Shown: positions 1-43,859 of the stretch, one piece after another
How the letters are laid out: every line of letters begins with the position of its first letter
Position numbering within the stretch: the first letter of the stretch is position 1
Source of the DNA: a virus
Lineage: Duplodnaviria; Heunggongvirae; Uroviricota; Caudoviricetes
Direction: 5' to 3' (one strand)
IMG/VR virus record: IMGVR_UViG_2908567220_000006
Span: 1-43,859 of that record
Length of the DNA: 43,859 bases
Made by a program: the position numbers and the translations under genes
Notes under the pieces: generated by a model
What the model was told of the DNA's origin: nothing
Databases searched by the model: none
Seen by the model: the letters and a program-made list of their open reading frames with translations, nothing else

Positions 1-660
1 CTATCCTTCCTGGACTTTGGTAAGCGTCAGATTTCCGCAGAACACTGCGCCGGTGTCGATGTACATCTGGTTTGCATACACCAGTGGGTGATGTGCTGGC
101 GTATGACCGAAGATGAACAAATCGGCACCGGTTATCTCCGAGACAATACCGTCCTGCGCGTCGCTAACCCGTTCACGATTCCATATCACCATTTCTTCTG
201 GTACTGGCTTATCGAATGCGTATTCGTTGTGCGGGTAGTCTGCGTGACAGATGACGACCTTCTTATTGCCGGTAACCAGTTCGATAATCATCGGGAGGTT
301 GGTAATCTTTGGCAGAAGGTATTTGAGTTGCACATCCTGCTCAGAATCAAGTTGGTGCCACCATCCACCGCCGTTTGACATCCAATGTCCGAAACTTCCG
401 CCGTTGACCAGTGCATCCAGCATCATCTGCTCATGGTTGCCACGAACAGCTCGGAACCACGGCATAGTAATCAAATCCAGGCATTCGACGTTTTCAGCGC
501 CGCGGTCAACAAGGTCACCAACGGAAATAAGTAAATCGCGCGCCGGGTCGAATGAAACTTTGTCGAGTTCGTTCATCAGCAGCGTGTAGCACCCATGCAG
601 ATCGCCGACGACGAAGATATTGCACCAGTCAGCGCCATTGATGCGTTGATATAGGTTCAT
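1..660 (-). CDS. PPP-family serine/threonine protein phosphatase (lambda NinI/PP-lambda-like)
   Basis: Translation contains metallophosphatase signatures GDLHG, GDLVDRG and GNHE. Start taken at MNLYQRING (ATG 658-660), overlapping the upstream gene stop; the ORF-track 1..780 N-terminal extension is not used. Confidence 0.85.
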
Positions 661-1307
661 GCTGCACGCTCCCGCCCCTGGTTGTCTATTGGTGACACCG
701 GAGCATTGCTGAATGCATTTGTTAATCCGCCAATATCCAACTCGTATCCAGGGTGTAGTTGCACTGCCGGGTCTTCGCACTGATTACCCCAAACATCGAA
801 GCCATGAGACGACTGGCGGGCGAACAGTTCAATGCGAGAAACATCGCCTAACAATTGCACAAGTTTTTCACGAACGACATCTGGTTTTCTTGAATGCTCA
901 AGCCGCGGTGCGGTAAATGACTGAACGATCCCTGCATTAATGCGCGGAGGTAGTTTTCCCTTTACTGCAAACAGGCAATCTTCACTATTGGCGCGAGTCA
1001 TGTGTCCCATACCCATAACCAGTTTATCTGGTTGTCGACTACCACATTTTATCCACGTGAAGCCCTTCATGGTCATCAGACGGAATCCCCAGGCTTCAAC
1101 AACTTTTAGTGCTTCGAGTGGTTGTGTTGGCACCCACCACATGGCCAACAGACAGTTTTCATCGGCCAAATCCCACACAGGAAGGCGGCAGATATCCAGC
1201 ACACTCATAACCGGATATTTAAAACCGGCACCGCGATTACCATCTGCGGCTTTGTCCCGGTATACCCAGGGTGGATCTGCATAGATTAGTGTGTATTTCT
1301 TAGTCAT
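657..1307 (-). CDS. MT-A70 family DNA N6-adenine methyltransferase
   Basis: Catalytic DPPW motif (YADPPWVY) near the N-terminus, about 216 aa; stop overlaps the phosphatase start (ATGA). Confidence 0.8.
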
Positions 1308-1599
1308 AAACCACCCCGCAACATCCTATGCCGCTATAGTCGCCACGGCGAAGGCCGTTACCTTTTGTGATACATTGGTCCCTGCGAACCGCGATCCTTG
1401 CACGCTCAACATCACCAGAAGCAACATCCATACACTGAAGCCAAAGGTGGGCGGCAATGCGGAACTGCCCTTTTTTCTCTCTTTCAATCGCGCGTTTTTC
1501 GATCTCTATCGCCGCAGGAGTAACGGCAACAACCTTTGAAGGGCTGCGCATTGAAACCTTGTTCATGTGATATTTTTCAAGTCGGCTTAACTTTCTCAC
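1300..1599 (-). CDS. hypothetical protein
   Basis: ORF in operon context with apparent GTG start; an alternative ATG (MNKVS) lies at about 1566. No recognisable motif. Confidence 0.35.
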   Translation of the reverse strand: MRKLSRLEKYHMNKVSMRSPSKVVAVTPAAIEIEKRAIEREKKGQFRIAAHLWLQCMDVASGDVERARIAVRRDQCITKGNGLRRGDYSGIGCCGVVYD

Positions 1600-1708
1600 T
1601 TAATCCAACCCTCTCTGAAAATTAATGCCAGCAGATAAAGCCATGCTGAAACAGAGGCCAGGAATAAGTACCATCCTGACCATTTGCTCCAGTGCCTTAG
1701 CAGCACAC

Positions 1709-1957
1709 TCATGCCGCGTTGCTCACGGGACGATATACACGTTGCTGAACAGGAGGTTTTTTACCCTGGAACTCTTCCGGACTTGCTGCCTGACGTTCAT
1801 CAAGCCAACGCTCAACTTCATCACGGTTCCATGCGCAGCGTTTATCGGTGATATACCAGCGTTTAGGAAATTCCCCTGCGCGCTCCATACGATCGATAGT
1901 GCTCCATGACAGTGGCACCACCGCCAGGAGTTCCTTCTTACCTAATGCACCTTTCAT
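1709..1957 (-). CDS. AlpA-family transcriptional regulator / excisionase-like protein
   Basis: 82 aa with an AlpA/Vis/Xis-like HTH pattern (SWSTIDRMERAGEFPKRWYI...WNRDEVERWL). Confidence 0.7.
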   Translation of the reverse strand: MKGALGKKELLAVVPLSWSTIDRMERAGEFPKRWYITDKRCAWNRDEVERWLDERQAASPEEFQGKKPPVQQRVYRPVSNAA

Positions 1958-2006
1958 AAATACCTCTCTTGGTTGCAGTGCGGCGCGTGTGGCGCCGCGG
2001 TGGTGG

Positions 2007-3029
2007 TTACTCGAATTCTGGACGCATATCGTTAAGCGTCATCATGAATTTTTGGTGATATTCATCACCGAGCTTTTCAGCCATGGTGTTAATCTCATTT
2101 TCAGCGCGCTTGAACATCGTTTTTGCATCTTCAGCAGATGGATCCAGGCTATTAAGTATCGCGATGATATATTCTCGAGCTTCTTCTCGTTCTGAATCTG
2201 AAATTGGCGACAGGTGTTGACGCTCATCGTCAACTACGGAATATTCACCAGTGATAACAGCTGCGTTATCTTGGCTAAGTCCAGCTTCAGCGCGCTCATC
2301 CATAACAACAGCCTTCTGCATTTCAATAGAAACAGGAAGATATTTGAATAGTCGGCGAATTACTGTTTTTTTAGCCATCTCATCGAAGTGATCAACCCAT
2401 GGGCCACTGCTACCGGCTTTGCTCAGTGCACGAACTTTCTCAATGTCTGCCCGGCTCATAACTTCAAATTGGACTCCGCCATCTTTCAGTCGTGCAACGG
2501 CGTAAACGTGCGTTAATTCTCCTCGGTCACCTGTTTCGCAAGGTAAATGCTCGAGCGTTTCTTCCAGGCCGTATGAGTAGCTGAATTTGTCGTTTGTATG
2601 TACGGTACGAGCCGAGATACTCAGGATCTGCCCAGAGCGGCGGGCAAGGTCAATCATTCCGCGATAGCCGATAATCAGCTGTGCTTCTGTAGATACGGTT
2701 TCCCATCTTCCATTTACTTTCTGGCGTTTGTCGAACGGTATCAGGTAAGCGTGTCCAAGAGCTCCGCCTGGTTCAAGACCCAATTGGGCACATTGCATAA
2801 TTGCCCCCAGGAAGCTGGCTTGGTCGCATGATGCAAGTTTTGGAACCTTTCGGATCTCTGTGGTTGCTATGCGCGCCAGACGGTCTGCTGTCATGTGCTT
2901 TGGAAGTGCCAAAGCCATCTGAGCTTTAATTTTTGGGTCTGCCAGAAGTCCGGCCAGAGTTGTTGGTTTCTCATTATGATGTGCAACTTGGTTACCGGTA
3001 GCCGCTGCCTTAAGTGCATTGATAGACAT
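2007..3029 (-). CDS. recT: RecT-family single-strand annealing recombinase
   Basis: 340 aa; position directly downstream of a YqaJ exonuclease gene; RecT-like core sequence with acidic C-terminal tail. Confidence 0.8.
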   Translation of the reverse strand: MSINALKAAATGNQVAHHNEKPTTLAGLLADPKIKAQMALALPKHMTADRLARIATTEIRKVPKLASCDQASFLGAIMQCAQLGLEPGGALGHAYLIPFDKRQKVNGRWETVSTEAQLIIGYRGMIDLARRSGQILSISARTVHTNDKFSYSYGLEETLEHLPCETGDRGELTHVYAVARLKDGGVQFEVMSRADIEKVRALSKAGSSGPWVDHFDEMAKKTVIRRLFKYLPVSIEMQKAVVMDERAEAGLSQDNAAVITGEYSVVDDERQHLSPISDSEREEAREYIIAILNSLDPSAEDAKTMFKRAENEINTMAEKLGDEYHQKFMMTLNDMRPEFE

Positions 3030-3038
3030 TTTTTCTCC

Positions 3039-3938
3039 TTACTTCATTCTGAAGACGCGTTGTGTCGTTGTTGTTTTGAATTTTTCGAATAACTCAGGGT
3101 GTACTGACTGGAATAGCTTCTGGTCGAATCTGTTGCTGATCTGAGATTTCCATGTGCAGAGCGGCTTTCCGTCCAGGGTCAGGACTGAGTGCTCTTGCAT
3201 GTACATCTTCAGCTTCTCTTCTGATATAGCTATTTCTTCTTCCAGTGATTTTCTGCGTGACTTCATGTCTCGTAGATCGTTGAATAGTGCGAGTGCCTTT
3301 CCGTCAGCCTCGATACTTGTCCCGGCATCTTTCTCAAACATCAGCGATATATCGCTTACGCTGGTAGCTTCCGGCGGGTTAAGATTTTTCACTCGGTCCC
3401 AGAAAGCGATTTCTTTTTCTAAGATTGCCTGGATAGTTTCTTCATCACGCTCAACCCGATAGATTCGGAAGTCGTCGCCACCGATAAGCACACCGAAAAC
3501 GCATACCTGTTTGTTTGTAACCATCAACCCGTGCATGGCCTGGGCCGTGTAATGCACAGGAATTGCATCTGTCTGGATTTCTCCCCATTCTTTGGCTTTG
3601 AACGGACTAACTGTTTTGATCTCAATGTTCTCGCCTGACGCTGCTTCTGCATCGATCTCAGCTGCAATAAAATCGTAATCACGGTGGATATAGCGGTTTC
3701 CGCGATGAACGATTTCCATCCCTGTTTCCTCAGAAAGCAGGTCTATTACGTATGGCTCCATACGCTGGCCACGCGTGAAAACTTTCTGCTTGCTTGGGTC
3801 TACTGGTTTGACACGTGGCTGTACCTTATCCAGATAAACCTCAAGCGGTGTGCGCCATGGGCTAATTCCAAGAATCCCTGCAACATCGCTTCCTCCGATG
3901 TATTTTGTTCTATCCATGATTCCAGCGTTCCGCATCAT
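3039..3938 (-). CDS. YqaJ-type viral recombinase exonuclease
   Basis: 299 aa; N-terminal motif KYIGGSDVAGILGISPWRTPLEVY typical of YqaJ/lambda-Exo-like nucleases; paired with RecT. Confidence 0.8.
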   Translation of the reverse strand: MMRNAGIMDRTKYIGGSDVAGILGISPWRTPLEVYLDKVQPRVKPVDPSKQKVFTRGQRMEPYVIDLLSEETGMEIVHRGNRYIHRDYDFIAAEIDAEAASGENIEIKTVSPFKAKEWGEIQTDAIPVHYTAQAMHGLMVTNKQVCVFGVLIGGDDFRIYRVERDEETIQAILEKEIAFWDRVKNLNPPEATSVSDISLMFEKDAGTSIEADGKALALFNDLRDMKSRRKSLEEEIAISEEKLKMYMQEHSVLTLDGKPLCTWKSQISNRFDQKLFQSVHPELFEKFKTTTTQRVFRMK

Positions 3939-4234
3939 GCCGCGTCCCTCTGTCCATCAAGCTGATCAGCCAGATCCCAGCGGGCGATAATTGCCATTGC
4001 CTCGCGCCGGTAGGAATCCATCAGTTCTTCGAACTCTGGACTGTCTTTAGCGGCCTCCAGTACTTCCTGGCGAACGCCTTTACCTGTTACAGCGTCGAAA
4101 GTTGAGGCTAGTTGATGAAGCCGGATGCTCTCGATCAGTTCAACTTGTCGGTCATATAGCTGTTCTGACAGGCGGTAGTCCTTGTCGAATGCCAGCATGA
4201 TTTTTTGAAGATTTTTCTGCTGATTAACGTTCAT
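3935..4234 (-). CDS. hypothetical early protein
   Basis: Start taken at MNVNQQ, which has a GGGAGGG Shine-Dalgarno 5 nt upstream; overlaps the exonuclease start. Confidence 0.5.
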   Translation of the reverse strand: MNVNQQKNLQKIMLAFDKDYRLSEQLYDRQVELIESIRLHQLASTFDAVTGKGVRQEVLEAAKDSPEFEELMDSYRREAMAIIARWDLADQLDGQRDAA

Positions 4235-4236
4235 TA

Positions 4237-4389
4237 TCAGCCCTCCCATATCTCGTTATCGTTGGCTACATCGCGAGCTTCTTTGCTGACGAAAGCCCAC
4301 TTAATGCCTTCCTGTAAGGTGCGGAACTTCCAGCTCATGAATCCGCATGCAGTAACGCAGCACCAACCGTTGATGATTTTCCACTGCAT
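4237..4389 (-). CDS. small Cys/Trp-rich hypothetical protein (50 aa)
   Basis: Own translation: MQWKIINGWCCVTACGFMSWKF...; first gene downstream of the putative leftward early promoter, the position occupied by kil/cIII-like genes in lambdoid phages. Below the ORF-track size cutoff. Confidence 0.3.
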   Translation of the reverse strand: MQWKIINGWCCVTACGFMSWKFRTLQEGIKWAFVSKEARDVANDNEIWEG

Positions 4390-4408
4390 AATTTGTTACC
4401 TCGGCTTG

Positions 4409-4485
4409 TTACCGTTGAGGTAATGATTATGCGTATTTGGTTTGGTGTCAATAGATATGAGTTAAAAAAATTACCCTTTAGGTAA
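4409..4485. promoter_or_regulatory. oL-like operator pair (TTACC-N5-GGTAA at 4409-4423 and 4471-4485) with leftward early promoter
   Basis: Two perfect copies of the 15-bp palindrome between the repressor gene 3' end and the first early-left gene. Confidence 0.55.
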
Positions 4486-4493
4486 TCAAACAG

Positions 4494-4520
4494 GCAATAA
4501 AAAAGCCGCCAGAAGGCGGC
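4494..4520 (-). terminator. intrinsic terminator downstream of repressor gene
   Basis: GCCGCC-AGAA-GGCGGC hairpin followed on the minus strand by a T-run, about 25 bp after the repressor stop. Confidence 0.5.
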
Positions 4521-4542
4521 TTACTTACTGAAAAATATGATT

Positions 4543-5127
4543 TTATTGTTTGTTTTTTTCGTTCTGGTTGATGACAAATTCAATGTAACTTTCGATCTTT
4601 GCTTTCTCGGTTTCGGGTAACAATGCGTAGCGCGAGCGGTCATAGTTGATGGTCGCAGGGTCGTGCGGGTGAATCAGTAATTCATAGCCGTGACGCCCGA
4701 ATGCGGATGCAACATTCTCCAGGGTGGAAATGGAAACGCTGACCTCATTGTTTAACAGGCGGCTGATTGTCACCTGGGAGACGCCAGATGCGCGGTGAAG
4801 TTTTCCCTGTGTTGAAAGGTCGCGGCTTTCGCTCATCCAGCGTTCCAGGTTGTGAGCCGCCAGTTGACCAATGTCGCTTGGTCCGACAGGCTGAAAACCT
4901 TCCTGAGAAAGCGAGCGATCGATATCAAGCCAGTTACGGGGTTTATTGGCGGCAGCTTCGATTTTTCGCGCAACCTGGTCGCCGATAACCTTCTTGCCAA
5001 GAGCCCAGCGGTTTACCAGATTTGCCTGAGTTCCAAGTTTTTCTGCCATCCGCGTCTGAACACCATTGAATTCACGGTCGATCAAGTCGTTGAGATTTTG
5101 CCTGCGGACGTCCTGGATACTTTTCAT
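4543..5127 (-). CDS. CI-like phage repressor with two tandem XRE-type HTH domains
   Basis: 194 aa; two HTH-like segments (GVQTRMAEKLGTQANLVNRW and LHRASGVSQVTISRLLNNE); divergent from a Cro-like gene; no S24 peptidase motif is apparent. Confidence 0.7.
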   Translation of the reverse strand: MKSIQDVRRQNLNDLIDREFNGVQTRMAEKLGTQANLVNRWALGKKVIGDQVARKIEAAANKPRNWLDIDRSLSQEGFQPVGPSDIGQLAAHNLERWMSESRDLSTQGKLHRASGVSQVTISRLLNNEVSVSISTLENVASAFGRHGYELLIHPHDPATINYDRSRYALLPETEKAKIESYIEFVINQNEKNKQ

Positions 5128-5182
5128 TTTCTGGAAAATCGCCTCATATCTGAATCAGAAGATGATTCAATTTAAAGCAATA

Positions 5183-5245
5183 TTACCCAACAGGTAAATG
5201 CACCTCATGGGTAACTATCCTTGATTTTTGTTACCTTATAGGTGA
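5183..5245. promoter_or_regulatory. oR-like operator cluster with divergent pRM-like and pR-like promoters
   Basis: Three palindrome copies in the 154-bp repressor-cro intergenic region: 5183-5197 perfect, 5200-5214 GCACC..GGTAA, 5231-5245 TTACC..GGTGA. Candidate pR: -35 TTGATT 5221-5226, -10 GAATAT 5244-5249. Confidence 0.6.
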
Positions 5246-5281
5246 ATATTTATTATCTGAAATAAATATCAGGCAATAGCT

Positions 5282-5512
5282 ATGAGCGATAACGGACATT
5301 TCGATTTCAAAAAGCACTGGCTTGCACTTACTCCGGATGAGCGTGAAGCCTTCGCACAGGAAGCCGGAACGACGAGTCACTATATCCAGACTCACTTAAC
5401 AGGTAAGCGCAAAATGCCAGGTAAGGTATTGATGGATGGGCTTTTTAAAGCCTGTAAATCAAGACAATGGCTGCGCTCAAAAGCAGAACTGGCATACTTC
5501 TTCTACTCATGA
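5282..5512 (+). CDS. Cro-like / YdaS-type small HTH regulator
   Basis: 76 aa, divergent from the repressor, transcribed from the operator region. Confidence 0.6.
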   Translation: MSDNGHFDFKKHWLALTPDEREAFAQEAGTTSHYIQTHLTGKRKMPGKVLMDGLFKACKSRQWLRSKAELAYFFYS

Positions 5513-5533
5513 TATCCAGCCACAACCCTCTGT

Positions 5534-5557
5534 AGACCGCCATCCGGCGGTCTTTTC
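5534..5557 (+). terminator. intrinsic terminator after cro (tR1-like)
   Basis: Perfect 8-bp stem AGACCGCC-ATCC-GGCGGTCT followed by TTTTC; a palindrome copy (5568-5582) lies immediately downstream. Confidence 0.6.
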
Positions 5558-5663
5558 ATATCTATTCGTACCTCAAAGGTAATAAAAAACCAAATATGGT
5601 TGATCTTTTTTTTTGTGTCAGCACAAAATAACCGTAATCCCAATACTAATAACAGGGCTTACC

Positions 5664-5864
5664 ATGGAAATCATTACACGTATTGATGCCGCAAAGCGCG
5701 GACTTAAACGCTACTACACCGGAAAACCATGTAAGCACGGACATGACAGTGAACGCTGGGTTTACAACGGACACTGTGTTGAGTGCACCATGGAATCAAA
5801 CCGTCGCATCAGGGCAGAGATTAAGCAGATCATGATTAATTCCTCCCCACAACACTCAAGCTGA
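5664..5864 (+). CDS. small putative zinc-binding protein in cII position
   Basis: Start taken at MEIITRIDAAKRG; Cys/His cluster (CKHGH...CVEC). Confidence 0.4.
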   Translation: MEIITRIDAAKRGLKRYYTGKPCKHGHDSERWVYNGHCVECTMESNRRIRAEIKQIMINSSPQHSS

Positions 5865-5879
5865 TAGCGGAGATTAATC

Positions 5880-6695
5880 ATGAGCAGACATGCAACAGAT
5901 TGGGCCTGGGAGACAGATCCAGGTAGCTCATCATTAAAGCTCATACTGCTCTCGATGGCTGACAGAGCCGATGAATATAACCTCTGCTACCCCAGCATAG
6001 AACGCCTCGTTAAAGACACTTGCCTGAATAAAAAAACCGTGCAGGCCGGGCTTATATCGCTCATGAAAATGGGGCTTATTTCAGATACCGGAGATAGAAA
6101 GGGAGCGACAAAAAGAGTGCGGGTTTTCTCTCTTAATATAACCAAAAACGGGAACATTAAAGGCAACCGGGAAGGGGGTAATGAACCCGAAAACGGTAAT
6201 GTTACCGAAAACGGGAATATACCCAAAAACGGGATGTTGAATGATCCCAAAAACGGGATGTTGAATGATCCCAAAAACGGGATCCAGAACCAGTCATATA
6301 ACCAGTCATTTAACCAAGAGAGGGAGAGCAGGACAAAAAGCGGGGATTCTGTGCCTCATGACCCCGGCGCAAACAACGCCGTGATGAATAACTTTGTTCC
6401 TCCTGGTTGGCCAGGGCAATTAGGCAAATTTGTCATGCATGAACAATGGCAACCATCAGATGACTTTCTTCGGAAAAGCTCATTGCAGGGGATCTACCTG
6501 GACAGTCTGCCAACGGCACAGGAACTTGCAGAGTTCAGAATTTACTGGATGGCTGAGGGTAAGGCATACCATCAGGCACAGTGGGAGCAGAAGCTGGCAA
6601 GGAGGCTGCAGATTAGCAGACAGAAGCAATCAACATTACCTGATAACAACGTTCCGCACTGGAACAGCCCTGAAGCATGGGAGGATTTCTTGTGA
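5880..6695 (+). CDS. replication initiator (O-like; N-terminal winged-HTH, C-terminal DnaT-like domain)
   Basis: 271 aa; Asn/Gly-rich repetitive linker encoded by iteron-like DNA repeats; directly upstream of the P-like helicase loader. Confidence 0.7.
   Translation: MSRHATDWAWETDPGSSSLKLILLSMADRADEYNLCYPSIERLVKDTCLNKKTVQAGLISLMKMGLISDTGDRKGATKRVRVFSLNITKNGNIKGNREGGNEPENGNVTENGNIPKNGMLNDPKNGMLNDPKNGIQNQSYNQSFNQERESRTKSGDSVPHDPGANNAVMNNFVPPGWPGQLGKFVMHEQWQPSDDFLRKSSLQGIYLDSLPTAQELAEFRIYWMAEGKAYHQAQWEQKLARRLQISRQKQSTLPDNNVPHWNSPEAWEDFL
6140..6285. repeat. iteron array (putative replication origin) inside initiator gene
   Basis: Six copies of CC(C/G)AAAACGGGAA-like units spaced 18-24 bp, including a perfect tandem 24-bp duplication cccaaaaacgggatgttgaatgat at 6222-6269. 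Confidence 0.55.
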
Positions 6696-7477
6696 ACAAC
6701 GTTTTTACCGCGATACAAAACCGTGACGGAGAAGCCCTTTCTCGCATGTCAGGTTATGAGCATCAGTACACCAACAATGATAACGTGGTGAACATGTCAG
6801 CAGAGAGGCTTGTTGATGCCCTTTTCAAACAGCTGAAACAACTGTTTCCGGCGGCAGTGGTAACCAACCTGAAGACGCCAGAGCAGGAAGTTGCTGCAAA
6901 ACAGCAGTGGATTGCTGCGTTTGCCGAAGGGGGGATCCGAACCCGTGAACAGGTTTCTGCTGGTATGCGCCACGCCCGCGCCAGTGAATCTCCGTTCTGG
7001 CCGTCGCCTGGGCAATTCATCAAGTGGTGTAAAGACAGCAAGATGGTTCTTGGCGTCACCATTGACGATGTGATGGCGGAGTTTAACCGGTACAGCAAGG
7101 AAAAAAGTTTATATCCTGGTGGTCCCGAAAGATTCCCGTGGCGACATCCGGTTATGTACTGGGTCGTATGTGATACCCGCCGTGCAATGTATCAGCGCCA
7201 GCTTAGCGAGATTGAGGTTGAGAAACACGCGCGCAAGCTGCTCGATGATTGGGCGAAAAAGGTGGCTTCCGGACAGCAGATACCCGATCCGGTGATCAGC
7301 ATACAGGCAAAGCCAGAACCCATGAGTACACCTCCGGACACAGGGAGAGACGTTTACCATCCACCAGGGCGAAGTTTCGGGTGCATGCCTAACGCCGCCA
7401 CCCTTGGTGGAATAACACCGGCGCAGTGGCTGATGGAGGAATACAGGCGAGGAAAGGCGGCAGGATTTATCAAGTAA
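6692..7477 (+). CDS. replication protein P-like helicase loader
   Basis: Motif SPFWPSPGQFIKWCKD matches the recalled lambda P motif RPFLPSPGQFVAWCRE. GTG start at 6692 with GGGAGG SD preferred over the ORF-track ATG at 6677. Confidence 0.75.
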   Translation: MNNVFTAIQNRDGEALSRMSGYEHQYTNNDNVVNMSAERLVDALFKQLKQLFPAAVVTNLKTPEQEVAAKQQWIAAFAEGGIRTREQVSAGMRHARASESPFWPSPGQFIKWCKDSKMVLGVTIDDVMAEFNRYSKEKSLYPGGPERFPWRHPVMYWVVCDTRRAMYQRQLSEIEVEKHARKLLDDWAKKVASGQQIPDPVISIQAKPEPMSTPPDTGRDVYHPPGRSFGCMPNAATLGGITPAQWLMEEYRRGKAAGFIK

Positions 7478-7514
7478 TACCAGCGCGATAGCGCATTTTT
7501 TTACGCCTCGACAA

Positions 7515-7591
7515 TTACCTGTTAGGTAATAAAATATTCTAAAATCTATTGATTTCGTGTCTTATGTGGTTTTTAATTACCTTAGAGGTAA
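7515..7591. promoter_or_regulatory. two palindrome copies (7515-7529, 7577-7591) upstream of nin-like operon
   Basis: Perfect TTACC-N5-GGTAA copies; the second overlaps the Shine-Dalgarno of the gene starting at 7595. Confidence 0.5.
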
Positions 7592-7594
7592 ATC

Positions 7595-7939
7595 ATGAGA
7601 AAACAGATACAGGCTCTTGGTCGACTCAAAACAGGCCAGATGAACAAAACAGAATCTGCGTATTGCCAGCACCTTGAGCAGCGTAAACGTGCAGGGGAAG
7701 TCGCCTGGTATCGGTTCGAGGGTATCAAGCTGCGGCTGGCTGACAACACGTTTTATACGCCCGATTTCGCTGTGATGCTCGCCACCGGAGAGATGGAACT
7801 GCACGAAGTGAAAGGTTTCTGGACCGACGACGCCAGGGTGAAAATCAAAGTCGCCGCAGATCAGTATCCGTTCCGAATCATCGGGGTAACGGTTAAACCA
7901 AAGAAAGCAGGTGGTGGCTGGAAAATCGAAGAGTTCTGA
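7595..7939 (+). CDS. DUF1064-like phage protein (inferred)
   Basis: 114 aa; family assignment is from memory of the motif pattern, not a search. Confidence 0.45.
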   Translation: MRKQIQALGRLKTGQMNKTESAYCQHLEQRKRAGEVAWYRFEGIKLRLADNTFYTPDFAVMLATGEMELHEVKGFWTDDARVKIKVAADQYPFRIIGVTVKPKKAGGGWKIEEF

Positions 7940-8000
7940 ATCGACGATCTTTTTAGTTACCAATGTAATCAATAAGTTATGTGGATAAGCGAGGGTAAAG

Positions 8001-8579
8001 ATGGAAAGTAATATTAAAGGGTTAGTTTCCGCCGGGCATGAGATGGCTTCGGAACTGAAAGCAGAATGTGGTGCCGTTGATATGCGCAGTGTGGCAAAGC
8101 TGATCAGCGATTTGGCAACGCAACTGGAAGTGCAACTGGTGCGTGCTAATGTGCTGGCCGAAGACCACCAGAAAGCGATTGAGTCAATTAAGCAGGCTGA
8201 TGCGGCTGTTAAGTTTGCACACGAGAAGTTTTCAGCGCTGGCGGCGGAGAATGCGGGGCTGAAGTCTGGCGCTATGGACGAAATCAAGGTTATCAACCGT
8301 GGAGGGCAGGCATATTGCGTAAAAGATGGAGTGCAAGTTAATCCCATGTATGCAAGAGGGTGGAATGACTATCGCGCAAAGTCTCTGCAATCAGACACCC
8401 CAGCCACCGACTCTTTCCTGTCTGAAGTACGGGCGCAGGGGGTGGATATGGCTCGTAACGCGATGATTGATTTTGTTGATGGTGAAGTTGGGCCAAACAA
8501 GAACGTTCCGGGGCTGATTAGAGGCGCAGAGATATGCGTAAGTATTGCTGAACAGCTTCGCAAAGGAGGCAGCCAGTGA
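8001..8579 (+). CDS. hypothetical phage protein
   Basis: 192-aa ORF in a compact plus-strand operon. Confidence 0.5.
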   Translation: MESNIKGLVSAGHEMASELKAECGAVDMRSVAKLISDLATQLEVQLVRANVLAEDHQKAIESIKQADAAVKFAHEKFSALAAENAGLKSGAMDEIKVINRGGQAYCVKDGVQVNPMYARGWNDYRAKSLQSDTPATDSFLSEVRAQGVDMARNAMIDFVDGEVGPNKNVPGLIRGAEICVSIAEQLRKGGSQ

Positions 8580-9121
8580 GTGTAACGGTTGAAAAGATTG
8601 ATGTGTTGTCATTCGTTATAACCGGTGCAGAGCGACTAGATCCGGTTAGAGTGATGATTGAAAACTACGAACCCGGTAAGGGAAGAATCACCATCACCTG
8701 CTACGGAAAAGCGTGGACTGCGGCTTGGTTTGCTATGGGCGGTGATGATGTGCAGACGTTCATTAAGCGGGTCAGCAACGAGTATCTAATCGGCTATTTC
8801 GACCCACAACTGCGAAGCACTGTCGACGATGACAACGATGCAAATCTGCTTTTCGTGAAGTCAGAAATCATAAAGTTACGAAGAGAGAGAGAAATAGACG
8901 CCGTACTGGCTCGCGAAATGTGGGACGAGGCGGAAAACGCCGATGACGTAAAAGAAAGCTGCTGCTGTTTCGGCGTCGGTAACAAACTACTGAATCTCTT
9001 TGGTGATGATCCGTGGTATGCCGACTGGCCAACGGTACCAAACCCGAAATACCAGTATCTGGAACGCGTACTTAATGCAGTGAGAGACGGTCTTAAGCAA
9101 ATAGAGAAGGTGGAACCATGA
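8576..9121 (+). CDS. hypothetical phage protein
   Basis: 181 aa; start overlaps upstream stop. Confidence 0.5.
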   Translation: MSVTVEKIDVLSFVITGAERLDPVRVMIENYEPGKGRITITCYGKAWTAAWFAMGGDDVQTFIKRVSNEYLIGYFDPQLRSTVDDDNDANLLFVKSEIIKLRREREIDAVLAREMWDEAENADDVKESCCCFGVGNKLLNLFGDDPWYADWPTVPNPKYQYLERVLNAVRDGLKQIEKVEP

Positions 9122-9417
9122 CTGTATGTCTTATTGATAAACGTCGACGTGGGCAACAAATACCATCTGTTGAAATGCCGAATCACACATGGTTTTGCGT
9201 ACTTGATATCGATGGTATGGATGCGTTGGTTGACACTCGTCATTACTGCGATACCGCAACAGCTACTCCGGCGAAAGCAAAGAAAATGGCTGCTCTGATA
9301 GAAAACTGGACTCCACCTGATGGTTGGTGCAATGGGAATGATCGAGATTGGCACGAAAAAATTAAGGGCTATATCTGCGATTTTTTACGTAAATGCAACG
9401 GATTCAGGGTGATGTGA
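9118..9417 (+). CDS. hypothetical phage protein
   Basis: 99 aa; start overlaps upstream stop. Confidence 0.45.
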   Translation: MTVCLIDKRRRGQQIPSVEMPNHTWFCVLDIDGMDALVDTRHYCDTATATPAKAKKMAALIENWTPPDGWCNGNDRDWHEKIKGYICDFLRKCNGFRVM

Positions 9418-9480
9418 CATGAGCGAAATTGACTATCAGGCTTCAATTGCCGCAGGCATTCGCATCAAAGAAGGTGAGTA

Positions 9481-9657
9481 ATGCGTGCGGCATGTATCGG
9501 CTTGTTACCGTACCCGACTCGTTTTTGGGCTTCTGCGCTAATTGCAAAGCCACATGTCCTGATGGCTGACAACATCATCCCGGCACCAAAGCGCCGCCAT
9601 ACCGGTATTGCAGCGGCACGACGAGCAGCAAAGAGACGCAGGAGAGCAAAGCGATGA
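9481..9657 (+). CDS. small basic hypothetical protein (58 aa)
   Basis: Own translation MRAACIGLLPYPTRFW...RRAAKRRRRAKR; ATG overlaps stops on both sides. Confidence 0.3.
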   Translation: MRAACIGLLPYPTRFWASALIAKPHVLMADNIIPAPKRRHTGIAAARRAAKRRRRAKR

Positions 9658-9830
9658 AAAACCGTAAGGCAAAACGACTTTTTTTACAGCGACCTGTGCG
9701 TGTGGTGGAGCTGGTTATTAGCAACCATAAGATAGCGGTACTCCATCCATTTGGTCAGGTGGCTTTTGCCGCAAAGCGTAAGCCTACTGCGTCACAGAAC
9801 AGGCGGAAGAAAGGGTACGCAGTAAGATGA
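9654..9830 (+). CDS. small basic hypothetical protein (58 aa), paralog of next gene
   Basis: Own translation MKNRKAKRLFLQRPVRV...; shares the MKNRKAK N-terminus and start context with the gene at 9827. Confidence 0.35.
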   Translation: MKNRKAKRLFLQRPVRVVELVISNHKIAVLHPFGQVAFAAKRKPTASQNRRKKGYAVR

Positions 9831-10015
9831 AAAACCGTAAAGCAAAGATTCTGTTAGTTCGTAGAAACGCTCCTGGCGTCTGGCAGTGGGTGAGACTCAG
9901 CAACCGACGGATGGGGTTGATGAAATATTACGGGATGATGGATTGTGGTTTTTGCAAAAAGTCCAGCGCGGCGCAAAACCGCTGGAGAAACCATTTGCGC
10001 ACTAAAGGAGAGTGA
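9827..10015 (+). CDS. small basic hypothetical protein (62 aa)
   Basis: ORF-track protein MKNRKAKILLVRRNAPG...; ATGA overlap with the upstream paralog. Confidence 0.4.
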   Translation: MKNRKAKILLVRRNAPGVWQWVRLSNRRMGLMKYYGMMDCGFCKKSSAAQNRWRNHLRTKGE

Positions 10016-10017
10016 TA

Positions 10018-10226
10018 TGGCTATTGCCGCAAGTTACACCATGCATCTCTATTGTGACTGCCGCCAGTGTACGGAAGGTGTATATCCAGTGCCAGACTTC
10101 GGTGAGTATATCGGTACGTCATGGTCTGGTTGTGCAAAAGAGGCCCGTAAAGACGGGTGGCGAATAAGCAAAGACAAAACTCGTGCTTTTGCGCCAGGGC
10201 ATAAAGTTTTAAGGATTAACAAATGA
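10018..10226 (+). CDS. small Cys-rich hypothetical protein
   Basis: Start taken at MAIAASYTMHLYCDCRQC, which has a GGAG SD upstream. Confidence 0.45.
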
Positions 10227-11191
10227 CCACTATTACCAGAGAAAACGCGGAAATTAAATCATTCATCACTGGTTTCCTGAGCGACCCGGCGCACGATAAC
10301 CAATCTACAGACAGCCTGCTTGCCAATGTGTTTCGTATCGCACAGGCATCGCTGGAAGCAGAGCCTATTGGTGAAGTTTCAGAGAAGCGATATGGCCTTG
10401 TTATGGATGGAACGGTAGACCTTGGCGGGAAATCAACTTATCGCATCATTAAGGGAGAAAAAGCGATGAAGTTGTTGCCGTTGGGGACGAAGTTTTATAC
10501 CGCACCGCCAGCGCCGGTAATACAGGCTGATATCGCGCAAGCAATTGAAAACCTAAAGCAAAAGTTAGTGGAATGCAATCGCTATAACTACTGCGCAGAT
10601 GCAGTTAAAGGTGTTGAGGATGCCAGCCGCGTCTTGGCACTCCAATATCAAAATATGTCAACGCCGATAACGCCGGAGGCCATTGAAAACGCAATTGAAT
10701 ACATCCGCAGTATCGCTTTTCACATCGATGAAGACGATTACCACGGCAAGCATATTGCGTATTTCATGCGACAAGCACTGGCCTGGCTGGAAGGGCATTC
10801 ATGCAGCGACGACAGACTGGGTAAAGCCGAGAATCAAACAGTACACGGCAACCAGGCTGCCGAATCCAATCGCGGTAATGAGTGGACCGGCAATCCTGAT
10901 ATTGATAACGCAATCATCATGCTCGACCGCATAGATACGCTGGAAAGTTGCGATGATGACCGTATTGAGGCTGTTAAGGCTGTTTTGCGTAGACTGGCTG
11001 GCAACTCTCCGGTAACTCCGGATGGTTGGGTTATGGTGCCGAAGGAGTTAACCCCGGAAATGATGAGAGCCGTTCAGATTAGAAGTGAGCTTGGAGGGTA
11101 TGCCACTTCCAATCTATCTGGTGCATACAATATGTTTTCTGAGTTCTGGAATGTTGCTGTCTCAGCTGCGCCTAAGGTTGATGATTTATGA
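10223..11191 (+). CDS. hypothetical phage protein (322 aa)
   Basis: Long ORF in operon; no motif assigned. Confidence 0.55.
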   Translation: MTTITRENAEIKSFITGFLSDPAHDNQSTDSLLANVFRIAQASLEAEPIGEVSEKRYGLVMDGTVDLGGKSTYRIIKGEKAMKLLPLGTKFYTAPPAPVIQADIAQAIENLKQKLVECNRYNYCADAVKGVEDASRVLALQYQNMSTPITPEAIENAIEYIRSIAFHIDEDDYHGKHIAYFMRQALAWLEGHSCSDDRLGKAENQTVHGNQAAESNRGNEWTGNPDIDNAIIMLDRIDTLESCDDDRIEAVKAVLRRLAGNSPVTPDGWVMVPKELTPEMMRAVQIRSELGGYATSNLSGAYNMFSEFWNVAVSAAPKVDDL

Positions 11192-11490
11192 ATCTATATC
11201 GCTGCCCATTCTGTGGTTCCACTGTGCTTAACATCGGATACTCATTCAGTATCAGAGGGAAAATGCGCTATGTGTCATGCAAATGTGGTGCCCAAGGACC
11301 AGAAAAACGAACTAAATCTGAAGCGATTTCTTCATGGAATAGTCGAATGAAAGTATGGGTTTATGATCCAGAAACCATATTAAACGCTGAAGAGCGCAGG
11401 AGAACGGAAGTCTATATTCATAACCTTAATGAAGATGGATTTACACCAGTGCTTGTAAAGGCTACTCCGCAGGAGGTTAACCGTGGCTAA
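11188..11490 (+). CDS. Lar-family restriction-alleviation-like protein (zinc ribbon)
   Basis: N-terminal CPFCGS...CKC motif as in Lar-family proteins. Confidence 0.5.
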   Translation: MNLYRCPFCGSTVLNIGYSFSIRGKMRYVSCKCGAQGPEKRTKSEAISSWNSRMKVWVYDPETILNAEERRRTEVYIHNLNEDGFTPVLVKATPQEVNRG

Positions 11491-11764
11491 CCTTCAACTT
11501 GCCGTCAAAGGTGAATACTTCGATGCCATGATTCGAGGAGAGAAAACGGAAGAGTATCGCCTGTGTAATAACTATTGGAATAAGCGAATTATGTTCCGGG
11601 AGTATGACCGCCTGATTATCACAAAGGGATATCCGAAGCGTGACGATTCCAGCCGCAGAATTGACGTTCCGTATGGCGGCTATGAAATCAAGACAATCAC
11701 ACATCCGCACTTCGGCGATAAACCGGTAAAGGTGTACGCGATAAAGGTGAATATTGATGGCTAA
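11483..11764 (+). CDS. ASCH/PUA-like domain protein
   Basis: LAVKGEYFDAMIRGEKTEEYR pattern resembles ASCH-fold proteins. Confidence 0.45.
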   Translation: MANLQLAVKGEYFDAMIRGEKTEEYRLCNNYWNKRIMFREYDRLIITKGYPKRDDSSRRIDVPYGGYEIKTITHPHFGDKPVKVYAIKVNIDG

Positions 11765-12095
11765 ATCAGCAGCAGAGCGCAAAGCCGCTCAGAGAGCCAG
11801 ACAAGCTGCATCTGGTGTGCGTAAGCTGGAAATTGTGCTTGATGCTCAGGAAATTGAAATGCTGGAGCGTAACTGTGCCACGCGTCGCCCCGGGCGTGCG
11901 CCTTACGAATTTGGTGAGTATATAGCGTTACTGATCCGCCAGGATGATGCACGCGTGCGCGGGCGTATAAAATCGATCAGCAGAAAATGTTGCGGTAAGT
12001 GCGGCGAGAGAGTTCCAGTTAATTCATGCCCGTGTAATGGTGACTCGCAATGCTGGGTGACTAAAGGCTGGCATGAAACGAAATTAATAGTGTGA
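11754..12095 (+). CDS. Cys-rich hypothetical protein; candidate late-gene regulator
   Basis: C-terminal CCGKCG...CPCNGDSQC cluster; last gene before a terminator and the terminase operon. Regulator role is inference from position only. Confidence 0.45.
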   Translation: MMAKSAAERKAAQRARQAASGVRKLEIVLDAQEIEMLERNCATRRPGRAPYEFGEYIALLIRQDDARVRGRIKSISRKCCGKCGERVPVNSCPCNGDSQCWVTKGWHETKLIV

Positions 12096-12144
12096 CATGT
12101 CACGAGTAGATTATGCATGATGAATTTGATGGGTTTTGAATACT

Positions 12145-12170
12145 GCCGCCAACTATGGCGGCTTTATTTT
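12145..12170 (+). terminator. intrinsic terminator upstream of terminase operon
   Basis: GCCGCC-AACTAT-GGCGGC hairpin followed by TTTATTTT. Confidence 0.5.
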
Positions 12171-12181
12171 GCATGGTACTA

Positions 12182-12214
12182 TTACCACAACGGTAACTAT
12201 TACCACGGTGGTTA
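12182..12214. promoter_or_regulatory. palindrome pair immediately upstream of small terminase start
   Basis: 12182-12196 perfect TTACCacaacGGTAA; 12200-12214 TTACCacggtGGTTA overlapping the SD. Confidence 0.5.
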
Positions 12215-12216
12215 TG

Positions 12217-12810
12217 ATGCCTGCTGAACCTAAAACCTATAAACGCAAATCAACGCAATTTAAGCCACTAACAGCAATGCAGGAGGCTTATTGCCAGTCA
12301 TACATCAAAACGCCTGAAAACCAGACTCAGGCAGCGATTAACGCAGGATTCTCCCCAAATACAGCGGCAGTTAAAGCCAGTGTCATGATGCGCGATGAAC
12401 GCATTCAAAAACGGATTGCCGAGTTGATGGAGGAGCGCAACAAACGAATGCGCGTCAGTGCTGATTACGTTCTCATGCGCCTGGTGGAGATCGACCAGAT
12501 GGACGTGATCGACATCCTCAACGACGATGGGAGCCTTAAACCAATCCGTGAGTGGCCGAAAATCTGGCGCACTACGCTTAGTGGCTTTGATCTGTCATCG
12601 ACCATCATGAACATGAACGAGGATTCGATAGAGACAATCCTCAAAAAAATTAAATGGCCTGACAAGGTGAAGAACCTTGAGCTGATTGGTAAGCATGTTG
12701 ATGTCAACGCGTTCAAAGAACGTCTGGATGTTAATGTGAATGTGACAATTGCTGATCGCATAGCAGCAGCCAGGAAGCGACTCAAAGAACGTCAGGATGG
12801 TAATCAGTGA
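12217..12810 (+). CDS. terminase small subunit
   Basis: Start at MMPAEP with GGTGG SD; about 197 aa, directly upstream of and overlapping the large terminase. The ORF-track start at 12136 would read through the operator copies. Confidence 0.7.
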   Translation: MPAEPKTYKRKSTQFKPLTAMQEAYCQSYIKTPENQTQAAINAGFSPNTAAVKASVMMRDERIQKRIAELMEERNKRMRVSADYVLMRLVEIDQMDVIDILNDDGSLKPIREWPKIWRTTLSGFDLSSTIMNMNEDSIETILKKIKWPDKVKNLELIGKHVDVNAFKERLDVNVNVTIADRIAAARKRLKERQDGNQ

Positions 12811-14282
12811 CAGATACAGCGTTATCTCCTGAAGAGCAGTTGATCGAGGATATTGCAGGGTTCACTCACGATCCGCTTGGCTATGCCCTCTATGCGTTCC
12901 CGTGGGGGGAAGAGGGGACTGAACTGGCACATGCCACCGGCCCACGTCAGTGGCAGGCTGATGCGTTCCGAGAGATACGTGATCACCTGCAGAATCCAGA
13001 GACGCGCTATCAGCCGCTTATGCTGGCACGCGCTTCTGGTCACGGTATTGGTAAATCCGCATTCATCTCAATGCTGATCAACTGGGGCATGTCCACTTGC
13101 GAGGATTGTAAGGTCGTGGTGACCGCCAACACCGACAACCAGCTACGAACGAAGACCTGGCCGGAAATTATCAAGTGGTCGAACCTTGCTATCACGAAAG
13201 ACTGGTTTACCTGTACCGCTACCGCGATGTACAGCAATGATCCTGGACACGACAAGCGGTGGCGAGCTGACGCAATACCCTGGTCTGAGCACAACACTGA
13301 GGCATTCGCCGGACTACACAACGAGCGCAAACGCATCATCGTGGTATTCGATGAAGCGTCGAACATTGCGGATCTGGTGTGGGAAGTTGCCGAGGGTGCG
13401 CTAACGGACGAAGACACTGAGATTATCTGGGTGGCGTTCGGAAACCCGACGCGTAATACCGGACGTTTCCGCGAATGTTTCCGCAAATATAAACACCGCT
13501 GGAAAACTGCGCAGATTGACAGCCGGACGGTGGAAGGCACCAACAAACAGCAGTTGCAGAAATGGGTTGATGACTACGGGGAAGACAGCGACTTCGTAAA
13601 AATCCGTGTGCGCGGCATATTCCCTGATGCATCTGAATTGCAGTTTATCCCTACCGGTCTTACTGACGAGGCAATGAAACGGGTGGTAACTGCTGCGCAG
13701 GTGGCACATGCTCCGGTGATAATCGGCGTTGACCCTGCATACTCCGGTGTTGATGACGCGGTGATATACCTGCGGCAGGGGCTGCACAGTAAGGTGCTGT
13801 GGACCGGCAACAAGACCACTGACGATCTGATTATGGCAAAGCGTATCGCTGACTTTGAAGACCAGTATCAGGCTGACGCGGTGTTCATCGACTTCGGTTA
13901 CGGTACCGGGCTGAAGTCAATCGGTGACGGTTGGGGGCGCACATGGCAACTTGTTCCGTTCGGTGGTGCGTCCACTGACCCGCAGATGCTTAACAAGCGT
14001 GGGGAGATGTTCAATGCATGCAAGACATGGCTGAGGCTGGGCGGCATGCTGGATGACCAGGAAACAGCGGACGAACTGTCGGCGGCAGAGTACAAAGTTC
14101 GCGTGGACGGTAAAATCGTTATCGAACCGAAGGAAGATATCAAGGAGCGGCTTGGGCGTTCGCCGGGTAAAGGCGATGCGCTACTGCTGACGTTTGCTTT
14201 CCCGGTGTCGAAGCGTCTGCGAATTCCCGGTCAGCAGAACCAGCAAGGCAAGGCCATTACAGATTACGATCCCTATGCTTAA
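12807..14282 (+). CDS. terminase large subunit
   Basis: 491 aa; Walker-A-like ARASGHGIGKS; GTG start overlapping upstream stop. Confidence 0.85.
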   Translation: MTDTALSPEEQLIEDIAGFTHDPLGYALYAFPWGEEGTELAHATGPRQWQADAFREIRDHLQNPETRYQPLMLARASGHGIGKSAFISMLINWGMSTCEDCKVVVTANTDNQLRTKTWPEIIKWSNLAITKDWFTCTATAMYSNDPGHDKRWRADAIPWSEHNTEAFAGLHNERKRIIVVFDEASNIADLVWEVAEGALTDEDTEIIWVAFGNPTRNTGRFRECFRKYKHRWKTAQIDSRTVEGTNKQQLQKWVDDYGEDSDFVKIRVRGIFPDASELQFIPTGLTDEAMKRVVTAAQVAHAPVIIGVDPAYSGVDDAVIYLRQGLHSKVLWTGNKTTDDLIMAKRIADFEDQYQADAVFIDFGYGTGLKSIGDGWGRTWQLVPFGGASTDPQMLNKRGEMFNACKTWLRLGGMLDDQETADELSAAEYKVRVDGKIVIEPKEDIKERLGRSPGKGDALLLTFAFPVSKRLRIPGQQNQQGKAITDYDPYA

Positions 14283-14333
14283 TCCTCTGGAGGGGATAAT
14301 GCTGCTGATATCCTCTGGTGAGGATAAAACAAA

Positions 14334-14359
14334 GCCAGCTCATCGGCTGGCTGTTTGTG
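14334..14359. terminator. bidirectional hairpin between terminase operon and convergent moron
   Basis: GCCAGC-TCATCG-GCTGGC stem flanked by T-rich tracts on both strands. Confidence 0.45.
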
Positions 14360-14372
14360 ACATGTCACGGTG

Positions 14373-14729
14373 TTATTGCTCGCTTAACTTCTGCTTCAGC
14401 AAGTAACCTTCGAGCATCCAGATTTTGTTTACAGCATTCTGCCGGGCAATCTTCCGACCAATTTCTGCATCAAAATTTTCCGGACTTGCACAGGCACTCT
14501 CTCCGGTGACGGTGAAGCCATTCTTCAGTACCAATACGCAGAAAGTCAGGAGGTCTGTAGATTTATGCGCTGTCCATGAATCGCCAACGCCCATATTGGC
14601 AGCACGAATGCCGTCATAAGCAGTAAAGAAATGCTCTTCAAGAATGATGCTTTCGATATATTGAGGCGTAACTCGCGGAGCGGTTTTGCCTTTCTCAACG
14701 ATTTCTTTTTCGATTTGCTGGTCGTTCAT
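14373..14729 (-). CDS. hypothetical protein, reverse-oriented moron in the late region
   Basis: 118 aa; AAGGTGAG SD; opposite strand to all flanking structural genes; a weak resemblance to small phage Gp49/Sf6 gp66-like proteins is recalled but unverified. Confidence 0.5.
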   Translation of the reverse strand: MNDQQIEKEIVEKGKTAPRVTPQYIESIILEEHFFTAYDGIRAANMGVGDSWTAHKSTDLLTFCVLVLKNGFTVTGESACASPENFDAEIGRKIARQNAVNKIWMLEGYLLKQKLSEQ

Positions 14730-14740
14730 AATCTCACCTT

Positions 14741-14764
14741 AAAAAAATGCCCGGCGAACCGGGC
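14741..14764 (-). terminator. intrinsic terminator immediately upstream of moron gene
   Basis: GCCCGG-TTCG-CCGGGC hairpin followed on the minus strand by TTTTTTT, about 10 nt before the gene's SD. Confidence 0.6.
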
Positions 14765-14840
14765 GAACTGGAAGCAATGAGTTATGCCTTCCGTGGCTGT
14801 ACTGGTTTACAGCATGAAGTCATCGCAATGGCGTCCTGCT

Positions 14841-14884
14841 GTAAAAAGGGCGGTGATAGTCCTTCAAGGGAAACCATCACCGCC
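14841..14884 (-). terminator. intrinsic terminator downstream of tRNA-Arg
   Basis: 9-bp stem GGCGGTGAT/ATCACCGCC followed on the minus strand by CTTTTT, about 45 nt after the tRNA 3' end. Confidence 0.55.
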
Positions 14885-14927
14885 AAGCACCTGGAACTTC
14901 TGGCATCACGGTCCTTAGGCGTGATTC

Positions 14928-15004
14928 TGGCGTGGCATGCAGGATTCGAACCTGCGACCAACCGCTTAGAAGGCGGTTGCTCTGTCCAGCTGAGCTAATG
15001 CCAC
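14928..15004 (-). tRNA. tRNA-Arg (anticodon UCU)
   Basis: Manual fold of the reverse complement: 7-bp acceptor stem GTGGCAT/ATGCCAC, D-arm GCTCAGCTGGACAGAGC, anticodon stem ACCGC/GCGGT with loop CTTCTAA, T-arm GCAGGTTCGAATCCTGC, discriminator G plus CCA. Acceptor stem differs from my recollection of host argU. Confidence 0.9.
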
Positions 15005-15326
15005 AACGCTGAGAGCACTTAGCCTGTTAAGGCGCCACACTTTGTCGCGGCTCCATAAATGCTCTCATCGTTGTGCCCTCGTCTCTTCCGAGGCGTCACA
15101 CCGAATCGCCGGGATGGTGAATCCCCGTGCGCGGAATAAAACCGCTCGACTTGCACATTCCGGCTACCTGGTTCGTTTGCCCGAGCAAGGGAGGGTGCCC
15201 CTTAAACGTATCCAGACCGCTATCGGCGCATGTGCCATACGCCGTACTGCTCAAAATAAAAGTTCACTCCACCTGTTCAATTTAACGACAAGCCAGTCAG
15301 GTTAATAACCGGAATGAACCCTTTGC

Positions 15327-15341
15327 TTACCTGAAAGGTAA
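15327..15341. promoter_or_regulatory. palindrome copy upstream of portal/head operon
   Basis: Perfect TTACCtgaaaGGTAA about 90 bp upstream of the first ORF of the head operon. Confidence 0.5.
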
Positions 15342-15431
15342 TAATTTGTGCGTTAAATGTCAACTGTCTACGATAAATAAATCATATGTGGTTAAATTGG
15401 TAATAATTTAATTGCGTACGGAGTCATTGAT

Positions 15432-15638
15432 ATGTGCATGGGTAGCTCACCATCAGTGCCTGCAACACCAGAAGTTCAGGCAGCACCACAGGAGCAGGAT
15501 GCCGCCGTTGTTGATGCCCGCGACGAAGAAACTCGTCGCCGTCGCGCTGCTGCTGGTCGTAGTTCTACGCTGCTTACCGGTTCTCAGGGCGACACATCAA
15601 CCGCTAATACCAGCGGTAAAACGCTGCTTGGTCAGTAA
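15432..15638 (+). CDS. small hypothetical protein upstream of portal
   Basis: 68 aa; GGAG SD; its start context cggagtcattga is repeated before the portal start. Confidence 0.4.
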   Translation: MCMGSSPSVPATPEVQAAPQEQDAAVVDARDEETRRRRAAAGRSSTLLTGSQGDTSTANTSGKTLLGQ

Positions 15639-15652
15639 CCGGAGTCATTGAA

Positions 15653-17332
15653 ATGGCGGAAACAACTAAAGAGCGATTGAACAAACAGTTCGCACAACTT
15701 GAAAGCGAGCGTCAGTCGTTCGAGCCGCACTGGCGCGAGTTGAGTGATTACATCAACCCGCGTGGTTCCCGCTTTCTGACTTCTGAGGTCAACCGTAACG
15801 ATCGACGCAATACACGCATTATTGATTCGACCGGGACTATGGCGGCGCGCACTCTCGCCAGCGGCATGATGTCAGGCATCACAAGCCCCGCGCGTCCGTG
15901 GTTTCGCCTGGCTACGCCAGATCCTGAAATGATGGATTATGGCCCTGTTAAGTTGTGGCTTGAGGCGGTGCAGAACCGTATGAACGATATGTTCAATAAG
16001 TCGAATCTCTATCAGTCGCTGCCGCAGTTATACGGAAGCCTCGGCACATACAGCACTGGTGCAATGGCGGTGCTGGAGGATGACGAGGACATCATTCGCA
16101 CAATGCCATTCCCGATAGGCAGTTACTACCTGGCTAACTCACCTCGTGGCAGTGTGGACACCTGTTTTCGCAAGTTCTCTATGACTGTTCGTCAGCTTGT
16201 TCAGGAATTCGGACTAAATAACGTCAGCGAATCCGTAAAAAGCATGTGGGAAAGCGGCACCTACGAGAAGTGGATTGAAGTGATGCATTCGGTTTACCCG
16301 AACATTGACCGCGATACATCGAAGCTGGATAGCAAGAACAAGCCATTCAAATCGGTTTATTACGAGGTTGGTGGCGACAACGACAAGTTGTTACGTGAAT
16401 CCGGATTCGATGAGTTTCCAATTATGGCTCCGCGCTGGGAAGTTAACGGCGAAGATGTTTATGGATCATCATGCCCGGGTATGCTGGCGCTTGGACCTGT
16501 TAAGGCATTGCAGCTTCTTCAGAAGCGCAAGTCGCAGTTGATTGATAAAGCCACCAATCCGCCGATGGTTGCTCCGACTTCCCTCAAGAATCAGCGCGCC
16601 TCCCTTCTTCCTGGCGACATCACGTATATCGATCAGATTACTGGTCAGGATGGTTTCAGGCCTGCTTATCTGGTTAACCCCAGTACAGCAGATCTGGTGG
16701 CAGACATTCAGGACACTCGTCAAATCATTAACAGCGCCTACTTTGTCGATCTGTTCATGATGTTGCAGAACATCAATACCCGCTCGATGCCTGTGGAAGC
16801 GGTGATCGAAATGAAAGAAGAAAAACTTCTGATGTTGGGGCCGGTTCTGGAGCGTCTGAACGACGAATGTCTTAATCCTCTCATTGACCGCGCTTTCTCG
16901 ATGATGGTGCGTAAAAACATGCTGCCGCCACCGCCTGACGCGATGGAAGGCATGCCCCTGAAGGTCGAATACATTTCCGTCATGGCTCAGGCGCAGAAGT
17001 CTATCGGCCTGTCCAGTCTGGCGTCCACGGTTAACTTCATTGGTCAACTTGCGCAAGCGAAACCAGAAGCTCTCGACAAACTCAACGTTGATCAGGCGAT
17101 CGATGCATTCGCTGATATGTCCGGAGTGTCTCCAACCGTCATTGTTCCGCAGGAACAGGTTGAGCAGGCTCGCCAGCAACGGGCACAGCAGCAACAGCAG
17201 CAACAAATGATGGCGATGGGGATGGCGGCGGCACAGGGTGCCAAGACGCTAAGCGAAGCTAAAACTTCGGATCCGAGTGTTTTGTCAGCTATGGCGAATG
17301 CAGTTAGTGGTCAGGGTGGGCAATCACAATGA
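15653..17332 (+). CDS. portal (head-to-tail connector) protein
   Basis: 559 aa; position after the terminase region; Gln-rich C-terminus QQRAQQQQQQQMMAMGMAAAQ reminiscent of T7-type connectors. Confidence 0.7.
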   Translation: MAETTKERLNKQFAQLESERQSFEPHWRELSDYINPRGSRFLTSEVNRNDRRNTRIIDSTGTMAARTLASGMMSGITSPARPWFRLATPDPEMMDYGPVKLWLEAVQNRMNDMFNKSNLYQSLPQLYGSLGTYSTGAMAVLEDDEDIIRTMPFPIGSYYLANSPRGSVDTCFRKFSMTVRQLVQEFGLNNVSESVKSMWESGTYEKWIEVMHSVYPNIDRDTSKLDSKNKPFKSVYYEVGGDNDKLLRESGFDEFPIMAPRWEVNGEDVYGSSCPGMLALGPVKALQLLQKRKSQLIDKATNPPMVAPTSLKNQRASLLPGDITYIDQITGQDGFRPAYLVNPSTADLVADIQDTRQIINSAYFVDLFMMLQNINTRSMPVEAVIEMKEEKLLMLGPVLERLNDECLNPLIDRAFSMMVRKNMLPPPPDAMEGMPLKVEYISVMAQAQKSIGLSSLASTVNFIGQLAQAKPEALDKLNVDQAIDAFADMSGVSPTVIVPQEQVEQARQQRAQQQQQQQMMAMGMAAAQGAKTLSEAKTSDPSVLSAMANAVSGQGGQSQ

Positions 17333-17625
17333 CAGATTACGAAGACGATCAACTGAAAGAAGAAAACGCCCGTAAGCAACGTGACATGGCACAGCGTGAA
17401 ATTGATGACATTCGCTTTGTCATGAGCAGTAAACAGGGGCGTCGCGTTGTCTGGTCGGTGCTGGAGAAAGGCCGTGTGTTTTCCGCTATCTCACCGATGG
17501 ACGCTATGGCAATGGCATTTAATGAGGGGCAACGCAATCTGGCGCTGGAACTGTTTCAGCGCGTTATGGCGCATTGCCCTGAACAGTATTTGAAGATGGC
17601 CAAAGAGGCCAGTGAACAGGAGTGA
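17329..17625 (+). CDS. hypothetical head-assembly protein
   Basis: 98 aa, translationally coupled between portal and scaffold genes. Confidence 0.45.
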   Translation: MTDYEDDQLKEENARKQRDMAQREIDDIRFVMSSKQGRRVVWSVLEKGRVFSAISPMDAMAMAFNEGQRNLALELFQRVMAHCPEQYLKMAKEASEQE

Positions 17626-17627
17626 TC

Positions 17628-18323
17628 ATGAATTTATTTGAGCGTTTGCTGTATCGCCGTCTTTGCAATGAGCAACCAGTCGATGGTGGAGCAGCTCCGG
17701 CTGCGTCAGAACCGTCAGCGCCTGCAGGTGATAACCCTGCTCCAGTTGGTGATCCATCACAACAAGAAGGTGATAAGCCGCAACCTGTTGCTGATGGCGA
17801 TAAACCTGCTGATGACAAAAAGCCTGAAAGCGATAAGCAGGGTGAAAAAAAGGACGGCGATAAACCGGATGGTGCGCCGGAGAAGTACGAGTTTCAGGCT
17901 GCCGAAGGCGTAGAGCTGGATACAGAAGCGTTGAAGGAATTCGAGCCAGTGGCGCGAGAACTTAACCTGACCAACGAGCAAGCGCAAAAGCTGGTTGATG
18001 CTTATCCGAAGATTCTGGCAGGTGTTCAGCAGCGCCAGGCAGAAGCCTGGCAGAAAACAACCGAGCAGTGGGCTGCGGATGTAAAAGCTGACAAAGAAAT
18101 CGGTGGCGACAAGTTGATTTCTAACCTTAGCGCCGCACAGCGTGCGCTTGACCAGTTCGGGACACCTGAACTCAAAGAATATCTGAACACCACCGGGCTG
18201 GGTAATCACCCTGATCTGGTCAAAACGTTCGTGAAAATCGGAAAGGCGATGTCTGAAGATGGCATGGTCACCGGTGGTAATGAAGGCCAGCGTAGTGCGG
18301 CCGAAGTGCTCTATGGCAAATAA
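17628..18323 (+). CDS. scaffolding protein (putative)
   Basis: Acidic, Ala/Pro/Asp-rich, low-complexity N-terminus and helical C-terminus; located between portal and capsid genes. ATG 17628 has a CAGGAG SD. Confidence 0.55.
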   Translation: MNLFERLLYRRLCNEQPVDGGAAPAASEPSAPAGDNPAPVGDPSQQEGDKPQPVADGDKPADDKKPESDKQGEKKDGDKPDGAPEKYEFQAAEGVELDTEALKEFEPVARELNLTNEQAQKLVDAYPKILAGVQQRQAEAWQKTTEQWAADVKADKEIGGDKLISNLSAAQRALDQFGTPELKEYLNTTGLGNHPDLVKTFVKIGKAMSEDGMVTGGNEGQRSAAEVLYGK

Positions 18324-18331
18324 GAGAGGAA

Positions 18332-19324
18332 ATGACAATGGCTGTTAAAGGCTTAACTGCGCTAACGCTGGCTGACTGGGGTAAGCGCGTCGATCCAAAC
18401 GGGAAAGTCGATAAGATTATCGAGCTTCTCAGTCAAACCAACCCAATCCTTCAGGATATGCCTTTTGTTGAAGGAAACCTTCCTACCGGACACCGAACCA
18501 CCATTCGTTCTGGTTTGCCTTCCGCTACCTGGCGTTTGCTGAACTATGGCGTACAACCGAGCAAATCAACAACGGTGCAGGTCACTGATTCCATTGGCAT
18601 GCTGGAAACCTATGCTGAAGTCGATAAGTCTCTGGCTGATCTGAACGGTAATACTGCCGAATTCCGCCTGTCTGAAGACCGAGCATTTATTGAAGCGATG
18701 AATCAGGCGATGGCGCAGACGCTGTTTTACGGTGATTCCAGCGTTAACCCTCAGCAGTTTATGGGACTGTCCTCCCGCTATTCCAGCCTGTCTGCGGGTA
18801 ATGCTCAGAACATCATTGATGCTGGTGGCACGGGTACAGATAACACTTCAATCTGGTTAGTGGTGTGGGGCGAAAACACCGTGCATGGCATCTTCCCGAA
18901 AGGGCAGAAGGCTGGCATCCAGATGGAAGATAAAGGCCAGGTGACACTGGAAGATGCTAATGGCGGCAAGTACGAAGGTTATCGTACCCATTATAAGTGG
19001 GACAACGGGCTGACATTGCGTGACTGGCGCTATGTTGTTCGCATTGCAAACATCGATGTCAGCAATCTTGACGCTCCTTCTACTGCTGCGAATATCGCAA
19101 AACTGATGATTCGTGCCCTTCATCGAATCCCAAATCGTGGGATGGGACGTCCTATTTTCTACATGAACAGAACCATTAACGAAGTGCTTGACCTGCAATC
19201 TCTGGAGAAGAGTTCTCTGGCGATCAGCGTGAAAGAGACAGAAGGCGAATGGTGGACAGAACTTCGTGGTGTGCCGATTCGCGAAACTGACGCACTTCTG
19301 GAAACAGAAGCCCGCGTGGTGTAA
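18332..19324 (+). CDS. major capsid protein (putative)
   Basis: 330 aa, immediately after the scaffold gene and followed by a strong stem-loop, as for T7 gene 10. Confidence 0.6.
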   Translation: MTMAVKGLTALTLADWGKRVDPNGKVDKIIELLSQTNPILQDMPFVEGNLPTGHRTTIRSGLPSATWRLLNYGVQPSKSTTVQVTDSIGMLETYAEVDKSLADLNGNTAEFRLSEDRAFIEAMNQAMAQTLFYGDSSVNPQQFMGLSSRYSSLSAGNAQNIIDAGGTGTDNTSIWLVVWGENTVHGIFPKGQKAGIQMEDKGQVTLEDANGGKYEGYRTHYKWDNGLTLRDWRYVVRIANIDVSNLDAPSTAANIAKLMIRALHRIPNRGMGRPIFYMNRTINEVLDLQSLEKSSLAISVKETEGEWWTELRGVPIRETDALLETEARVV

Positions 19325-19350
19325 CGCCTGTTATTAACCTGTGGGTCGTA

Positions 19351-19369
19351 ACAGACCCACTAATGGAGA
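19351..19369 (+). terminator. stem-loop after capsid gene
   Basis: GTGGGTC-GTAACA-GACCCAC perfect 7-bp stem; no T-run, so possibly a processing or attenuating structure. Confidence 0.4.
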
Positions 19370-19375
19370 AAGAAG

Positions 19376-19813
19376 ATGATCACCGACAAACTGTTGATGT
19401 TCTCCGAAGCTCAGGCGGTTACGAATACCGCGGCTTCTACTGACGTAATCGATCTCGGTCCAATTGACGGAAACCGTCGCGATATCGGTGTGGGTTACCC
19501 GCTTGAGTTTTGGGCGCTGGTTAACGAAGCCGCCACGGCAAGTGGTGAGGCAACTGTAAACATCCAGTTGCAGACGAGTGAGAATAACAGCTCATGGTCC
19601 ACTATTTATGATAGTGGCGCACTGGCAAAGGCCACCCTGACAGCAGGTAAGCGAGTTGTTTCTGCAAAGGTGCCAGCCGGTGTTCAGCGATATCTGCGTG
19701 TTAACTACTCCGTCGCAACTGGCCCACTAACGGCTGGCAAATTCACTGCGGGTATCAATCTTGATGTTGATGCCAATACGCCGTATCCGATCCGCTCAAA
19801 AGTAACTGGTTAA
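19376..19813 (+). CDS. hypothetical virion protein (possible capsid decoration)
   Basis: 145 aa, strong SD, beta-rich composition. Confidence 0.45.
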   Translation: MITDKLLMFSEAQAVTNTAASTDVIDLGPIDGNRRDIGVGYPLEFWALVNEAATASGEATVNIQLQTSENNSSWSTIYDSGALAKATLTAGKRVVSAKVPAGVQRYLRVNYSVATGPLTAGKFTAGINLDVDANTPYPIRSKVTG

Positions 19814-19814
19814 G

Positions 19815-20159
19815 GTGATATTGATGTCAGGTGAGAAACCAAGATACCGCGTTCTGCGCCTCTCTCATATCCATAACACTCTGTGGCCGGAGGGGGCAGA
19901 AATCGAATACGAAGGTGAGCCTGGTAGCGCACTGGAACCTGTTAACGATGCAGCCAGACAGGCAAAAGCAAAGGTAGCAGGAAAGGTGTCTATGGCAGCA
20001 ACCAGCACCAAAATCATCAACGATGTGTCAGATGATGGTGAACTGGATAAGCTCCGTGAAGAGTACGAATTGCTCTTTAACGAGAAGCCACACCATAACG
20101 CCAAAGCAGAAACGCTCCGCGAGAAGATCGCAGATAAGCGTAAAGAACTGGGCGTGTAA
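19815..20159 (+). CDS. hypothetical virion protein
   Basis: 114 aa; followed by an intrinsic terminator. Confidence 0.45.
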   Translation: MILMSGEKPRYRVLRLSHIHNTLWPEGAEIEYEGEPGSALEPVNDAARQAKAKVAGKVSMAATSTKIINDVSDDGELDKLREEYELLFNEKPHHNAKAETLREKIADKRKELGV

Positions 20160-20175
20160 GCCTCGCGGATGAGAC

Positions 20176-20197
20176 AAGGGGCTTCGGCCCCTTTATT
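20176..20197 (+). terminator. intrinsic terminator
   Basis: AAGGGGC-TTCG-GCCCCTT hairpin followed by TATTG. Confidence 0.55.
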
Positions 20198-20203
20198 GCA
20201 GGA

Positions 20204-20533
20204 GTGTATATGGAACTCGTAAACCTCAAAACCGGCACTGACAGCTACCAGGATGAGAGCGGAGAAACCAGAACTCGCGATGAATACCCGTGGGGGCTGT
20301 GCATCACGCTGAATAACGACACATTGAATAAGCTGAAGGCGCAACCTCAGGGCGTCGGAACAGAAGTGATGATAACTGCAAAGGCTGTTATTCGAGGCCT
20401 GTCTGCCAGAGAAACTGACGATGGCGTTAATCGCAGCGCCGATCTGCAGATCACTGATATGGCGATCGCTCCTGTTTCCGGGGATGTAGAAAAATCAGCG
20501 GCTGAAACTCTGTACGGTAACGGAGGTGAGTGA
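20204..20533 (+). CDS. hypothetical virion protein
   Basis: 109 aa. Confidence 0.45.
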   Translation: MYMELVNLKTGTDSYQDESGETRTRDEYPWGLCITLNNDTLNKLKAQPQGVGTEVMITAKAVIRGLSARETDDGVNRSADLQITDMAIAPVSGDVEKSAAETLYGNGGE

Positions 20534-21138
20534 TGGCCTCTGTAGTAGAGATCTGCAATCGTGCGCTGTCCAATATTGGCAACAGCCGCAGCATTAACAG
20601 CCTGACGGAAGCCAGCAAGGAAGCGGGGGAATGTTCGCTGCACTTTGAGGCCTGCCGTGATGCTGTGCTTTCTGATTTTGACTGGAACTTTGCTACCAAA
20701 CGCGTGGCGCTTGCAGATACGAGCAATCCACCGCCTGACTGGGAATATGCGTACCAGTACCCGTCAGATTGTCTGCGCATTACTGAAATTATGCTTCCTG
20801 GTGTACGCAATCCAACAGCATCAATGCGCGTTCAGTACGAAGTTGGTGCAGACACCAACGGAACAGGAAAGTTGATCTACACAGACCAGCCTCAGGCATG
20901 GCTCAAGTATGTATCTCGCGTTTCAGATGTGAACATGTTTGATGCCATTTTTATGGAGGCGTTGGCCTGGCGTCTTGCGGCAGCTATTAACATGGCGCTG
21001 ACTGGGAATGCAGACCTCGGTACGTTTGCCCTCAATATGTACAATCGCGTGATTCTTAGTGCTGGCTCGCATAGCCAGAATGAATCACAGGAACCACAGC
21101 CACCGGTTGATGAGTTTACCATTGCGAGGTTGTCCTGA
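20530..21138 (+). CDS. tail tubular protein A-like (T7 gp11 position)
   Basis: 202 aa; assignment by size and gene order, not by alignment. Confidence 0.45.
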   Translation: MMASVVEICNRALSNIGNSRSINSLTEASKEAGECSLHFEACRDAVLSDFDWNFATKRVALADTSNPPPDWEYAYQYPSDCLRITEIMLPGVRNPTASMRVQYEVGADTNGTGKLIYTDQPQAWLKYVSRVSDVNMFDAIFMEALAWRLAAAINMALTGNADLGTFALNMYNRVILSAGSHSQNESQEPQPPVDEFTIARLS

Positions 21139-23609
21139 TGGCTATCAGTTGGATCCAGCCCAGCTTTGCCGGTGGTGAGATTGGACCGTCGTTGTACGGG
21201 CGTATTGACATGGCGAAGTACCAGGTGGCATTGCGCAAGTGCGATAACTTTATCGTGCGGCAGTATGGCGGCGTTGAGAATCGACCTGGTACGCGTTTTG
21301 TCGGTGCCGCCAAATACCCAAATCGGAAATGCCGCCTGATACCGTTCCAGTTCTCGACGGTTCAGACTTATGCTCTGGAGTTCGGACACCAGTACATGCG
21401 CGTTATCAAAGATGGTGCGTTGGTGCTGAACAGCAGCAATGTTATTTATGAAATTGCCACGCCATATACTGAAGCCGATCTGTTCCGAATTAAATTCACG
21501 CAAAGCGCAGACGTGCTTACGCTTGTTCATCCGGCATACCCGCCGAAAGAGTTGCGTCGCTATGCGCATGACAACTGGCAACTGGTTGATGTGGTAACGA
21601 AGAACGGGCCATTTGAAGATATCAATATTGACGAGTCAGTGACGGTTTATGCCAGCGCCAGCACCGGGACAATTACGTTAACGGCAAGCGCCTCTATTTT
21701 TGGCGCGGAGCAGGTAGGCAAATTGTTCTATCTGGAACAGCCTGCAGTGGATTCAGTGCCGGTATGGGAAACCAGTAAGAGTACGTCGATTGGCGATATT
21801 CGCCGTGCAGACAGTAACTACTATCGCGCCGTTACAGCAGGCAAAACAGGCACTTTGCGCCCTTCGCATACAGAAGGCACATCATGGGATGGCTGGGGCG
21901 GATCCGGTGATGATGATACTGGCATTGAGTGGGAATATCTGCACAGTGGTTTTGGCATTGCCCGTATCACTGCTGCAAATGGAACTACTGCAACTGCTGA
22001 GGTGATTTCCTATATCCCTTCGCAGGTCGTTGGCGAGGATAATGCCAGCTATAAATGGGCTAAATATGCCTGGAACAGTGTTAACGGTTATCCTGGCACG
22101 GTTGTTTATTATCAACAACGTCTTTACTTCGCCGCATCGACAGCGTTCCCTCAGACTATCTGGGCCAGCCGTACTGGGGATTATAAGGATTTTGGCAAAA
22201 GCAATCCTACGCAGGATGACGACAGAATTATCTACACCTATGCCGGGCGTCAGGTTAATGAGATCCGCCACCTGATTGATGTCGGTTCGCTGGTGGCACT
22301 GACTTCCGGAGGTGAGTACGTCATCACCGGCGACCAGAATAAAGTGTTAACCCCATCATCATTTGCATTCAGCTCTCAGGGATCAAATGGCTCAAGCAAC
22401 GTCCCACCAATTGCCGTGGCGAATATTGCTCTGTTCGTCCAGGAGAAAGGCAGTGTTGTCCGTGATCTGGCCTACTCATTCGATGTTGACGGCTATCAGG
22501 GGAACGACCTGACCATCCTTGCCAATCATCTTTTTCAGAAGCACAGCATTGTTGACTGGTGCTTCTCTATTGTCCCTTACTCCAGCGCCTTCTGCATTCG
22601 TGATGACGGTAAATTACTGGTGATGACCTATTTGCGTGATCAGCAGGTTTTTGCATGGGCACCACAGTCCAGTACCGGAAAATATGAAAGCACATGCAGT
22701 ATCAGCGAAGGAAATGAAGATGCGGTGTATTTCGTCGTTAACCGAACCGTTAACGGGCAAACAGTGAGATACATCGAGCGACTGTCCAGCCGTTTATTTA
22801 CCAGCGATGAAGATGCTTTCTTTGTTGATTCTGGCCTTAGCTATGATGGAAGAAACACGTCTGACAGAACGATGACCATCACTGGTGGTTCTGGCGAATG
22901 GGATTACCGCGCGGAATATACAATCAGTGTTTCTGGTGGTGCGTACTTCACCAGTAGTGATGTTGGTGCGCAACTACAGTTCCCTTATACCGGAGCTGAT
23001 CCTAATACTGGCTATGAAGTGTCAAAAGAATTACGTTGCGACATTATTTCTGTAACCAGCAATACCGCAGTAGTGGTTCGTGCTAACAGGAACGTCCCGC
23101 CATCCCTCAGGAATGTGGCCACCACGAACTGGCAGATGGCGCGCCGGACATTTGGCGGCTTGTCTCATCTTGAAGGCCAGACCGTAAACATCCTCTCTGA
23201 TGCGAACGTGGAACCACAAAAAGTGGTTTCCGGAGGTGCCGTCACGCTGGAATCACCGGGGGCTGTTGTGCACATCGGCCTGCCAATAACTGCTGAATTC
23301 GAAACACTGGATATCAACATTAACGGACAGGAAACGCTGCTGGACAAAAAACAGGTGATCCCGTCCGTTACTCTGGTTGTGAATGCCAGTCGCGGCATCT
23401 GGGCGACTACGCCCGGCGGTAAATGGTACGAATATCCACAGCGTGAATTCGAGTTCTACGATGATCCTGTTGATGATGCTACCGGAAAAGTAGAAGTGAA
23501 ACTGGACAGTAACTGGGGCAAAAACGGGCGTGTAAAAATCCGTCAGCTTGACCCGTTGCCGCTGTCTGTTCTTGCCGTTATTCCTCGCCTTACTGTTGGG
23601 GGATTCTGA
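21138..23609 (+). CDS. tail tubular protein B-like (T7 gp12 position)
   Basis: 823 aa; assignment by size and gene order. Confidence 0.5.
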   Translation: MAISWIQPSFAGGEIGPSLYGRIDMAKYQVALRKCDNFIVRQYGGVENRPGTRFVGAAKYPNRKCRLIPFQFSTVQTYALEFGHQYMRVIKDGALVLNSSNVIYEIATPYTEADLFRIKFTQSADVLTLVHPAYPPKELRRYAHDNWQLVDVVTKNGPFEDINIDESVTVYASASTGTITLTASASIFGAEQVGKLFYLEQPAVDSVPVWETSKSTSIGDIRRADSNYYRAVTAGKTGTLRPSHTEGTSWDGWGGSGDDDTGIEWEYLHSGFGIARITAANGTTATAEVISYIPSQVVGEDNASYKWAKYAWNSVNGYPGTVVYYQQRLYFAASTAFPQTIWASRTGDYKDFGKSNPTQDDDRIIYTYAGRQVNEIRHLIDVGSLVALTSGGEYVITGDQNKVLTPSSFAFSSQGSNGSSNVPPIAVANIALFVQEKGSVVRDLAYSFDVDGYQGNDLTILANHLFQKHSIVDWCFSIVPYSSAFCIRDDGKLLVMTYLRDQQVFAWAPQSSTGKYESTCSISEGNEDAVYFVVNRTVNGQTVRYIERLSSRLFTSDEDAFFVDSGLSYDGRNTSDRTMTITGGSGEWDYRAEYTISVSGGAYFTSSDVGAQLQFPYTGADPNTGYEVSKELRCDIISVTSNTAVVVRANRNVPPSLRNVATTNWQMARRTFGGLSHLEGQTVNILSDANVEPQKVVSGGAVTLESPGAVVHIGLPITAEFETLDININGQETLLDKKQVIPSVTLVVNASRGIWATTPGGKWYEYPQREFEFYDDPVDDATGKVEVKLDSNWGKNGRVKIRQLDPLPLSVLAVIPRLTVGGF

Positions 23610-24073
23610 TGATCGATGTTCAAATTATTCCCGCTACCGAAGAGCATCTTCAGATGATTTTGCCGGATGTTCGTCAGGCTGATATTGACGAACTGTATGC
23701 GGTATCGCTGATGACTACCGAAGATGCGCTGCGCGTTGGTCTTCGCACTGCGACTATGGCCTGGTCAGGGTTCGCGAACGGAGAACTGGTAACCATGTTT
23801 GGTGTATCTCCGGCGTCAATGATCGGTGGCAATGGTACGCCCTGGCTGGTAGGAACCAGCCGTATTGAAAAATATCAGAAGACATTTCTGCGCCACTGCC
23901 GCCCTGTATTGCAGCAGATGCTGGCAGTTTATCCGCGCCTGGAAAACTACGTCGACGAGCGAAACCATGTTGCCAAAGCATGGCTGCACTGGCTTGGATT
24001 CAGGCTTGAAGAAGCCGCGCCTTATGGTGCTCTTGGTCTTAATTTCCACAGATTTCACATGGAGAGAAAATAA
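23609..24073 (+). CDS. internal virion protein (gp13-like position)
   Basis: 154 aa, coupled to neighbours. Confidence 0.4.
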   Translation: MIDVQIIPATEEHLQMILPDVRQADIDELYAVSLMTTEDALRVGLRTATMAWSGFANGELVTMFGVSPASMIGGNGTPWLVGTSRIEKYQKTFLRHCRPVLQQMLAVYPRLENYVDERNHVAKAWLHWLGFRLEEAAPYGALGLNFHRFHMERK

Positions 24074-24648
24074 TGTGCGATCCGGTTATTGCTGGTGGCG
24101 CAATGCTCGCCATGAGTGGCATTCAGGCATACACCCAGTACCAACAGGGAAAGTATGCCTCGAAGGTTGCAGAAGCGAACGCAGATATAGCCACAGCTCA
24201 GGCAAATGATGCAATAAACAGAGGTAACGCTGAAGCTGAGCAACGACGCAGAGAGACCCGACAGCGGCTTGGTACACAGGCGGCGACAATGGGGGCTACC
24301 GGCGCTGATTTATCTACAGGTAACGCGCTGGATATATTTGGCGACACTGCCCAGTTTGGCGCTCTTGATTCTCTGACGACGGTGAATAACGCGCAACGCG
24401 AGGCTTACGGTTATCAGGTTCAGGCTGCCAACTATAAAGCAGAAGCCAGTTCAGCCCGTAAACAGGGGAATGTGGGAGCAGCAACAACATTGCTCACTGC
24501 GCCTCTGAAGGCATACGGTGCGTACCAGATGTTTGGTGGGACGTGGAGTCCGTTCTCTAAAGGAAGTACATCTAGTGGTGGGACGCCAATGTTATCTAAC
24601 TCAGGTTTTATGAATTCTGACTCCCGATTCAAAATAGGAGGTTACTGA
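24073..24648 (+). CDS. internal virion protein (gp14-like position)
   Basis: 191 aa; Ala/Gln-rich N-terminus, Gly/Ser-rich C-terminus. Confidence 0.4.
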   Translation: MCDPVIAGGAMLAMSGIQAYTQYQQGKYASKVAEANADIATAQANDAINRGNAEAEQRRRETRQRLGTQAATMGATGADLSTGNALDIFGDTAQFGALDSLTTVNNAQREAYGYQVQAANYKAEASSARKQGNVGAATTLLTAPLKAYGAYQMFGGTWSPFSKGSTSSGGTPMLSNSGFMNSDSRFKIGGY

Positions 24649-27395
24649 TGCCTGTTGTTCCTACTACATCCGGACGCCAGGTGCAAAGTCGTGGTGTGCA
24701 AACCGGTGGTTTTCAGACCTTCGATGTTCCTCAAGCAGGTCAGGTGCTGGCGAATGTCGCAGATCAGTATGCGGTGGCATATGGTGAAGCTAGGCAGAAA
24801 GCGAATGTTGCTATGGCCCAGGAGGCGTTACTGCAATTTAACCAATTTGCAGATGACCAGATTAACAACCCTGAAAATGGGCTGATTTCTAAACAGGGTA
24901 AAAACGCTCTTGGTCAGAGTGACGCTGTTATGAAAAATATGCAGGAAAGGGCTCAGGCATTATTAGGCTCAATTCCTGAAAGTGAGGAAAGGAATAAATT
25001 ATCCTTTCAACTCCAGCAGTCTATGCAGTCTTATTACAATCAGGCACGTCGATATGAAGTTGGGCAGTTTCAGCAATTCCAAGATCAAACGTATTTGTCA
25101 GGAAATGCATTGGCTGTCACTCAGTCTGCGGGGCTATATAGCGATAACCAAGCATTTGTCGATTTAGCCAAGCAGCGATTTGAATCTATTGATCAATACG
25201 CTGATGCGCATGGGCTTCCTGATGAGTGGCGTGTTCAGCAGAAAACTCAGCTCAAGGAACAAATGGGGCAGCAAGCATGGATAGGAAATATCGCTCAAAA
25301 ATACAACGAGTTTCTTCAGGTTAATGGAGAGCCAGGGGATCTTGATGGTGTGAGTCGTGCAATATCACATGGTAATTCATTGGATGCTCGTGGTTTACGT
25401 AATAATAACCCTGGTAATATTGAAGCGAGCAAATCTAACCCGTGGGAAGGTCAGATCGGTAGCGATGGACGTTTTGCAACGTTTGCTACCCCTGAGCATG
25501 GAATCCGCGCGTTGGGTAAAAATATGTTGTCTTACCAGCGTCAAGGCTATGACACCGTTAGCGAGATTGTTAATCGCTATGCTCCGGCTAGTGATGGTAA
25601 TAATACTGATGCTTATATTAGGGCATTGTGTAGTGAGCTTGGTGTTGGGGAGAATGATCAGCTTGATATCTCTAACCCAAAGACACTAGCTGCTTTATGT
25701 GCTGGGATTATTAAACACGAAAATGGCAGTATGCCTTATAGCACCGAACAGCTTGAAACTGGTATCTCGGCAGCCCTTGGTCTAACTAACCTTGATTCAC
25801 CTAAGCGTTATACGGGCAATGCGGCATTTGACGCTATGAGCCCTCAAATGCAAATACAGGCATTGAGGCAGGCTAATGAGCTGAGAAATCAGTACCGCCA
25901 GCAGTATGCGGACCAGCTTAGCACCGTAGTTAAAGATGCATATTCAGCCCTTGATGAAGGATTGAAACCTGAGAAGTTACCTTCTGAGGACGATTTTATC
26001 CGGGCCAATGGTCCGCGCATTGGCGCTATGAAGTGGAAGGATATGCAGGCGCAGATACAATATGGAGGTGTCATTGGTGCCGCTAAAGACCTCACTCCAG
26101 AAGGACGACAAGACATTCTTGAACGTTTACGTCCACAGGATCCAAATGCTCCTGGATTTGCAGCTAACCAGCAACGCTGGGAGAAAATGCAGGCCAAATT
26201 TAAAGAGATGGATAGGGAGTGGGAGATTCAGCAGGGAAGAAACAGGTTCGTGTCTTCAATGCAAAATAACTTCCCGCTGGACCCTAACGACAAAAACAAT
26301 CAGGCAGCGGTAGACCGTTATTTCGCGCAGGATATCGCGCCTTCGTTTTCCATATCTGATCCGCAGAGCATCAATACACTGGTCACCGTCACAACTAAAA
26401 GCGGCATGATACCAACTCAGGTTAAAACAATGCTTAACAGTGGAGCAACATCAAGAGATCCTGCGCTGGTTGTCCCGATGGCAAAATTCTACGGTCAGTT
26501 ATTCGATAATAATCCGGCGGCAGCGGCAACACTTGATAAAAGTACGATGGCATTTTACGGCAAGGTTTACGATTATTCCCGCGCTGGCGTGCCGGAGGAT
26601 AAGGCTGTTGATATGGCTTACAGCCAGGTGTTCCAACAGGATGACCGAATGAAACAGATGCTTTCCACTGCCATGCGAGACAAAAAATATGTCGCGGCGA
26701 GGGCAACTGCTGCACAAAATAACGCCAGCAGTCTGACTTCCTTTGGTTCGTGGTCTCCGGATATTACCGATCCAGGAAAATCAAATGCGGCCTATCAGCG
26801 AGATTACCAGACAATTTACGATGCTAACTTTGTACAGACAGGTGGCGATGCAGAACAGGCTGAGAAAATGACCAATGCCATGATCAGAACCACCTGGGGA
26901 GTTTCTACAGTTAATGGCAAAGCAGAGGTTATGAAGTATGCACCTGAGGCATTGTACGGAGTAAATAATGGTGCTGGTAACTGGATACAGGGGCAGTGGG
27001 AGCAGGAAAAACGCGAGCTTAAATCAAAATCCTTTGGCGGTCCTCGCAGTGATACGGACTTAATACTTGTTTCTGATGGCCTTACGGCAAGGGATAGGAG
27101 TTATGCTGTTATGGTTTTACAGCCTGACGCAAACGGAGCGATAGAACCGAGAAATTATATTGGAGAAAATGGTCTCCCTGTTCGTTTCAAGCCGGATCAG
27201 CTGACATCTCCAATGTACAGGCAAACCATTCAGTTCCAGCAACAGCGTGTTGATGAGGCTAGAGTGCGGAGAGAAGGCAATCCGCTGCCGCAGTTCAGCA
27301 ATAAAGATGGATATACTCCTCCAGATCTGACCAAACCATTCGGTTATGGTTCAGCCAATTACCTTCCGAGCAATATATACGCAGGGGGCAAATAA
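24648..27395 (+). CDS. large internal virion/ejection protein with putative muralytic segment
   Basis: 915 aa; contains LRNNNPGNIEAS...W.GQIGSDGRFATFATPEHGIRA, a motif I associate with virion-associated peptidoglycan hydrolase domains. Confidence 0.5.
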   Translation: MPVVPTTSGRQVQSRGVQTGGFQTFDVPQAGQVLANVADQYAVAYGEARQKANVAMAQEALLQFNQFADDQINNPENGLISKQGKNALGQSDAVMKNMQERAQALLGSIPESEERNKLSFQLQQSMQSYYNQARRYEVGQFQQFQDQTYLSGNALAVTQSAGLYSDNQAFVDLAKQRFESIDQYADAHGLPDEWRVQQKTQLKEQMGQQAWIGNIAQKYNEFLQVNGEPGDLDGVSRAISHGNSLDARGLRNNNPGNIEASKSNPWEGQIGSDGRFATFATPEHGIRALGKNMLSYQRQGYDTVSEIVNRYAPASDGNNTDAYIRALCSELGVGENDQLDISNPKTLAALCAGIIKHENGSMPYSTEQLETGISAALGLTNLDSPKRYTGNAAFDAMSPQMQIQALRQANELRNQYRQQYADQLSTVVKDAYSALDEGLKPEKLPSEDDFIRANGPRIGAMKWKDMQAQIQYGGVIGAAKDLTPEGRQDILERLRPQDPNAPGFAANQQRWEKMQAKFKEMDREWEIQQGRNRFVSSMQNNFPLDPNDKNNQAAVDRYFAQDIAPSFSISDPQSINTLVTVTTKSGMIPTQVKTMLNSGATSRDPALVVPMAKFYGQLFDNNPAAAATLDKSTMAFYGKVYDYSRAGVPEDKAVDMAYSQVFQQDDRMKQMLSTAMRDKKYVAARATAAQNNASSLTSFGSWSPDITDPGKSNAAYQRDYQTIYDANFVQTGGDAEQAEKMTNAMIRTTWGVSTVNGKAEVMKYAPEALYGVNNGAGNWIQGQWEQEKRELKSKSFGGPRSDTDLILVSDGLTARDRSYAVMVLQPDANGAIEPRNYIGENGLPVRFKPDQLTSPMYRQTIQFQQQRVDEARVRREGNPLPQFSNKDGYTPPDLTKPFGYGSANYLPSNIYAGGK

Positions 27396-30300
27396 TGCCG
27401 ATATATGAACAGGATCCTAAAGAGTTGCTTGGCGAGGATATTCAGCAAATAGCAGCACCTGATGACAGTAATTTCTATATGGAAACACCTTCTTTGCTTT
27501 CTGCTGTGAACCCATTTACCAGTGATCAACGCGTTCAAAGGTCTAGACAAGCAGCATTTCGTATAGATAACACGCTGGGTAGCTTTATTGCCAGTGCTCC
27601 TTTCAGTCAGTTTGACAGGGTTGAAGGATATAACCCATTTGATAACGATGCAGCAGATATTAAAGGCTATGAAGATTTTGCAGATTCGTTTATCAACTCC
27701 GGTTCGCATGAAGAAACAATGGCAATTAAACATCGAATCGATAAGCAAAGAACAGATAGAGAATATCTATCTGAAATGGGTGGTGCTGGTACTATTTCAA
27801 GCTTAGCAATGGGAATGATAGACCCGGTTAATGTGGCTGCAATGTTCATCCCTGTAGGGGCGGTAGCGCGTGGAGGAAGTATTGCTGAGACGGCAGGGCG
27901 TTTTGCCCTGGCGAATGCTGCTGGTGGGGGAGTATCAGAAGCCGCATTACAGGCCACTCAGGAAGCTCGCTCACCGATGGAGAGCGTATCGAACGTTGTT
28001 GTTGATGCTCTCGTTGGTGGGATCCTTGGTGCTGGTGCACAGCTACTTGCTGGACCTAGCGCGCGCGAGGCAGTGGTTAACTCAGTAGGTAATCATTTGC
28101 GAGGTATGGATTCTCCTCAAAGCATTGGTGCAGCTCAGGTTTTCAATACCACACTCGATCAGGAACAGCTCGCTGGACTTGGACTTGCTAACAAAACGTT
28201 GAGTGTCACTCCTGCTGGCCGCTTGGCGCAATCACCATCTCTTGTCTCCCGTCAGATTAACCAGCAGCTTGCCGAAAATAACTATTTCTTCGCCAAAAAT
28301 GATGAGGGGTTGGCTACGTTTACGGCAGTCGAGACTAAGATTAAGCAATACGACGCCATGCTTTATAAGCAGATGGAAGCTACTCGTGATGCTTACCAGC
28401 AGTACAGCAAATCTGTCAGCGCCCGCGGCGTGAAGAGGATGAACTTTATTGATTTCAATGAAGCTGTTGGCATGGCTATGCGCCGTGGTGATCAGAGTGA
28501 TATTCCTGAGGTTTCACAAGCAGCCGCCAGAATCCGCCCCATTTTTGAGACCACAAAAGCCCGTATGCAGGAATTGGGGATCCTTCCTGAGGATATCGAT
28601 GTCGTGACGGCGAAGAGTTATCTTCCCCGCATTTATAAGTTCGATAAGATACTTTCCGACCGCACTGAATTCAGAGGGCGAATTGCCAACTGGATACAAG
28701 TGATTAGTGCCAAAGGTGCTGACAAAGCAGGTCAGCGAATTGAAAAGATAAATTCATTGCTAAAAACTGCAGAGGAATCAGCACCGCGCGCTGATGCTCT
28801 CGCTAGTGAAATCGCTGAAGCGGAGAAATGGTCTGGTAAAAAAATTCTACTCATGGAAGAACTGGATAAACGAAATAAGCTTATATCTCAGGAGACTGAC
28901 ACACAGGCGCGTCTTACAAGAATAGAAAAAGAGTTGGCCGAGACTTCATCAGAAAAACTTCAGGCAAGAATGATGAAAGAAAGCTCTGACCTTAAAACAC
29001 GCCTTGATGATATAGCGCAGGCAAAGAGTGAGCTTCCTGTCTATCAGCGCCATATGGAGTTGCTGGATAATCCACGGAAATATCGTTCTGAGCTTCGCCG
29101 ACTGCAAAAACGGGCAAATTCAACCACAAGGCTGAATGCAAGCCGCGAGCGAGCACTGAAGCAGATGGAGCCTCTATCCCGAGAGGAAGCAGAGGACGCT
29201 GCTGACGAGATCGTGAATAAAATAATAGGCGCACCTTCCGGGCTTGTACCAGCCGATATTATCCCAGAGAGACTCGTTGGTCGGGCTGGTTTCACTAAAA
29301 GCAGAACGCTGCTTATTCCTGATGAGCGTATAGAAGATTTTCTTGAATCAGATGTTAACTACATCATGGAAAGTTATCTCCGGCAGGTGGCACCAGAAAT
29401 TGAGCTGACTGCGCAGTTTGGCCGTAAAGATATGGGGGAGCAAATCCGTCAGGTTAGTGAGGAATATACCCGGCTAATAAAAGAGGCTAAAACACCTAAA
29501 CGACGTGCAGTTCTTGAGAAGCAACGGGAGGCTGATATTAGGGATATTACGGCTATGCGTGATCGACTGCTTGGTACTTACGGTGCACCTCAAGATCCAC
29601 GCAGTTTCTTTGTTCGTGCCGGGCGAGTTGCTAGGAATATTAACTTCCTCCGTTTGCTTGGTGGAATGACTGTCTCCGCTGCAACTGATCTGATGCGACC
29701 GATGATGCAGCATGGCCTGAGAAAATCTCTCGGACCAATGGTAAGCATGCTTAAAAATATGGACTCAGTGAAAATTGCAACCAGGGATTTGCGAGAAATG
29801 GCAGTTGGGCTTGATTATGTCCTGTCTACGCGTACAAAGGCTATAGCGGATCTTACTGACCCCTATAGCCGGAGAAGCGCCGCTGAGCGAGGTCTGAACT
29901 GGATGACGCAGAAATTCGGTAACTGGACGCTGATGAATCAGTGGAACAGCGCACTTAAATCATGGTCTGGGATGATAGTGCAGTCGAGGATACTTGACGC
30001 GGCTCGCCAAGTTTCTGCTGGTGGCACGCTCTCCAAAAGTGAAATGCGGAAGATGGCACAGGTCGGCATCAATGAAGATGTTCTGCGCCGAATCGGGGAG
30101 CAATTCGGGAAGCACGGAGAGGATATGGACGGGCTGTTAACCGGGCATAGTCATCTGTGGGATGACCGTTTCGCTAGAGAGATTTTCCAGTCTGCAGTGC
30201 TGAAAGATGTAGACTCAGTGATTGTAACGCCTGGCGTAGGTGATACACCGCTGTTTTTTAGTAAAGAAGGCTGGAAGATGATCACGCAGTTCAAAACGTT

Positions 30301-30784
30301 TATCTTCGCACAGCATAACAGGGTGCTGGTATCTGGTATCCAGCAGGGCGATGCTGCATTCTATCTTGGTGCGCTTGGCACGATTGCGCTTGGCTCAATG
30401 GTCTATATGATGAAACAGAAGTTAAGCGGTCGCGATATCGACTACAGCTGGAATAACCTTGTGAAAGAGGGGATCGACCGGGGCGGAATGCTTGGCTGGC
30501 TCTCTGAGCCGCTGAATACCGTTGAGAACATAAGCGGCGGTAGGTTTGGTCTTGGCGCGATGTTTGGTGCGCCTCCGGTATCAAGGTTTCAGAGTCGTAA
30601 TGCTATTGGTGCTTTACTTGGTCCTACCTTTGATCTTGGCGGTGATGCCGCGACGGTTGCAAATGGTGTACTTAACGGAGAATTTGACAGCCAGCAAACC
30701 CACGCTGTCCGTAAAATGCTACCTTTTCAGAATCTGTGGGCGATATCACCATTACTAAATAAAGTTGAAGAGCAGATGAAATAG
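27395..30784 (+). CDS. very large internal virion/ejection protein (T7 gp16 position)
   Basis: 1129 aa with long coiled-coil-like stretches; last core gene before the accessory island. Confidence 0.5.
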   Translation: MPIYEQDPKELLGEDIQQIAAPDDSNFYMETPSLLSAVNPFTSDQRVQRSRQAAFRIDNTLGSFIASAPFSQFDRVEGYNPFDNDAADIKGYEDFADSFINSGSHEETMAIKHRIDKQRTDREYLSEMGGAGTISSLAMGMIDPVNVAAMFIPVGAVARGGSIAETAGRFALANAAGGGVSEAALQATQEARSPMESVSNVVVDALVGGILGAGAQLLAGPSAREAVVNSVGNHLRGMDSPQSIGAAQVFNTTLDQEQLAGLGLANKTLSVTPAGRLAQSPSLVSRQINQQLAENNYFFAKNDEGLATFTAVETKIKQYDAMLYKQMEATRDAYQQYSKSVSARGVKRMNFIDFNEAVGMAMRRGDQSDIPEVSQAAARIRPIFETTKARMQELGILPEDIDVVTAKSYLPRIYKFDKILSDRTEFRGRIANWIQVISAKGADKAGQRIEKINSLLKTAEESAPRADALASEIAEAEKWSGKKILLMEELDKRNKLISQETDTQARLTRIEKELAETSSEKLQARMMKESSDLKTRLDDIAQAKSELPVYQRHMELLDNPRKYRSELRRLQKRANSTTRLNASRERALKQMEPLSREEAEDAADEIVNKIIGAPSGLVPADIIPERLVGRAGFTKSRTLLIPDERIEDFLESDVNYIMESYLRQVAPEIELTAQFGRKDMGEQIRQVSEEYTRLIKEAKTPKRRAVLEKQREADIRDITAMRDRLLGTYGAPQDPRSFFVRAGRVARNINFLRLLGGMTVSAATDLMRPMMQHGLRKSLGPMVSMLKNMDSVKIATRDLREMAVGLDYVLSTRTKAIADLTDPYSRRSAAERGLNWMTQKFGNWTLMNQWNSALKSWSGMIVQSRILDAARQVSAGGTLSKSEMRKMAQVGINEDVLRRIGEQFGKHGEDMDGLLTGHSHLWDDRFAREIFQSAVLKDVDSVIVTPGVGDTPLFFSKEGWKMITQFKTFIFAQHNRVLVSGIQQGDAAFYLGALGTIALGSMVYMMKQKLSGRDIDYSWNNLVKEGIDRGGMLGWLSEPLNTVENISGGRFGLGAMFGAPPVSRFQSRNAIGALLGPTFDLGGDAATVANGVLNGEFDSQQTHAVRKMLPFQNLWAISPLLNKVEEQMK

Positions 30785-30785
30785 G

Positions 30786-31637
30786 ATGAAAAAAATAAAT
30801 TTGTTTTTTGGCATAGTGCTTTCAATAGTCTCTGTAAATCCTACAGCTGCCAGTTCATTGCAATGCAATAAGGATAACTTTGATGCATGCAAAACGTGCG
30901 AACAATTATCAAAGGCTATCGACTTAAAAGAACCTAATCGTGGCGATTACTATAGAGGGGCTTTATGGAATGGGCTTTACGCCTCTTATGTAATTAATTG
31001 CCCTGTGGTTGCAGAGAAGTTACTGAGCCATGGTGCTATACCATCATATGGCGGATATATGGGGTCTATGGGGGCGGTTCTGACAGGAAAATGGCCTCAT
31101 AACAATGAATCAATAAATCTTTCATGGGCAGATTTGCTTATAAAACATGGATTTGATGTTAATAGGCATACGGGGAATTATAAATCAGCTACTGAAGTAT
31201 GGGCTATAGATAAAAAACAGATTGAATATAAGTCAGTTTTTGACAAGTTAATTCAATCCAGCGAAGTAAAACCACTCGATCCTTCAAGAAATTTAGAATG
31301 GTGTGCGTCTGAAGGGTATCGCTCAGTTGTCGTTTATTCCCTTAACTCATGTATAGAAAATGCTATAAAACGTTTGGATGACGGTGTTTCTTCAGCGTCT
31401 GATATTTCATCAGCAGCCGTAAATTCCTGTACTAGCGATGTAGAAAATTTCAATAAGCATTTGGCATGCAAAGCAGCTGTTAAAGAAAACTCTGATAAAG
31501 AGAGAAGCAACGTTTACCAGTTATTAACCAGTGATAGTCAAATGAATAAAAATGTTATTGATATGCTGAAGGAAAGAAATATTGAAACGGTTCTTGAATT
31601 TAGAGCTGAAAATCGATCAGCGAAAACTGCACAGTGA
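30786..31637 (+). CDS. secreted Cys-rich protein with ankyrin-repeat-like segments (moron)
   Basis: N-terminal signal peptide MKKINLFFGIVLSIVSVNPTAA; AT-rich codon usage unlike flanking genes; segments ALWNGLYASYVINCPVVAEKLLSHGA and WADLLIKHGFDVN resemble ankyrin repeats. Confidence 0.55.
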   Translation: MKKINLFFGIVLSIVSVNPTAASSLQCNKDNFDACKTCEQLSKAIDLKEPNRGDYYRGALWNGLYASYVINCPVVAEKLLSHGAIPSYGGYMGSMGAVLTGKWPHNNESINLSWADLLIKHGFDVNRHTGNYKSATEVWAIDKKQIEYKSVFDKLIQSSEVKPLDPSRNLEWCASEGYRSVVVYSLNSCIENAIKRLDDGVSSASDISSAAVNSCTSDVENFNKHLACKAAVKENSDKERSNVYQLLTSDSQMNKNVIDMLKERNIETVLEFRAENRSAKTAQ

Positions 31638-31643
31638 TCAAAC

Positions 31644-31668
31644 AGGCCGCTTTCGCGGCCTTGTTTTT
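31644..31668. terminator. intrinsic terminator shared by convergent genes
   Basis: GGCCGC-TTTC-GCGGCC hairpin followed by TTGTTTTT on the plus strand. Confidence 0.6.
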
Positions 31669-31828
31669 AACGAATGCCACCGCCGCCCGGACGGGAATCC
31701 GCAGAACGCCCACCGCAGCGGGAGCCGTCAGCGGCAGTATCGCTGTCGTGCTGACAACGACCGGCAAAGGCCTGAGTTGAAGCTACCAGAGACAACAAAA
31801 CGAACAGTGCAGCAAATGCTTTTTTCAT
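31667..31828 (-). CDS. small secreted Gly-rich hypothetical protein
   Basis: Start at MKKAFAALFVLLSLVASTQAFA (signal-peptide-like); weak SD. Confidence 0.35.
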   Translation of the reverse strand: MKKAFAALFVLLSLVASTQAFAGRCQHDSDTAADGSRCGGRSADSRPGGGGIR

Positions 31829-31911
31829 TGTGAAAAATTTCCATCTATAAGCCACCTCAATGTGGCGTCAATGAGTGTAGCACTGACTTTTGTTTCGTCC
31901 ATAAAAAACTA

Positions 31912-32424
31912 CTATGCAGGCTTTTTGGATTTGTACGAATAATCCCACGGATAAACATTTCTACTAAGTGGAGCTGTATTCGTTCGTTCATGAAATAATT
32001 TTGTGAAATTCAATACGGAATCCATCCAAACTTTTGCGTTAGCTTTGGTGTGTGCGGGCGGGTCCCAATAAGCTAGTAAGGCTGCATCTCTTATTTCATT
32101 GACTGCATATATGAGATATGCGTTACTGGTTGGTTTTGGCCTGTAATTTCCTTGTTCATCAATCAATCCATATGACCACTCATCCCAACACTGTTCAGTA
32201 CATGAGTATGAATATGATGCATATTCACCAATATTGACATGAACCTTTCTGAGATGGAAGCCTAATACTTCCTCTGGTCTTTCAAAAAGAGTATCTTTTC
32301 CCAGATCAGGATGATGACCATGACGCCAGTGTTGTTTAAAAGCATCTTTTAGCGAAATCAGAAAGTCATCAGTTTTAAACTCACCAGTAGGTATAACCTT
32401 CCCGCTATACTCACTCAAAAACAT
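31912..32424 (-). CDS. hypothetical protein B (170 aa), downstream gene of a two-gene accessory operon
   Basis: Start overlaps the upstream gene by 14 nt; AT-rich; motif region HWRHGHHPDLGKDTLF...GFHLRKVHVNI; no confident family assignment. Confidence 0.55.
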   Translation of the reverse strand: MFLSEYSGKVIPTGEFKTDDFLISLKDAFKQHWRHGHHPDLGKDTLFERPEEVLGFHLRKVHVNIGEYASYSYSCTEQCWDEWSYGLIDEQGNYRPKPTSNAYLIYAVNEIRDAALLAYWDPPAHTKANAKVWMDSVLNFTKLFHERTNTAPLSRNVYPWDYSYKSKKPA

Positions 32425-32737
32425 CGAATTCCTCTTCCTTCATATGCGTTTCTAATGAGTTAAGCTGGCGGAAAGATATCTCTTTTGATTCTGCAGATGA
32501 GAGTTTTTTTATCCGCTTTATATTCTTTGTGATAGGAATAGACATTGTATGCACATCAGCGGATGCTCTTGGCTTTGTGCTGATAAAAATATGGCGCAAT
32601 GCCGCATTTTCACTATTGAACGAGCCAATAGCTGATTTACGTGCTACAACCTTACCAGTAAAAATACGACTCTTGCTACGCTTTGCATGAGTTCCGCTTC
32701 TTACCGGACCTCTCATCACGAATCCAAGTTTTGTCAT
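32411..32737 (-). CDS. hypothetical protein A (108 aa), upstream gene of a two-gene accessory operon
   Basis: GGAG SD 7 nt before the ATG; basic N-terminus; candidate promoter (-35 TTGCAG, -10 TACTAT) abutting the palindrome at 32780-32794. Confidence 0.5.
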   Translation of the reverse strand: MTKLGFVMRGPVRSGTHAKRSKSRIFTGKVVARKSAIGSFNSENAALRHIFISTKPRASADVHTMSIPITKNIKRIKKLSSAESKEISFRQLNSLETHMKEEEFDVFE

Positions 32738-32779
32738 CTTTAATCTCCGGTAAGTTACAGGTATAAAATAAAAACAGGT

Positions 32780-32794
32780 TTACCTTTAAGGTAA
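32780..32794. promoter_or_regulatory. palindrome copy at promoter of two-gene accessory operon
   Basis: Perfect TTACCtttaaGGTAA 43 bp upstream of the 108-aa gene start. Confidence 0.5.
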
Positions 32795-32867
32795 TAGTAC
32801 GCTATTCACCCCCGGTCTGCAATCTGTACAGAATTATTTAAAGGCACGTCCCTGTGCCGCCGACCCG

Positions 32868-33560
32868 TCAGAAGAACCCTGCCTTGTCGTTGATGTACTC
32901 CGCGTGGGTCTGGATATCACGCAGGCATTTGCTCACACCGACGATGTAGCAGAACATGGTGGTCAGTTCCGCCGCCGCGCCCGATACATCGTGCCCGTCT
33001 TCCTGTAACTGGTTCAGCAGATTCATCAGCAGTGAGTTCTCCGTCAGGCCGAGAACACCAGACGGCGAGTGAATCAGGCTACGGTAGCCGGGCTTCAGCG
33101 GGGCGCTGTAGGTTTTGTTCTCTATCTTCATCGCCTGCATTACTGCTGACGCCGTGGCGTTGGCTACCTGGTCGGCAACCATCTTTATGCGTTCTTCCTG
33201 CGGGAGCGAGTTTTTAATGTAACTTCCGGTGCGGCGGATCTGAGGAAGAACCTCACCTGTAACCCATTCAAGAAATCTGAATGCTCTCGTTCCCTCAGTC
33301 ATTGCCTCTTTGCAACGCAGAATAAGGATGTAGAGACCTGATTCTGAAACGATGGATAGTTCTTGTATTCCACCAGGGGTCTGTATTGAATACAGCCCCT
33401 TTTTGTTCCAGCCTTTTTTATCAAGTTTTCTCGCTTGTGTAACATCAATATTCAAAGCATTGCACACATCTTTGGTGACAAACCAAGGTTCTCCGTCAAT
33501 CATGAACATACGGATCTGGCAGGATGACTCAAAGGAAAAGATGGAAGGTTTGGTATTCAT
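32868..33560 (-). CDS. antirepressor (Bro-N domain with C-terminal Ant/KilA-C-like domain)
   Basis: Start at MNTKPSIFSFESSCQIRMFMIDGEPWFVTKDVC (Bro-N signature) with AAAGGTGA SD. Confidence 0.7.
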   Translation of the reverse strand: MNTKPSIFSFESSCQIRMFMIDGEPWFVTKDVCNALNIDVTQARKLDKKGWNKKGLYSIQTPGGIQELSIVSESGLYILILRCKEAMTEGTRAFRFLEWVTGEVLPQIRRTGSYIKNSLPQEERIKMVADQVANATASAVMQAMKIENKTYSAPLKPGYRSLIHSPSGVLGLTENSLLMNLLNQLQEDGHDVSGAAAELTTMFCYIVGVSKCLRDIQTHAEYINDKAGFF

Positions 33561-33827
33561 GGCGATCACCTTTGTAGTTAGGTTAATCACCACCGCTGAG
33601 ACCAATCAGATGGTGGTGAACTGTGCAGAGTTGGTCTTACCGGCTACAAAGGAACCCGGCGCACCTTTCGGTGCCCCCACACAGCCCACCATAGAATAGG
33701 TGCGCTTTACACATAAAAAAACCGCTTATGCGGCATATGTGCCTCTGTAGTAATCCGGGAGACCAATCCCGGCACTGGATTTTGCCAGTGCCCGATTACT
33801 ATGGCACAAGAGGAGTGCGATGTAAAT

Positions 33828-33842
33828 TTACCGCAAAGGTAA
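33828..33842. promoter_or_regulatory. palindrome copy upstream of Bro-N antirepressor
   Basis: Perfect TTACCgcaaaGGTAA. Confidence 0.45.
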
Positions 33843-33873
33843 ATATAAGCACTCCATTTGGTAATTGCAAACC

Positions 33874-34131
33874 TTATCTGGTTTGTTTTCGTAATTGTTC
33901 GGCACAATAGTCGAGATGTGTTTGCAGATCCTGCATAGACATCTGTGAGCTGGTGACGTAGTTAATCAGTGCAGTCAGTTCGGCAAGTGGGCCATCGACA
34001 TTAAATCCATCCTTATCGAGATCCCGGAGTAATTTCATCAAGTGCGATCCCTCCACCAGTGACCTGACGCCTCCCGGCGTGTGAATCCTTTCGGTAAATC
34101 CGTCTTCCAGTGGATAGTGATACTGCTGCAT
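33874..34131 (-). CDS. small antirepressor-domain protein, paralog of the Ant C-terminal domain; putative SOS-inducible antirepressor
   Basis: Start at MQQYHYPL with GGAG SD; SHLMKLLRDLDKDGFNVDGPLAELTALINYV...DLQTHLDY aligns by eye with the Bro-N antirepressor C-terminus; a LexA box overlaps its promoter. Confidence 0.55.
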   Translation of the reverse strand: MQQYHYPLEDGFTERIHTPGGVRSLVEGSHLMKLLRDLDKDGFNVDGPLAELTALINYVTSSQMSMQDLQTHLDYCAEQLRKQTR

Positions 34132-34152
34132 CTTATCTTCTCCATGCAATAA

Positions 34153-34168
34153 CTGTATATTTATACAG
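34153..34168. promoter_or_regulatory. LexA (SOS) box
   Basis: CTGTATATTTATACAG: perfect CTGT-N8-ACAG with AT-only spacer, one base from CTGTATATATATACAG; 22 bp upstream of the small antirepressor-domain gene. Confidence 0.7.
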
Positions 34169-34207
34169 TATCAAATAATTTGTTTGCTATCCAGCACGTT
34201 TTGCCAA

Positions 34208-34222
34208 TCACCTGAAAGGTAA
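34208..34222. promoter_or_regulatory. near-perfect palindrome copy (TCACC-N5-GGTAA) in divergent region before tailspike
   Basis: One mismatch; lies between the LexA box and the tailspike promoter region. Confidence 0.4.
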
Positions 34223-34326
34223 TATCTATTCGTATTTACAGCCTTTCTATCCATATATGGTTTTTCAGGTAATAGAATAACCAGATATGCGGCGCAACGG
34301 GTGCTGCGACTATCTGGAGATTTAAC

Positions 34327-37002
34327 ATGACGGTCTCAACCGAAGTTGACCACAACGAATACACTGGCAATGGTGTTACGACGACATTCCCTTACAAATT
34401 TAGGATCTTCAAAAAATCAGATCTGGTAGTACAGGTTGTTGACATTAACGAGAATATAAACGTACTGGTTCTTGATACAGATTACATCGTCACCGGAGCA
34501 GGAGGGTACAGCGGCGGTAATGTAATTCTCTCGAAGGCGTTGGCTAACGGTCATCAGATATCTATATCACGAGAACTACCAGCTACTCAGGAAACGGATT
34601 TACGTAATCAGGGTAAGTTCTTCGCTGAGGTACATGAGGATGCGTTCGACAAGTTGACCATGCTTATCCAGCAGTGCTTCAGCTTTCTACGCCTGTCCCT
34701 GCGCAAGCCCTCTTTCATCGCGAACTATTACGATGCGCTCAACAACCGCATTCGTAACCTGCGTGACCCGTCACAGGCGCAGGACGCAGCCACGAAGAAT
34801 TATGTTGATGGGCAGATCGTTGACAATACCAATGCCTGGAAAGCTGGTGATGACATTCTTGATCAGAAAATTGATAGCAATTTCCGAAGAACAATTCGGG
34901 TTCCTGAAAGTGATGTTGATATGGTTCCTACTATAGCTGCAAGAAAAAACTCGCTATTTGGGTGGAACAGCTCCAGTCAACCTGTCCCGATATTTTCTAT
35001 GACGGAAACTGCTGACCTGGCTATTAAGCTAGCAAGCACTGAGATGGGATTGGGTGGCAACCTTGTTGGTATTTACGATGGACGACCGCCAGTTGTTGTT
35101 ACCAATACAGTAACAGATAAAATCAAGGATGGTGCAGCCGGCCTGCGTAAGGATTTCGGAGCTGTAGGTGACGGATACCACGACGATACCGCCGCTTTTA
35201 ATGACTGGTGGGAATGCCTCATGGACCTTCTCTATAAGCGCCGGGGTGTTGAGAGCGACGAAACTGCAGTGCCGTTTATGCTTCAGAAAGGGCCCAGACT
35301 TCATATCGAAAACGGCACATTTATTTATAACGGTCCCGGACTAAATATCACTGATACTGACGCATTTGTTTTTATCGCCGATGGTGAGAGTTCGCTCGCT
35401 ACAAAAATTTTGCTTCCGGATGGTGTTTACTTATTCGATTTTGATAAAAACCCGGTTCATGCGCACCTTGCCAATCTGACCATTCATGGTGGGCTTGGTG
35501 CAGTGCGTTATAAATCTAAACAGCGTTCAACTAACAGCATTCATCTTTTTGAAAATCTACGACTGTCTCGATATAAAGAATGCGGTATTAGTAATAATGC
35601 TATCGATATGCCGTATTTTCGTGTCAGTGGCTCAATGTTTTACGGGGACCCGACAAAACAAACCGTTGGTGTTTGCGTTTCAGGATATGCCGCCGGTGGT
35701 TTTATTCGTGATTCCGTTTTCAGTGATAACCGATACGGCATTAAGTTGGCTGTAGGGAAAAACAGCGTCGAGAGCAACGGCCCTGCAACTCCATACCTTA
35801 TTCAGTGCAATGATTTTTACCGTACTGGTAATCGCGGAGGCTCTGCATCATACGACATCTGGATTGAGCCGGGGGTAACCAGCAATAATGCCGGTCGCGG
35901 TATAAAACTGAGTCAAAACAAGTTCGGACAGGAGAACTTAAAATCTCCGGATACGCATATTTTGATTGCTGATGCCGCTGTATCCGGTAGTGGCTTAGGG
36001 CTAAATGGCGACAGGGCTCACGTTGAAACGCAGTCGGCAGGTTTTGTTTCTGGGGTGAGGTTTGACGGCAATGATGTTAACTCAAACAGCGCCGGGTATA
36101 TTGCGCCGTTTATCCGGACATTTACACCTAACGTGGGGAATTTCAGGTTTTCTGATTTGTACGACAACGATATGCCATCACGCATCATTGAGTTTGCAGG
36201 TGGTATTACTCAGTCACAAATAGGGAACCTGGGGCGTACAAATGTGTTTGACGCGTCTATGTGCCTGGCATTGCAGAAAGGTGTTGAACCTAAGCTGCTA
36301 TCCAACATGAATGACGTCTTCCGCCTGATTGATCCTCTGAATTATTACGTGGGGCACCCGCAGTCAACACTGGTTCCTGTTGGGGGCCAGCAGGATGATT
36401 TTGAATTACTTTACTCCGGTCCTACGTCTACTATCGGACTTAGTAACGCCAGCCGGTCATCGCTCAATAATTCATATGGGGGAATATTTGAAGCAGCTGA
36501 AATCACAATGAATACAGACGAAGGTCGCGCAGTTGCGTCTATAAGTGGTGGGCTGGCGGGGCGTAAACACTGGATTGATTTTGATATTCGTCGAGGCTCT
36601 TCAAATCCCGTAGGCTCTGTTGTGATGGAGGTCATGGACCCTACAGGGGTAACCATTCTGTTTCGTAGAATAATCCTGGTTGATACCATTACTCGATGGC
36701 AAAAAGTCGTTCTCCCGTACATTCCTAATGTAAACGGAGATATTATCGTCCGGTTCCGCTCAAATGTTTATGTGGCTGGATCAGCTACGAATTTTGTTAT
36801 TGGCAACCTCAATGTTTACCGAAACGAAACGCCAGTGAATACGGGGCATAATAGCGGTCTGCGTATGCAGTGGGATCTGCAACACGCAGTGAAAGGCGCA
36901 CGACATGAATGGTATGATAATGCAGGTAATCTGAGAGCTAAAAATGGTGCGCCGACGTCTGCCACCGATGGCGTAATTATCAGTGCAAACCCGGTAGTGT
37001 GA
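34327..37002 (+). CDS. tailspike protein (N-terminal particle-binding domain plus beta-helix-like enzymatic domain)
   Basis: 891 aa; N-terminus MTVSTEVDHNEYTGNGVTTTFPYKFRIF typical of podovirus tailspike/fibre adaptor domains; long Gly/Asn/Ser-rich beta-rich body. Confidence 0.75.
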   Translation: MTVSTEVDHNEYTGNGVTTTFPYKFRIFKKSDLVVQVVDINENINVLVLDTDYIVTGAGGYSGGNVILSKALANGHQISISRELPATQETDLRNQGKFFAEVHEDAFDKLTMLIQQCFSFLRLSLRKPSFIANYYDALNNRIRNLRDPSQAQDAATKNYVDGQIVDNTNAWKAGDDILDQKIDSNFRRTIRVPESDVDMVPTIAARKNSLFGWNSSSQPVPIFSMTETADLAIKLASTEMGLGGNLVGIYDGRPPVVVTNTVTDKIKDGAAGLRKDFGAVGDGYHDDTAAFNDWWECLMDLLYKRRGVESDETAVPFMLQKGPRLHIENGTFIYNGPGLNITDTDAFVFIADGESSLATKILLPDGVYLFDFDKNPVHAHLANLTIHGGLGAVRYKSKQRSTNSIHLFENLRLSRYKECGISNNAIDMPYFRVSGSMFYGDPTKQTVGVCVSGYAAGGFIRDSVFSDNRYGIKLAVGKNSVESNGPATPYLIQCNDFYRTGNRGGSASYDIWIEPGVTSNNAGRGIKLSQNKFGQENLKSPDTHILIADAAVSGSGLGLNGDRAHVETQSAGFVSGVRFDGNDVNSNSAGYIAPFIRTFTPNVGNFRFSDLYDNDMPSRIIEFAGGITQSQIGNLGRTNVFDASMCLALQKGVEPKLLSNMNDVFRLIDPLNYYVGHPQSTLVPVGGQQDDFELLYSGPTSTIGLSNASRSSLNNSYGGIFEAAEITMNTDEGRAVASISGGLAGRKHWIDFDIRRGSSNPVGSVVMEVMDPTGVTILFRRIILVDTITRWQKVVLPYIPNVNGDIIVRFRSNVYVAGSATNFVIGNLNVYRNETPVNTGHNSGLRMQWDLQHAVKGARHEWYDNAGNLRAKNGAPTSATDGVIISANPVV

Positions 37003-37009
37003 GGAAATT

Positions 37010-37264
37010 ATGGCATTAAAAATGACATTCAATTTTAACGGCGTGACCGTGGTAGATGGCGTGCTTAATGTGATTATGCCATCAATCAGCACCGACAAGA
37101 CAACGCTTAATTTCGGACTGGCTTACCGGGTCAGCGAAAGCGATCCATTGCTTAACTCGGAAACGTACAGTTGCCCGTATGACCTGACGGGAGCGGACCC
37201 TTTCACACAAGCATACAGCTTCATAAAAAATCTTGGCTCTTTTTATGGGGCGAAAGATATATAA
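37010..37264 (+). CDS. hypothetical protein downstream of tailspike
   Basis: 84 aa, AT-rich, 8 bp after the tailspike stop. Confidence 0.4.
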   Translation: MALKMTFNFNGVTVVDGVLNVIMPSISTDKTTLNFGLAYRVSESDPLLNSETYSCPYDLTGADPFTQAYSFIKNLGSFYGAKDI

Positions 37265-37382
37265 AATATTTACTGTACTAGTAATTAGATTGATATATTT
37301 TAAGTTTACCAATTATCCATAAACGGTTTATTGTGTATGATGAACTTACCCAACTAAGGAGGTTCATCATGCATAGTAAACG

Positions 37383-37796
37383 GTGGTCATCATGTCCGCA
37401 TCGCTAACCGCTGATACAATAAATCAGGGGCTTAGCTACGGTGCGCTGGCGGCAGTTATCGCCGGCGTACCTCCTGAAGTGGCGCTGGGATCGCTGGCCG
37501 GGGCGGTAATTTTTGTTACCTCTGCAGTTGAGTATCCGGTCAAGCGCCGCGTTCTCCTGGCGCTACTTAGCTTTCTCTGCGGCCTTCTCTTCTACAAACC
37601 CACAGCATCAATCCTTATCGGCGTTGCCAGCATGATCCCCACCATCACACAGGACTCGTTCGAGCGGGGTATCGTCTACTCCGCCGGCGCGTTCGTTGCG
37701 GCAATTGTCGCAGTGCGGGTCGGGATATGGCTGTATCACCGCTCTGACAATCCGCGCGATTTAATCCCGGGAGGAAAAGACGATGACAGGCCATGA
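37383..37796 (+). CDS. putative holin (multi-TM membrane protein)
   Basis: 137 aa with several hydrophobic helices; first gene of the cassette ending in endolysin and spanins. Confidence 0.5.
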   Translation: MVIMSASLTADTINQGLSYGALAAVIAGVPPEVALGSLAGAVIFVTSAVEYPVKRRVLLALLSFLCGLLFYKPTASILIGVASMIPTITQDSFERGIVYSAGAFVAAIVAVRVGIWLYHRSDNPRDLIPGGKDDDRP

Positions 37797-38088
37797 TCTG
37801 CTGCTTATCGCTAATTCCATCATCTGCGGCGGGATAGCGCTGCGGGTGATGTTCTTCCAGCGCAACGGATCGCGCCATCGCCGCTGGGGCGGGTGGATAG
37901 CCTATTTCCTCATCGTGGCGGCAGCCAGCATCCCGCTGCGCACCGCGTACTCATACCTGTACCACTTCCCTATGACCGCAGATCTTTCTGAGGTCGTTAT
38001 CAATGCTGTGATGTTCGCCGCGGTGCTGAAGACACGCGGCAACGTCGTGCAAATATTCAAGATATCGAGGTCGCAACATGGACATTAA
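37783..38088 (+). CDS. putative holin/antiholin-like membrane protein
   Basis: 101 aa with 2-3 predicted TM helices; overlaps both neighbours. Confidence 0.45.
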
Positions 38089-38707
38089 CGAGTTTCAGAA
38101 AGCTGCCGGCGTTAGCCTGGCGCTGGCCACACGCTGGCATCCGCACATTGTGGCGGCCATGAAAGAGTTTGGCATTATCAAGCCGTTGGATCAGGCGATG
38201 TTTATTGCCCAGGCCGGGCATGAAAGCACTGGATTTACCCAGCTAGTTGAGAGCTTCAACTACAGCGTCAGCGGACTGGCTAACTTCGTTCGGGCTGGGC
38301 GTCTCACTCAGGGACAGGCTAATGCACTGGGTCGCCGTGCTGGTGAACCGCCATTACCACTCGAGCGCCAGCGCGCGATCGCAAATCTGGTGTACAGCAA
38401 ACGCATGGGTAACAATGCTCCTGGCGATGGCTGGAGTTACCGAGGTCGCGGACTTATCCAGATTACCGGCTTGAATAACTATCGTGACTGCGGAAACGGT
38501 CTGAAAGTTGACCTGCTGGAGAATCCTGAACTGCTGGCACAGGACGAATACGCGGCTCGTAGCGCGGCCTGGTTCTTCTCCTGCAAAGGCTGCATGAAGT
38601 ATATCGGCGATATTGCACGTGTAACTCTGATTATCAATGGTGGCAGGAACGGCATTGATGACCGGCGCGCGCGATACATCATTGCCAGTAAGGTGCTGGC
38701 TGTATGA
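38078..38707 (+). CDS. endolysin, glycoside hydrolase family 19 (chitinase-like lysozyme)
   Basis: Motifs [12 protein letters not shown] and [13 protein letters not shown] typical of GH19 endolysins. Confidence 0.8.
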
Positions 38708-39186
38708 TCTGGGCATTCGTAAAAGCATACTGGAAACAGTTGCTTATCGTGGCGATGCTTGCTGTTCTTGCCACATCAGGAGTTGTTGCCTGGAATATAC
38801 ACGGCAGCCGCCAGTACGATGCCGGGTATGCGCAGGCGGTAGAAGACCGCAAAGACGAAGAAGACAAAGTTCGTCAGTACTACGAACAGGAGAAAGTGAC
38901 CAATGAACGTGAAGCGCAGCATAGGATCGATCAGGCGCGCAGTGATGCTCTTGATGCTGCCGCTCGCGCTGGCAGGTTGCAGCAACAGCTCGTTGCCATC
39001 CGTGAGCAGCTCAGGCAGTATAACGCCATTGTCGGCGCTGGGACGTCAGCCGCAGACACCGGAGTTTTGCTTGCCGACGTGCTCAGCAAATCTCTCGAGA
39101 GAAATAGACAACTGGCAGAGTATGCTGACCGGGCAGCCGAAGCCGGAAGAGTCTGCGAAAAACAGTATGACACCCTGACAAGATAG
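38704..39186 (+). CDS. i-spanin (Rz-like)
   Basis: N-terminal TM helix then a charged coiled-coil periplasmic domain; follows the endolysin. Confidence 0.6.
38903..39178 (+). CDS. o-spanin (Rz1-like lipoprotein) embedded in the Rz frame
   Basis: Alternate frame wholly inside the Rz gene; signal peptide with lipobox LALAGC; Pro/Ser-rich mature part. Confidence 0.55.
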   Translation: MNVKRSIGSIRRAVMLLMLPLALAGCSNSSLPSVSSSGSITPLSALGRQPQTPEFCLPTCSANLSREIDNWQSMLTGQPKPEESAKNSMTP

Positions 39187-39360
39187 CATGGCATTTTTCA
39201 TGGTACTGATTTCCGGTGACGGTATATAAAACGGTACTAAAAAAATGAAGTTTTGGAAAAATGTTATCACTCAATTGGTTATGGCTGCCGTAAATAATTG
39301 AGTGGGAATGATTTAACGTCTGGCAACAGCCTGCACGTAAAAGCAGTAAAGTACCTCTAA

Positions 39361-39390
39361 GCCCGCGTAACTGCGGGCTTTTTTGTTTTT
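39361..39390 (+). terminator. intrinsic terminator after lysis cassette
   Basis: GCCCGC-GTAACT-GCGGGC followed by TTTTTTGTTTTT. Confidence 0.65.
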
Positions 39391-39618
39391 GTGTCTGGCA
39401 CTTTCTGGCAGCTGTTAGCAACGGGAAGCACGGTTTTTTCAATGGAATTTTTGATGGTACTCTCTGATTTCGAATTCAGGTTTGAAAAAGTACCATGTGA
39501 TAAATTTCGGTTGAGTTATGGTATTTGTTTTTTTATAACTCAATTAAAAACAGATAGTTAAACAACTTTTCTGAATTTTTTACAACATGGTATTTTTGAT
39601 AAAGGAAAACAATAAACC

Positions 39619-40809
39619 ATGTTGACTGACACCAGGCTGCGTCACCTTAAGCCGAAGGAGAAACTCTATAAAGTTAATGACCGTGATGGTCTGTATGTTG
39701 CGGTCACTCCGGCTGGAACTATTTCATTTCGTTATAACTATTCAATAAACGGAAGACAGGAGACTGTTACTTTTGGCCGCTATGGTGTTGGAGGGATCAC
39801 GCTTGCAGAAGCGCGTGAACGGCTCAATGAAGCCAAAAAAATGGTTGCCAGTGGAATATCGCCTGCGAGGGAAAAAGCCAGAGATAAAGCGCGTATTAAA
39901 GATGCGGAGACTTTTGGTGCGTGGACTGAGAAATGGTTACGCGGTTATCAAATGGCTGAATCGACGCGTGATATGCGGCGTTCGGTATATCAAAGGGAGT
40001 TGAAGTCAAAATTTGCCCAGCAGAAACTTAGTGAGATTACACATGAAGACTTACGCGCATTAACCGATAACATTGTCGAGAGAGGGGCACCAGCGACAGC
40101 TGTACACGCTAGAGAGATTGTATTGCAAGTCTATCGCTGGGCTATTGAGCGCGGTCAGAAGGTGGAGAATCCTGCTGATCTGGTACGGCCTGCAAGCATA
40201 GCGAAATTTGAGCCTCGAGACAGGGCATTGACGCCAGTTGAAATTGGTCTGATGTATCGGTACATGGAACGGGTAGGAACGACGCCATCAATCAGAGCAG
40301 CGGTTAAACTTTTGCTGTTAACGATGGTACGTAAAAGTGAGCTTACTAACGCAACCTGGAACGAGATCAATTTTAGTGAGGCATTATGGACGATACCAAA
40401 GGAAAGGATGAAACGACGTAATCCACATTTGGTTTTTCTTTCCAGACAGGCAATGGATATTATGATTGCTCTCAAAACCTTTGCCGGTAGCTCTGATTTT
40501 ATCCTTCCTTCGCGGTACGATTCCGATGCGCCAATGAGTAGCGCTACTTTAAACCGGGTTTTGACACTGACGTATCGCCTGGCTCAGAAAGAAGGGGAGT
40601 TGTTGCCTAAGTTTGGTCCCCATGACTTACGGCGTACAGCCAGCACCTTGCTACATGAGGCCGGGTACAATACTGACTGGATTGAGAAGAGCCTTGCCCA
40701 TGAACAAAAAGGGGTACGAGCTGTTTATAACAAGGCAGAATATCGTGAGCAGAGGGCTGAGATGCTACAAGATTGGGCGAATATGATTGATGAATGGACT
40801 AGTAAGTAG
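39619..40809 (+). CDS. int: tyrosine integrase (P4-type)
   Basis: 396 aa; P4-like N-terminal arm-binding region (LYKVNDRDGLYVAVTPAGTISFRYNYSINGRQ) and C-terminal catalytic region (HDLRRTAST...Y). Confidence 0.85.
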   Translation: MLTDTRLRHLKPKEKLYKVNDRDGLYVAVTPAGTISFRYNYSINGRQETVTFGRYGVGGITLAEARERLNEAKKMVASGISPAREKARDKARIKDAETFGAWTEKWLRGYQMAESTRDMRRSVYQRELKSKFAQQKLSEITHEDLRALTDNIVERGAPATAVHAREIVLQVYRWAIERGQKVENPADLVRPASIAKFEPRDRALTPVEIGLMYRYMERVGTTPSIRAAVKLLLLTMVRKSELTNATWNEINFSEALWTIPKERMKRRNPHLVFLSRQAMDIMIALKTFAGSSDFILPSRYDSDAPMSSATLNRVLTLTYRLAQKEGELLPKFGPHDLRRTASTLLHEAGYNTDWIEKSLAHEQKGVRAVYNKAEYREQRAEMLQDWANMIDEWTSK

Positions 40810-40944
40810 TTAATAATCAGTAAGTTAAGTGGTTGTGCTTCTTTTTTCTACGGTAGGAGAGCAATTTTAGCCGCTAAAATTTACTGAATCTTTACTGGTT
40901 TTATCTGGATTGCATAAAAAGGAAAAATAAAAGTGGATTTGCCC

Positions 40945-41850
40945 CTATATTTCCAGACATCTGTTATCACTTAACCCATTACAAGCCCGCTGCCGCAGAT
41001 ATTCCCGTGGCGAGCGATAACCCAGCGCACTATGCGGATGCCATTCGTTATAATGCTCGAACGCCTCTGCAAGGTTCTTTGCTGCCGTTAACCCGTCTGG
41101 TTTGGGCATGATACTGATGTAGTCACGCTTTATCGTTTTCACGAAGCTCTCTGCTATTCCGTTACTCTCCGGACTCCGCACCGCCGTGTTCTTCGGTTCA
41201 AGTCCCAACATCCGGGCGAACTGGCGTGTTTCATTAGCCCGGTAGCATGAACCATTATCCGTCAGCCACTCCACTGGAGACGACGGAAGATCGTTGCCGA
41301 AGCGGCGTTCCACCGCTCCCAGCATGACGTCCTGTACTGTTTCACTGTTGAAGCCGCCGGTAGTGACCGCCCAGTGCAGTGCCTCACGATCACAGCAGTC
41401 CAGCGCGAACGTGACACGCAGTCTCTCTCCGTTATCACAGCAGAACTCGAACCCGTCAGAGCACCATCGCTGATTGCTTTCTTTCACGGCCACTCTGCCT
41501 GTATGTGCCCGTTTCGATGGCGGTACAGCAGGTTTTCGCTCAAGCAACAGCGCATTCTGGCGCATGATCCGGTAAACACGTTTGGCATTGATCGCAGGCA
41601 TACCATCAAGTTCTGCCTGTCTGCGAAGCAGCGCCCATACCCGACGATAACCATACGTGGGCAGCTCTCCGATAACATGGTGTATACGGAGAAGCACATC
41701 CGTATCATCAGTGTGACGACTGCGGCGGCCATCCATCCAGTCATCGGTTCGTCTGAGAATGACGTGCAACTGCGCACGCGACACCCGGAGACAACGGCTG
41801 ACTAAGCTTACTCCCCATCCCCGGGCAATAAGGGCGCGTGCGCTATCCAC
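40945..41850 (-). CDS. insD: IS2 transposase OrfB (InsD)
   Basis: 301 aa, recognised as IS2 OrfB from memory; expressed by frameshift from OrfA. Confidence 0.85.
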
Positions 41851-42218
41851 TTTTTTGCCCGTCCATATTCAACGGCTTCTTTGAGGAGTTCATTTTCCAT
41901 CGTTTTCTTGCCGAGCAGGCGCTGGAGTTCTTTAATCTGCTTCATGGCGGCAGCAAGTTCAGAGGCAGGAACAACCTGTTCTCCGGCGGCGACAGCAGTA
42001 AGACTTCCTTCCTGGTATTGCTTACGCCAGAGAAATAACTGGCTGGCTGCTACACCATGTTGCCGGGCAACGAGGGAGACCGTCATCCCCGGTTCAAAGC
42101 TCTGCTGAACAATTGCGATCTTTTCCTGTGTGGTACGCCGTCTGCGTTTCTCCGGCCCTAAGACATCAATCATCTGTTCTCCAATGACTAGTCTAAAAAC
42201 TAGTATTAAGACTATCAC
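41808..42218 (-). CDS. insC: IS2 transposase OrfA (InsC)
   Basis: HTH-containing OrfA; overlaps OrfB in a different frame. Confidence 0.85.
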
Positions 42219-42295
42219 TTAAATAAGTGATATTGGTTGTCTGGAGATTCAGGGGGCCAGTCTAAAAAGTGCCTGAGTTGTCTGTAATTATACAA

Positions 42296-42898
42296 TGGAT
42301 GAATCAATACCCTAAGACCGGCTGGCTATTGCTGTGTATCTATATTGCACTCGGTGTAGTTCGTCACAGAGTAATTAATGCTGAATCTGGAAGTGTATTT
42401 CGTGGACTACTCAATCTTAGGAAGCGCCGGCTAGAGCAAATGCTGACACAGCCATATTCGAATAAAAATGCGGTCCGTCTGGCAAAGCGTGAGCTTCGTC
42501 AGCGCAGCCTTTATCGGCTCACAGGCTTGTATAATTATCGGCTGCAGGATTTGGCTGTAATAATGTGTGATCGTTATGGGTTGCGGGCTGGTTATCTCAA
42601 GCCGTGGCGTAACTGGCTCGAAGAACGGGATGGACGGATTGTGTTCAACAGGAAATGGCATTGTTTTCGCTGGCGTCTTTTTCTGGTAGGTCAGATTGTA
42701 AACACAGTTCTACTAATATTATTCATTATGTATATAGTTTCTCATTCTTCGGCCGAAATGATCGCACCGCTTATGTTACTCTTCATGCTTGTATGGTGGT
42801 TTCCTTGGCTAATGATCACCTCGGTACCTACCCCTAGGTGGACTCGCGAAATGGAAGTCTATCTTGAGAAATTTAACGCTGAACAGACCATGGTTTAA
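42296..42898 (+). CDS. hypothetical membrane protein (N-terminal TM, basic soluble domain, two C-terminal TM helices)
   Basis: Start at ATG 42296 (MDESIP) rather than the ORF-track start at 42269, which lies in the IS2 target duplication; IS2 sits 27 bp upstream. Confidence 0.5.
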   Translation, partial: WMNQYPKTGWLLLCIYIALGVVRHRVINAESGSVFRGLLNLRKRRLEQMLTQPYSNKNAVRLAKRELRQRSLYRLTGLYNYRLQDLAVIMCDRYGLRAGYLKPWRNWLEERDGRIVFNRKWHCFRWRLFLVGQIVNTVLLILFIMYIVSHSSAEMIAPLMLLFMLVWWFPWLMITSVPTPRWTREMEVYLEKFNAEQTMV

Positions 42899-42945
42899 AC
42901 TGTTCTTTGTTACCATGCATTCAGAGTGAAGGTAATGACTCCAAC

Positions 42946-43449
42946 TTATTGATAGTGTTTTATGTTCAGATAATGCCCGATGACTTTGTCATGCAGCTCC
43001 ACCGATTTTGAAAACGACAGCGACTTCCGTCCCAGCCGTGCCAGGTGCTGCCTCAGATTCAGGTTATGCCGCTCAATTCGCTGCGTATATCGCTTGCTGA
43101 TTACGTGCAGCTTTCCCTTCAGGCGGGATTCATACAGCGGCCAGCCATCCGTCATCCATATCACCACGTCAAAGGGTGACAGCAGGCTCATAAGACGCCC
43201 CAGCGTCGCCATAGTGCGTTCACCGAATACGTGCGCAACAACCGTCTTCCGGAGACTGTCATACGCGTAAAACAGCCAGCGCTGGCGCGATTTAGCCCCG
43301 ACATAGCCCCACTGTTCGTCCATTTCCGCGCAGACGATGACGTCACTGCCCGGCTGTATGCGCGAGGTTACCGACTGCGGCCTGAGTTTTTTAAGTGACG
43401 TAAAATCGTGTTGAGGCCAACGCCCATAATGCGGGCTGTTGCCCGGCAT
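42946..43449 (-). CDS. insB: IS1 transposase InsB
   Basis: 167 aa, recognised as IS1 InsB. Confidence 0.85.
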
Positions 43450-43643
43450 CCAACGCCATTCATGGCCATATCAATGATTTTCTGGTGCGTACCGGGTTGA
43501 GAAGCGGTGTAAGTGAACTGCAGTTGCCATGTTTTACGGCAGTGAGAGCAGAGATAGCGCTGATGTCCGGCGGTGCTTTTGCCGTTACGCACCACCCCGT
43601 CAGTAGCTGAACAGGAGGGACAGCTGATAGAAACAGAAGCCAC
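43368..43643 (-). CDS. insA: IS1 InsA
   Basis: 91 aa, [43 protein letters not shown] recognised as IS1 InsA. Confidence 0.85.
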
Positions 43644-43698
43644 TGGAGCACCTCAAAAACACCATCATACACTAAATCAGTAAGTTGGCAGCATCACC

Positions 43699-43859
43699 GG
43701 AAGAATGGAAATAATATTAACGGTTTTAGTTTCTTGTTTGGTATTCAGTTGATCGGTTTGATAAACATCGGCGGCATGATCGTCAGCATTTGACTGGCAT
43801 CCTGCCAGAGTGAATGACGCTAACATTGCCACAGGCAGAAGACATTTTTTAAATTTCAT
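43699..43859 (-). pseudogene. lipoprotein gene truncated at its 3' end by IS1
   Basis: Starts at the window edge with MKFKKCLLPVAMLASFTLAGCQ (signal peptide and lipobox); the reading frame runs into the IS1 terminus. Confidence 0.45.

Follow-up and report, generated by a model that had tools for sequence, protein, structure and literature searches.

A matS-like palindrome with a 2-bp spacer as the putative recognition site of a small cysteine-rich protein in epsilon15-like and other enteric phages

The binding site of CRP has the form TGTGA-N6-TCACA and comprises 22 bp, and SlmA, a protein of the TetR family, binds to a 12-bp palindrome (GTGAGTACTCAC). MatP and its site matS organise the Ter macrodomain of the chromosome in E. 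coli and its relatives. MatP is said, in work of Dupaigne and coworkers from 2012, to be tripartite, with an N-terminal four-helix bundle, a ribbon-helix-helix (RHH) domain and a C-terminal coiled coil. The matS pattern extends over 13 bp, GTGAC[AG]N[TC]GTCAC (PMC3603311, PMC8669397), and prophages have been reported to avoid it (PMC3603311). Homologues of TraR are common small early proteins in phages and plasmids (PMC9239242); the DxxDxA motif at the tip of the protein is needed for the action of TraR on RNA polymerase (10.64898/2026.07.27.740977), and TraR itself does not bind DNA (PMC6970531).

Here, a stretch of 43,859 nucleotides from a phage of the epsilon15/phiV10 type (Uetakevirus), referred to as the window, was analysed with respect to a duplicated 14-bp palindromic element. 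Together with the product of the gene it overlaps, the element most likely represents an uncharacterised site-protein pair, judged by sequence comparison to be common to many phages of enteric bacteria and matS-like but one base shorter. At present, members of the protein family bear the label 'hypothetical' or, where a function was inferred, 'transcriptional regulator', and the palindrome carries no annotation in the records of epsilon15, phiV10 or N15. In the searchable literature the 12-mer string does not occur, and literature searches on 'matS-like' elements in prophages and on TTHA0139 returned nothing useful.

The two copies and their genomic context

Both copies of the 14-mer TGTGACATGTCACG, which the preliminary description had reported as identical, were found exactly at 12091-12104 and 14356-14369 (neither with an assigned strand). 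The core GTGACATGTCAC is a perfect 12-bp palindrome, and the generalised form of the 14-mer is YGTGAC-N2-GTCACR. Copy 1 covers the TGA stop codon (12093-12095) of a plus-strand gene at 11757-12095, in agreement with the overlap described earlier. This gene is the final gene of the early-right operon and encodes a basic, Cys-rich protein of 112 aa that belongs to the epsilon15 gp49/phiV10 p55/N15 gp46 family (phrog_536). It is followed on the same strand by a spacer (12105-12144), the relic of a small ORF of about 70 codons that is intact in relatives such as L140 and of which the window has kept the tail '...gatgaatttgatgggttttga' alone. The intrinsic terminator at 12145-12170 (plus strand; GCCGCCAACTATGGCGGC followed by TTTATTTT), whose homologous place in epsilon15 carries a terminator annotation, closes the early-right operon ahead of terS. 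The terminase genes terS and terL (12136-14282, plus strand; terL at 12807-14282) were identified by Pfam Terminase_2 and by the annotation of phiV10, epsilon15 and an E. coli prophage; the annotated start of terS is TTG at 12136, ATG at 12214 or 12217 being more likely. Both genes lie between the two copies, as had been claimed.

A GC-rich hairpin (14333-14352, no strand assigned) with a T-run on the minus strand (TTGTTTTATC) succeeds terL (stop 14282) and separates it from a convergent minus-strand gene of the Gp49/Sf6-gp66 family (14373-14729). Copy 2 begins 3 nt past this hairpin, consistent with its earlier placement just beyond the terL terminator, and ends 3 nt short of the stop of the minus-strand gene. 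A further plus-strand terminator hairpin, GGCCGCTTTCGCGGCC, is located at 31644-31661 at the end of the virion-gene block. In epsilon15 and many relatives a third palindrome precedes it on the 5' side, where the window has 'gtgatcaaac' instead; this third site has thus been lost from the window although its terminator remains.

The window contains three matches to GTGAC-N2-GTCAC, compared with 0.03 expected, and at least three matches occurred in none of 100 shuffled sequences. The third match, GTGACCCGTCAC at 34763-34774 (no strand assigned), is positioned within an ORF of 891 aa (34327-37002); it was rejected as a functional site, being not kept in relatives with the homologous gene segment and probably fortuitous. 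Perfect 12-bp palindromes number 11 in the window, as expected, and copies 1 and 2 are the sole identical pair among them. A physical genome end or a cos/pac site was likewise rejected, since the phiV10 record opens inside copy 1 only through the choice of the depositors, who started it after the stop of the last gene.

The motif in four phage clades

In epsilon15, which is about 80% identical to the window in this region, the 14-mer is exact at both places, while the flanks have diverged in sequence and in length; a near-identical third copy with a final A for G is found at 19517 and overlaps the gp18 stop. Among the close relatives, copy 1 is present as an exact motif in 76 of 77, placed either -3 or +14 nt relative to the end of the gene. 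Copy 2, followed across about 69 close relatives, is exact in 51, point-mutated in 6 and swapped for other inserts in 11. The mutation or replacement of copy 2 in about one quarter of these phages and the lost third site of the window indicate that the accessory sites are dispensable.

Homologues of the Cys-rich protein form four clades (epsilon15-like, N15-like, P2-like Yersinia and Vibrio) that are 32-41% identical, and they are carried by phages of Escherichia, Salmonella, Klebsiella, Yersinia, Vibrio and Aeromonas. Of the complete E. coli genomes, about 12% (637/5426) contain the gene together with the palindrome. Motifs were counted in loci defined as the homologue with 10 kb on either side, 3.1 Mb in all, and the form with the N2 spacer occurred 295 times, compared with about one expected occurrence per clade. 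The epsilon15-like loci contributed 127 N2 motifs (0-2 for any other spacer, 1.2 expected), the N15-like loci 105 (other spacers 0), the P2-like Yersinia loci 58 (with a single N3) and the Vibrio K308-like loci 5, which amounts to an N2-specific enrichment of 60-125 fold. A scan for the 14-mer over 185,579 species gave no usable frequency, the matches listed being mostly chance hits with about 4400 expected.

For three of the four clades, almost every locus has a site between -3 and +20 nt from the gene stop; in Vibrio phage VPHZ6 the distance is +2, so that the N15-like, P2-like and VPHZ6 phages have an equivalent of copy 1 at the same relative position. The site stays in place when the stop codon shifts upstream and is therefore not kept by coding. 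In Aeromonas phage 14AhydR10PP, the sole site found has one mismatch and is located upstream of the gene. Phage genomes carry 2-3 sites that share one centre and one set of flanks, and additional half-sites were seen near some copies of the palindrome. Centre and flanks are uniform inside each genome and differ between clades, the central dinucleotide being AT in epsilon15-like, TG/CA in N15-like, GC in P2-like and AC/GC/CC in Vibrio phages. N15 and phiV10 share the host E. coli and nevertheless differ in the centre, which argues for a phage-encoded reader. In repA of N15-like phages, 28 distinct contexts carry the 14-mer without variation while neighbouring third codon positions vary, which suggests a constraint exceeding the coding need.

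Within the epsilon15-like clade, a terminator adjoins 35 of 42 distinct site contexts, compared with 11 of 400 random positions. The sites of epsilon15-like phages are found by intrinsic terminators where transcription units end, namely where the early operon closes ahead of terS and at the junction of terL with the reverse-oriented moron, and relatives have a further site at the end of the virion operon. Adjacency to a terminator holds as a rule in this clade only: it was observed for 0 of 51 N15-like, 1 of 39 P2-like and 0 of 5 K308-like sites, and a terminator-linked mechanism can therefore not be general.

Taken together, we consider it reasonably probable that the palindrome is the recognition site (operator) of the adjacent small protein of the epsilon15 gp49/N15 gp46 family, synteny and co-variation being the basis on which site and protein are here linked. 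The preliminary description had left the choice between a regulator binding site and the scar of a module exchange; a conserved protein-recognition site is favoured by the spacing-specific enrichment, the invariance across the diverged clades and the persistence in repA. A site may be occupied by one dimer centred on the dyad or by two dimers on the inverted heptads NGTGACA|TGTCACN. The bound protein would probably set the behaviour of RNA polymerase at the boundaries, either by insulation or a roadblock or by control of read-through.

The other part of that choice stood in altered form, as the element appears from the comparison of phage genomes to be a module boundary but no passive scar. 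Exactly at the element, the flank with the terL hairpin has partners from 7 different families of sequence, and a second hairpin flank meets 8 partner families in 11 sites, again with the joints at the element, so that the breakpoint comparison proposed earlier places the mosaic joints exactly there. We propose that recombination joints fall on the sites because these are the sole sequence kept between interchangeable modules. The element would accordingly be useful as a marker of module-exchange points for the analysis and engineering of phage mosaicism, and the putative, defined protein-site pair would offer an experimental handle on the separation of early and late transcription in Uetakeviruses.

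The Cys-rich protein and competing readings

Sequence searches with the Cys-rich protein gave no match in Pfam, NCBIfam or the PDB, and the family has no sequence-level match to the RHH families of Pfam. An AF2 model from a shallow alignment reached a pLDDT of only 61.5, and Foldseek with that model returned nothing; the structural reading was taken from a later model built on a deeper alignment. The 112-aa protein models as an RHH domain with a Cys4 zinc finger that is distantly TraR-like, the predicted parts being an N-terminal basic helix, an RHH DNA-binding core and a C-terminal Cys4 finger distantly related to TraR/DksA. The predicted strand-helix-helix core structurally resembles solved proteins of the RHH superfamily. 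As regards the hallmark of the TraR/DksA family, a long helix ahead of a CxxC-N17-CxxC zinc finger, a profile of the phage family searched against the PDB yielded TraR and YbiI (E 0.005-0.009), and hhalign of the phage family with TraR gave 81% probability and an E value of 1.2e-5, with the fourth cysteine unaligned. Individual family members had no match to Pfam zf-dskA_traR, and the acidic tip motif DxxDxA is absent from the window protein.

It is possible but unlikely that the palindrome acts as RNA, as a short hairpin in transcript 3' ends, by terminators or before the next ribosome-binding site. The arginine-rich N-terminus of the protein would recognise this hairpin, or the hairpin alone would modulate transcript termination, the stability of the mRNA or, at the stop codon it contains, translational coupling. 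The sites do lie in transcribed 3' regions, many of them 2-20 nt before the next Shine-Dalgarno/ATG (N15 gene 47, the small ORF of L140, terS of K308), they abut terminator hairpins in epsilon15-like phages, and the N-terminal sequence AERKAAQRARQ resembles arginine-rich RNA-binding motifs. However, a stable RNA hairpin was rejected for the window, where the folding energies are weak (-2.7 to -3.2 kcal/mol) and equalled by shuffled sequences. Moreover, the putative stem is invariant without compensatory changes while the centre of the putative loop varies, the opposite of usual RNA hairpins. In addition, copy 2, flanked by convergent genes, is located 3' of the hairpin on the late strand, and a DNA-binding RHH fold is predicted for the protein.

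More speculatively, and with a rather low probability, the phages may possess their own orthogonal counterpart of MatP/matS, with an RHH protein and GTGAC palindromes one base shorter that organise, bridge or insulate phage DNA; alternatively, the protein may tether its TraR-like module to DNA and thereby reprogram RNA polymerase at the ends of transcription units. If the former were true, the packaging genes might be looped out and the phage DNA might be set apart from the MatP/MukBEF machinery of the host.

It is distinctly improbable that the palindrome is instead a variant of matS recognised by a conserved host protein, be it MatP or another, and would thereby tie phage or prophage DNA into the organisation of the host chromosome. 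The half-sites and even the T...G flanks of the 14-mer equal those in the consensus matS oligonucleotide of E. coli (TGTGACATTGTCACG), the host range of the phage family as given above roughly matches the distribution of MatP, and several isolated 14-mers without a regulator gene nearby were found in Providencia chromosomes among the matches listed. Against this, one N3 match stands beside the 295 N2 matches in the 3.1 Mb, the centre is clade-specific among phages with E. coli as common host, and the palindrome is tightly linked to one phage gene. With its 2-bp spacer, the 12-bp element falls outside the matS definition (N3, 13 bp), no N3 matS was found in the window even at one mismatch, and prophages are reported to avoid matS (PMC3603311). 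The preliminary description had allowed that the element might turn out to be a known host site common in enterobacteria; this was not borne out, as the window contains matS half-sites with the wrong spacer. Homology of the phage protein to MatP was also not detected, as there was no match to Pfam MatP, and hhalign with E. coli MatP (query sequence checked against PDB entry 4d8j) gave 0.1-0.5%. A CRP or FNR site is ruled out by spacing, since the halves TGTGA and TCACA are 4 bp apart in the 14-mer and 6 bp apart in the CRP site, as had been correctly remarked.

Similarly doubtful is a passive linker or scar that is reused by illegitimate or short-homology phage recombination, with no protein reading the palindrome. 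Such a linker would account for one conserved flank meeting many unrelated partners exactly at the element and for the variable cargo beside copy 2 and beside the third site, and genes of the RecT and exonuclease type are present in the phage according to the epsilon15 annotation. However, a scar would not be expected to remain invariant, its spacer fixed at 2 bp, in lineages of podo-, sipho- and myoviruses with so diverged a linked protein, or to survive in an essential coding region amid varying synonymous sites, and a perfect dyad would not be kept.

A very improbable reading takes GTGACA of copy 1 as the -35 element of a late promoter, from which a short leader would run to the terminator at 12145-12170 in the manner of lambda PR'/tR', with the Cys-rich protein as a Q-like antiterminator that would be loaded at this place. 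A sigma70-like match, GTGACA-18-CATGAT at 12092-12121, is indeed followed by the terminator and then the late genes, epsilon15 has GTGACA-17-TAAATT, the Cys-rich gene is the last of the early genes as Q is in lambda, and no other candidate for a late regulator was noticed in family scans of nine nearby ORFs and in the record annotations consulted. The -35 element was nevertheless dropped, as the -10 match is not conserved and the sigma70-like match spans the deletion joint of the small ORF in the window. In addition, L140-type relatives have the ribosome-binding site of the small ORF 2-3 nt past the palindrome, promoter-like matches in the region number 4 with 4.1 expected from shuffles, nothing comparable is arranged around copy 2 or the sites of other clades, and both relatives and the window contain terminators that lack a site. 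N15 carries a Q-like gp40 besides gp46, and P2-like phages carry an Ogr-sized regulator as well.

A chance repeat of two functionless copies has next to no probability: although a 14-mer direct repeat is not unusual by itself (about 7 other chance 14-mer pairs in the window) and a duplicated 12-bp palindrome of any kind arose in 9 of 400 first-order Markov random sequences (~2%), exact retention of the 14-mer in epsilon15 and hundreds of loci and the spacer-specific enrichment already refute this reading at the level of sequence comparison.

Comparison with described systems

The operator reading can be set against several described systems. As with lambda Q and tR', the early operon closes with the gene in question, behind which come a terminator and the late packaging genes, and a small protein with a zinc finger (here a predicted one) has an adjacent DNA site. 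Unlike lambda Q, the phage protein has no Q-family Pfam match, there is no conserved promoter or pause element at the site, and N15 has a Q-like gene besides its member of the family; palindrome and protein do not make up a lambda Q-type system, though the terminator is present. Like the phage element, the SlmA site is a palindrome of 12 bp with a 2-bp centre and the outer bases GTGA...TCAC, but it differs at positions 5 and 8, which are C/G in the phage element and G/C in the SlmA site.

With regard to TraR/DksA proteins (F TraR, lambda Orf73, VP882 TraR), the long helix and the CxxCG..(L/I)P finger of the phage family align to nearly the whole of TraR. The phage protein differs in that it is without DxxDxA and has an N-terminal extension of 45 residues where the tip of TraR would be, and in that only three of the four TraR cysteines align. 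RHH repressors such as P22 Arc and Mnt, CopG, omega of pSM19035, ParG and the RHH antitoxins resemble the phage system as small proteins with a beta-alpha-alpha core (predicted for the phage protein) whose short sites are of the symmetric or the heptad type, and the inverted heptads of the palindrome recall the heptad sites of omega. As a counterpoint to the operator reading, RHH regulators normally sit at their own promoter and not on their own stop codon; the phage site lies on the 3' end of the gene, there is an additional predicted zinc finger, and more sites are found at distant ends of transcription units.

The likeness to matS resides in the half-sites and flanks, and the one-base difference prompts the question of whether phages deliberately rely on a site that nearly copies one used in host chromosome organisation but is not recognised by the host's own protein. 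The predicted phage protein does not show the tripartite fold of MatP: it has one short basic N-terminal helix in place of the four-helix bundle and a Cys4 finger in place of the C-terminal coiled coil. Unlike matS, the phage sites are located on phage DNA, beside the gene of their own putative reader.

Position and conservation of the palindrome

The window phage is a temperate podovirus of E. coli, epsilon15/phiV10-like and of the genus Uetakevirus, and its segment 11000-16000 was found to be 95-98% identical to O157 typing phages, phiV10 and TL-2011b and ~81% identical to epsilon15. The identical 14-bp element that the preliminary description had seen on both sides of the terminase operon was recovered exactly, as TGTGACATGTCACG, at 12091-12104 (copy 1) and 14356-14369 (copy 2). 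Copy 1 includes the TGA stop (12093-12095) of a basic Cys-rich protein of 112 aa (11757-12095), encoded by the final gene of the early-right operon, and is followed by a spacer of 40 nt (12105-12144), an intrinsic terminator (12145-12170) and, between this terminator and terS, a repressor-operator-like TTACC-N5-GGTAA element. Copy 2 is located 3 nt past a hairpin (14333-14352) 3' of terL and 3 nt ahead of the stop of a gene on the minus strand that belongs to the N4-gp49/Sf6-gp66 family. From the window alone the case against chance is moderate: chance 14-mer pairs are also present, no two of the 11 perfect 12-bp palindromes are identical except copies 1 and 2, and a duplicated 12-bp palindrome occurred in 9 of 400 random sequences. 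The motif GTGAC-N2-GTCAC was matched three times (0.03 expected); the third match, at 34763 within an 891-aa ORF, is not conserved by relatives and is probably fortuitous.

In epsilon15 the 14-mer is exact at both homologous places, with different flanking sequence and a different site-to-terminator spacer length, and a third, near-identical copy (final A for G) is located over the gp18 stop, 2 nt ahead of the virion-operon terminator. A third copy abutting the 5' side of the hairpin GGCCGCTTTCGCGGCC is common to many relatives; the window has kept this hairpin (31644-31661) and lost the palindrome. In close relatives, 76 of 77 loci have an exact copy 1 and 51 of ~69 an exact copy 2, which is point-mutated in six and displaced by other inserts in 11. 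The loss at the virion-block terminator (31637-31661) coincides exactly with the joint to the variable gene upstream (30786-31637). The segment 12105-12144 is a deletion relic, with only the last ~25 nt left, of a small ORF (~70 codons) found between regulator gene and terminator in many relatives (e.g., 10357-10569 in L140, a close relative).

Several further features were recorded in the window. Dyads of the form TTACC-N5-GGTAA are located upstream of terS (12182-12196), the portal block (15329-15343) and the tailspike gene (34210-34224), the 15-mer ACCTGAAAGGTAATA being present at both 15329 and 34210; their counterparts are labelled 'repressor' in the annotation of epsilon15, which suggests direct action of the prophage repressor at each late block. 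The annotated terS start, TTG 12136 (as in phiV10, PGAP), puts the gene across the terminator; ATG 12214 or 12217 agrees with the start in epsilon15 and is the more plausible choice. A minus-strand tRNA-Arg (anticodon TCT, 14928-15004) is encoded in the variable stretch that separates terL from the portal block and adjoins the reverse-oriented Gp49/Sf6-gp66-family gene. Tandem 24-bp repeats of CCCAAAAACGGGATGTTGAATGAT (6222-6283; two complete units and the beginning of another) look like origin iterons and lie within ORF 5880-6695, a DnaT-like ssDNA-binding/replication protein in the annotation of a matching E. coli prophage. GATGAAAAACCGTAA marks the starts (9653-9667 and 9826-9840) of the consecutive small ORFs 9654-9830 and 9827-10015, which are probably tandem paralogues.

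Linkage of the palindrome to the Cys-rich gene family

Homologues of the Cys-rich protein were found in 153 phage records (Escherichia, Salmonella, Klebsiella, Yersinia, Vibrio, Aeromonas and others). N15 gp46 (35% identity) carries CGTGACTGGTCACG over its stop, with identical copies within repA and 3' of gene 33, while gp14 of the P2-like Yersinia phage vB_YenM_56.17 (41%) carries TTGTGACGCGTCACAA over its stop. In Vibrio VPHZ6 (33%) CGTGACAGGTCACG lies 2 nt past the stop, and Vibrio K308 (32%) has three sites, one 237 nt past the gene and one 19 nt ahead of the terS ATG. GTGAC-Nk-GTCAC was counted in IMG/VR loci spanning the homologue and 10 kb on each side, with ~1 match per clade expected by chance. 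Spacer N2 was obtained 127 times in 79 epsilon15-like loci (other spacers 0-2), 105 times in 49 N15-like loci (others 0), 58 times in 57 P2-like loci (N3 once, N6 three times) and five times in two K308-like loci (N1 once). The site keeps its position, -3 to +20 nt from the gene end, even where the stop codon has shifted, and is therefore not maintained by coding. Within repA of N15-like phages the 14-mer is unchanged in all 28 distinct contexts, while the third positions of neighbouring codons vary; all N15-like phages keep this palindrome (33237 in N15 itself, L128; L210-L258). A further conserved half-site, ACGTCACGAAT, is found there ~33 nt downstream, and P2-like phages have a half-site or degenerate second site ~25 nt past the main site; these arrangements may reflect cooperative binding.

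A terminator-like hairpin is present within 75 nt at 35 of 42 distinct epsilon15-like site contexts, compared with 11 of 400 random positions, and the three sites of epsilon15 mark the early-operon end, the junction of terL with the reverse gene and the virion-operon end. This adjacency is not general (0/51 N15-like, 1/39 P2-like and 0/5 K308-like sites). In these three clades the sites are often found immediately before the ribosome-binding site of the following gene or close to promoters with a LexA box. In many phages (L006, L007, L024, L035, L116, L122) a promoter bearing a consensus LexA box (CTGT-N8-ACAG; 2960-2980 in L126, 3055-3080 in L125) comes after the regulator gene and its palindrome, a synteny that recurs in N15-like and P2-like genomes; this promoter presumably drives an SOS-controlled antirepressor.

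The Cys-rich protein as candidate reader

The family is a small one, forming 212 clusters at 50% identity in a set of 1.84 billion representatives, and is labelled 'transcriptional regulator' by PHROGs and 'hypothetical' by PGAP; sequence searches of Pfam, NCBIfam and PDB with the Cys-rich protein gave no match. With a deeper alignment, AlphaFold2 reached a pLDDT of 80 overall and 88-97 over residues 21-70, and modelled a basic helix (5-19), an extended segment (20-29), helices 30-42 and 52-75 and a less confident Cys-rich tail, from which an RHH fold is predicted. The family profile matched TraR and YbiI in PDB (E 0.005-0.009), and hhalign against F-plasmid TraR gave 81% probability over TraR residues 6-65, a probable remote homology. 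The DxxDxA motif, needed for TraR action on RNA polymerase (10.64898/2026.07.27.740977), is absent from the window protein, which is best described as a TraR/DksA-like zinc finger joined to a predicted RHH DNA-binding core.

The palindrome is best supported as a putative operator of this adjacent protein, which we infer to be its binder, either with a single dimer centred on the dyad or with a pair of dimers on the inverted heptads. The sites of the window phage lie at transcription-unit boundaries, where bound protein would modulate the passage of RNA polymerase.

Alternative readings and known systems

The preliminary description had left open a regulator site or scars of module exchange. 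The regulator site is the better supported, and a purely passive recombination scar was ranked lower; exchange joints do fall on the sites, which, being conserved, also serve as the seam for module exchange. Mosaic joints coincide exactly with sites, with five downstream partner families at the gene-end flank, seven at the terL hairpin flank and eight among 11 sites at another hairpin flank. Reading by host MatP was also ranked lower. The central dinucleotide is the same throughout one genome and varies by clade (AT, TG/CA, GC, AC/GC/CC) between Y...R flanks, and it differs between N15 and phiV10, which share E. coli as host; this points to a phage-encoded rather than a host reader. An RNA-level role of the palindrome was likewise ranked lower, as was a late promoter working in a Q-like manner, and membership of the Cys-rich protein in the Q family was rejected.

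Among the matches listed, several isolated exact 14-mers occur in AT-rich intergenic regions of Providencia chromosomes (P. burhodogranariea L375, L382 and L393; L355, L366), far above chance for one genome, with no homologue of the Cys-rich protein within 8 kb; in Morganellaceae the 14-mer may serve as a host site. Arrays in tandem of GTGACATGTCAC or GTGACA/TGTCACG half-sites (period ~18-22 bp), which look like iterons or centromeres, were seen in unrelated bacteria (L371, L327, L423, Sorangium; L390, 'Jettenia'; L349, Bulleidia) and IMG/VR viral contigs (L023, L071, L109), those of Bulleidia having mixed N2 and N3 spacers on both sides of a 364-aa ORF.

The misfit to CRP noted earlier was upheld, and of the known sites host matS, GTGAC[AG]N[TC]GTCAC (PMC3603311, PMC8669397), comes closest. 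The half-sites and flanks of the phage element are those of matS, and this near-identity with a site of the host chromosome is suggestive; the element lacks one base, however, and therefore fails the matS definition. The window contains no true matS, and prophages are reported to avoid it (PMC3603311). Between the Cys-rich protein and MatP no sequence homology was detected, and only the RHH fold class is common to both. The system is classed with RHH-type regulators that have a palindromic operator, binding being predicted, and is unusual among them in its domain combination and site placement.

Follow-up and report, generated by a model that had tools for sequence, protein, structure and literature searches.

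The closest described relatives of the prophage reported here are podoviruses of the epsilon15/phiV10 type. Epsilon15 (Uetakevirus epsilon15, NC_004775) founded the lineage, phiV10 (Uetakevirus phiV10, NC_007804) is likewise a classified Uetakevirus, and EC.W1-9 (PP445227), a sewage isolate from Korea whose record carries no genus, is the closest isolated phage. Uetakevirus prophages with modular tailspikes are known from E. coli (PMC10408124; PMC9782041), the modularity consisting of a fixed anchor and a swapped receptor-binding domain (PMC10408124).

The window, the whole 43,859-nucleotide stretch of DNA analysed (IMG/VR record IMGVR_UViG_2908567220_000006), almost certainly holds between positions 1 and 39313 a temperate podovirus prophage of the phiV10/epsilon15 type (Uetakevirus with its close relatives), inserted in an E. 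coli genome at the 3' end of guaA; the features recognized from its sequence are listed in Table 1. An earlier note had seen a resemblance to this group, and by BLASTP and megablast the late genes, terS through the gp14-like gene (12136-24648), are essentially those of phiV10, with 96-98% DNA identity and 94.5-100% protein identity. Protein matches to phiV10 have E-values down to 0, so chance is no issue. These genes and the lysis genes have orthologues in the same order in phiV10 and epsilon15 (94.5-100% and 37-94% identity, respectively, for the late genes), and all isolates matching the late region are epsilon15/phiV10-type podoviruses. In megablast comparisons, positions 12217-37002 matched EC.W1-9 with 82% coverage at 98.1% identity, phiV10, TL-2011b and the O157 typing phages with ~56% coverage at ~96%, and epsilon15 with 36% coverage at 77%. 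Intergenomic similarity, a BLASTN-based estimate that only approximates VIRIDIC and that rests on a prophage not wholly contained in the window, was 72.4% to EC.W1-9, 57.8% to phiV10 and 36.2% to epsilon15, the last two, both classified Uetakeviruses, falling under the usual genus threshold of 70%. Of 5426 complete E. coli genomes, 563 (~10%) carry the head and tail module, 502 of them with at least 80% of it covered. This kind of phage is common and already described, with nothing new in kind.

With phiV10 the prophage shares gene order, an early layout of repressor, cro, DnaT-like and P genes, and an attP sequence beside the Rz gene. It differs in that p19, p20 and p21 are replaced by the 1129-aa and 283-aa proteins, the tailspike carries another receptor-binding domain and is followed by no O-acetyltransferase gene, and a phosphatase gene stands where phiV10 has DUF1382; the prophage and epsilon15 encode RecT and the exonuclease separately, whereas phiV10 has the two fused. 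Epsilon15 shows the same synteny, lysis cassette and integration beside a guaA-type sequence. Its terL (94% identity), nozzle (88%), adaptor (84%) and portal (81%) are close to those here, but identity falls to 37-43% for the capsid, cement and staple proteins. Its gp16 and gp17 ejection proteins bear no relation to those here, and the prophage lacks its serotype-conversion genes. EC.W1-9 carries the same variant ejection cassette (protein identities of 99.5%, 97.9% and 100%) and differs in the tailspike receptor-binding domain, in the antisense cassette genes, in the gene that separates terL from the tRNA, in the DNA of the staple gene and in several early genes. Recent mosaicism is inside the lineage, not between lambda and T7: swapped relative to phiV10 are the distal ejection cassette (~25.4-31.6 kb), the antisense cassette and several early genes, and in the tailspike the receptor-binding domain.

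By its gene assignments, the late operon follows the conserved order of the lineage: terS, terL, portal, Bbp19-like protein, scaffold/protease-position protein, HK97-fold capsid protein, Bbp16 cement, gp10 staple, gp11-type adaptor, nozzle, gp13/gp14-like core proteins, ejection proteins, tailspike and lysis. In the ORF map the portal-to-tailspike series described in the earlier note is real, lies wholly on the + strand and has the order given there, and no structural module of siphovirus or myovirus origin was found. The note had passed over the Bbp19-family, Bbp16 cement, 114-aa, staple and 283-aa genes and the antisense cassette (31912-34149).

Table 1 Features of the window, with position, strand and the evidence for each.
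Feature	Position	Strand	Evidence
RecT	2007-3029	-	Pfam PF03837, 2.6e-57
YqaJ-type exonuclease	3039-3938	-	Pfam PF09588, 2.7e-23
Immunity repressor, two HTH motifs	4543-5127	-	Pfam HTH_3, 1.3e-10 (aa 105-146); YdaS-like HTH (aa 20-60)
Cro-position gene, 76 aa, divergent from repressor	5282-5512	+	ORF; phiV10 p41 has same position and length
'O'-position putative initiator, HTH_36 and DnaT domains	5880-6695	+	Pfam PF17948, 1.1e-15; PF13730, 1.8e-10
Lambda-P-family helicase loader	6677-7477	+	Pfam PF06992, 1.5e-56
Terminase small subunit (terS)	12136 or 12217 to 12810	+	Pfam PF03592, 1e-29; 100% identity to phiV10 p01
Terminase large subunit (terL)	12807-14282	+	phrog_2, 4.9e-53; 99.2% identity to phiV10 p02
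tRNA-Arg (UCU), antisense, between terL and portal	14928-15004	-	ARAGORN
Portal, T7 gp8 type, 559 aa	15653-17332	+	Pfam PF12236, 1.6e-187; 99.1% identity to phiV10 p07
Bbp19-family small protein	17329-17625	+	PF25181, 5.9e-17
Scaffold-position protein, 233 aa	17622-18323	+	phrog_458 'protease', 4.6e-111
Major capsid protein, epsilon15 gp7 family, 330 aa	18332-19324	+	Pfam PF20911, 1.6e-148
7-bp G+C-rich hairpin, no T-run	19341-19360	+	-18.2 kcal/mol, z = -2.99
Bbp16-type cement protein	19376-19813	+	Pfam PF21190/PF21628 pair with staple gene (1.2e-48, 1.2e-51)
114-aa protein	19815-20159	+	ORF in capsid accessory group
Terminator-like hairpin	20176-20193		Folding scan
Epsilon15 gp10-type staple protein	20204-20533	+	Pfam PF21190/PF21628 pair with cement gene
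Tail adaptor (tail tubular protein A), 202 aa	20530-21138	+	T7 gp11 fold (predicted)
Tail nozzle (tail tubular protein B), 823 aa	21138-23609	+	PDB 8ck1_A 'Tail Nozzle' (Carin-1), 9.9e-218
gp13-like (154 aa) and gp14-like (191 aa) core proteins	23609-24648	+
gp15-position ejection protein, 915 aa, lytic transglycosylase domain ~aa 243-400	24648-27395	+
gp16-family ejection protein, 1129 aa	27395-30784	+	phrog_342, 2.5e-235, profile positions 192-1227
283-aa protein, signal-peptide-like N-terminus	30786-31637	+	phrog_6118
Structural operon terminator	31644-31661	+
Weakly YafO-like protein, 170 aa	31912-32424	-	Pfam PF13957, 7e-4, under cutoff
108-aa protein	32411-32737	-	Antisense cassette
Bro-N antirepressor-like protein	32868-33605	-	Pfam PF02498, 2e-13
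Epsilon15 gp19-like protein	33874-34149	-	Antisense cassette
Tailspike, 891 aa	34327-37002	+
Lysis cassette: membrane protein, holin, GH19 endolysin, Rz/Rz1 spanins	37383-39186	+
attR core, right prophage end, duplicate of guaA 3' end	39297-39313		phiV10 and guaA homology limits
Tyrosine integrase, 396 aa, not phage	39619-40809		Island remnant beyond attR
IS2	40945-42218		Island remnant; TnpB 1.1e-218, TnpA 4.3e-83
Hypothetical protein, 209 aa	42269-42898		Island remnant
IS1 transposase	42946-43449		Island remnant; 6.4e-42

At the right end of the prophage, homology to phiV10 (26523-26736) extends to 39313 and homology to the guaA end of a prophage-free strain begins at 39297, leaving the guaA 3'-end core visible as attR. 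The layout guaA-int-...-Rz-attR-yfgI occurs in EC21 and 20AR0300, and in homologous prophages the integrase sits at the opposite end beside guaA, 2 nt before the base equivalent to position 1 of the window. Judging from these homologues, the phage's own integrase, in this lineage a tyrosine integrase of P4 type, should lie left of the window; attL, too, is outside the window. It is unlikely that the element is a defective, decaying prophage remnant instead of an intact phage genome: IS2 and IS1 lie nearby and the window contains no phage integrase, but both insertion sequences are beyond attR, every late gene is full length in comparison with the isolated phages phiV10 and EC.W1-9, and the integrase is missing because of where the window was cut.

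The integrase that the earlier note had assigned to the phage does exist but sits beyond attR. Its place directly after the lysis genes is that of the phiV10/epsilon15 integrase in the linear map, which would suit a single element reaching to ~40.9 kb with the gene as the phage's own. This is very improbable, since the phiV10 homology ends and the attR core lies upstream of the gene, the same integrase (98.5% DNA identity) adjoins guaA in the prophage-free NZ_AP027899.1, its identity to the phiV10 and epsilon15 integrases is only 53%, and homologous prophages carry theirs at the other end. On these homologies, the stretch 39619-43449 is the remnant of a neighbouring island and no part of the phage.

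The early region of the prophage comprises a divergent repressor/cro pair, RecT and an exonuclease of YqaJ type, an initiator resembling DnaT, and a loader of the lambda P type; its DNA matches the same phages as the late region, plus Stx phages. On their Pfam assignments, the recombination genes (2007-3938) are of the RecET type, not lambda Red. The repressor, whose counterparts are phiV10 p40 and epsilon15 gp38, has only HTH domains in Pfam, with no S24 peptidase (LexA-like cleavage) domain. By analogy, it would maintain the prophage and would probably be inactivated by the Bro-N antirepressor, not by RecA-mediated self-cleavage. We infer a cro function for the 76-aa gene from its position only. 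Pfam reported no lambda O family for the 'O'-position gene, and no match for the ORF just upstream of terS (11754-12095). Of the lambda-like cI/cro/O/P set claimed previously, the divergent layout and P (PF06992) hold, but the repressor has no S24 domain and the 'O' gene is of a DnaT/HTH_36 kind and not lambda O; 'lambdoid' is valid for the layout and replication protein P.

The virion genes of T7 have the order portal, capsid, adaptor, nozzle, gp13, gp14, large ejection proteins and fibre or spike, and the same order is found here. Profile or fold comparisons link six positions to T7, namely the portal, the gp11-type adaptor, gp13, gp14, gp16 and the tailspike N-terminus, while pairwise BLASTP of the window proteins against T7 structural proteins gave no significant match. 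The portal and T7 gp8 match phrog_332 and phrog_449 reciprocally, and T7 gp8 falls into PF12236 at 2.8e-113. The T7 gp8-gp17 layout seen by the earlier note is sound at these six positions, but gp12 is linked indirectly, gp15 is not shown, and gp9 and gp10 correspond to other families. The T7-like order is real but ancient: the podovirus virion modules share a deep common ancestor, and recent recombination does not account for the resemblance.

It is extremely improbable that the element is a new hybrid that arose when a lambdoid phage recently recombined with a T7-like (Autographiviridae) one. The order from portal through core to fibre parallels T7 and early region DNA is common to Stx/lambdoid phages, but besides the lack of pairwise similarity to T7 structural proteins, the terminase genes are of another type and lie upstream of the portal, and the epsilon15 gp7-type capsid protein belongs to a different Pfam family from T7 gp10 (PF21703) and is accompanied by cement and staple proteins that have no T7 counterparts. 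No ORF remains for a single-subunit RNA polymerase, all ORFs of at least 500 aa being the portal, the nozzle, two ejection proteins and the tailspike, and no phage RNA polymerase is annotated in the homologous phage genomes. The combined architecture, moreover, already exists in epsilon15, phiV10 and ~10% of E. coli genomes. The mosaic described earlier is accurate as a T7-like order with a lambdoid layout, but should not be taken for a recent hybrid of lambda and T7; the architecture is that conserved in the lineage. In contrast to T7, the phage is temperate, has a tailspike rather than a fibre, and carries its transglycosylase domain in the gp15-position protein, not in gp16. A repressor, recombination genes, an att site and genes on both strands set it apart from a strictly lytic phage with all genes on one strand.

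The probability that the prophage is instead of the P22 (Lederbergvirus) type is negligible. It is a temperate podovirus with a predicted O-antigen tailspike, a Bro/antirepressor gene and Eae/Ea22-like early genes, as P22-like phages are, but its portal is of the T7 type (PF12236), its adaptor model matches T7 and Carin-1 adaptors at E 1e-6 to 1e-16 and the P22 tail complex only at E = 0.35, and no P22/Lederbergvirus record is among the matches listed for the late region.

Within the head genes of this phiV10/epsilon15-type prophage, a 233-aa gene does occupy the position that the earlier note called scaffold, but the label is without family support: the protein has no Pfam or PDB match and is named 'protease' in the phiV10 and epsilon15 records. 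The stem-loop noted after the capsid gene was found 17 nt past the stop codon; phiV10 has it unchanged, in EC.W1-9 a T:A pair is replaced by C:G, a compensatory change, and epsilon15 lacks it. PGAP product names in related prophages also served as a basis for the capsid accessory genes, and related prophages have a tRNA-Arg annotated at the counterpart of the one found here.

T7 gp11 and gp12 have 196 and 794 aa, and the two ORFs at this position, described earlier as of tail-tube-A/B size, are indeed close to them in length. An AF2 model of the adaptor (pLDDT 84) matched Carin-1 8ck1_E at 2.4e-16 and T7 gp11 7box_M at 3.7e-6 (TM 0.56-0.58) in Foldseek, so that a fold of the T7 gp11 type is supported by the predicted structure; neither Pfam PF17212 nor an hhalign comparison with T7 gp11 gave a match to the adaptor. 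Among phages whose tails have been solved, the nearest relatives, compared through their tail proteins alone, are the marine podophage Carin-1 (PDB 8CK1) and the Legionella phage LME-1 (PDB 9EFK), whose hosts are unlike that of this prophage. The adaptor profile matched Carin-1 at 1.3e-40 and LME-1 at 1.7e-06, the nozzle matched the LME-1 nozzle (9efk_M) at 1.5e-15, and the tailspike N-terminus matched Carin-1 Dpo31 at 6.8e-24. Nozzles of the Carin-1/LME-1 type resemble that of T7 (PMC12407071). The nozzle here gave no match to Pfam PF25675 and is tied to T7 gp12 indirectly, via Carin-1 and LME-1 only.

Four internal proteins follow, and of the T7 families proposed for them gp13, gp14 and gp16 stand, but gp15 homology is not demonstrable. 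The 154-aa protein falls into phrog_308 (9.2e-63), as does T7 gp13 (1.1e-42), and the 191-aa protein matches Pfam PF24072 T7_gp14 (4.4e-08; 33.7 bits, cutoff 27). The N-terminal 500 aa of the 915-aa protein are 45% identical to phiV10 p18, while its C-terminal half is unrelated to p18 and lacks any phiV10 counterpart; a profile-profile alignment of the protein to the T7 gp15 family gave no significant match (probability 0.8%, E 0.067). The 1129-aa protein shares phrog_342 with T7 gp16 (E = 0), has no N-terminal transglycosylase domain and has no counterpart in phiV10 or epsilon15, whose p19/p20 and gp16/gp17 are assigned to phrog_1145 and phrog_684. It is 97.9% identical to its EC.W1-9 homologue, 92.6% to that of a Klebsiella prophage and ~40% to proteins of Vibrio podophages; the 283-aa protein is 100% identical to an EC.W1-9 protein. 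By analogy with T7 and epsilon15, the core proteins would be packaged on the portal and then ejected to span the envelope as a channel, with the peptidoglycan opened by the transglycosylase domain.

The cassette at ~25.4-31.6 kb, made up of the C-terminal half of the 915-aa protein, the T7 gp16-family 1129-aa protein and the secreted-looking 283-aa protein, is not the one found in phiV10 and epsilon15. Phage EC.W1-9 shares it, as do 120 of the 5426 complete E. coli genomes. We give an even chance to the reading that it is a functional alternative ejectosome module, replacing the epsilon15/phiV10 gp16/gp17 pair in about one fifth of such E. coli prophages. On the same reading, small marine podophages of Vibrio carry internal proteins related to the cassette at ~40% identity. 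If so, distant podophage lineages could swap the channel-forming part of the DNA-delivery machine among themselves, with portal, tail and gp13/gp14 staying fixed.

The tailspike has an anchor of ~165-250 aa of the epsilon15/phiV10/T7 gp17 type, 63% identical to epsilon15 gp20 and 48% to phiV10 p25. Its N-terminus has PHROG families in common with T7 gp17, Pfam PF03906 remaining under cutoff. Tailspikes of unrelated phage genera match the C-terminal beta-helix receptor-binding domain at 57-63% identity; these identities indicate that the receptor-binding domain has been exchanged and the N-terminal anchor kept. By analogy with T7 and epsilon15, the tailspike would bind and cleave O-antigen. Between the core proteins and the tailspike sits the antisense cassette, with a GC content of 0.42, BLASTP matches to phiV10 p23 and p24, and no PADLOC match. 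Downstream, the lysis proteins, named after PGAP annotation of related prophages, are 79-88% identical to phiV10 p27-p30.

The prophage in the window is of a known and common kind, with the architecture published for epsilon15 and phiV10, and its membership of that group, which the earlier note could only suggest, is correct: phage matches and syntenic proteins agree. When positions 12217-37002 were searched by megablast against 50,697 phage records, EC.W1-9 was matched at 82% coverage and 98.1% identity, followed by phiV10, TL-2011b, O157 typing phages 9 and 10, phiv142-3, PAS61, HEMP4 and ZX5 (~50-57% coverage, 96-97% identity), Enterobacter and Klebsiella relatives (~81% identity) and epsilon15 (36% coverage, 77% identity). 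The early region (1-12216) matched the same phages and many Stx-converting lambdoid phages in addition. From terS to the gp14-like protein, both phiV10 and epsilon15 have the same gene order as the window, with protein identities of 94.5-100% and 37-94%, respectively; the lysis genes of phiV10 are 79-88% identical. Intergenomic similarity, a BLASTN-based, VIRIDIC-like estimate, is 72.4% to EC.W1-9, 57.8% to phiV10 and 36.2% to epsilon15. The head/tail block (15653-24648) occurs in 563 of 5426 complete E. coli genomes and is at least 80% covered in 502, near-identical prophages adjoin guaA in about one tenth of complete E. coli genomes, and E. coli Uetakevirus prophages with modular tailspikes are on record (PMC10408124; PMC9782041). 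The significance of the element is slight and lies mainly in correct annotation; modest interest attaches only to an alternative ejection-protein cassette and a corrected integrase attribution.

Read from all six-frame ORFs of the window, the late operon reproduces on the plus strand the T7-like series from portal to tailspike that had been described. The series also contains genes absent from that description, namely those for a Bbp19-family protein, a Bbp16 cement protein, a 114-aa protein and a gp10-type staple, as well as a 283-aa gene 3' of the core proteins and an antisense cassette before the tailspike. Genes of the head/tail block already carry PGAP (NCBI) labels: portal, Bbp19, Bbp16 cement, gp10 staple, phage connector and 'virion core protein, T7 gp14 family'. 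The structural proteins of the window received no NCBIfam name, and a PDB sequence search with the scaffold-position protein returned no useful match. The stem-loop placed downstream of the capsid gene was recovered as a hairpin 17 nt past the stop codon (-18.2 kcal/mol, z = -2.99). Its phiV10 copy is identical and its EC.W1-9 copy carries a compensatory T:A to C:G change; it was not found in epsilon15, where the intergenic gap is only 12 nt.

Features of the window and their coordinates
Feature	Position	Strand	Remark
Ser/Thr phosphatase gene	1-780	-	calcineurin-like
Repressor	4543-5127	-	divergent from cro-position gene
cro-position gene	5282-5512	+	76 aa; divergent from repressor
Rejected ORF	7577-8347	-	
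DUF1064 gene	7595-7939		
Lar-family gene	11188-11490		upstream of terminase genes
terS	12136/12217-12810	+	
terL	12807-14282	+	
phiV10 p04-like ORF	14747-14998		
tRNA-Arg(UCU)	14928-15004	-	between terL and portal
Portal	15653-17332	+	559 aa
Scaffold-position gene	17622-18323	+	233 aa
Capsid	18332-19324	+	330 aa
Hairpin	19341-19360		
Tail genes	20530-23609	+	202 aa, 823 aa
Four consecutive proteins	23609-30784	+	154, 191, 915, 1129 aa
gp15-position protein	24648-27395	+	915 aa
gp16-family protein	27395-30784	+	1129 aa
283-aa protein	30786-31637		last of structural operon
Small ORF	31664-31825	-	53 aa; just past operon terminator
Toxin-antitoxin-like pair	31912-32737	-	in antisense cassette
Bro-N antirepressor-like gene	32868-33605	-	in antisense cassette
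Tailspike	34327-37002	+	891 aa
attR core	39297-39313		
Second-element remnant	39314-43859		right of attR
Integrase	39619-40809		396 aa
IS2	40945-42218		follows integrase; then hypothetical gene, IS1

The tRNA-Arg(UCU) gene, antisense to the operon, overlaps the 3' end of the phiV10 p04-like ORF, which may therefore be spurious. Over 68 nt it shares 91% identity with the tRNA-Arg of Synechococcus myophage S-RIM2, which accounts for the 64 Synechococcus phage records in the late-region megablast: they match this gene only.

Each correspondence with T7 can now be classed as demonstrated, indirect or undemonstrated. None of the late proteins had a significant pairwise BLASTP match among T7 gp6.7-gp19, so the relationship, if any, is distant. 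The portal shares Pfam family PF12236 with T7 gp8 (1.6e-187 and 2.8e-113, respectively), and the two match reciprocally in phrog_332 and phrog_449. For the 202-aa adaptor there is no Pfam 'Tube' match, and alignment against the single T7 gp11 sequence (hhalign) was negative; the link to gp11 is seen solely at the level of the predicted fold. Its AlphaFold model (pLDDT 84) matches the Carin-1 connector at 2.4e-16 and T7 gp11 (7box_M) at 3.7e-6 over the full length (TM 0.56-0.58), along with many further T7-type adaptors, and the P22 complex only at E = 0.35. The 823-aa nozzle has no Pfam PF25675 match and is homologous in sequence to the solved Carin-1 'Tail Nozzle' (9.9e-218) and the LME-1 nozzle (1.5e-15), both stated to resemble their T7 counterparts structurally (PMC12407071). 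Its link to T7 is indirect because our own model, built on a shallow alignment in which all homologues are at least 82% identical, was unusable (pLDDT 42.7) and was left out of the fold search.

Among the four core proteins, the 154-aa protein belongs to phrog_308, the family of T7 gp13, the 191-aa protein matches Pfam T7_gp14 (33.7 bits; curated cutoff 27), and the 1129-aa protein belongs to phrog_342 (2.5e-235), the family of T7 gp16; a PDB sequence search with the last gave no useful match. No significant profile-profile similarity was seen between the families of the 915-aa protein and T7 gp15 (probability 0.8%, E 0.067). The lytic transglycosylase domain is also placed differently: in T7 it forms the N-terminus of gp16, whereas in the window it lies in the gp15-position protein (residues ~243-400), as in epsilon15 gp15 and phiV10 p18. 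The gp16-family protein of the window lacks it, since the phrog_342 match begins at profile position 192. The tailspike N-terminus shares several PHROG families with that of T7 gp17, and its Pfam Phage_T7_tail match is under threshold. Unlike T7, the phage has a temperate lifestyle and lacks an RNA polymerase gene, its terminase genes are of other families and placed upstream, its capsid falls in the Pfam family of epsilon15 gp7 and is accompanied by cement and staple proteins, and its operon is interrupted by a tRNA gene and antisense genes. The T7-like layout goes back to an ancient shared origin of the podovirus virion module, not to recent recombination.

PGAP names the 1129-aa protein 'DUF919 family protein' because of a 46-aa match (residues 530-575; 23.4 bits, cutoff 21) to a nucleopolyhedrovirus Pfam family. 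The match is probably coiled-coil, and for a T7 gp16-family protein the name looks misleading.

The window differs from phiV10 in the C-terminal half of the 915-aa protein and in the 1129-aa and 283-aa proteins. The phiV10 p19/p20 and epsilon15 gp16/gp17 proteins belong to phrog_1145 and phrog_684, not to phrog_342, and the distal ejection proteins of the window (~25.4-31.6 kb) therefore form a non-orthologous cassette. It is 98-100% identical in EC.W1-9, 92.6% in a Klebsiella prophage, ~37% in TL-2011b and ~40% in small Vibrio podophages, and occurs in 120 of 5426 E. coli genomes. The lineage has at least two non-orthologous sets of ejection proteins, which could interest students of how short-tailed phages build a trans-envelope channel. 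The N-terminus of the 283-aa protein (MKKINLFFGIVLSIVSVNPTAASS) resembles a signal peptide, and the protein contains several cysteines; its only family is phrog_6118 (unknown function). Rather than part of the virion core, it may be a moron or exclusion protein that is secreted. The small ORF beyond it, spotted by eye, encodes a peptide with a signal sequence (MKKAFAALFVLLSLVASTQAFAGRCQHDSD...); its counterpart is an annotated hypothetical 53-aa gene in EC.W1-9 (25753-25914) and the EC21 prophage.

Further differences from phiV10 concern the antisense cassette, the tailspike beyond residues ~250-340, the lack of an O-acetyltransferase gene 3' of the tailspike, and the presence of RecT and exonuclease as separate genes. 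The receptor-binding domain of the tailspike is 57-63% identical to spikes of Gamaleyavirus, Vectrevirus, Raoultella and Klebsiella phages; such horizontal exchange has already been reported for Uetakevirus (PMC10408124). Within the antisense cassette, two low-GC (0.42) genes overlap by 14 nt in a toxin-antitoxin-like arrangement, the upstream one encoding a basic protein of 108 aa and the downstream one a protein of 170 aa. The 170-aa protein has a sub-threshold match to the Pfam YafO toxin (7e-4; 20.1 bits, cutoff 25) and a 47%-identical homologue at a different position in EC.W1-9; neither protein was matched in PADLOC or NCBIfam. The antisense cassette as a whole, the 283-aa protein, the phosphatase and other accessory genes likewise had no defence-system match in PADLOC.

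The description of the early region as lambdoid holds for its layout and for a lambda-P-family protein (PF06992, 1.5e-56), but not for the 'O' position, occupied by an HTH_36+DnaT-domain protein, or for the type of repressor, which has HTH domains only and no LexA-like peptidase domain. Given this repressor and the Bro-N antirepressor-like gene, induction via an antirepressor appears likelier. The region also encodes RecT, a YqaJ-type exonuclease, PerC-family and AlpA-type regulators, and DUF1064, Lar and Ea22-like accessory proteins. The Lar-family restriction-alleviation gene (Pfam PF14354, 7.8e-09) sits in a nin-like region. One minus-strand ORF was rejected as spurious, as it has no family match and overlaps the Pfam-matched DUF1064 gene.

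The right end of the prophage has now been mapped, and with it a neighbouring integrase that is foreign to the phage. Homology to phiV10 (26523-26736, 99%) extends to 39313, and homology to the guaA 3' end and downstream DNA of a prophage-free strain begins at 39297; the 17-bp overlap, ATTGAGTGGGAATGATT, is the attR core. This places the 396-aa integrase, counted with the phage in the earlier note, beyond the end of the prophage. Its identity to the phiV10 and epsilon15 integrases is only 53%, and NZ_AP027899.1 carries the same gene directly beside guaA without a phage, which suggests that the attachment site has been used in tandem or successively. The DNA right of attR, whose hypothetical gene encodes 209 aa, is what is left of a second integrative element that occupied this guaA site.

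Homologous prophages have the order guaA-int-(phosphatase or DUF1382)-methylase...Rz-attR-yfgI. Position 1 of the window corresponds to the base 2 nt past the stop codon of their integrase, so the phage's own integrase and attL should lie just left of the window. The phosphatase gene (Pfam PF00149, 2.4e-15) adjoins a methyltransferase gene; its place is taken by DUF1382 in phiV10 and by a DGQHR-domain protein in the EC21 prophage, so this integrase-proximal slot is accessory and variable.

Follow-up and report, generated by a model that had tools for sequence, protein, structure and literature searches.

How a small minus-strand gene lodged between the terminase and portal genes of a phage comes to be expressed, and what the tRNA and terminators ahead of it contribute, are the questions raised by this locus. 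In the window, i.e., the whole 43,859-nucleotide stretch that was analyzed, the four elements proposed by the initial annotation (a tRNA-Arg(UCU), two terminator hairpins, and a 118-aa gene, all on the minus strand) were recovered where it had placed them, with terS and terL on one flank and the portal gene on the other (Table 1). Upstream of the tRNA, we found a further element that had been missed, namely, a pseudoknotted RNA of about 240 nt (15005-15245, minus strand), here called X, that is predicted to be co-transcribed with the tRNA. Whether the tRNA, the terminators T1 and T2, and the small gene form the tail of an early phage transcription unit headed by X is, in our judgment, an evenly balanced question.

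Layout and conservation of the minus-strand unit

Table 1. Features of the minus-strand unit and its flanks (positions in the window).
Feature	Position	Strand	Description
terS	12136-12810		flank on terminase side
terL	12807-14282		flank on terminase side
Terminator T3	14352..14333	both (.)	3' of cargo gene; hairpin common to converging terL and cargo transcripts
Palindrome GTGACATGTCAC	14357..14368	both (.)	right-hand edge of gene slot
118-aa ORF	14373..14729	-	PF13876 (N4 Gp49 / Sf6 gp66), Pfam E 1.7e-34
Shine-Dalgarno AAGGUGAG	14733..14740	-	abuts T2 U-run
Terminator T2	14741..14764	-	GCCCGG-UUCG-CCGGGC, A, U7; hairpin scan 14764..14749
T1-T2 spacer	14765..14840	-	conserved; contains hairpin GGAAGGC..GCUUCC
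Terminator T1	14841..14884	-	14-pair stem, loop UUUCCCUUGAAGG, then CUUUUUAC; hairpin scan 14884..14849
Small hairpin	14905..14925	-	AUCACG-CCUAAGGAC-CGUGAU; just 3' of tRNA, conserved
tRNA-Arg, anticodon UCU	14928..15004	-	CCA encoded; ARAGORN and Rfam
X 3' stem domain	15008..15069	-	GAGAGCA/UGCUCUC around two small hairpins; ends 3 nt before tRNA
X core	15070..15245	-	H1, H2, H4, H5, PK2, possible PK1
Prophage operator	15327..15341	both (.)	perfect TTACCT-N3-AGGTAA directly after -10 hexamer
Promoter-like site	15341..15370	-	TAGACA, 18-nt spacer, AATTAT; consensus scan only
Portal gene	15653-17332		opposite flank

The initial annotation had regarded this block as a moron inserted into the phage. 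The succession of T1, spacer, T2, Shine-Dalgarno (SD) sequence, gene slot, and downstream terminator is, however, common to Uetakevirus phages, being kept in those of E. coli, Salmonella, and Enterobacter with the gene alone swapped, while a Klebsiella relative has neither T2 nor the common SD. Being conserved as a whole among Uetakevirus phages, the arrangement is no moron acquired by this one, and the comparison identifies the minus-strand block as a conserved leftward unit of epsilon15/phiV10-like phages. Two properties of morons were found, i.e., cargo that is replaced in relatives and a terminator after the gene (T3), but the gene has no promoter of its own directly upstream: a consensus scan of the minus strand gave no promoter-like site from 14730 to 14927, and no sigma-70-like promoter either between the tRNA and the gene or in the T1-T2 spacer. 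The palindrome at the edge of the slot was seen at the same place in every Uetakevirus locus read, and a second perfect copy lies just before terS (12092-12103; 0.09 copies expected).

T1, T2, and T3 are predicted terminators, each having the G+C-rich hairpin (six G-C pairs in T2) and immediate U-run of intrinsic terminators. The count from the terminator scan is not significant alone (4 versus 2.6 ± 1.7 in shuffles), and support comes from conservation with compensatory stem changes among relatives. In T1, GAUGG/CUAUC is exchanged for ACCAG/CUGGU or GGCAG/CUGAC, while the GCCCGG..CCGGGC of T2 becomes GCCCAC..GUGGGC or is kept around another loop (GCCCGG-CGAA-CCGGGC). Outside the P1-type loci, X is also followed in most cases by a UGGCGGU...ACCGCC hairpin with a U-run, whose mid-stem pairs show compensatory changes. 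In lambdoid loci, the standard scan missed T1 because its U-run is interrupted, and T1 was recovered there by a custom scan and direct reading. T3 was matched on the minus strand by the scan and is annotated in phiV10 as a plus-strand rho-independent terminator.

The T1-T2 spacer is about 85-90% identical (by eye) among E. coli, Salmonella, and Enterobacter phages, and only its first ~45 nt are shared by the Klebsiella phage. Spacer and T2 together are shaped like the 3' end of a small RNA. The SD had been described as lying about 10 nt after the second T-run, but it is only 0-2 nt away, and it is the ATG that follows the U-run by 11 nt. The SD is part of the conserved platform and not of the exchangeable gene, an identical UUUUUUUAAGGUGA junction standing ahead of different genes in most Uetakevirus-like loci. 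The homology block common to the window and TL-2011b begins at 14741.

The tRNA was called by ARAGORN as tRNA-Arg(tct) and matched Rfam RF00005 at 71.7 bits (cut-off, 29) over positions 1-71 of the 71-position model. Its sequence contains A20, C35, and an encoded CCA, which act as identity elements for ArgRS. The phiV10-like and SPN1S-like phages carry the same tRNA-Arg in this position, and several of these relatives already have it annotated. In contrast to phage-borne tRNAs in general, the tRNA is here, as in those relatives, one part of a longer structured transcript. Its place is exactly that of a cloverleaf-shaped tRNA-like domain of relatives, a substitution that was previously undescribed, and the small hairpin follows the tRNA or tRNA-like domain in E. 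coli, Salmonella, Enterobacter, Klebsiella, and Citrobacter loci. The suggestion that this tRNA boosts late-gene translation held in part. Overall, AGA is enriched, making up 8.1 of every 1000 codons, with E. coli using about 2 per 1000, but the terminase, portal, scaffold, and major capsid genes contain only 0-1 AGA each.

Structure and distribution of RNA X

The core of X is built of hairpins H1 (loop UGGCACA), H4 (loop UCACCA), and H5 (loop GAAGAGA), and of H2, which surrounds a variable domain. Pseudoknot PK2 pairs CACC of the H4 loop with GGUG, and a possible PK1 would pair GCACA of the H1 loop with UGUGC. Over 35 diverse copies, 98.4% of cells were paired in this fold and 11 pairs were changed on both sides; none of 500 shuffles equaled this covariation, and slid controls gave 26-48%. 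The 3' stem also covaries, occurring as GAGAGCA/UGCUCUC, AAGAGCA/UGCUCUU, or GUAGCUCAC/GUGAGCUAC. G-U pairs arise on the minus strand of the window only, and tRNAs flanking X are always on the strand of X. On the strength of this covariation, we conclude that X is a real RNA, encoded here on the minus strand. Hypothetical ORFs do run across the stretch in public records, but it is hardly conceivable that 15005-15245 instead encodes a small protein or serves as a site at the DNA level: the frame and strand of the ORFs vary between records, stem substitutions are compensatory with G-U pairs on one strand, and variable-length insertions are located in loops. Several of these public ORFs are probably spurious.

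Three other readings of the structure were rejected. A long-range helix proposed by RNAalifold between the 5' part of X and an invariant 19-mer showed no two-sided changes except at the common pair 50:105, whereas H1 showed them at 24:36 (G-C to A-U in 12 sequences) and 22:38 (G-C to C-G). The string UGCUCUC..GUUGUGG, which resembles the boxA/boxC sites of Nus factors, is a covarying helix strand and is unrelated in sequence in some variants. Finally, a transcriptional riboswitch does not suit the distance from X to T1, which is about 120 nt here and larger in relatives, with the tRNA or tRNA-like domain in between. Searches with the Rfam 15 families gave only the tRNA over 14250-15700 (E <= 5) and no match on X itself in nine other loci (E <= 1). 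X is not annotated in the RefSeq and GenBank records examined, and no description of it was found in the searchable literature on structured phage RNAs, antiterminator RNAs, the P1 transcriptome, and N-less lambdoids.

X was detected in 1,843 of 5,426 complete E. coli genomes (34%), as well as in phage P1, where it lies between trnI and ban with no T1 behind it, and in Stx2- and CDT-converting phages; a match in an Oscillospiraceae genome was discarded as a chance match of the 19-mer. In N-less lambdoid phages of the cdtI/mEp460 type, X forms the PL leader, some 45 nt downstream of a PL promoter under repressor control. In cdtI, a near-consensus promoter with the same operator as OR precedes X, which is followed by T1, by a second hairpin with a U-run, and then by the N-less early-left operon reaching xis. 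In mEp460 and Stx2a_WGPS2, the repressor gene, X, and an N-less early-left operon are arranged in this same way, with operator-like repeats ahead of X in mEp460. A terminator lies 140-620 nt after the X core in 26 of 35 representative loci, and a tRNA or cloverleaf-like domain adjoins X in every architecture examined, at its 3' side in Uetakevirus and at its 5' side in P1. SopranoGao carries X with its own promoter, followed by an array of tRNA-like modules and no obvious genes. In epsilon15, most of X and half of T1 are gone, and T2 remains together with an intact gene of the same family as the 118-aa gene.

Each genome carries one copy of X, with no second copy on the PR side or elsewhere. 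No dedicated phage protein partner was common to the window, cdtI, and BUCT709, whose only protein links were an integrase in all three and a weak repressor match between the window and cdtI. X therefore appears to need no dedicated phage partner.

Probable control of the unit and its exchangeable gene

The predicted promoter of X matches the consensus at 9 of 12 positions. A TTGACA is also present 7 nt inside this promoter-like site (15341..15370). The prophage operator next to it occurs in 14 copies in the window when up to two mismatches are allowed, a 13-fold excess over the 1.06 expected, with copies clustered at 4409-5582, in the immunity region. The same repeat stands ahead of X in Citrobacter, Pseudocitrobacter, and Buttiauxella loci, and a repressor site is annotated at the equivalent place in epsilon15. 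Because the operator abuts the promoter of the unit, transcription is probably repressed in the lysogen, contrary to the earlier expectation of expression from the prophage.

The 118-aa protein matched PF13876 at 118.6 bits (cut-off, 27) over the entire profile (1-82 of 82), and homologues of its gene occur in 632 phage records. The Acb4 family of anti-CBASS sponges has been equated with PF13876, and 8 of 8 homologues tested bound 3'3'-cGAMP (bioRxiv 10.1101/2024.12.30.630793). Compared with the Acb4 structure PDB 9E4W (E 0.006), the protein retains an ENFxxEIGR motif. Among the ligand-contact residues of SPO1 Acb4 that were compared (V56, Y57, F62, N63, I66, T70, and K81), F62 and I66 are retained with this motif, while V56 is replaced by C, Y57 by A, N63 by D, and T70 by I. 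The protein further differs from SPO1 Acb4 by an N-terminal extension of about 40 residues, and the central segment is hypervariable between alleles. PADLOC gave no match to the protein, and PHROGs matched only families of unknown function. Its profile match places the 118-aa protein in the Acb4 anti-CBASS sponge family. Membership in that family points to counter-defence during infection instead of the superinfection role suggested by the initial annotation.

Among relatives, the T2-SD junction precedes Acb4-family genes, Tad2-like genes (PF11195, E 3e-24), and others, which identifies the position of the gene, by its contents, as an exchangeable anti-defence slot. In this context, a classical moron acquired by this phage, weakly expressed in the lysogen to the benefit of host or prophage and accompanied by a tRNA that boosts the translation of late genes, seems very improbable. 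The differing cargo of close relatives and the AGA enrichment in the phage as a whole agree with it, but the gene has no promoter of its own, the sole upstream promoter carries an operator, the platform is conserved genus-wide, the cargo family is a counter-defence sponge active during infection, and the head genes hardly use AGA.

With no recognizable sigma-70 promoter of its own and two terminators ahead, the gene would most simply be expressed by read-through, one of the two routes that had been proposed. The alternative that it is transcribed from a promoter of a non-sigma-70 type in the T1-T2 spacer, with T1 insulating it from the X-tRNA gene, is unlikely. Phages of four host genera share the initial ~45 nt of the spacer, a degree of conservation that position alone would not demand, and in TL-2011b a different cargo gene is preceded by an extra 110 nt with an AT-rich stretch. 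On the other hand, the spacer gave no promoter-like site in the consensus scan, transcription started there would run directly into T2, and most relatives have the SD joined to the U-run of T2.

Possible roles of RNA X and comparison with known RNA systems

The explanation we favor, to which we give an even chance, is that X and the tRNA come from an early unit under repressor control and that the anti-defence gene is reached by read-through. The unit would start at the promoter and operator (~15370-15327) and run through X (15245-15008), the tRNA, the small hairpin, T1, the conserved spacer, and T2 fused to the ribosome-binding site, before reaching the anti-defence gene, which is exchangeable and in this phage codes for a cyclic-dinucleotide sponge of the Acb4 family, and the terminator shared with terL. 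Once repression is lifted by infection or induction, polymerase would make X and the tRNA first, and cutting by RNase P at the tRNA 5' end would free X as an RNA of about 240 nt. Only polymerases passing both T1 and T2 would make Acb4 mRNA, so the output would be split into an RNA part and a protein part.

Several observations sit awkwardly with this explanation. T2 looks strong and a sponge that binds its ligand 1:1 should need high expression, so passive leak fits poorly. Long terminator stems resist processive antitermination in another system (PMC10325885), and given the long stem of T1, active read-through also fits imperfectly. Furthermore, epsilon15 keeps the gene despite losing most of X, indicating that X is not indispensable for gene retention, and the spacer might hide a type of promoter invisible to the scan. 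The P1 copy of X with no T1 behind it and the SopranoGao copy with its own promoter and tRNA-like modules also count against it, as does a promoter with no better than a 9-of-12 consensus match.

X itself may act as a protein-independent processive antiterminator, the nascent RNA binding its own polymerase so that T1, T2, and later terminators are ignored; in function, it would then correspond to HK022 putL or to lambda nutL together with N. We hold this reading tentatively, as possible but short of probable. X sits at the putL/nutL position in N-less lambdoids, with two terminators and then the early-left operon in cdtI, and the window has a promoterless sponge gene behind two terminators; no dedicated phage protein family is common to the X-carrying genomes compared, and its long stretches of unvarying sequence suggest that X touches a conserved machine of the host. 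Yet X resembles put in neither sequence nor size, T1 has the kind of long stem that resists antitermination elsewhere (PMC10325885), epsilon15 retains the gene without X, the P1 copy has no terminator behind it, and the constant tRNA or tRNA-like neighbor is left unexplained.

Equally plausible, and thus also somewhat less than an even prospect, X could be a stable RNA cut out by tRNA-processing enzymes and acting in trans on the host, e.g., as an inhibitor of, or decoy for, a defence system or RNA-handling enzyme of the host, in which case T1 and T2 would be mere tandem terminators of X and the gene would receive leak-through. This reading draws on the tRNA or cloverleaf-like domain that adjoins X, on the dedicated terminator behind the module in most loci, on SopranoGao, where X has a promoter of its own and tRNA-like modules in tandem, and on the anti-defence slot nearby. 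Stable RNAs with no assigned function are likewise encoded within the tRNA cluster of T4. A stable RNA leaves unexplained, however, why promoterless early-left operons and a sponge gene needing abundance stand behind terminators, and its target cannot be named. The remaining share of our expectation falls on some other role.

Taken as a whole, the chances are even that X represents a novel class of large phage RNAs with pseudoknots, which are produced as soon as infection or induction begins and which, without any phage protein, either reprogram host polymerase past terminators or are freed by tRNA-processing enzymes as counter-defence or host-takeover RNAs. A covariation-backed RNA of ~190-250 nt, unlisted in Rfam 15, is in any case present in a third of complete E. 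coli genomes, located where temperate phages decide early gene expression. If either novel role is true, X would be an undescribed functional RNA of E. coli genomes, P1, and Shiga-toxin phages. Acting on RNA polymerase, it would explain expression of the early-left operon in N-less lambdoids and provide a second protein-free antitermination system, structurally unrelated to HK022 put, in a tractable host; as a processed stable RNA, it would be a new phage effector RNA. Moreover, the gene slot, with its Acb4-like and Tad2-like sponges, offers a practical starting point in the search for new counter-defence genes.

Among known systems, the put RNAs of HK022 are cis-encoded, follow a repressor-controlled early promoter in an N-less lambdoid, precede terminators, and need no phage protein (PMC9378689). 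X likewise lies between an early promoter and terminators in the N-less cdtI, and mEp460 and Stx2a_WGPS2 show the corresponding repressor-X-operon layout, so that by analogy X may antiterminate as put does. The differences are considerable: put, which suppresses termination in cis through the beta-prime zinc-binding domain of RNA polymerase, is ~70 nt long with two stem-loops, whereas X measures ~190 nt in its core, reaches up to 250-800 nt when accessory domains are counted, and contains one or more pseudoknots; the two share no sequence similarity, with no match to the X profile in the HK022 early region; X is present once, with none on the PR side, unlike putL and putR; and, unlike put, X is always beside a tRNA or tRNA-like domain. 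With lambda nutL-N-tL1, X shares a place in the PL leader and an immediate-early product made before terminators that gate delayed-early genes, but the X-carrying lambdoids have no N gene, and the boxA-like UGCUCUC of X is one strand of a helix that covaries, with no conservation as a boxA site. GOLLD and ROOL are large phage-associated RNAs found beside tRNAs. Like them and the T4 RNAs, X is an ornate multi-domain phage-borne RNA adjoining or containing tRNAs; it differs from them in matching no Rfam family model, in its Enterobacterales hosts, in its smaller core, and in its defined position after repressor-controlled early promoters.

Layout of the terminase-portal interval and its exchangeable gene

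The window, a prophage of the phiV10/TL-2011b type, belongs to the genus Uetakevirus (epsilon15-like podoviruses), and the 1.5 kb around its minus-strand unit are 92-99% identical to phiV10/TL-2011b-like phages. On the plus strand, the unit is flanked by the terminase small and large subunit genes upstream and the portal gene downstream. As the initial annotation had proposed, the unit contains a tRNA-Arg(UCU) and two hairpin-plus-U-run terminators, T1 and T2, ahead of a gene for a 118-aa protein. The number of sites found by the terminator scan is not significant alone (4 versus 2.6 +/- 1.7 in shuffles); the sites are credible because relatives keep them, with compensatory changes. Since the phiV10 annotation presents the hairpin of T3, the terminator behind the gene, as the plus-strand terminator of terL, T3 serves both converging transcripts.

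Features of the minus-strand unit and other elements of the window
Feature	Position	Strand	Basis or detail
68-aa ORF	15432-15638	plus	conserved; directly before portal
Promoter-like site TAGACA-18-AATTAT	15370-15341	minus	scan
Inverted repeat TTACCT-N3-AGGTAA	15327-15341		perfect; directly after promoter-like site
X (RNA element)	15245-15008 (core 15245-15070)	minus	~240 nt
tRNA-Arg(tct)	14928-15004	minus	ARAGORN; Rfam tRNA model, 71.7 bits (cut-off 29)
T1	14884..14849	minus	terminator scan; 14 pairs, then CUUUUUAC
T1-T2 spacer	14765-14848	minus	together with T2, shaped like 3' end of a small RNA
T2	14764..14749	minus	terminator scan; six G-C pairs, UUCG loop, seven U
118-aa ORF	14373-14729	minus	intact; Shine-Dalgarno (SD) sequence AAGGUGAG directly after T2 U-run
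T3	14352..14333	minus	terminator scan; behind 118-aa gene
Palindrome GTGACATGTCAC	12092-12103; 14357-14368		perfect; just before terS and just after terL
C4 antisense RNA and isrK	33609-33791	minus	Rfam, 78.6 and 74.7 bits; side by side

Comparison of the terL-portal interval in nine Uetakevirus genomes (E. coli, Salmonella, Enterobacter and Klebsiella) revealed the same minus-strand order in all nine, namely, T1, spacer, gene slot, palindrome GTGACATGTCAC and T3, with the first ~45 nt of the spacer conserved throughout. Only the gene in the slot varies; the unit is no private insertion, in contrast to the inserted moron suggested initially. AAGGUGA fused to T2 precedes the slot in most of the nine; TL-2011b carries an extra 110 nt after T2 in place of the common SD, and the Klebsiella phage is without T2. 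The slot contents in 33 loci comprise numerous Acb4-family alleles, hypervariable in their central part, together with a ~140-aa family, a membrane and coiled-coil protein of 282-296 aa and, in TL-2011b, a 115-aa protein.

The 118-aa protein matches PF13876 (N4 Gp49 / Sf6 gp66) over the whole profile (Pfam, E 1.7e-34) and has homologues in 632 phage records. PF13876 has been defined as the Acb4 family of tetrameric sponges sequestering 3'3'-cGAMP, with binding in 8/8 homologues assayed and activity early in infection (bioRxiv 10.1101/2024.12.30.630793). A PDB sequence search returned a single match, 9E4W 'anti-CBASS 4 (Acb4)' (E 0.006), with the ENFxxEIGR motif in common. Two of the named Acb4 contact residues are retained (F62 and I66) and four are replaced, so that the protein is, by sequence, a solid member of the family and a candidate binder of 3'3'-cGAMP. 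In the same slot of two IMG/VR loci (L060 and L064), the first ORF after T2 encodes a 98-aa protein matching PF11195 'Thoeris anti-defense 2-like' (E 3e-24). The sharing of one slot by two sponge families marks it, as judged from protein families, as an anti-defence position.

The palindrome GTGACATGTCAC, for which 0.09 copies are expected, is present at the edge of the cargo in every Uetakevirus locus examined; with one copy on either side of the terminase genes, it may serve as a binding site for a protein. In phage BUCT709, the stretch after X equivalent to the spacer and T2 (L007 1355-1474, minus strand) matches the whole length of Rfam RprA at a sub-threshold 50 bits (cut-off 70), and contains AAUUGCUGUGUGUAGUCUU, as does E. 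coli RprA. In phage Tyrion, an Rfam int-alpA RNA (L159 450-514, minus strand; 44 bits, cut-off 35.8) lies near a second cargo gene of the same interval.

Distribution and structure of X

No credible ORF lies in the 430 bases separating the tRNA from the small gene ahead of portal, yet E. coli relatives share this stretch at 97-99% identity and phages of Salmonella, Klebsiella and Enterobacter at ~70-77%. The 68-aa ORF belongs to phrog_831 (function not assigned there) and is homologous to epsilon15 gp3. Positions 15005-15245 unexpectedly match, at ~80% identity, unannotated DNA of unrelated phages, including cdtI, mEp460, Stx2a and Stx2c phages, P1, P7, D6 and SJ46, as well as a Klebsiella siphovirus and a phage isolated on Stenotrophomonas. 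Among 5,426 complete E. coli genomes, 1,843 carry this element, X; of the 40 records listed, 39 have no PGAP feature under the match and one has a hypothetical protein there. An exact 22-mer of X is present in at least 120 IMG/VR contigs, and an exact 19-mer in 23 genomes, nearly all Enterobacterales, with one chance match left out. Rfam 15 gave no match to X at E <= 5, and none on X in nine other loci. Several hypothetical proteins in public annotations overlie X, its tRNA neighbour or the tRNA-like domain and are probably spurious; these are PhiV10p04 (L001 2672-2923), cdtI orf40 (L005 1504-1959), mEp460 gp37 (L156 4930-5298), mEp390_036 (L009 1339-1581) and BUCT709 WCS67766 (L007 1492-1782).

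A covariation alignment of 35 copies (<=95% identical) was modeled as four hairpins and two pseudoknots, with standard pairs in 98.4% of cells and both-sided changes at 11 pairs (86 cells in all). None of 500 shuffles reached the observed pairing and covariation values, and sliding the partners by 1-3 columns lowered pairing to 26-48%. For example, G-C (21) becomes A-U (12) at pair 24:36 of hairpin H1, C-G (20) becomes U-A (15) at 50:105 of H2, C-G (21) becomes G-C (12) at 188:199 of H5, and C-G (30) becomes A-U (5) at pseudoknot pair 158:178. Moreover, AACC appears in the H4 loop exactly where the downstream strand is GGUU, and UGGCACAUG, AGCGGUC and GGUAGCCGGAAUGUGCAAG are invariant. The G-U pairs are carried by the minus strand, on which every tRNA flanking X also lies. 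X is, on this comparative evidence, a structured RNA of the minus strand.

The ~175-nt core is followed on its 3' side by a covarying stem domain (GAGAGCA/UGCUCUC) and, in most variants, by a long stem GUUGUGGUG/CACCACAAC that closes a domain shaped like a cloverleaf, whose arms correspond in position to the D and T arms. In the window and close relatives, a genuine tRNA-Arg (GUUGUGGCAU...AUGCCAC) occupies the exact place of this domain, and the same small hairpin AUCACGCCUAAGGACCGUGAU follows either one, with T1 next. P1-type copies have a tRNA (Ile, CAU) directly 5' of X, and ban follows, while X of the Klebsiella phage SopranoGao has its own promoter and then three stem-plus-tRNA-like modules. 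Given such a neighbour in all architectures described, X would always share one transcript with a tRNA or tRNA-shaped element, and RNase P would give it a defined end.

The SopranoGao modules form ~800 nt in tandem after the core (L008 150-940, minus strand), each made up of a stem domain and a tRNA-like element between CGUU and AAC; in the last of them, the D arm is near-canonical. In epsilon15, only the first third of X is kept (L010 1487-1554), a deletion having joined the 13-mer UUCCCUUGAUGCU of the H2 loop to its exact counterpart in the T1 loop as found in SPN1S-type relatives. In many variants, the loops of H2 and T1 both contain a CCUUG-like motif.

Control of the unit and access to the gene

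TTACCT-N3-AGGTAA occurs 14 times in the window (1.06 expected), with six copies around a probable repressor gene (4409-5582), and is also found ahead of X in Citrobacter, Pseudocitrobacter and Buttiauxella prophages. Furthermore, the epsilon15 record (Kropinski) marks a repressor site at the equivalent spot. Given these observations and the promoter-like site that the repeat adjoins, the unit is most likely silent in the lysogen and active upon infection or induction. The same operator could also, or instead, serve a diverging plus-strand promoter. The copies are dispersed, with others at 7515-7591, 32780, 33828 and 34208, a pattern that points to P1-like control by a repressor with numerous scattered operators. 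C4 and isrK show a P1/P7-type immI arrangement, and the copy at 33828 adjoins this pair.

In 36 phage ORFs, AGA accounts for 8.1 of every 1000 codons and for 13.6% of those for Arg, compared to about 2 per 1000 in E. coli. The proposed boost to late-gene translation is half supported: terS, terL, portal, scaffold and major capsid genes have 0-1 AGA each, and the codon is concentrated in genes for tail and injection proteins as well as in early and accessory genes. The tRNA may still help translation, but lies in an apparently repressor-controlled, early-type unit; equally, it could act as a handle for the processing of X or as a reserve against anticodon nucleases.

In the lambdoid phage cdtI, a terminator at the end of cI is followed by a near-consensus promoter, TTGACA-16-CATAAT (11/12), overlapped by ATGTACC-N5-GATACAT, an operator type present again between cI and cro, and X starts ~45 nt downstream of this promoter. 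X and the tRNA-like domain are followed by T1, whose 11-bp stem leads into CUCUUUUUAC, and by another long hairpin with UUUUGU at its end; orf39, yfdQ, an HD phosphatase gene and the excisionase gene come only beyond both hairpins. The repressor of mEp460 is a different one, but operator-like repeats again stand both upstream of X and within OR; in 75 loci, the repressor ahead of X comes from one of two families. The annotations of cdtI, mEp460 and Stx2a_WGPS2 contain no N gene. A terminator lies 140-620 nt after the X core in 26 of 35 representative loci.

The order in the window is firm, with one upstream promoter-like site, X and the tRNA, T1 and T2, and then a gene with a ribosome-binding site and without a promoter, the scan having found no sigma-70-like promoter between tRNA and gene. 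So placed, the gene would be reached by read-through of T1 and T2, in keeping with the initial annotation. It is plausible, if somewhat short of probable, that X makes polymerase terminator-resistant: X holds the PL-leader position in N-less phages, no phage protein is common to the X-carrying genomes compared, and a 1:1 sponge is expected to need abundant early expression, yet sits behind the strong-looking T2. However, T1 has a long stem, a feature resisting antitermination in another system (PMC10325885), and the epsilon15 deletion between the identical 13-mers removed most of X, the tRNA and half of T1, whereas T2 is retained and the gene intact. About equally plausible is that X is a processed stable RNA and that the gene receives leak-through only, in line with the tRNA or tRNA-like neighbour that is always present, with the dedicated terminator and with the SopranoGao arrangement; whole operons placed behind terminators are then left unexplained.

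Comparison with known systems

The tRNA, the gene and one terminator are already annotated in relatives, and a function has been published for the gene family. The features that appear to be new are X as an RNA family, the tRNA embedded in it, the anti-defence slot behind a terminator pair, and the repressor-controlled early position of X in three unrelated phage groups. X fails membership of every Rfam family. In lambdoids, it has the same position and logic as lambda nutL-N-tL1 and HK022 putL (PMC9378689), although no X was found in HK022 itself; X failed put membership and may still work like put. We rate X and its unit as akin to a phage early leader or stable RNA, with a real chance that X will prove a new functional class.

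Follow-up and report, generated by a model that had tools for sequence, protein, structure and literature searches.

A predicted secreted, cysteine-rich ankyrin-like protein encoded behind the ejection genes of a temperate podophage

INTRODUCTION

In phages with a T7-type ejectosome the gp14-, gp15- and gp16-like proteins form a channel across the periplasm. What, then, is the function of a gene that directly follows the genes for such proteins, and whose product appears to be exported to the periplasm itself? The question is raised by a locus in a DNA of 43,859 nt (the whole of which is called the window below). The window is that of a temperate podophage, and the gene in question is 100% identical in Escherichia phage EC.W1-9. 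An earlier note on this DNA described a signal-peptide protein with ankyrin-like segments, read its codon usage as a sign of horizontal acquisition, and regarded it as a candidate factor for lysogenic conversion or superinfection exclusion. Here we analyse the gene, its protein and its relatives, and weigh the roles that the protein might have.

RESULTS

The gene closes an operon of ejection proteins

The open reading frame begins with an ATG at position 30786 and ends with a TGA at 31635–31637 (30786..31637 including the stop codon, plus strand). It encodes a predicted secreted protein of 283 amino acids with two domains, matching phrog_6118 over its full length. Only 1 nt separates its ATG from the TAG of the preceding gene, which encodes a 1129-aa gp16-like internal virion or ejection protein (27395..30784, plus strand; phrog_342/16310, where phrog_342 is annotated as 'internal virion protein'), and the gene is thus placed right after the last ejection-protein gene, as the earlier note had it. 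In the late operon, genes for terminase and then for the portal, capsid and tail proteins lead up to an ejectosome series of T7 type. This series opens with a 154-aa internal virion protein, and includes a 191-aa protein of the T7 gp14 family (24073..24648, plus strand) that matches Pfam PF24072 (T7_gp14) with E 4.4e-8, above the cutoff; it is because of this match that the module is assigned as a T7-type ejectosome. A 915-aa gp15-like ejection protein (24648..27395, plus strand; phrog_1044, phrog_873 and phrog_7182) lies between the gp14- and gp16-like proteins. Its residues ~245–400 (nt 25380–25847, plus strand) form a muralytic domain of endolysin/transglycosylase-like character, as judged from matches in the PDB (7q47 'Endolysin', E 2.8e-15; 9vvp_L, E 3.9e-35). 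The gp15-like protein is a candidate target class for a periplasmic inhibitor. The lysis cassette is located at about 37.4–39.2 kb, away from the gene studied here.

The 3′ end of the gene is followed by an intrinsic terminator at 31644..31668, comprising a GC-rich hairpin (stem 31644–31661) and a T-run, which is common to a convergent gene for a 62-aa protein. The RNA folds with −16.1 kcal/mol (z = −4.4), and none of 200 shuffled sequences equalled the hairpin. The same hairpin is found 3′ of the Klebsiella homologue. The composition of the gene (GC 0.370, GC3 0.289) was compared with that of the virion genes (GC 0.467–0.546, GC3 0.417–0.612) and lies below it, so both the terminator and the AT-richness that had been pointed out earlier are borne out.

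Co-transcription with the virion genes had also been proposed, and is indicated by the 1-nt spacing together with the lack of any convincing promoter or terminator between the gp16-like gene and the ATG. A consensus scan upstream of the gene found no sigma-70-like site scoring at least 9 of 12, a test that a non-canonical promoter could escape, and a relaxed scan gave only 8-of-12 candidates that were no commoner than background. That no promoter was found counts against a function in exclusion, the lysogen being where classic exclusion matters most. In E. coli (TAGGATG) and Klebsiella (TAGAATG) the start codon is coupled to the stop codon of gp16. From a reading of the junctions, short spacers with Shine–Dalgarno motifs precede the Morganella and Providencia-like homologues, while the spacer in Serratia has a weaker AGGT/GGA match. 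The sequence itself points to no other expression than a late, lytic one together with the ejectosome genes.

The protein has a predicted signal peptide and eight invariant cysteines

Residues 1–22/23 (30786..30854, plus strand) are assigned by rule as a Sec signal peptide, with cleavage after TAA or AAS. The N-terminus consists of MKK, a 14-residue hydrophobic core INLFFGIVLSIVSV and then NPTAAS, with small residues at −3 and −1. Hydrophobicity peaks at residues 6–15, and the N-terminus is the only strongly hydrophobic window of the protein. The segment thus has, by rule, the features of a Sec substrate cleaved by signal peptidase I, i.e. a charged n-region, an h-region of 10–15 residues, small residues at −3 and −1, and no later transmembrane segment. 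The predicted mature chain begins just ahead of Cys27. An equivalent N-terminus of signal-peptide type is present in all 14 full-length homologues, although its sequence is not conserved. The same pattern is found in 18 proteins that consist of the N-terminal domain alone and in 12 of 13 that consist of the C-terminal domain alone, the exception appearing to be truncated at its N-terminus. The earlier description of a signal-peptide protein therefore holds by the n/h/c pattern, in the homologues as well. Processing as a lipoprotein by signal peptidase II was considered and rejected; there is no lipobox ([LVI][ASTVI][GAS]C), and across the homologues the first cysteine comes after SLQ, PSQ, AGQ, SVE, LAK or YSK, with Q, E or K at −1.

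Cysteine makes up 8 of the 283 residues (2.8%), compared with 0–1.4% in the other phage proteins and 0–1% in the virion proteins. Of the 283 alignment columns 55 are invariant among the 14 homologues, down to 39% identity, and these include all eight cysteines. The many cysteines noted before are accordingly a conserved property of the family. They would fit four disulfides formed in the periplasm, and on these sequence features the protein is very probably exported and disulfide-bonded. The view that it is not a typical virion protein is supported.

An ankyrin-like domain is fused to a helical domain

The N-terminal domain (residues 24–165; 30855..31280, plus strand) begins with a cysteine cap, C27-x7-C35-x2-C38 ... 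C72, located before a set of about three degenerate ankyrin-like repeats (residues ~54–158; nt 30945–31259, plus strand). Its motifs are C-x7-C-x2-C, GDYYRGAxWNGLY, NC, LL..GA.P..GG and KWPHNN.IN..WA.LL. The C-terminal domain (residues 166–283; 31281..31634, plus strand) is helical, and contains C189-x8-LDDGVSSASDIS-x8-C215 in addition to C173 and C228, with the consensus W..C...i..LDDG[IV]SPASDIA.AV...C..E ... vL..R. The AlphaFold2 model is all-helical with a mean pLDDT of 76. Residues 1–23 are disordered (pLDDT < 50), residues 24–165 are of moderate confidence, and the C-terminal bundle (residues 170–282) is modelled with high confidence, with pLDDT of 88–95 over most of the domain and lower values at its C-terminal end.

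With the single protein, Pfam returned no family at E ≤ 1 (nor did any of the 14 homologues match an Ank family), NCBIfam gave no usable match, and Foldseek against the PDB and BFVD gave none below E 0.2. Family profiles were more informative. When aligned with a DARPin by hhalign they gave probabilities of 75% (E 2.5e-5) and 86% (E 5.2e-6) over 56–86 columns, in an alignment spanning 2.5 repeats including the C-cap. Against the PDB, the profile of the N-terminal domain found ankyrin-1/2 and ankyrin-like designs with E 3e-4 to 3e-3 (1.6e-3 to 2.6e-3 for ankyrin-1/2), and nearly all of the 26 matches were of ANK type. Among 1.8 billion sequences, the full-length profile matched proteins with multiple Pfam-confirmed ANK repeats with E 5.5e-9 to 8e-4. 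The ankyrin-repeat-like segments of the earlier note thus stand as profile homology to ANK proteins, and fall short as recognizable repeats, being degenerate and unmatched by the Pfam Ank models. Judged by its profile, the N-terminal domain is ankyrin-like with degenerate repeats, and the protein is a divergent offshoot of the ankyrin superfamily. For the C-terminal domain there was no sequence relative in Pfam or the PDB, and a Pfam scan of ten proteins consisting of this domain alone was empty.

Each domain also occurs alone

An exhaustive HMM search of 1.84 billion representative sequences revealed that the two halves of the protein also occur separately. The N-terminal domain is found as signal-peptide proteins of ~160 aa in Burkholderiaceae, Alphaproteobacteria and metagenome-assembled genomes (MAGs) of Bacteriovoracia, encoded on the chromosomes of environmental Proteobacteria. 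In three alphaproteobacterial genomes the gene begins 5–15 nt after that for a small cytochrome c and adjoins a NOX5-like reductase gene, while in Burkholderiaceae it comes after a gene for a PLP-dependent decarboxylase. A profile scan of genome contigs added one locus, in a Bacteriovoracia MAG, with uninformative neighbours. That the neighbours in Alphaproteobacteria and Burkholderiaceae are cytochrome c or PLP-dependent decarboxylase genes, not peptidoglycan hydrolases, was counted against the exclusion reading; taken together, these contexts say nothing decisive on a role in the phage.

The C-terminal domain alone forms secreted proteins of 110–200 aa, and in all four contexts recovered the gene lies in phage or prophage DNA. 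In two unrelated prophage fragments it lies behind a repressor gene and is divergent from a Cro-like gene; in one (L098) it overlaps the stop codon of a CI-like Peptidase_S24 repressor by 4 nt, and in the other (L105) it is located 64 nt past a gene for an HTH_3 + Peptidase_S24 repressor. The remaining two have moron-like positions, one at a prophage end with integrase, lysis and tail genes beside it (L104), and the other as a lone, oppositely oriented gene between those for primase and terminase (L107). Expression from the prophage is typical of genes at such positions, and so is a function in exclusion or conversion, as in the lambdoid rex/sie-type loci. In viral contigs both domains occur only as the fusion in this lineage, save for L107 and one short contig (L076) with a weak match to a domain on its own. 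A scan of viral contigs seeded with the stand-alone C-terminal domain gave one locus, and a tblastn search of isolated phages with such proteins gave no match.

The gene is an old resident of one phage lineage

The protein aligns with PHROG 6118 from residue 1 to 283 on profile positions 1 to 283 of 283 (E 1.1e-200), and is thus a full-length member of a family that is without functional annotation. Among 5.8 billion proteins there were 22 clusters of full-length or fragmentary relatives, and the hosts of all of these are E. coli, Klebsiella, Serratia, Morganella or Providencia. Within E. coli, a count over 5426 complete genomes found 106 with the gene, and all phages that carry it belong to one lineage of temperate podophages whose ejectosome is of the T7 type. 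Its position is fixed. In 31 of 32 loci a gp16-like reading frame of 937–1157 aa (~1130 aa in 30 of them) ends 1–56 nt before the homologue; no gp16-like frame was detected upstream in the one other locus (L045).

The protein diverges between genera at the rate of gp15. Compared with the window, the identities of the 283-aa protein, gp15 and gp16 are respectively 86, 83 and 93% in Klebsiella, 58, 58 and 79% in Serratia, and 43, 44 and 57% in Morganella. The homologue is AT-rich relative to the gp16-like gene in every host examined. The ratio dN/dS is 0.13–0.20 (about 0.15), indicative of purifying selection; together with conservation down to 39% identity, this excludes a chance reading frame. 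The earlier note had taken codon usage as a mark of horizontal acquisition. If a recent event is meant, this is not supported, and a recent import was rejected because of the fixed synteny, the co-divergence with gp15 and the AT-richness that persists in five genera. For these reasons, and given the dN/dS of 0.13–0.20, the gene has long been established in this phage lineage and is maintained by selection.

Between the E. coli and Klebsiella copies of the gene dS is 0.43, compared with 1.1–1.5 for gp16 and gp15. The low value could arise from a later exchange of the cassette or from constraint on synonymous sites.

Co-evolution of alleles with the ejectosome inside E. coli was considered and rejected. 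There both the 283-aa protein and gp15 hardly vary, while the mosaic pattern of gp14 is independent of the 283-aa protein; no co-variation of its E. coli alleles with those of gp14, gp15 or gp16 was seen, and no partner was identified in this way. The co-divergence of the protein with gp15 across genera can be explained by vertical inheritance alone. A literature search on the RefSeq protein WP_000723561 found nothing, and by their titles and abstracts the papers that mention TL-2011b or EC.W1-9 do not treat the gene.

The position behaves as an accessory slot

The gene is missing from about 14 of the 120 E. coli genomes that share this gp16 3′ end, and a different cassette takes its place. 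In these prophages the gp16-like gene is 99% identical and the virion module is kept intact. The alternative cassette sits between the gp16 stop codon and the common terminator, and encodes a 146-aa cysteine-containing signal-peptide protein on the minus strand (phrog_8772) and a 149-aa protein (phrog_9944). In the related phage TL-2011b the slot holds other cargo, and in distant Vibrio relatives it is empty, the gp16-like gene being followed directly by that for a tail protein. The region up to the tailspike gene contains a small secreted 'moron' protein, a YafO-like toxin pair and a Bro-N antirepressor. The position therefore behaves as an accessory slot. The gene shares with morons its own terminator, a deviant GC content (0.37 compared with about 0.48) and polymorphism of presence and absence; a promoter of its own was not found in the consensus scan, its ATG being 1 nt past the gp16 stop codon.

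DISCUSSION

A possible role in superinfection exclusion

The candidacy for exclusion or conversion that the earlier note proposed is retained as the leading idea because of the export features, the non-virion character, the accessory slot and the C-domain genes behind CI/S24 repressors; a promoter of the gene's own, for expression in the lysogen, was not found. We consider the most likely single role to be superinfection exclusion by binding of the incoming ejectosome or muralytic protein in the periplasm, with a probability of roughly 0.35. Exclusion is favoured because the gene is permanently linked to those of the ejectosome, the C-terminal domain has a background in prophage accessory genes, and the slot is replaceable. 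In such a mechanism the gene would be transcribed with those of the gp14, gp15 and gp16 homologues, with translational coupling in E. coli and Klebsiella, and the product would be exported by Sec, acquire its disulfides by a DsbA-type reaction, and remain in the periplasm, outside the virion. The cysteine-capped ankyrin-like domain may serve as a protein-binding scaffold, fused to the helical 'LDDGxSPASDIA' domain. In the periplasm of a cell that is infected or lysogenic, the protein would bind stoichiometrically to the muralytic gp15-like protein of an incoming phage, or to another component of the ejectosome, and so intercept it. Superinfecting phages of this kind would then fail to bring in their DNA. 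Precedents for such inhibition are T4 Spackle, which acts on the gp5 lysozyme (PMC7677548), and the periplasmic ankyrin Bd3460, which acts on endopeptidases (PMC4686830). We infer the export, the disulfides, the binding partner and the exclusion phenotype. The protein has no similarity of sequence or fold to known Sie proteins, including Spackle, and matched none of the families of PADLOC-DB at E ≤ 1.

Weighing the alternatives

The same properties might be those of a lysogenic-conversion factor that alters the bacterial envelope or acts on an animal host to the benefit of the lysogen. The prophage is found in ExPEC, APEC and ST131-type genomes (e.g. IHE3034 and APEC O18), and the gene, AT-rich and with its own terminator, occupies a polymorphic slot. 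Moreover, phage ANK proteins with signal peptides lower phagocytosis and the inflammatory response (bioRxiv 10.1101/608950). Yet no promoter of the gene's own was found, a Sec signal would take the protein only as far as the E. coli periplasm with no evident route past the outer membrane, and the gene is conserved, always behind gp16, across hosts of very different ecology. On balance conversion seems unlikely. We place at a similarly low level a late periplasmic helper of lytic growth, which might shield the wall of the producing cell, up to lysis, from the muralytic proteins of the phage itself, sense superinfection and delay lysis as T4 RI does, or modulate host periplasmic enzymes. The only expression readable from the sequence is late and translationally coupled to gp16, gp15 contains a muralytic domain, and there is a precedent in Bd3460, an ankyrin protein that gives self-protection from the cell's own peptidoglycan hydrolases (PMC4686830). 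However, packaging of the ejectosome proteins takes place in the cytoplasm, and the periplasm of the cell that makes them should be out of their reach, the gene is distant from the lysis cassette at about 37.4–39.2 kb, and some prophages have replaced it while keeping the virion module.

A function in periplasmic redox chemistry, or as the partner of a haem protein, would make the CxxC and two further cysteines a thiol–disulfide or metal site. C35-x-x-C38 is invariant in both the full-length and the stand-alone N-domain proteins, at the start of helix 38–44, and the N-domain gene that begins 5–15 nt after a cytochrome c gene in three alphaproteobacterial genomes, by a NOX5-like reductase, points the same way. 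In Pseudomonas, the periplasmic AnkB supports the catalase KatB. The predicted fold is nevertheless all-helical and not thioredoxin-like, the linkage to cytochrome c comes from a single syntenic lineage and the context in Burkholderiaceae differs, and neither the fusion to a prophage-specific domain nor the fixed position after gp16 would be explained. The CXXCH haem motif is absent, and haem c binding was rejected on that ground. We regard a redox role as improbable. Least probable is that the protein is a fourth ejected protein of the virion, its N-terminus being a membrane-insertion segment. Its gene closes the ejectosome operon with strictly kept synteny, and the protein diverges at a rate like that of gp15. 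Against this, the N-terminus is a classic n/h/c segment common to stand-alone cellular homologues, the eight invariant cysteines stand in a module of proteins otherwise almost free of cysteine, an unrelated cassette replaces the gene in otherwise 99%-identical prophages, and neither TL-2011b nor the Vibrio relatives have it.

Novelty and significance

The protein belongs to no family of known function. As a secreted accessory protein of a prophage, with exclusion as its probable function, it is of a familiar kind; previously undescribed are its architecture, the families of its two domains, and the fixed coupling of its gene to an operon for a T7-type ejectosome. We know of no phage-encoded periplasmic factor aimed at a T7-type ejectosome, and the searches made here did not contradict this. 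It is conceivable, if doubtful, that the protein represents a new class of periplasmic anti-ejectosome immunity factors that are specific for the T7 type and fuse two undescribed secreted domains, with LDDGxSPASDIA marking a broader family of exclusion proteins. The cysteine-capped mini-ankyrin domain would then be one that is widespread in environmental Proteobacteria, and some of the LDDGxSPASDIA exclusion proteins would be expressed together with CI repressors.

Should the protein block the ejectosome, it would be a natural inhibitor and a probe of ejectosome assembly. It could also be a marker that predicts cross-immunity between prophages in clinically important lineages of E. coli and Klebsiella, which would matter for phage therapy, the purpose for which EC.W1-9 was isolated. 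A functional label would further be gained for two unannotated secreted domains of prophages and environmental bacteria. If the protein is instead a conversion factor, then a secreted ankyrin-like protein is carried by the prophages of ExPEC and APEC.

Comparison with known systems

Within the ankyrin repeat superfamily (the Ank clan of Pfam) the protein is set apart in that it scores below the Pfam thresholds and has lost the TPLH motif. Its repeat 2 carries an insertion of six residues (WPHNNE), and its N-terminal cap is probably cross-linked through four invariant cysteines.

Three periplasmic or secreted proteins invite comparison. ANKp of the Ankyphages of sponge symbionts is an auxiliary ANK protein with a signal peptide and no transmembrane domain, interpreted as leaving the infected cell by secretion and not as belonging to the virion (bioRxiv 10.1101/608950). 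The 283-aa protein resembles it in being a phage-borne, probably non-virion protein of ankyrin-like type with an N-terminal signal peptide and no transmembrane segment, its export being predicted. ANKp was found by its Pfam Ank signatures and acts on eukaryotic immune cells, whereas the protein studied here fails the Pfam Ank thresholds, is rich in cysteine, has a prophage-specific domain as its fusion partner, and is linked to the ejectosome operon of enterobacterial phages.

In Bdellovibrio, the periplasmic ankyrin protein Bd3460 gives self-protection by inhibiting peptidoglycan endopeptidases (PMC4686830). It provides the parallel of an ankyrin-based, stoichiometric periplasmic inhibitor of cell-wall hydrolases that protects 'self' during an invasion (PMC4686830). 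Going by its description Bd3460 has an ankyrin-based fold (PMC4686830), while the repeats of the phage protein are too degenerate for Pfam.

Spackle (gp61.3) of T4 is a periplasmic superinfection-exclusion protein that inhibits the lysozyme of the tail (gp5) (PMC7677548). It is phage-encoded, periplasmic and helical and has a signal peptide, properties that are shared by prediction with the protein described here. Spackle acts by binding the muralytic domain of the incoming penetration device (PMC7677548), and the phage analysed here has a muralytic protein in its own ejection apparatus.

Sequence divergence and possible exchange around the target gene

The target gene (window 30786-31637, plus strand) encodes the predicted exported, cysteine-rich ankyrin-like protein, and is much less diverged at synonymous positions than the genes beside it. 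Between the window and the Klebsiella prophage locus L038 its dS is 0.43, far below the values of 1.08 and 1.53 for the neighbouring gp16 and gp15 genes in the same pair, and this difference suggests either that the cassette was exchanged later or that its AT-rich synonymous sites are under constraint. Among the E. coli prophages the position between the gp16 stop codon and the terminator is not always filled by the target gene; in ∼14 of 120 it is occupied by an alternative cassette, located at 3501-4403 of E. coli locus L095 (NZ_OZ039848) and found also in locus L096. This comprises a minus-strand gene for a 146-aa signal-peptide protein with four cysteines (phrog_8772) and a plus-strand gene for a 149-aa protein (phrog_9944), both of unknown function.

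The gp14-like gene (window 24073-24648, plus strand) is mosaic across E. coli prophages that are otherwise ∼99% identical. Its amino acid identity to the window falls into two classes, either ∼100% or just 65-71%, and the class to which a prophage belongs does not depend on its alleles of gp15, gp16 or the target gene.

Neighbouring genes

A 62-aa gene (window 31667-31855, minus strand) converges with the target gene on one common terminator. It matches phrog_14503, a 'membrane associated protein' of the moron category; the N-terminus of the protein resembles a signal peptide, and the tail is rich in Gly and Arg. The 3′ 59 nt of this gene are common to ∼480 E. coli genomes, many more than carry a prophage of the window type.

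Beyond it on the minus strand lie a gene for a 170-aa YafO-like protein (31912-32424; Pfam E = 7e-4, below the cutoff) and a 108-aa gene (32411-32737) that overlaps it by 14 nt. The two genes are AT-rich, with a GC content of 0.39-0.40, and a gene of the same length as the YafO-like one in the equivalent slot of strain 2/0 is named YafO family toxin in RefSeq. The two are a candidate toxin-antitoxin pair, within an accessory region shared with the target gene. A Bro-N/Ant-type antirepressor gene (32868-33605, minus strand) has the ejectosome operon on one side and the tailspike gene on the other, and equivalents are present in both the Serratia relative and the related phage TL-2011b. Elsewhere in the phage, a tRNA-Arg(TCT) gene (14928-15004, minus strand) is located between the genes for terminase and portal and is oriented against the late operon.

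Stand-alone homologues of the N-domain

A homologue of the N-domain of the target (residues 24-165) is encoded by a stand-alone gene (6001-6490) in three loci from alphaproteobacterial genomes (L013, L015 and L102). In all three a small cytochrome c gene lies 5-15 nt upstream, and the two genes form a conserved pair, with an EF-hand/ferric-reductase (NOX5-like) gene in divergent orientation and an aldo-keto reductase gene downstream.

What the first reader, a model, noticed from the sequence alone, without database searches (positions are those of the whole stretch)
31912..32737. Translationally coupled two-gene operon of unknown function in the immI-like accessory island
Two AT-rich minus-strand genes (108 aa then 170 aa, 14-nt overlap) lie between the virion genes and the antirepressor, where P22-like phages carry superinfection-exclusion and immunity genes. 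Their promoter (-35 TTGCAG, -10 TACTAT) abuts a perfect TTACC-N5-GGTAA palindrome, so they may be under repressor control. I recognise neither protein. The pair has toxin-antitoxin-like or defense-module-like architecture, and the larger protein shows only a faint, unverified resemblance to YafO-type toxins (PD.GKD...HLRKVHV). This is my strongest candidate for an undescribed system.
Basis: partly seen in the sequence, partly recalled or inferred. Interest (0 to 1): 0.8.

Follow-up and report, generated by a model that had tools for sequence, protein, structure and literature searches.

The report
Prophage YafO-like toxin with unknown partner
Two overlapping genes in the swappable cargo slot of an epsilon15/phiV10-like E. 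coli prophage encode a distant relative of the YafO RNA-cutting toxin and a small, previously undescribed partner protein, driven by a promoter that carries the phage's own genome-wide operator; it is a plausible but untested toxin-antitoxin pair, and public databases already label the toxin half.

Summary
Two minus-strand genes (108 aa, 32411-32737; 170 aa, 31912-32424) overlap by 14 nt, and a TTGCAG-17-TACTAT promoter touches a perfect TTACC-N5-GGTAA palindrome.

- **Toxin.** The 170-aa protein is not unknown. RefSeq already labels the identical sequence "YafO family toxin". Pfam YafO_toxin matches all 12 relatives just below threshold, a profile comparison with canonical YafO is collinear, and the predicted fold best matches HigB/RelE/YafQ toxins.
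- **Partner.** The 108-aa protein is new: about 11 relatives among 1.84 billion representative proteins and no known domain. It has a very basic, fast-evolving body and a conserved acidic C-terminal helix. That helix is shared with the partner of a sister YafO-like pair.
- **Pairing.** The pair is never split in 8 distinct loci or in 69 E. coli genomes.
- **Palindrome.** It is not a private operator. It occurs 15 times in the window against 0.87 expected, including around the repressor gene and before the Bro, terminase and tailspike genes. The cassette is therefore wired into the phage's own circuit.

Best reading: a type II toxin-antitoxin-like module with a new antitoxin family, in a variable cargo slot. 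Toxicity, neutralisation and any defence role are untested. Modest interest.

The parts
32411..32737 (-). Partner gene (108 aa), putative antitoxin. Residues 1-78 are basic (pI 12.0); the C-terminal helix, residues 79-108, is acidic (pI 4.5).
   Evidence: ORF. phrog_5933, function unknown. No Pfam, NCBIfam or PADLOC match. About 11 relatives in 1.84e9 representative proteins. AF2 gives a confident helix at 81-107 only. The C-terminal 35 residues are homologous to the partner of a sister YafO-like pair. pI values.
31912..32424 (-). Toxin-like gene (170 aa): a divergent YafO-family, RelE-superfamily protein.
32411..32440 (-). Coupling junction. The Shine-Dalgarno AAGGAAGAGGA for the toxin lies inside the partner ORF. 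The toxin ATG is at 32424-32422 and the partner stop ends at 32411 (14-nt overlap).
   Evidence: Sequence. The same 14-nt overlap is seen in all related loci.
32794..32822 (-). Putative sigma-70 promoter: -35 TTGCAG, 17-nt spacer, -10 TACTAT.
   Evidence: Sequence. Below the scan threshold. Position and spacing are conserved in diverged relatives: TTGCAG-17-TAATAT, TTTACG-17-TAAGAT, TTGCAA-16-TAGAAT.
32780..32794 (.). Operator-like palindrome TTACC-N5-GGTAA, overlapping the last base of the -10.
   Evidence: Invariant in all relatives. It is one of 15 such sites in the window against 0.87 expected.
32843..32858 (-). Hairpin GGCAC-AGGGAC-GTGCC just after the Bro stop codon; a likely terminator that separates the Bro gene from the pair.
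   Evidence: Conserved, with a compensatory change (GGCGC/GCGCC in relatives against GGCAC/GTGCC here).
32745..32748 (-). Shine-Dalgarno GGAG for the partner gene, within the invariant ACCGGAGAT.
31667..31828 (-). Small 53-aa signal-peptide ORF downstream. It is probably on the same transcript and forms the constant left border of the cargo slot.
   Evidence: No terminator-like site was listed on the minus strand between it and the toxin gene (inference). The same protein, WP_000708858.1, flanks every alternative cargo.
31644..31661 (.). GC-rich hairpin (AGGCCGC-TTTC-GCGGCCT); a bidirectional terminator that closes the unit.
   Evidence: Annotated as a terminator in phiV10.

Best explanation
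This is a type II toxin-antitoxin-like cassette carried as swappable cargo by an epsilon15/phiV10-like prophage.

- **Gene 2 (170 aa).** It is a divergent YafO-family member of the RelE/ParE (BECR-fold) superfamily. By homology it should cut mRNA during translation and stop protein synthesis.
- **Gene 1 (108 aa).** It is a dedicated partner made by coupled translation. Its conserved acidic C-terminal helix most likely binds and neutralises the toxin. The basic, poorly ordered, fast-evolving remainder carries no DNA-binding domain.
- **Transcription.** Transcription starts at the cassette's own promoter. That promoter is overlapped not by a private operator but by the TTACC-N5-GGTAA operator the phage uses at almost all its transcription units. 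Expression is therefore set by a phage regulator, probably the HTH repressor encoded at 4543-5127, and not by antitoxin autoregulation. The cassette should be de-repressed on infection or induction, together with the neighbouring Bro antirepressor gene.

Shown here: gene reality, strict pairing, family and fold assignment, the shared C-terminal module, and the operator regulon. Inferred: toxicity, neutralisation, which protein binds the operator, and the biological role. My split for the role is prophage retention or abortive defence about 0.3, a lytic-phase function about 0.25, and the remainder undecided.
For: **Toxin**
- PF13957 matches with near-full profile coverage, and 12 of 12 relatives match it and nothing else.
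- hhalign against 13 canonical YafO sequences gives E=1.9e-4, aligning residues 18-146 with 16-132.
- The joint alignment shares invariant H62, Y106, P122 and H125 plus the G42/D44 motif.
- The toxin gene is under strong purifying selection.
- YafO is a translation-dependent mRNA interferase with antitoxin-then-toxin gene order (PMC2814082; PMC11980606).

**Pairing**
- The partner-then-toxin order and 14-nt overlap are the same in 8 distinct loci, down to 22% partner identity.
- 69 of 69 E. coli genomes carry both genes intact and none carries one alone.

**Partner**
- Only the ends are constrained: pN/pS is 0.83 in the middle and 0.44 in the C-terminus.
- AF2 gives a confident helix at 81-107 only.
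- The C-terminal 35 residues align end to end, without gaps, with the partner of a sister YafO-like pair whose toxin is 41% identical. hhalign gives E=6e-4; 1 of 50,000 shuffles reaches the score.

**Regulation**
- The palindrome is invariant upstream of the pair.
- It also precedes two other YafO-like pairs in related phages.
- There are 15 sites in the window against 0.87 expected. They flank the HTH_3 repressor gene and precede the terminase, Bro and tailspike genes.
- A hairpin with a compensatory change isolates the unit from the Bro gene.
Against: - No experiment exists on this pair, and no paper was found.
- The Pfam score is below the gathering cut-off (20.1 against 25). hhalign probability is only 48%. 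Foldseek found nothing significant.
- The toxin model is of moderate confidence, and a 16-residue insert and the C-terminal tail are unmodelled.
- The partner is strongly basic (pI 10.6) and resembles no known antitoxin. Its similarity to YafN is not significant (E=0.057; shuffle p about 0.02-0.06).
- A promoter shut by the prophage repressor fits poorly with a classical toxin-antitoxin pair, which needs a constant antitoxin supply in the lysogen.
- PADLOC finds nothing for this pair or for other cargos of the slot.
Confidence: 0.6

Rival explanations
1. Lytic-phase weapon, not an addiction or defence toxin-antitoxin pair. The cassette is silent in the lysogen because it is held by the phage repressor. 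It fires on infection or induction, when the RelE-fold RNase degrades host mRNA for the phage's benefit. The basic partner would be a timing inhibitor, or a targeting subunit for the ribosome or RNA, and not a classical antitoxin.
For: - The promoter-operator design is the same as at the Bro antirepressor, terminase and tailspike genes.
- The partner body is extremely basic and disordered, like a nucleic-acid binder.
- The cassette has diverged about as much as the phage backbone: toxin 69-79% identical against 40-79% for the neighbouring injection protein. This suggests long residence, not selfish hopping.
- Canonical yafNO is likewise under an external DNA-damage repressor, within the SOS-regulated dinB operon (PMC9578287).
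Against: - The slot is dispensable. phiV10 has nothing there and relatives carry unrelated cargo, so it is not a core lytic function.
- Which protein binds the operator, and whether it represses, was not tested.
- The gene order, the overlap and the conserved acidic C-terminal helix are classic antitoxin traits.
Confidence: 0.2
2. A RelE-fold protein that has lost nuclease activity and serves another role, for example a regulatory or binding protein. The pair would then be an ordinary two-gene moron of unknown function.
For: - The sequence match to YafO is weak and below Pfam's cut-off.
- The family-specific WRxGHHP motif, a 16-residue insert and a 22-residue tail are absent from YafO.
- No defence or toxin model matches other than YafO.
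Against: - The histidines and other residues invariant in canonical YafO are kept.
- Purifying selection is strong.
- There is an obligate upstream partner with coupled translation, and no toxin-only copies in 69 genomes.
Confidence: 0.12
3. A classical autoregulated toxin-antitoxin pair in which the TTACC-N5-GGTAA palindrome is the antitoxin's own operator.
For: The palindrome overlaps the promoter, as toxin-antitoxin operators do, and it is invariant upstream of the pair.
Against: - The same palindrome occurs 15 times across the phage, including around the repressor gene and before the late genes.
- It is present in phages and loci that carry other cargo.
- The partner has no DNA-binding domain and no confident fold.
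Confidence: 0.03

Closest known systems
YafN-YafO of E. coli K-12 (dinB-yafN-yafO-yafP operon; Pfam PF13957)
   Same: - The toxin is homologous over its whole YafO domain: collinear hhalign and shared H62, Y106, P122, H125.
- The gene order is antitoxin first.
- Both are under an external repressor: LexA for yafNO, and the phage operator here.
   Different: - Toxin identity is only about 20%.
- The toxin here has an extra 16-residue insert and a 22-residue C-terminal tail.
- The partner is not a Phd/YefM-type protein like YafN; no significant similarity was found.
- Here the genes overlap by 14 nt, whereas yafN and yafO are separate.
- The location is a prophage cargo slot, not the chromosome.
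Sister YafO-like pairs in the same phage lineage: Combat2C1 prophage and phage EC.W1-9 (139- or 171-aa partner plus 168-aa toxin); TL-2011b gp45/gp44 (59 aa plus 181 aa)
   Same: - The toxins are 41% and 32% identical to the one here.
- The order is partner first, with overlapping genes.
- The phage palindrome lies upstream.
- They occupy the accessory slots on either side of the Bro gene.
- The Combat2C1-type partner shares the C-terminal 35-residue module.
   Different: - The partner bodies are unrelated.
- The TL-2011b partner shows no similarity at all.
- None of these pairs has been characterised.
HigB/RelE/YafQ ribosome-dependent mRNA endonucleases (RelE/ParE superfamily)
   Different: There is no sequence-level match to any solved chain. 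The protein here is larger, at 170 aa against about 90-120 aa. The catalytic residues could not be mapped.

Membership tests
YafO toxin family (Pfam PF13957) | Sequence match to the family model at or above the curated threshold | tested here: inconclusive
   The score is 20.1 bits against a cut-off of 25 (E=7e-4), but it covers profile positions 7-100 of 101. All 12 relatives match, best E=8e-6, and one 77%-identical relative carries a precomputed PF13957 hit. hhalign against canonical YafO gives E=1.9e-4, probability 48%. NCBI's pipeline assigns the name to the identical sequence.
YafO toxin family (Pfam PF13957) | RelE/BECR-type fold | tested here: met
YafO toxin family (Pfam PF13957) | Translation-dependent mRNA cleavage; growth arrest when expressed alone | not testable with these tools
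   Known for K-12 YafO (PMC2814082). There are no data for this protein.
YafN-YafO system | Cognate antitoxin of the Phd/YefM (YafN) type encoded immediately upstream | tested here: not met
   An upstream gene is present but is not YafN-like. BLASTP finds nothing, there is no Pfam hit, and hhalign gives E=0.057 confined to the last 28 residues. Canonical YafO genes do have a PhdYeFM-type upstream gene.
Type II toxin-antitoxin module (general) | Two small adjacent co-directional genes, tightly or translationally coupled and always inherited together | tested here: met
   The 14-nt overlap is conserved in 8 loci. 69 of 69 E. coli genomes carry both genes.
Type II toxin-antitoxin module (general) | The antitoxin has a DNA-binding domain and autoregulates through an operator at its own promoter | tested here: not met
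   No DNA-binding domain or confident fold was found. The operator at the promoter is a phage-wide site with 15 copies.
Type II toxin-antitoxin module (general) | The antitoxin binds and neutralises the toxin | not testable with these tools
   The support is indirect: a conserved acidic C-terminal helix shared with the partner of a sister toxin.
Known anti-phage defence systems (PADLOC-DB 2.0.0) | Match to any defence-system protein model | tested here: not met
   There were no hits for either protein, nor for 9 proteins of alternative cargos or sister pairs.

The most novel reading that the evidence does not exclude
The cassette is a repressor-gated RNase module with two unusual features. First, control of a RelE-fold toxin has been handed from the antitoxin to the phage's master operator. 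It would then be silent in the lysogen and fire with the antirepressor on induction or infection. Second, the arginine/lysine-rich disordered partner does more than neutralise, for example by delivering the toxin to ribosomes or RNA. YafO-like toxins with interchangeable partner bodies but a shared C-terminal 'plug' would then be a recurrent, phage-deployed tool of the epsilon15/phiV10 lineage, not an addiction or defence module.
Probability: 0.15. Interest if true: 0.6.

Novelty: new member of a known kind. Interest (0 to 1): 0.35.

Why it matters
If the pair proves to be a working toxin-antitoxin module, three things follow.

- It adds a new antitoxin family, and a short C-terminal neutralising module shared across partners, to the small and poorly studied YafO branch of RelE-type toxins. 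No structure is available for that branch.
- It gives a clear example of a toxin module that a phage regulates through its own operator instead of by antitoxin autoregulation.
- It marks a defined cargo slot, between a 53-aa ORF and the Bro gene. About 9% of complete E. coli genomes carry that slot's flanks. It could be mined for further phage-borne conflict genes.

None of this overturns current views, and the toxin half is already labelled in RefSeq.

Tried and rejected
- **Defence-system models.** PADLOC gave no hits for the pair, sister pairs or alternative cargos.
- **NCBIfam.** No meaningful hit.
- **Sequence search of PDB chains.** Both profiles found nothing.
- **Foldseek.** Searches against PDB and BFVD were not significant. 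The afdb50 library was unavailable.
- **Rfam.** Only sub-threshold noise over 31.4-33.1 kb, so there is no sign of an RNA antitoxin.
- **Partner against YafN.** BLASTP found nothing. hhalign gave E=0.057 and shuffle tests gave p=0.06 and 0.02. I treat this as a lead only, not as homology.
- **Partner against the TL-2011b 59-aa partner.** No similarity.
- **Partner against the 108-aa ORF upstream of the DUF2335 cargo.** Unrelated.
- **Truncated partner variant P0023.** It lies at a contig end, so it is uninformative.
- **Private operator.** The idea that the palindrome belongs to the cassette alone was rejected after finding 15 copies.
- **Epsilon15 genome paper.** I have an unverified memory that this paper (Kropinski 2007) describes a similar operator consensus. 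It is not in the held library, so I do not rely on it.

Full report
**1. Observation**

ORF listing confirms two minus-strand genes: 32411..32737 (108 aa) and 31912..32424 (170 aa). They overlap by 14 nt.

On the minus strand, the sequence upstream of the first ATG reads TTGCAG (32822-32817), a 17-nt spacer, TACTAT (32799-32794), then TTACCTTAAAGGTAA (32794-32780). GGAG lies 8 nt before the ATG. The Shine-Dalgarno for the second gene (AAGGAAGAGGA) lies inside the first gene. GC is 0.39-0.40 in the pair against 0.49-0.57 nearby.

The hexamers match the consensus at only 7 of 12 positions, and the scan did not list them. On its own the promoter is therefore weak evidence.

**2. Both genes are real and inseparable**

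Relatives of the 108-aa protein were traced to contigs from Citrobacter, Serratia and other Enterobacteriaceae. In every one of eight distinct loci it sits directly upstream of a 170-aa gene with the same 14-nt overlap. This holds even for a member only 22% identical.

- Synonymous sites of the toxin gene are near saturation (pS 0.73-0.86) while pN is 0.13-0.26.
- In the partner, constraint is confined to the ends: pN/pS is 0.83 in the middle and 0.44 in the last 32 codons.
- In complete E. coli genomes, 69 of 5,426 carry the pair. All copies are at least 99% identical and full length, and none has one gene alone.

**3. The 170-aa protein**

- Pfam YafO_toxin (PF13957) matches at E=7e-4, 20.1 bits. 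This is below the 25-bit cut-off but spans profile positions 7-100 of 101.
- All 12 family members match that model and no other.
- A profile comparison with 13 canonical YafO proteins is collinear (residues 18-146 against 16-132), with E=1.9e-4 and probability 48%.
- A joint alignment shows shared invariant H62, Y106, P122 and H125 and the G-[KR]-D motif. It also shows a 16-residue insert and a 22-residue tail specific to this subfamily.
- RefSeq already names the identical sequence 'type II toxin-antitoxin system YafO family toxin'.

From the literature, canonical YafO cleaves translated mRNA and belongs to the RelE superfamily (PMC2814082). PF13957 is a small family with antitoxin-then-toxin gene order (PMC11980606).

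**4. The 108-aa protein**

- It has no Pfam, NCBIfam or PADLOC match. PHROGs files it under phrog_5933, function unknown.
- An exhaustive profile search of 1.84 billion representative proteins found 14 hits. About 11 are credible, and all of those are 89-116 aa long.
- Residues 1-78 have pI 12.0 and residues 79-108 have pI 4.5.
- AlphaFold gives pTM 0.27. The N-terminus is disordered, the middle is a low-confidence beta-meander, and there is one confident helix at 81-107.
- It is unrelated to YafN by BLASTP. A C-terminal resemblance to YafN is not significant.

One comparison is significant. Its last 35 residues align end to end, without gaps, with the C-terminus of the partner of a sister YafO-like pair. 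That pair is found in the Combat2C1 prophage and in phage EC.W1-9, and its toxin is 41% identical to the one here. hhalign gives E=6e-4, and only 1 of 50,000 column shuffles reaches the score (z=6.0). The rest of the two proteins does not align.

Within the sister family the same pattern holds. The last 34 residues are identical, whereas overall identity across the aligned region is 45%. A conserved acidic C-terminal helix tracking the toxin, attached to a free-evolving body, is what a toxin-binding antitoxin segment would look like.

**5. Regulation**

Aligning the upstream regions of seven loci gives 54% mean column identity. Even so, ATTACC-N5-GGTAA and the ribosome-binding site are invariant. 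In four of the five distinct upstream types, a -35/-10 pair with 16-17 nt spacing sits so that the -10 abuts the palindrome.

The hairpin after the Bro stop codon is conserved with a compensatory change. This argues that the pair is its own transcription unit.

The decisive result is that the palindrome is not private to the cassette. With at most one mismatch it occurs 15 times in the window, against 0.87 expected; none of 100 shuffles reached 15. By my reading, thirteen of the sites are intergenic. The groups are:

- two downstream of, and two upstream of, a 194-aa HTH_3 protein gene (4543-5127), in a layout like left and right operators;
- others before the terminase small-subunit, Bro and tailspike genes, usually just after a terminator and just after a -10-like hexamer.

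The same site precedes the other YafO-like pairs in TL-2011b, Combat2C1 and EC.W1-9. In the related phage ZX5, overexpressing the repressor abolished lytic transcription (PMC9782041). I therefore infer that the cassette is gated by a phage regulator, probably that repressor. The antitoxin-autoregulation model is close to excluded.

**6. Setting**

The phage is epsilon15/phiV10-like, not P22-like. phiV10 has nothing in this slot.

Among the 502 E. coli genomes that carry the flanks, the space between a constant 53-aa ORF and the Bro/Ant gene holds varied cargo. Examples are this pair, a TL-2011b-type YafO-like pair, a DUF4760 protein, a DUF2335 protein with a 108-aa ORF, and other hypothetical proteins. 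None matches PADLOC.

No isolated phage in the phage collection carries the partner gene, and only three records (two phages, EC.W1-9 and TL-2011b) carry distant toxin relatives. The toxin has diverged about as much as the neighbouring injection protein.

**7. Verdict**

Most likely (0.6) this is a type II toxin-antitoxin-like module. It has a divergent YafO/RelE-fold RNase and a new partner family that neutralises through its C-terminal helix, and it is transcribed under the phage's global operator.

The main rival (0.2) keeps the same parts but reads them as a lytic-phase, repressor-gated tool and not as an addiction or defence module. A degenerate, non-toxic RelE-fold protein is possible (0.12).

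Toxicity, neutralisation, the operator-binding protein and any phage-resistance phenotype remain untested, and I found no publication on this pair.

Novelty: a new member of a known kind, since the toxin family is known and already annotated while the partner family and the operator wiring are undescribed. Interest is modest.

Noticed in passing
window 4409, 4471, 5183, 5231, 5568, 7515, 7577, 12182, 12200, 15327, 32780, 33828, 34208 (intergenic); 35099, 35817 (inside the tailspike ORF): There is a phage-wide regulon of TTACC-N5-GGTAA palindromes: 15 sites against 0.87 expected. Most sit just after a terminator and abut a -10-like hexamer, punctuating nearly every transcription unit, including the late genes. 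The protein that binds them is not identified. Two sites lie inside the tailspike gene and are unexplained.
   Followed up: partly
window 4543-5127 (-): A 194-aa putative repressor with two HTH-like regions: a YdaS/Cro-like hit at residues 21-61 and HTH_3 at 106-147. It is flanked on both sides by pairs of the palindrome, which makes it the likely operator-binding protein.
   Followed up: partly
window 30786-31637 (+): A 283-aa ORF with a clear signal peptide, low GC (0.35-0.42) and no Pfam match. It is a second, unrelated cargo gene next to the slot, present in only some relatives (WP_000723561.1).
   Followed up: no
window 31667-31828 (-): A 53-aa signal-peptide ORF with a Gly/Arg-rich tail (WP_000708858.1). 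It forms the constant left border of the cargo slot in all E. coli relatives examined and probably lies on the same transcript as the pair.
   Followed up: partly
window 33874-34149 (-): A 91-aa ORF that is a paralogue of the C-terminal domain of the neighbouring Bro protein (42% identity over 74 aa, E=1e-15). It sits in the second accessory slot, where relatives carry another YafO-like pair.
   Followed up: partly
L001 5378-6389; L024 1092-2007; L002 3282-3981: Related phages carry two other YafO-like toxin subfamilies, each with a different overlapping upstream partner and each preceded by the phage palindrome. YafO-like pairs are therefore recurrent cargo on both sides of the Bro gene.
   Followed up: partly
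window 32660-32737 (first 26 codons of the partner gene): Synonymous divergence is unusually low at the 5' end of the partner gene: pS 0.45 against 0.70 in mid-gene and 0.80 in the toxin gene. This hints at a nucleotide-level constraint, such as translation initiation or mRNA structure, or at recombination.
   Followed up: no
L021 923-1724: One alternative cargo of the slot is a DUF2335 protein with an upstream 108-aa ORF that overlaps it by 74 nt. That ORF is unrelated to the partner described here. It is another uncharacterised two-gene cassette.
   Followed up: no

Follow-up and report, generated by a model that had tools for sequence, protein, structure and literature searches.

Antirepression of the repressor Rep by the small protein Ant in Salmonella phage SPC32H was reportedly worked out by Kim and Ryu (2013, J Virol 87:11775) and Kim et al. 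(2016, PNAS), with structures available as PDB 5D50 and 5D4Z, and Kim and Ryu are said to have described SPC32H Ant as structurally distinct from Tum, AntC, and GfoA/GfhA. Published summaries place Ant of SPC32H under SOS/LexA control (PMC7380047), describe tetrameric Ant as splitting the Rep tetramer (PMC9638917), and identify the C-terminal tetramerization domain of Rep as its Ant-binding domain (PMC9986798). Tum (phage 186), AntC (N15), and GfoA/GfhA (Gifsy) resemble Ant in being small LexA-box proteins, encoded outside the immunity region, that inactivate a noncleavable repressor (PMC3121763), but Ant differs from them in fold and family.

In the immI region of phages P1 and P7, a promoter is followed by a1/b1, by C4 with its loops a'/b', by a2/b2 lying over a ribosome-binding site, and by the antirepressor gene, with specificity types that differ between the two phages through compensatory changes. 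The P1/P7 immI operon is reportedly organized as c4-icd-ant (Citron and Schuster, 1990). An operator-like site for the repressor, Op51, lies at the P1 immI promoter. In Gifsy-1, isrK-orf45-anrP is transcribed from the promoter PisrK, but translation stays blocked until IsrK, acting in trans, lifts the block (PMC4825925). The order there is isrK with a leaky terminator, then a processed RNA (orf45, STnc1160), then the antirepressor (Hershko-Shalev et al., 2016). A further small antirepressor of Gifsy-1, GfoA, is encoded at another locus and is under LexA control (PMC3121763), so that two antirepressors in one phage respond to different inputs.

The window analyzed here (the whole stretch of 43,859 nucleotides, IMG/VR record IMGVR_UViG_2908567220_000006) is a phiV10/epsilon15-like (Uetakevirus) prophage and combines parts of the SPC32H type with parts of the P1/Gifsy-1 type. 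Its SOS arm and the associated repressor comprise the following features.

34151 to 34170, no strand assigned: LexA (SOS) box, agreeing with the consensus at 18/20 positions, 21 nt ahead of the start codon of ant
33874 to 34131, minus strand: ant, encoding an 85-aa SPC32H-type antirepressor (ATG at 34131; Shine-Dalgarno GGAG at 34143 to 34140)
4543 to 5127, minus strand: rep, encoding a 194-aa noncleavable repressor and predicted Ant target, matching PDB 5D50 chain A
5183 to 5245, no strand assigned: two palindromes in the rep/cro-like intergenic region, one exact (5183 to 5197) and one with a single mismatch (5231 to 5245)
34208 to 34222, no strand assigned: palindrome TCACC-N5-GGTAA (one mismatch) between the divergent ant and tailspike genes, located 40 bp upstream from the LexA box

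An initial annotation of this DNA had noted a near-consensus LexA box upstream of the 85-aa gene, and this is confirmed. The core CTGT-N8-ACAG is CTGTATATTTATACAG (34153 to 34168), and the 20-mer was scored against the consensus TACTGTATATATATACAGTA. It is the sole match with three or fewer mismatches across the window, and 100 shuffles gave 0 matches. The looser pattern CTGT-N8-ACAG occurs in four copies against 0.55 expected, but the spacer consists entirely of A/T only in the copy at 34153 to 34168. The box is kept in phiV10, TL-2011b, HEMP4, ZX5, Tyrion, and SPC32H, and is orthologous to the SPC32H box, which occupies the same position upstream of ant. The constitutively inducing variant SPC32N differs from SPC32H in the ant region at a single base (C>A), which falls inside the LexA box. 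LexA is predicted to bind at 34151 to 34170, and a promoter scan around the box returned no acceptable −35/−10 pair for ant, with weak candidates when these were placed by hand.

The small protein matches PDB 5D50 chain E ("Anti-repressor protein") at E = 4.1e-47, with residues 2 to 84 aligned on 3 to 85 (83/85), is about 88% identical to SPC32H Ant by tblastn (85 versus 86 aa), and matches PHROG 450 at 9e-48. Rep matches PDB 5D50 chain A ("Repressor") over its full length (E = 4.3e-42) and PDB 5D4Z (Rep 92-198) at E = 4.4e-20. Pfam matches in Rep comprise only HTH_3, HTH_26, and YdaS-like domains, with Peptidase_S24 absent, which bears out the earlier view that the repressor lacks an apparent autocleavage domain. 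Its SPC32H homolog likewise has two HTH-type domains and a C-terminal tetramerization/Ant-binding domain, with no autocleavage domain. The two phages also share the orthologous Ant, the position of the LexA box, the slot between the tail genes and the tailspike, and the set of TTACC-N5-GGTAA palindromes. In contrast to the window, SPC32H carries ant alone, without isrK, C4, or a Bro-N gene. The SPC32H Ant ortholog (E = 4e-47), the Rep homolog, and the orthologous box together support the wiring from LexA through small Ant to a noncleavable repressor that the initial annotation had suggested. The C-terminal domains of the two Rep proteins share only about 40% identity, against 88% for Ant, so the Ant-Rep interface cannot simply be assumed to be identical.

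The palindrome TTACC-N5-GGTAA occurs in 10 exact copies in the window against 0.06 expected. The equivalent rep-cro region of SPC32H has three copies, and both SPC32H and Tyrion have a perfect copy at the ant-tailspike position. These palindromes are probably Rep operators. One of the exact copies lies between ant and the next gene, a large antirepressor gene that the initial annotation had described as preceded by the phage palindrome. The features of this second arm, in order of transcription, are given below.

33828 to 33842, no strand assigned: palindrome TTACCGCAAAGGTAA (TTACC-N5-GGTAA), abutting the −35 element of the isrK promoter
33798 to 33826, minus strand: PisrK promoter (−35 TTTACA at 33826 to 33821, 17-nt spacer, TG-extended −10 CATAGT at 33803 to 33798)
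33715 to 33791, minus strand: isrK-family sRNA, corresponding to a1/b1 in the C4 system (Rfam RF01394)
33609 to 33696, minus strand: C4 antisense RNA (Rfam RF01695, 78.6 bits; gathering score, 45)
33561 to 33608, minus strand: leader of the Bro-N gene with the C4 targets, read directly from the sequence
32868 to 33560, minus strand: Bro-N::Ant-domain antirepressor, 230 aa (ATG at 33560)
33243 to 33515, minus strand: Bro-N domain, aa 16 to 106 (PF02498, 51.4 bits; cutoff, 25.6)
32886 to 33116, minus strand: Ant-like C-terminal domain, aa 149 to 225, after a helical linker

The large antirepressor joins a Bro-N domain to a domain of the SPC32H Ant type. Small Ant aligns with residues 149 to 222 of the Bro-N protein at 42% identity over 74 aa without gaps (E = 7e-20), the two proteins both match PHROG 450, and the C-terminal domain alone matches 5D50 chain E at E = 9e-14. 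The claim that the 85-aa protein is a paralog of this domain therefore holds. Nineteen residues are invariant across the small Ant and Bro-N::Ant paralogs. An NCBIfam search gave no match for small Ant or for the Bro-N antirepressor. An AlphaFold2 monomer model assigned the Bro-N part a pLDDT of 70 to 84 and the C-terminal domain a pLDDT below 50, and the model of the latter was set aside as evidence for that reason. Binding of Bro-N::Ant to Rep is predicted from its kinship with Ant.

Between the palindrome and the Bro-N gene lies an RNA cassette. The promoter PisrK was found by promoter scan and is conserved in a seven-locus alignment, with a predicted transcript start near 33791. The isrK element scores 74.7 bits against RF01394 (gathering score, 50) and is overlapped by a match to RF03163 (c4-a1b1) at 39.9 bits, below the gathering score of 46.7. 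It carries b1 (AUUGGUCUC, 33767 to 33759) and a1 (CUACAGAGG, 33750 to 33742) and ends in an intrinsic terminator (5-bp stem at 33734 to 33721, then U7). The C4 match is full length (model positions 1 to 87), with loops a' (CCUUUGUAG, 33652 to 33644) and b' (GACCAA, 33636 to 33631), and its 3' tail ending in CACCACCA is present; C4 may be released from the longer transcript by RNase P. The Bro-N ATG follows C4 after only 48 nt, and this leader contains b2 (AUUGGUCUC, 33606 to 33598) and a2 (CUACAAAGG, 33577 to 33569), the latter overlapping the Shine-Dalgarno sequence of the Bro-N gene, AAGGUG, at 33572 to 33567. Neither isrK nor C4 appears in the initial annotation.

In the window, C4 can form helices of 9 bp (a) and 7 bp (b) with its cognate targets, whereas noncognate pairs give 3 to 6 bp. 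The same contrast holds for three-way covariation of a1/a'/a2 and b1/b'/b2 (7 to 9 bp cognate versus 3 to 6 bp noncognate), scored over eight cassettes of at least five specificity types, with VT2-Sakai as a further (ninth) type by inspection only. Both RNAs score above the Rfam gathering thresholds in the window and in each of the six related loci with a large antirepressor, whereas SPC32H, in which no large antirepressor is encoded, lacks the two RNAs. Since the C4 loops are complementary to the ribosome-binding site of the Bro-N gene, the dominant and demonstrable gate of this gene is a predicted RNA switch of the P1 immI/Gifsy-1 IsrK type. The palindrome at 33828 to 33842 is kept in all seven aligned cassettes and does lie upstream of the Bro-N gene, but it abuts the −35 element of isrK rather than that gene, whose ATG lies 268 nt further downstream, beyond two RNA genes. 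It occupies about −51 to −37 relative to PisrK, upstream of the −35 and outside the core promoter, which makes repression at this site uncertain. Control of PisrK by Rep is plausible, and the earlier proposal of a second, repressor-gated antirepressor is incomplete in having missed the RNA gate. A hairpin at the same palindrome was considered as a terminator for ant and rejected (−21.6 kcal/mol, but z = −1.6, and without a proper U-tract).

The window repeats the immI order of P1 and P7, with an operator-like site at the promoter and, across the related cassettes, specificity types that differ through compensatory changes, but it differs from P1 in several respects. There is no icd-like open reading frame between C4 and the Bro-N gene, and a2 covers the Shine-Dalgarno sequence of the antirepressor itself. 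The antirepressor, a Bro-N::SPC32H-Ant-domain fusion, is unrelated to P1 Ant, and the phage is a small podovirus. Because a1/b1 ends in an intrinsic terminator, it is predicted to be a discrete IsrK-type sRNA, unlike its P1 counterpart. Gifsy-1 shares with the window both the isrK arrangement and the presence of two differently controlled antirepressors, but its two loci are separated by about 3 kb, whereas those of the window are adjacent. In Gifsy-1, the small upstream frame orf45 is translationally coupled to the antirepressor; in the window, a 28-codon frame (33692 to 33606) overlaps C4, stops 45 nt before the Bro-N ATG, and varies in length among loci. An annotation note assigns Gifsy-1 AnrP (STM2616) to the VT2-Sakai Ant type rather than to Bro-N, and the window Bro-N protein showed no similarity to VT2-Sakai Ant. 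Comparison of GfoA with AnrP gave no similarity and no shared domain, in contrast to the paralogous pair in the window, suggesting that antirepressor paralogy is specific to the phage group of the window. The antirepressors of the isrK-C4 loci of VT2-Sakai and APSE-7 were considered as homologs of the one in the window and rejected, as only the RNA module is common to them.

A relative with a phenotype is phage vB_EcoP_ZX5, which has the same module and is 95% identical to the window over the region. Its ORF4 (Li et al., 2022; PMC9782041) corresponds to the Bro-N::Ant-domain protein of the window, with 81% identity over the whole length and no differences beyond about residue 100 (the C-terminal 130 aa), but with a different Bro-N variant and a different C4/isrK specificity type. 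Overexpression of ORF4 as a glutathione S-transferase (GST) fusion reduced lysogens from 1e9 to 1e6, an antirepressor effect (PMC9782041). That paper does not mention the small Ant, nor its LexA box, the two RNAs, or the paralogy between the domains.

We consider it probable that the locus is a two-tier antirepressor module in which Ant answers to SOS and Bro-N::Ant to an RNA-immunity gate. At the level of sequence, orthology establishes the first tier, from LexA through Ant to Rep, while Rfam matches and covariation establish the RNA part of the putative second tier and its protein part is predicted. In a lysogen, host LexA bound at 34151 to 34170 would keep ant silent. DNA damage would remove LexA and allow the 85-aa Ant to be made, which would bind the C-terminal domain of the noncleavable Rep, as in SPC32H, break the Rep tetramer into dimers, and so take Rep off its operators. 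PisrK, an independent promoter abutted by a probable Rep operator, would produce a transcript of isrK with its leaky terminator, C4, and the Bro-N::Ant-domain gene, in that order. The C4 loops a'/b' would pair with a2/b2 in the leader and, because a2 covers the Shine-Dalgarno sequence, C4 from a resident prophage would keep the large antirepressor from being translated, whether in cis or in trans, as in the immI scheme of P1/P7. IsrK carries the same targets and could titrate C4, which would explain how IsrK activates anrP translation in Gifsy-1. Once the block was overcome, Bro-N::Ant would be made and its Ant-like domain would attack Rep. Unblocking might follow from loss of Rep with a burst from PisrK, from excess IsrK, or from an infecting phage whose a/b specificity is unmatched by the resident C4. 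One repressor-targeting domain would then serve two inputs, SOS for induction and the RNA gate for reinforcement of induction or for anti-immunity during superinfection.

A further step, which we regard as doubtful, is that the two antirepressors form one circuit, in which read-through from the ant promoter (Pant) raises the a1/b1 sponge against C4 and unlocks Bro-N::Ant. There is no canonical terminator between ant and isrK, and SOS transcription from Pant would therefore enter isrK. If so, Pant transcripts would end mostly at the isrK terminator, and damage would yield fast small Ant followed by a self-reinforcing, RNA-licensed second Ant with the same Rep-binding domain. The isrK-C4-leader-Bro-N block would then represent RNA-immunity types that decide which related phages break each other's lysogeny, and a general rule might follow for Bro-N antirepressors, with the C-terminal domain as a repressor-specific warhead.

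Several other readings of the two genes can be weighed against the two-tier module. Were the Bro-N antirepressor controlled solely at transcription by Rep at the palindrome, with a passive leader and no RNA role, the presence of the palindrome upstream of the cassette in all loci and of the same motif in the rep-cro region would be accounted for, and Fels-1 FsoA offers a precedent for a repressor-controlled antirepressor (PMC3121763). Yet full-length isrK and C4 matches above gathering scores and three-way covariation among C4, isrK, and leader are unexpected in a passive leader, and the homologous Gifsy-1 transcript is made but untranslated before IsrK acts, leaving this reading improbable. 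Somewhat less so, though still unlikely, is that Bro-N::Ant is not aimed at its own Rep, its Ant-like domain serving only for tetramerization or hitting heteroimmune repressors while Bro-N is the active part, for example in DNA binding. Bro-N is indeed the variable, cassette-swapped part, antirepressors against noncognate repressors are documented (PMC3121763), and the far greater conservation of Ant than of the Rep C-terminal domain hints at a broad or different specificity. However, homologs of the Ant family and of the Rep C-terminal domain occur in essentially the same approximately 35 phage records, ORF4 shifts the lysis-lysogeny balance of ZX5 itself, and 19 residues are invariant between the paralogs.

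The suggestion in the initial annotation that the small protein might be an anti-antirepressor, heteromerizing with the Bro-N protein C-terminal domain rather than acting on Rep, draws on the shared oligomerizing domain with its 42% identity and on the homotetrameric state of SPC32H Ant, which makes mixed tetramers conceivable. It is opposed by the close identity of the small protein to the Ant that was crystallized bound to Rep, and by SPC32H, where Ant suffices for induction and no Bro-N gene is present, and we judge it highly improbable. Least credible of all is that the Bro-N cassette is a moron in decay that no longer has a role. Phage phiV10 p23 does carry a frameshift in the Ant-like C-terminal domain, indicating that a phage can remain viable without an intact large antirepressor, and TL-2011b and Klebsiella phages have insertions between ant and the RNA/Bro-N cassette. 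Against decay stand RNA-target complementarity kept by compensatory change, the functional phenotype in ZX5, and conservation of the full-length fusion in Escherichia, Salmonella, Klebsiella, Citrobacter, and Enterobacter, where it is intact in hundreds of enterobacterial sequence clusters, figures that come from a full-length query, the isolated C-terminal domain having also retrieved at least 17 short proteins. The module is widespread in Enterobacteriaceae and present in 542 of 5,426 complete E. coli genomes (about 10%).

The wiring of LexA, Ant, and Rep is already known for this phage group and is not a discovery; with the parts already described, only their combination in a two-tier module is new. 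What is new is that the Rep-binding domain has been duplicated, fused to Bro-N, and placed behind a C4/IsrK switch directly downstream of the SOS gene, an architecture found in E. coli and in Enterobacter and Klebsiella relatives. It offers a natural example in which two input logics govern a single effector domain, and a testable assignment for the C-terminal domain of a large "BRO-like" class currently annotated without function. It also links two literatures on one RNA cassette, that of P1 c4 with its a1/b1 targets and that of IsrK/STnc1160 in Salmonella.

The block that starts with the isrK a1/b1 element, continues over C4 and the leader, and takes in the Bro-N domain (33770 to 33245) is 30 to 80% identical to ZX5 and HEMP4, while its flanks (ant on one side, the linker and Ant domain on the other) are about 100% identical to the same phages, the pattern that would be expected of an immunity-specificity cassette. 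Natural C4 specificity types with near-isogenic flanks of this kind are suited to tests of RNA-based immunity and prophage cross talk in E. coli.

The 1.6 kb surrounding the antirepressor genes shares 92 to 98% identity with the phiV10-like E. coli podoviruses EC.W1-9, TL-2011b, vB_EcoP_ZX5 and phiV10 (genus Uetakevirus, epsilon15 group). Tail genes flank the locus on one side and the tailspike gene (start 34327, plus strand) on the other; every gene of interest in it is encoded on the minus strand.

Features of the antirepressor locus and the repressor region
4543-5127: rep, 194-aa ORF, matching 5D50 chain A 'Repressor' over its whole length (E=4e-42)
5183 and 5231: palindrome pair between rep and a divergent cro-like gene; the 5231 copy overlaps a TTGTTA-17-TATTAT promoter
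32868-33560, minus strand: Bro-N gene, 230 aa from ATG 33560; Bro-N domain at residues 16-106 (PF02498, 51.4 bits)
33609-33696, minus strand: C4 antisense RNA (Rfam, 78.6 bits)
33715-33791, minus strand: isrK RNA (Rfam, 74.7 bits), with an intrinsic terminator stem (33734-33721) then U7
33826-33798: PisrK, predicted sigma-70 promoter upstream of isrK, conserved (TTTACA, 17 nt, TG-extended CATAGT)
33828-33842: palindrome ending one base before the -35 of PisrK
33874-34131, minus strand: ant, 85-aa ORF (small Ant)
34153-34168: LexA box core CTGTATATTTATACAG
34208-34222: one-mismatch palindrome, 40 bp from the LexA box on its upstream side, towards the tailspike gene

The initial annotation placed a near-consensus LexA box before the 85-aa gene, and this was borne out: the 20-mer at 34151-34170 shares 18 of its 20 positions with the LexA consensus TACTGTATATATATACAGTA, is the window's only match at three or fewer mismatches (0 in 100 shuffles), and lies 21 nt upstream of the ant start codon (ATG 34131), which has a GGAG Shine-Dalgarno sequence. 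Searching the PDB with the 85-aa protein returned a single match, end to end, to the 86-aa 5D50 chain E 'Anti-repressor protein' (E=4e-47). This chain is Ant of Salmonella phage SPC32H, to which the small protein is 88% identical (tblastn). Papers summarizing the SPC32H work describe Ant as expressed once LexA is cleaved and as inactivating the repressor through protein-protein contact (PMC7380047), with tetrameric Ant splitting the Rep tetramer (PMC9638917). Alignment of the upstream regions identified the window LexA box as the orthologous site; the variant SPC32N is distinguished from SPC32H in this region by a C>A substitution within the box (CTGTATGTTTATA[C>A]AG). The box is kept in phiV10, TL-2011b, HEMP4, ZX5, Tyrion and SPC32H. 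In two Klebsiella phages the LexA boxes are degenerate. The small Ant of these phages carries DGHDVSGAAAE, a motif otherwise typical of the Bro-N C-terminal paralog, where E. coli and Salmonella Ant have DGFNVDGPLAE, suggesting gene conversion between paralogs or a shared functional constraint.

Rep likewise matched expectation as a repressor lacking an autocleavage domain: a domain search of the 194-aa protein found HTH-type domains only and no S24 peptidase. According to PMC9986798, the C-terminal tetramerization domain of Rep doubles as the Ant-binding domain. The N-terminal recognition region is conserved between the window and SPC32H, and the C-terminal domain (4543-4863) is only ~40% identical, against 88% for Ant, an asymmetry that may reflect either a small conserved interface or broad cross-reactivity. 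Homologs of the Ant family and of the Rep C-terminal domain occur in essentially the same ~35 phage records. Because Ant and the LexA box are orthologous, and Rep homologous, to those of the SPC32H system, the predicted wiring from LexA through the small Ant to the repressor is well supported. It is also already known: this unit belongs to the SPC32H Ant family, whose testable features were all found here. The alternative that the small protein acts as an anti-antirepressor found nothing in its favor, and SPC32H Ant suffices for induction in a phage with no Bro-N gene.

The adjacent Bro-N protein was correctly recognized as carrying a paralog of the small Ant, as its residues 149-222 align to it without gaps (42% identity, E=7e-20). 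Both proteins match PHROG 450, and the C-terminal domain alone matches 5D50_E (E=9e-14). In a comparison of four small Ants with seven Ant-like domains, 19 residues are invariant (Y151, P154, H164, P166, G168, L172, S176, M179, L181, L182, D188, G189, V192, G194, A197, E198, Y205, T218, H219). An AF2 monomer model of the Ant-like domain was unreliable. Full-length homologs of the fusion are conserved in Escherichia, Salmonella, Klebsiella, Citrobacter, Enterobacter and others, where the only annotation is 'BRO-like'; of 5426 complete E. coli genomes, 542 carry the module. ORF4 of ZX5, identical to the window protein from about residue 100 to the end, lowered lysogens from 1e9 to 1e6 when overexpressed and was named an anti-repressor by Li et al. 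2022 (PMC9782041); the small Ant, its LexA box, the two RNAs and the paralogy go unmentioned there. Since the Ant-like domain is conserved and co-occurs with Rep, and given the ZX5 ORF4 phenotype, we interpret Bro-N::Ant as a functional antirepressor, which would use this domain against Rep. In phiV10, a frameshift inside the Ant-like domain (p23/p22) leaves a 194-aa product with an unrelated end, and a small ORF is annotated after it; that phage can therefore do without the large antirepressor.

The ant and Bro-N genes are separated by 313 nt that amount to more than a simple promoter region: they hold two full-length RNA genes, isrK and C4, both above the Rfam gathering score. The model 'c4-a1b1, targets of C4 antisense RNA' also matches over isrK, below its threshold. 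Loop a' of C4 (CCUUUGUAG, 33652-33644) is fully complementary to a2 (CUACAAAGG, 33577-33569) and, with one G-U pair, also pairs with a1 in isrK (CUACAGAGG, 33750-33742). Site a2 overlaps the Shine-Dalgarno sequence of the Bro-N gene (AAGGUG), which lies 7 nt upstream of the ATG. The partners of loop b' (GACCAA, 33636-33631) are b2 (AUUGGUCUC, 33606-33598) and b1, which has the same sequence and sits in the second hairpin loop of isrK (33767-33759). In an alignment of seven phages, to which VT2-Sakai and APSE-7 were added, the three copies of each element change together, giving a types CUACAAAGG, CUAAAAGG, CUAAGUGG, CUAACAAGG and GAAACC and b types UUGGUC, UUGGCG and UUGAGAC. Cognate helices span 7-9 bp and non-cognate ones 3-6 bp in the eight scored cassettes. 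Because the copies co-vary as a P1/P7-style specificity, there is strong comparative evidence that C4 would occlude the ribosome-binding site of the Bro-N gene. In Gifsy-1, PisrK transcribes the antirepressor, whose mRNA is untranslated until IsrK acts on it (PMC4825925); titration of C4 by IsrK, which carries the same targets, would readily explain this activation. A 28-codon ORF (33606-33692, minus strand) runs from a conserved AUG in the C4 5' stem to b2, in the position of Gifsy-1 'orf45' and a 38-aa ZX5 CDS annotated 'ash family protein', although coding is doubtful because its length varies between loci.

Both RNAs occur at every related locus with the large antirepressor and are absent from SPC32H. 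On its own, the RNA cassette was found in 237 phage records, among them those of Stx phages, SfV and APSE; in VT2-Sakai and APSE-7, the proteins behind it are unrelated to Bro-N::Ant. In comparison with ZX5 and HEMP4, two stretches of the window are ~100% identical, namely ant with its promoter (34330-33771) and the linker with the Ant-like domain (33244-32885), but identity falls to only 30-80%, with a sharp boundary, over 33770-33245 (isrK a1/b1, C4, leader and Bro-N domain). As both flanks are near identical, this pattern suggests that the Bro-N domain was swapped together with the determinants of RNA specificity, as one block, between near-identical phages, as expected of an immunity-specificity cassette.

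Exact copies of TTACC-N5-GGTAA number 10 in the window (0.06 expected). SPC32H has three in its rep-cro gap, three more downstream of rep, and others ahead of the terminase, head, tailspike, lysis, integrase and replication units. Given the rep-cro placement in both phages and the conserved Rep recognition region, the palindrome is most likely the Rep operator, scattered over the genome in the manner of P1. Palindromes precede most transcription units and are often paired, several exactly 62 bp centre to centre (pairs include 4409/4471, 7515/7577 and 12182/12200 in the window and 35972/36034 in SPC32H). Such an arrangement would fit one tetrameric, loop-forming Rep silencing many promoters, like C1 in P1. 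The palindrome reported before the large antirepressor is indeed there, but at a distance: it may gate transcription from PisrK, and the RNA gate stands between it and the Bro-N gene.

The PisrK-isrK-C4-antirepressor layout is that of the P1/P7 immI operon and the Gifsy-1 isrK-orf45(STnc1160)-anrP locus. The RNA-gated unit shares the RNA features of P1 immI and Gifsy-1 IsrK, yet is a strict member of neither: it lacks the icd gene of P1 and a clear equivalent of Gifsy-1 orf45, and its antirepressor protein differs from both. Gifsy-1 is also a precedent for LexA-controlled (GfoA) and RNA-controlled (AnrP) antirepressors in one phage, and protein comparison found no domain shared between the two; N15 is another phage with both. 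A side-by-side arrangement of the two units, with the Rep-binding domain duplicated onto a Bro-N scaffold behind the RNA switch, appears undescribed. Because an intergenic scan and folding found no clear terminator between the ant and isrK units, SOS transcription from the ant promoter may conceivably read into isrK and thereby license the second antirepressor.

A tRNA gene (14931-15004, minus strand; Rfam RF00005, 71.7 bits) occupies the same relative position as the SPC32H tRNA-Arg. Downstream of the Bro-N gene, a palindrome (32780-32794) precedes two overlapping ORFs (31912-32737, minus strand) of 108 aa (PHROG 5933) and 170 aa (PHROG 1651), the latter with a weak Pfam YafO_toxin match and RefSeq homologs named 'type II toxin-antitoxin system YafO family toxin'. 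Cargo at this position varies: TL-2011b has another YafO-like pair, and HEMP4 and the Klebsiella phages have unrelated ORFs. Between ant and the isrK cassette lies an insertion hotspot, which holds a ~1.1 kb insert in TL-2011b (3780-4868 of locus L003) and an apparent HicB/HicA-like pair in the Klebsiella ST512 phage (3346-3800 of locus L005).
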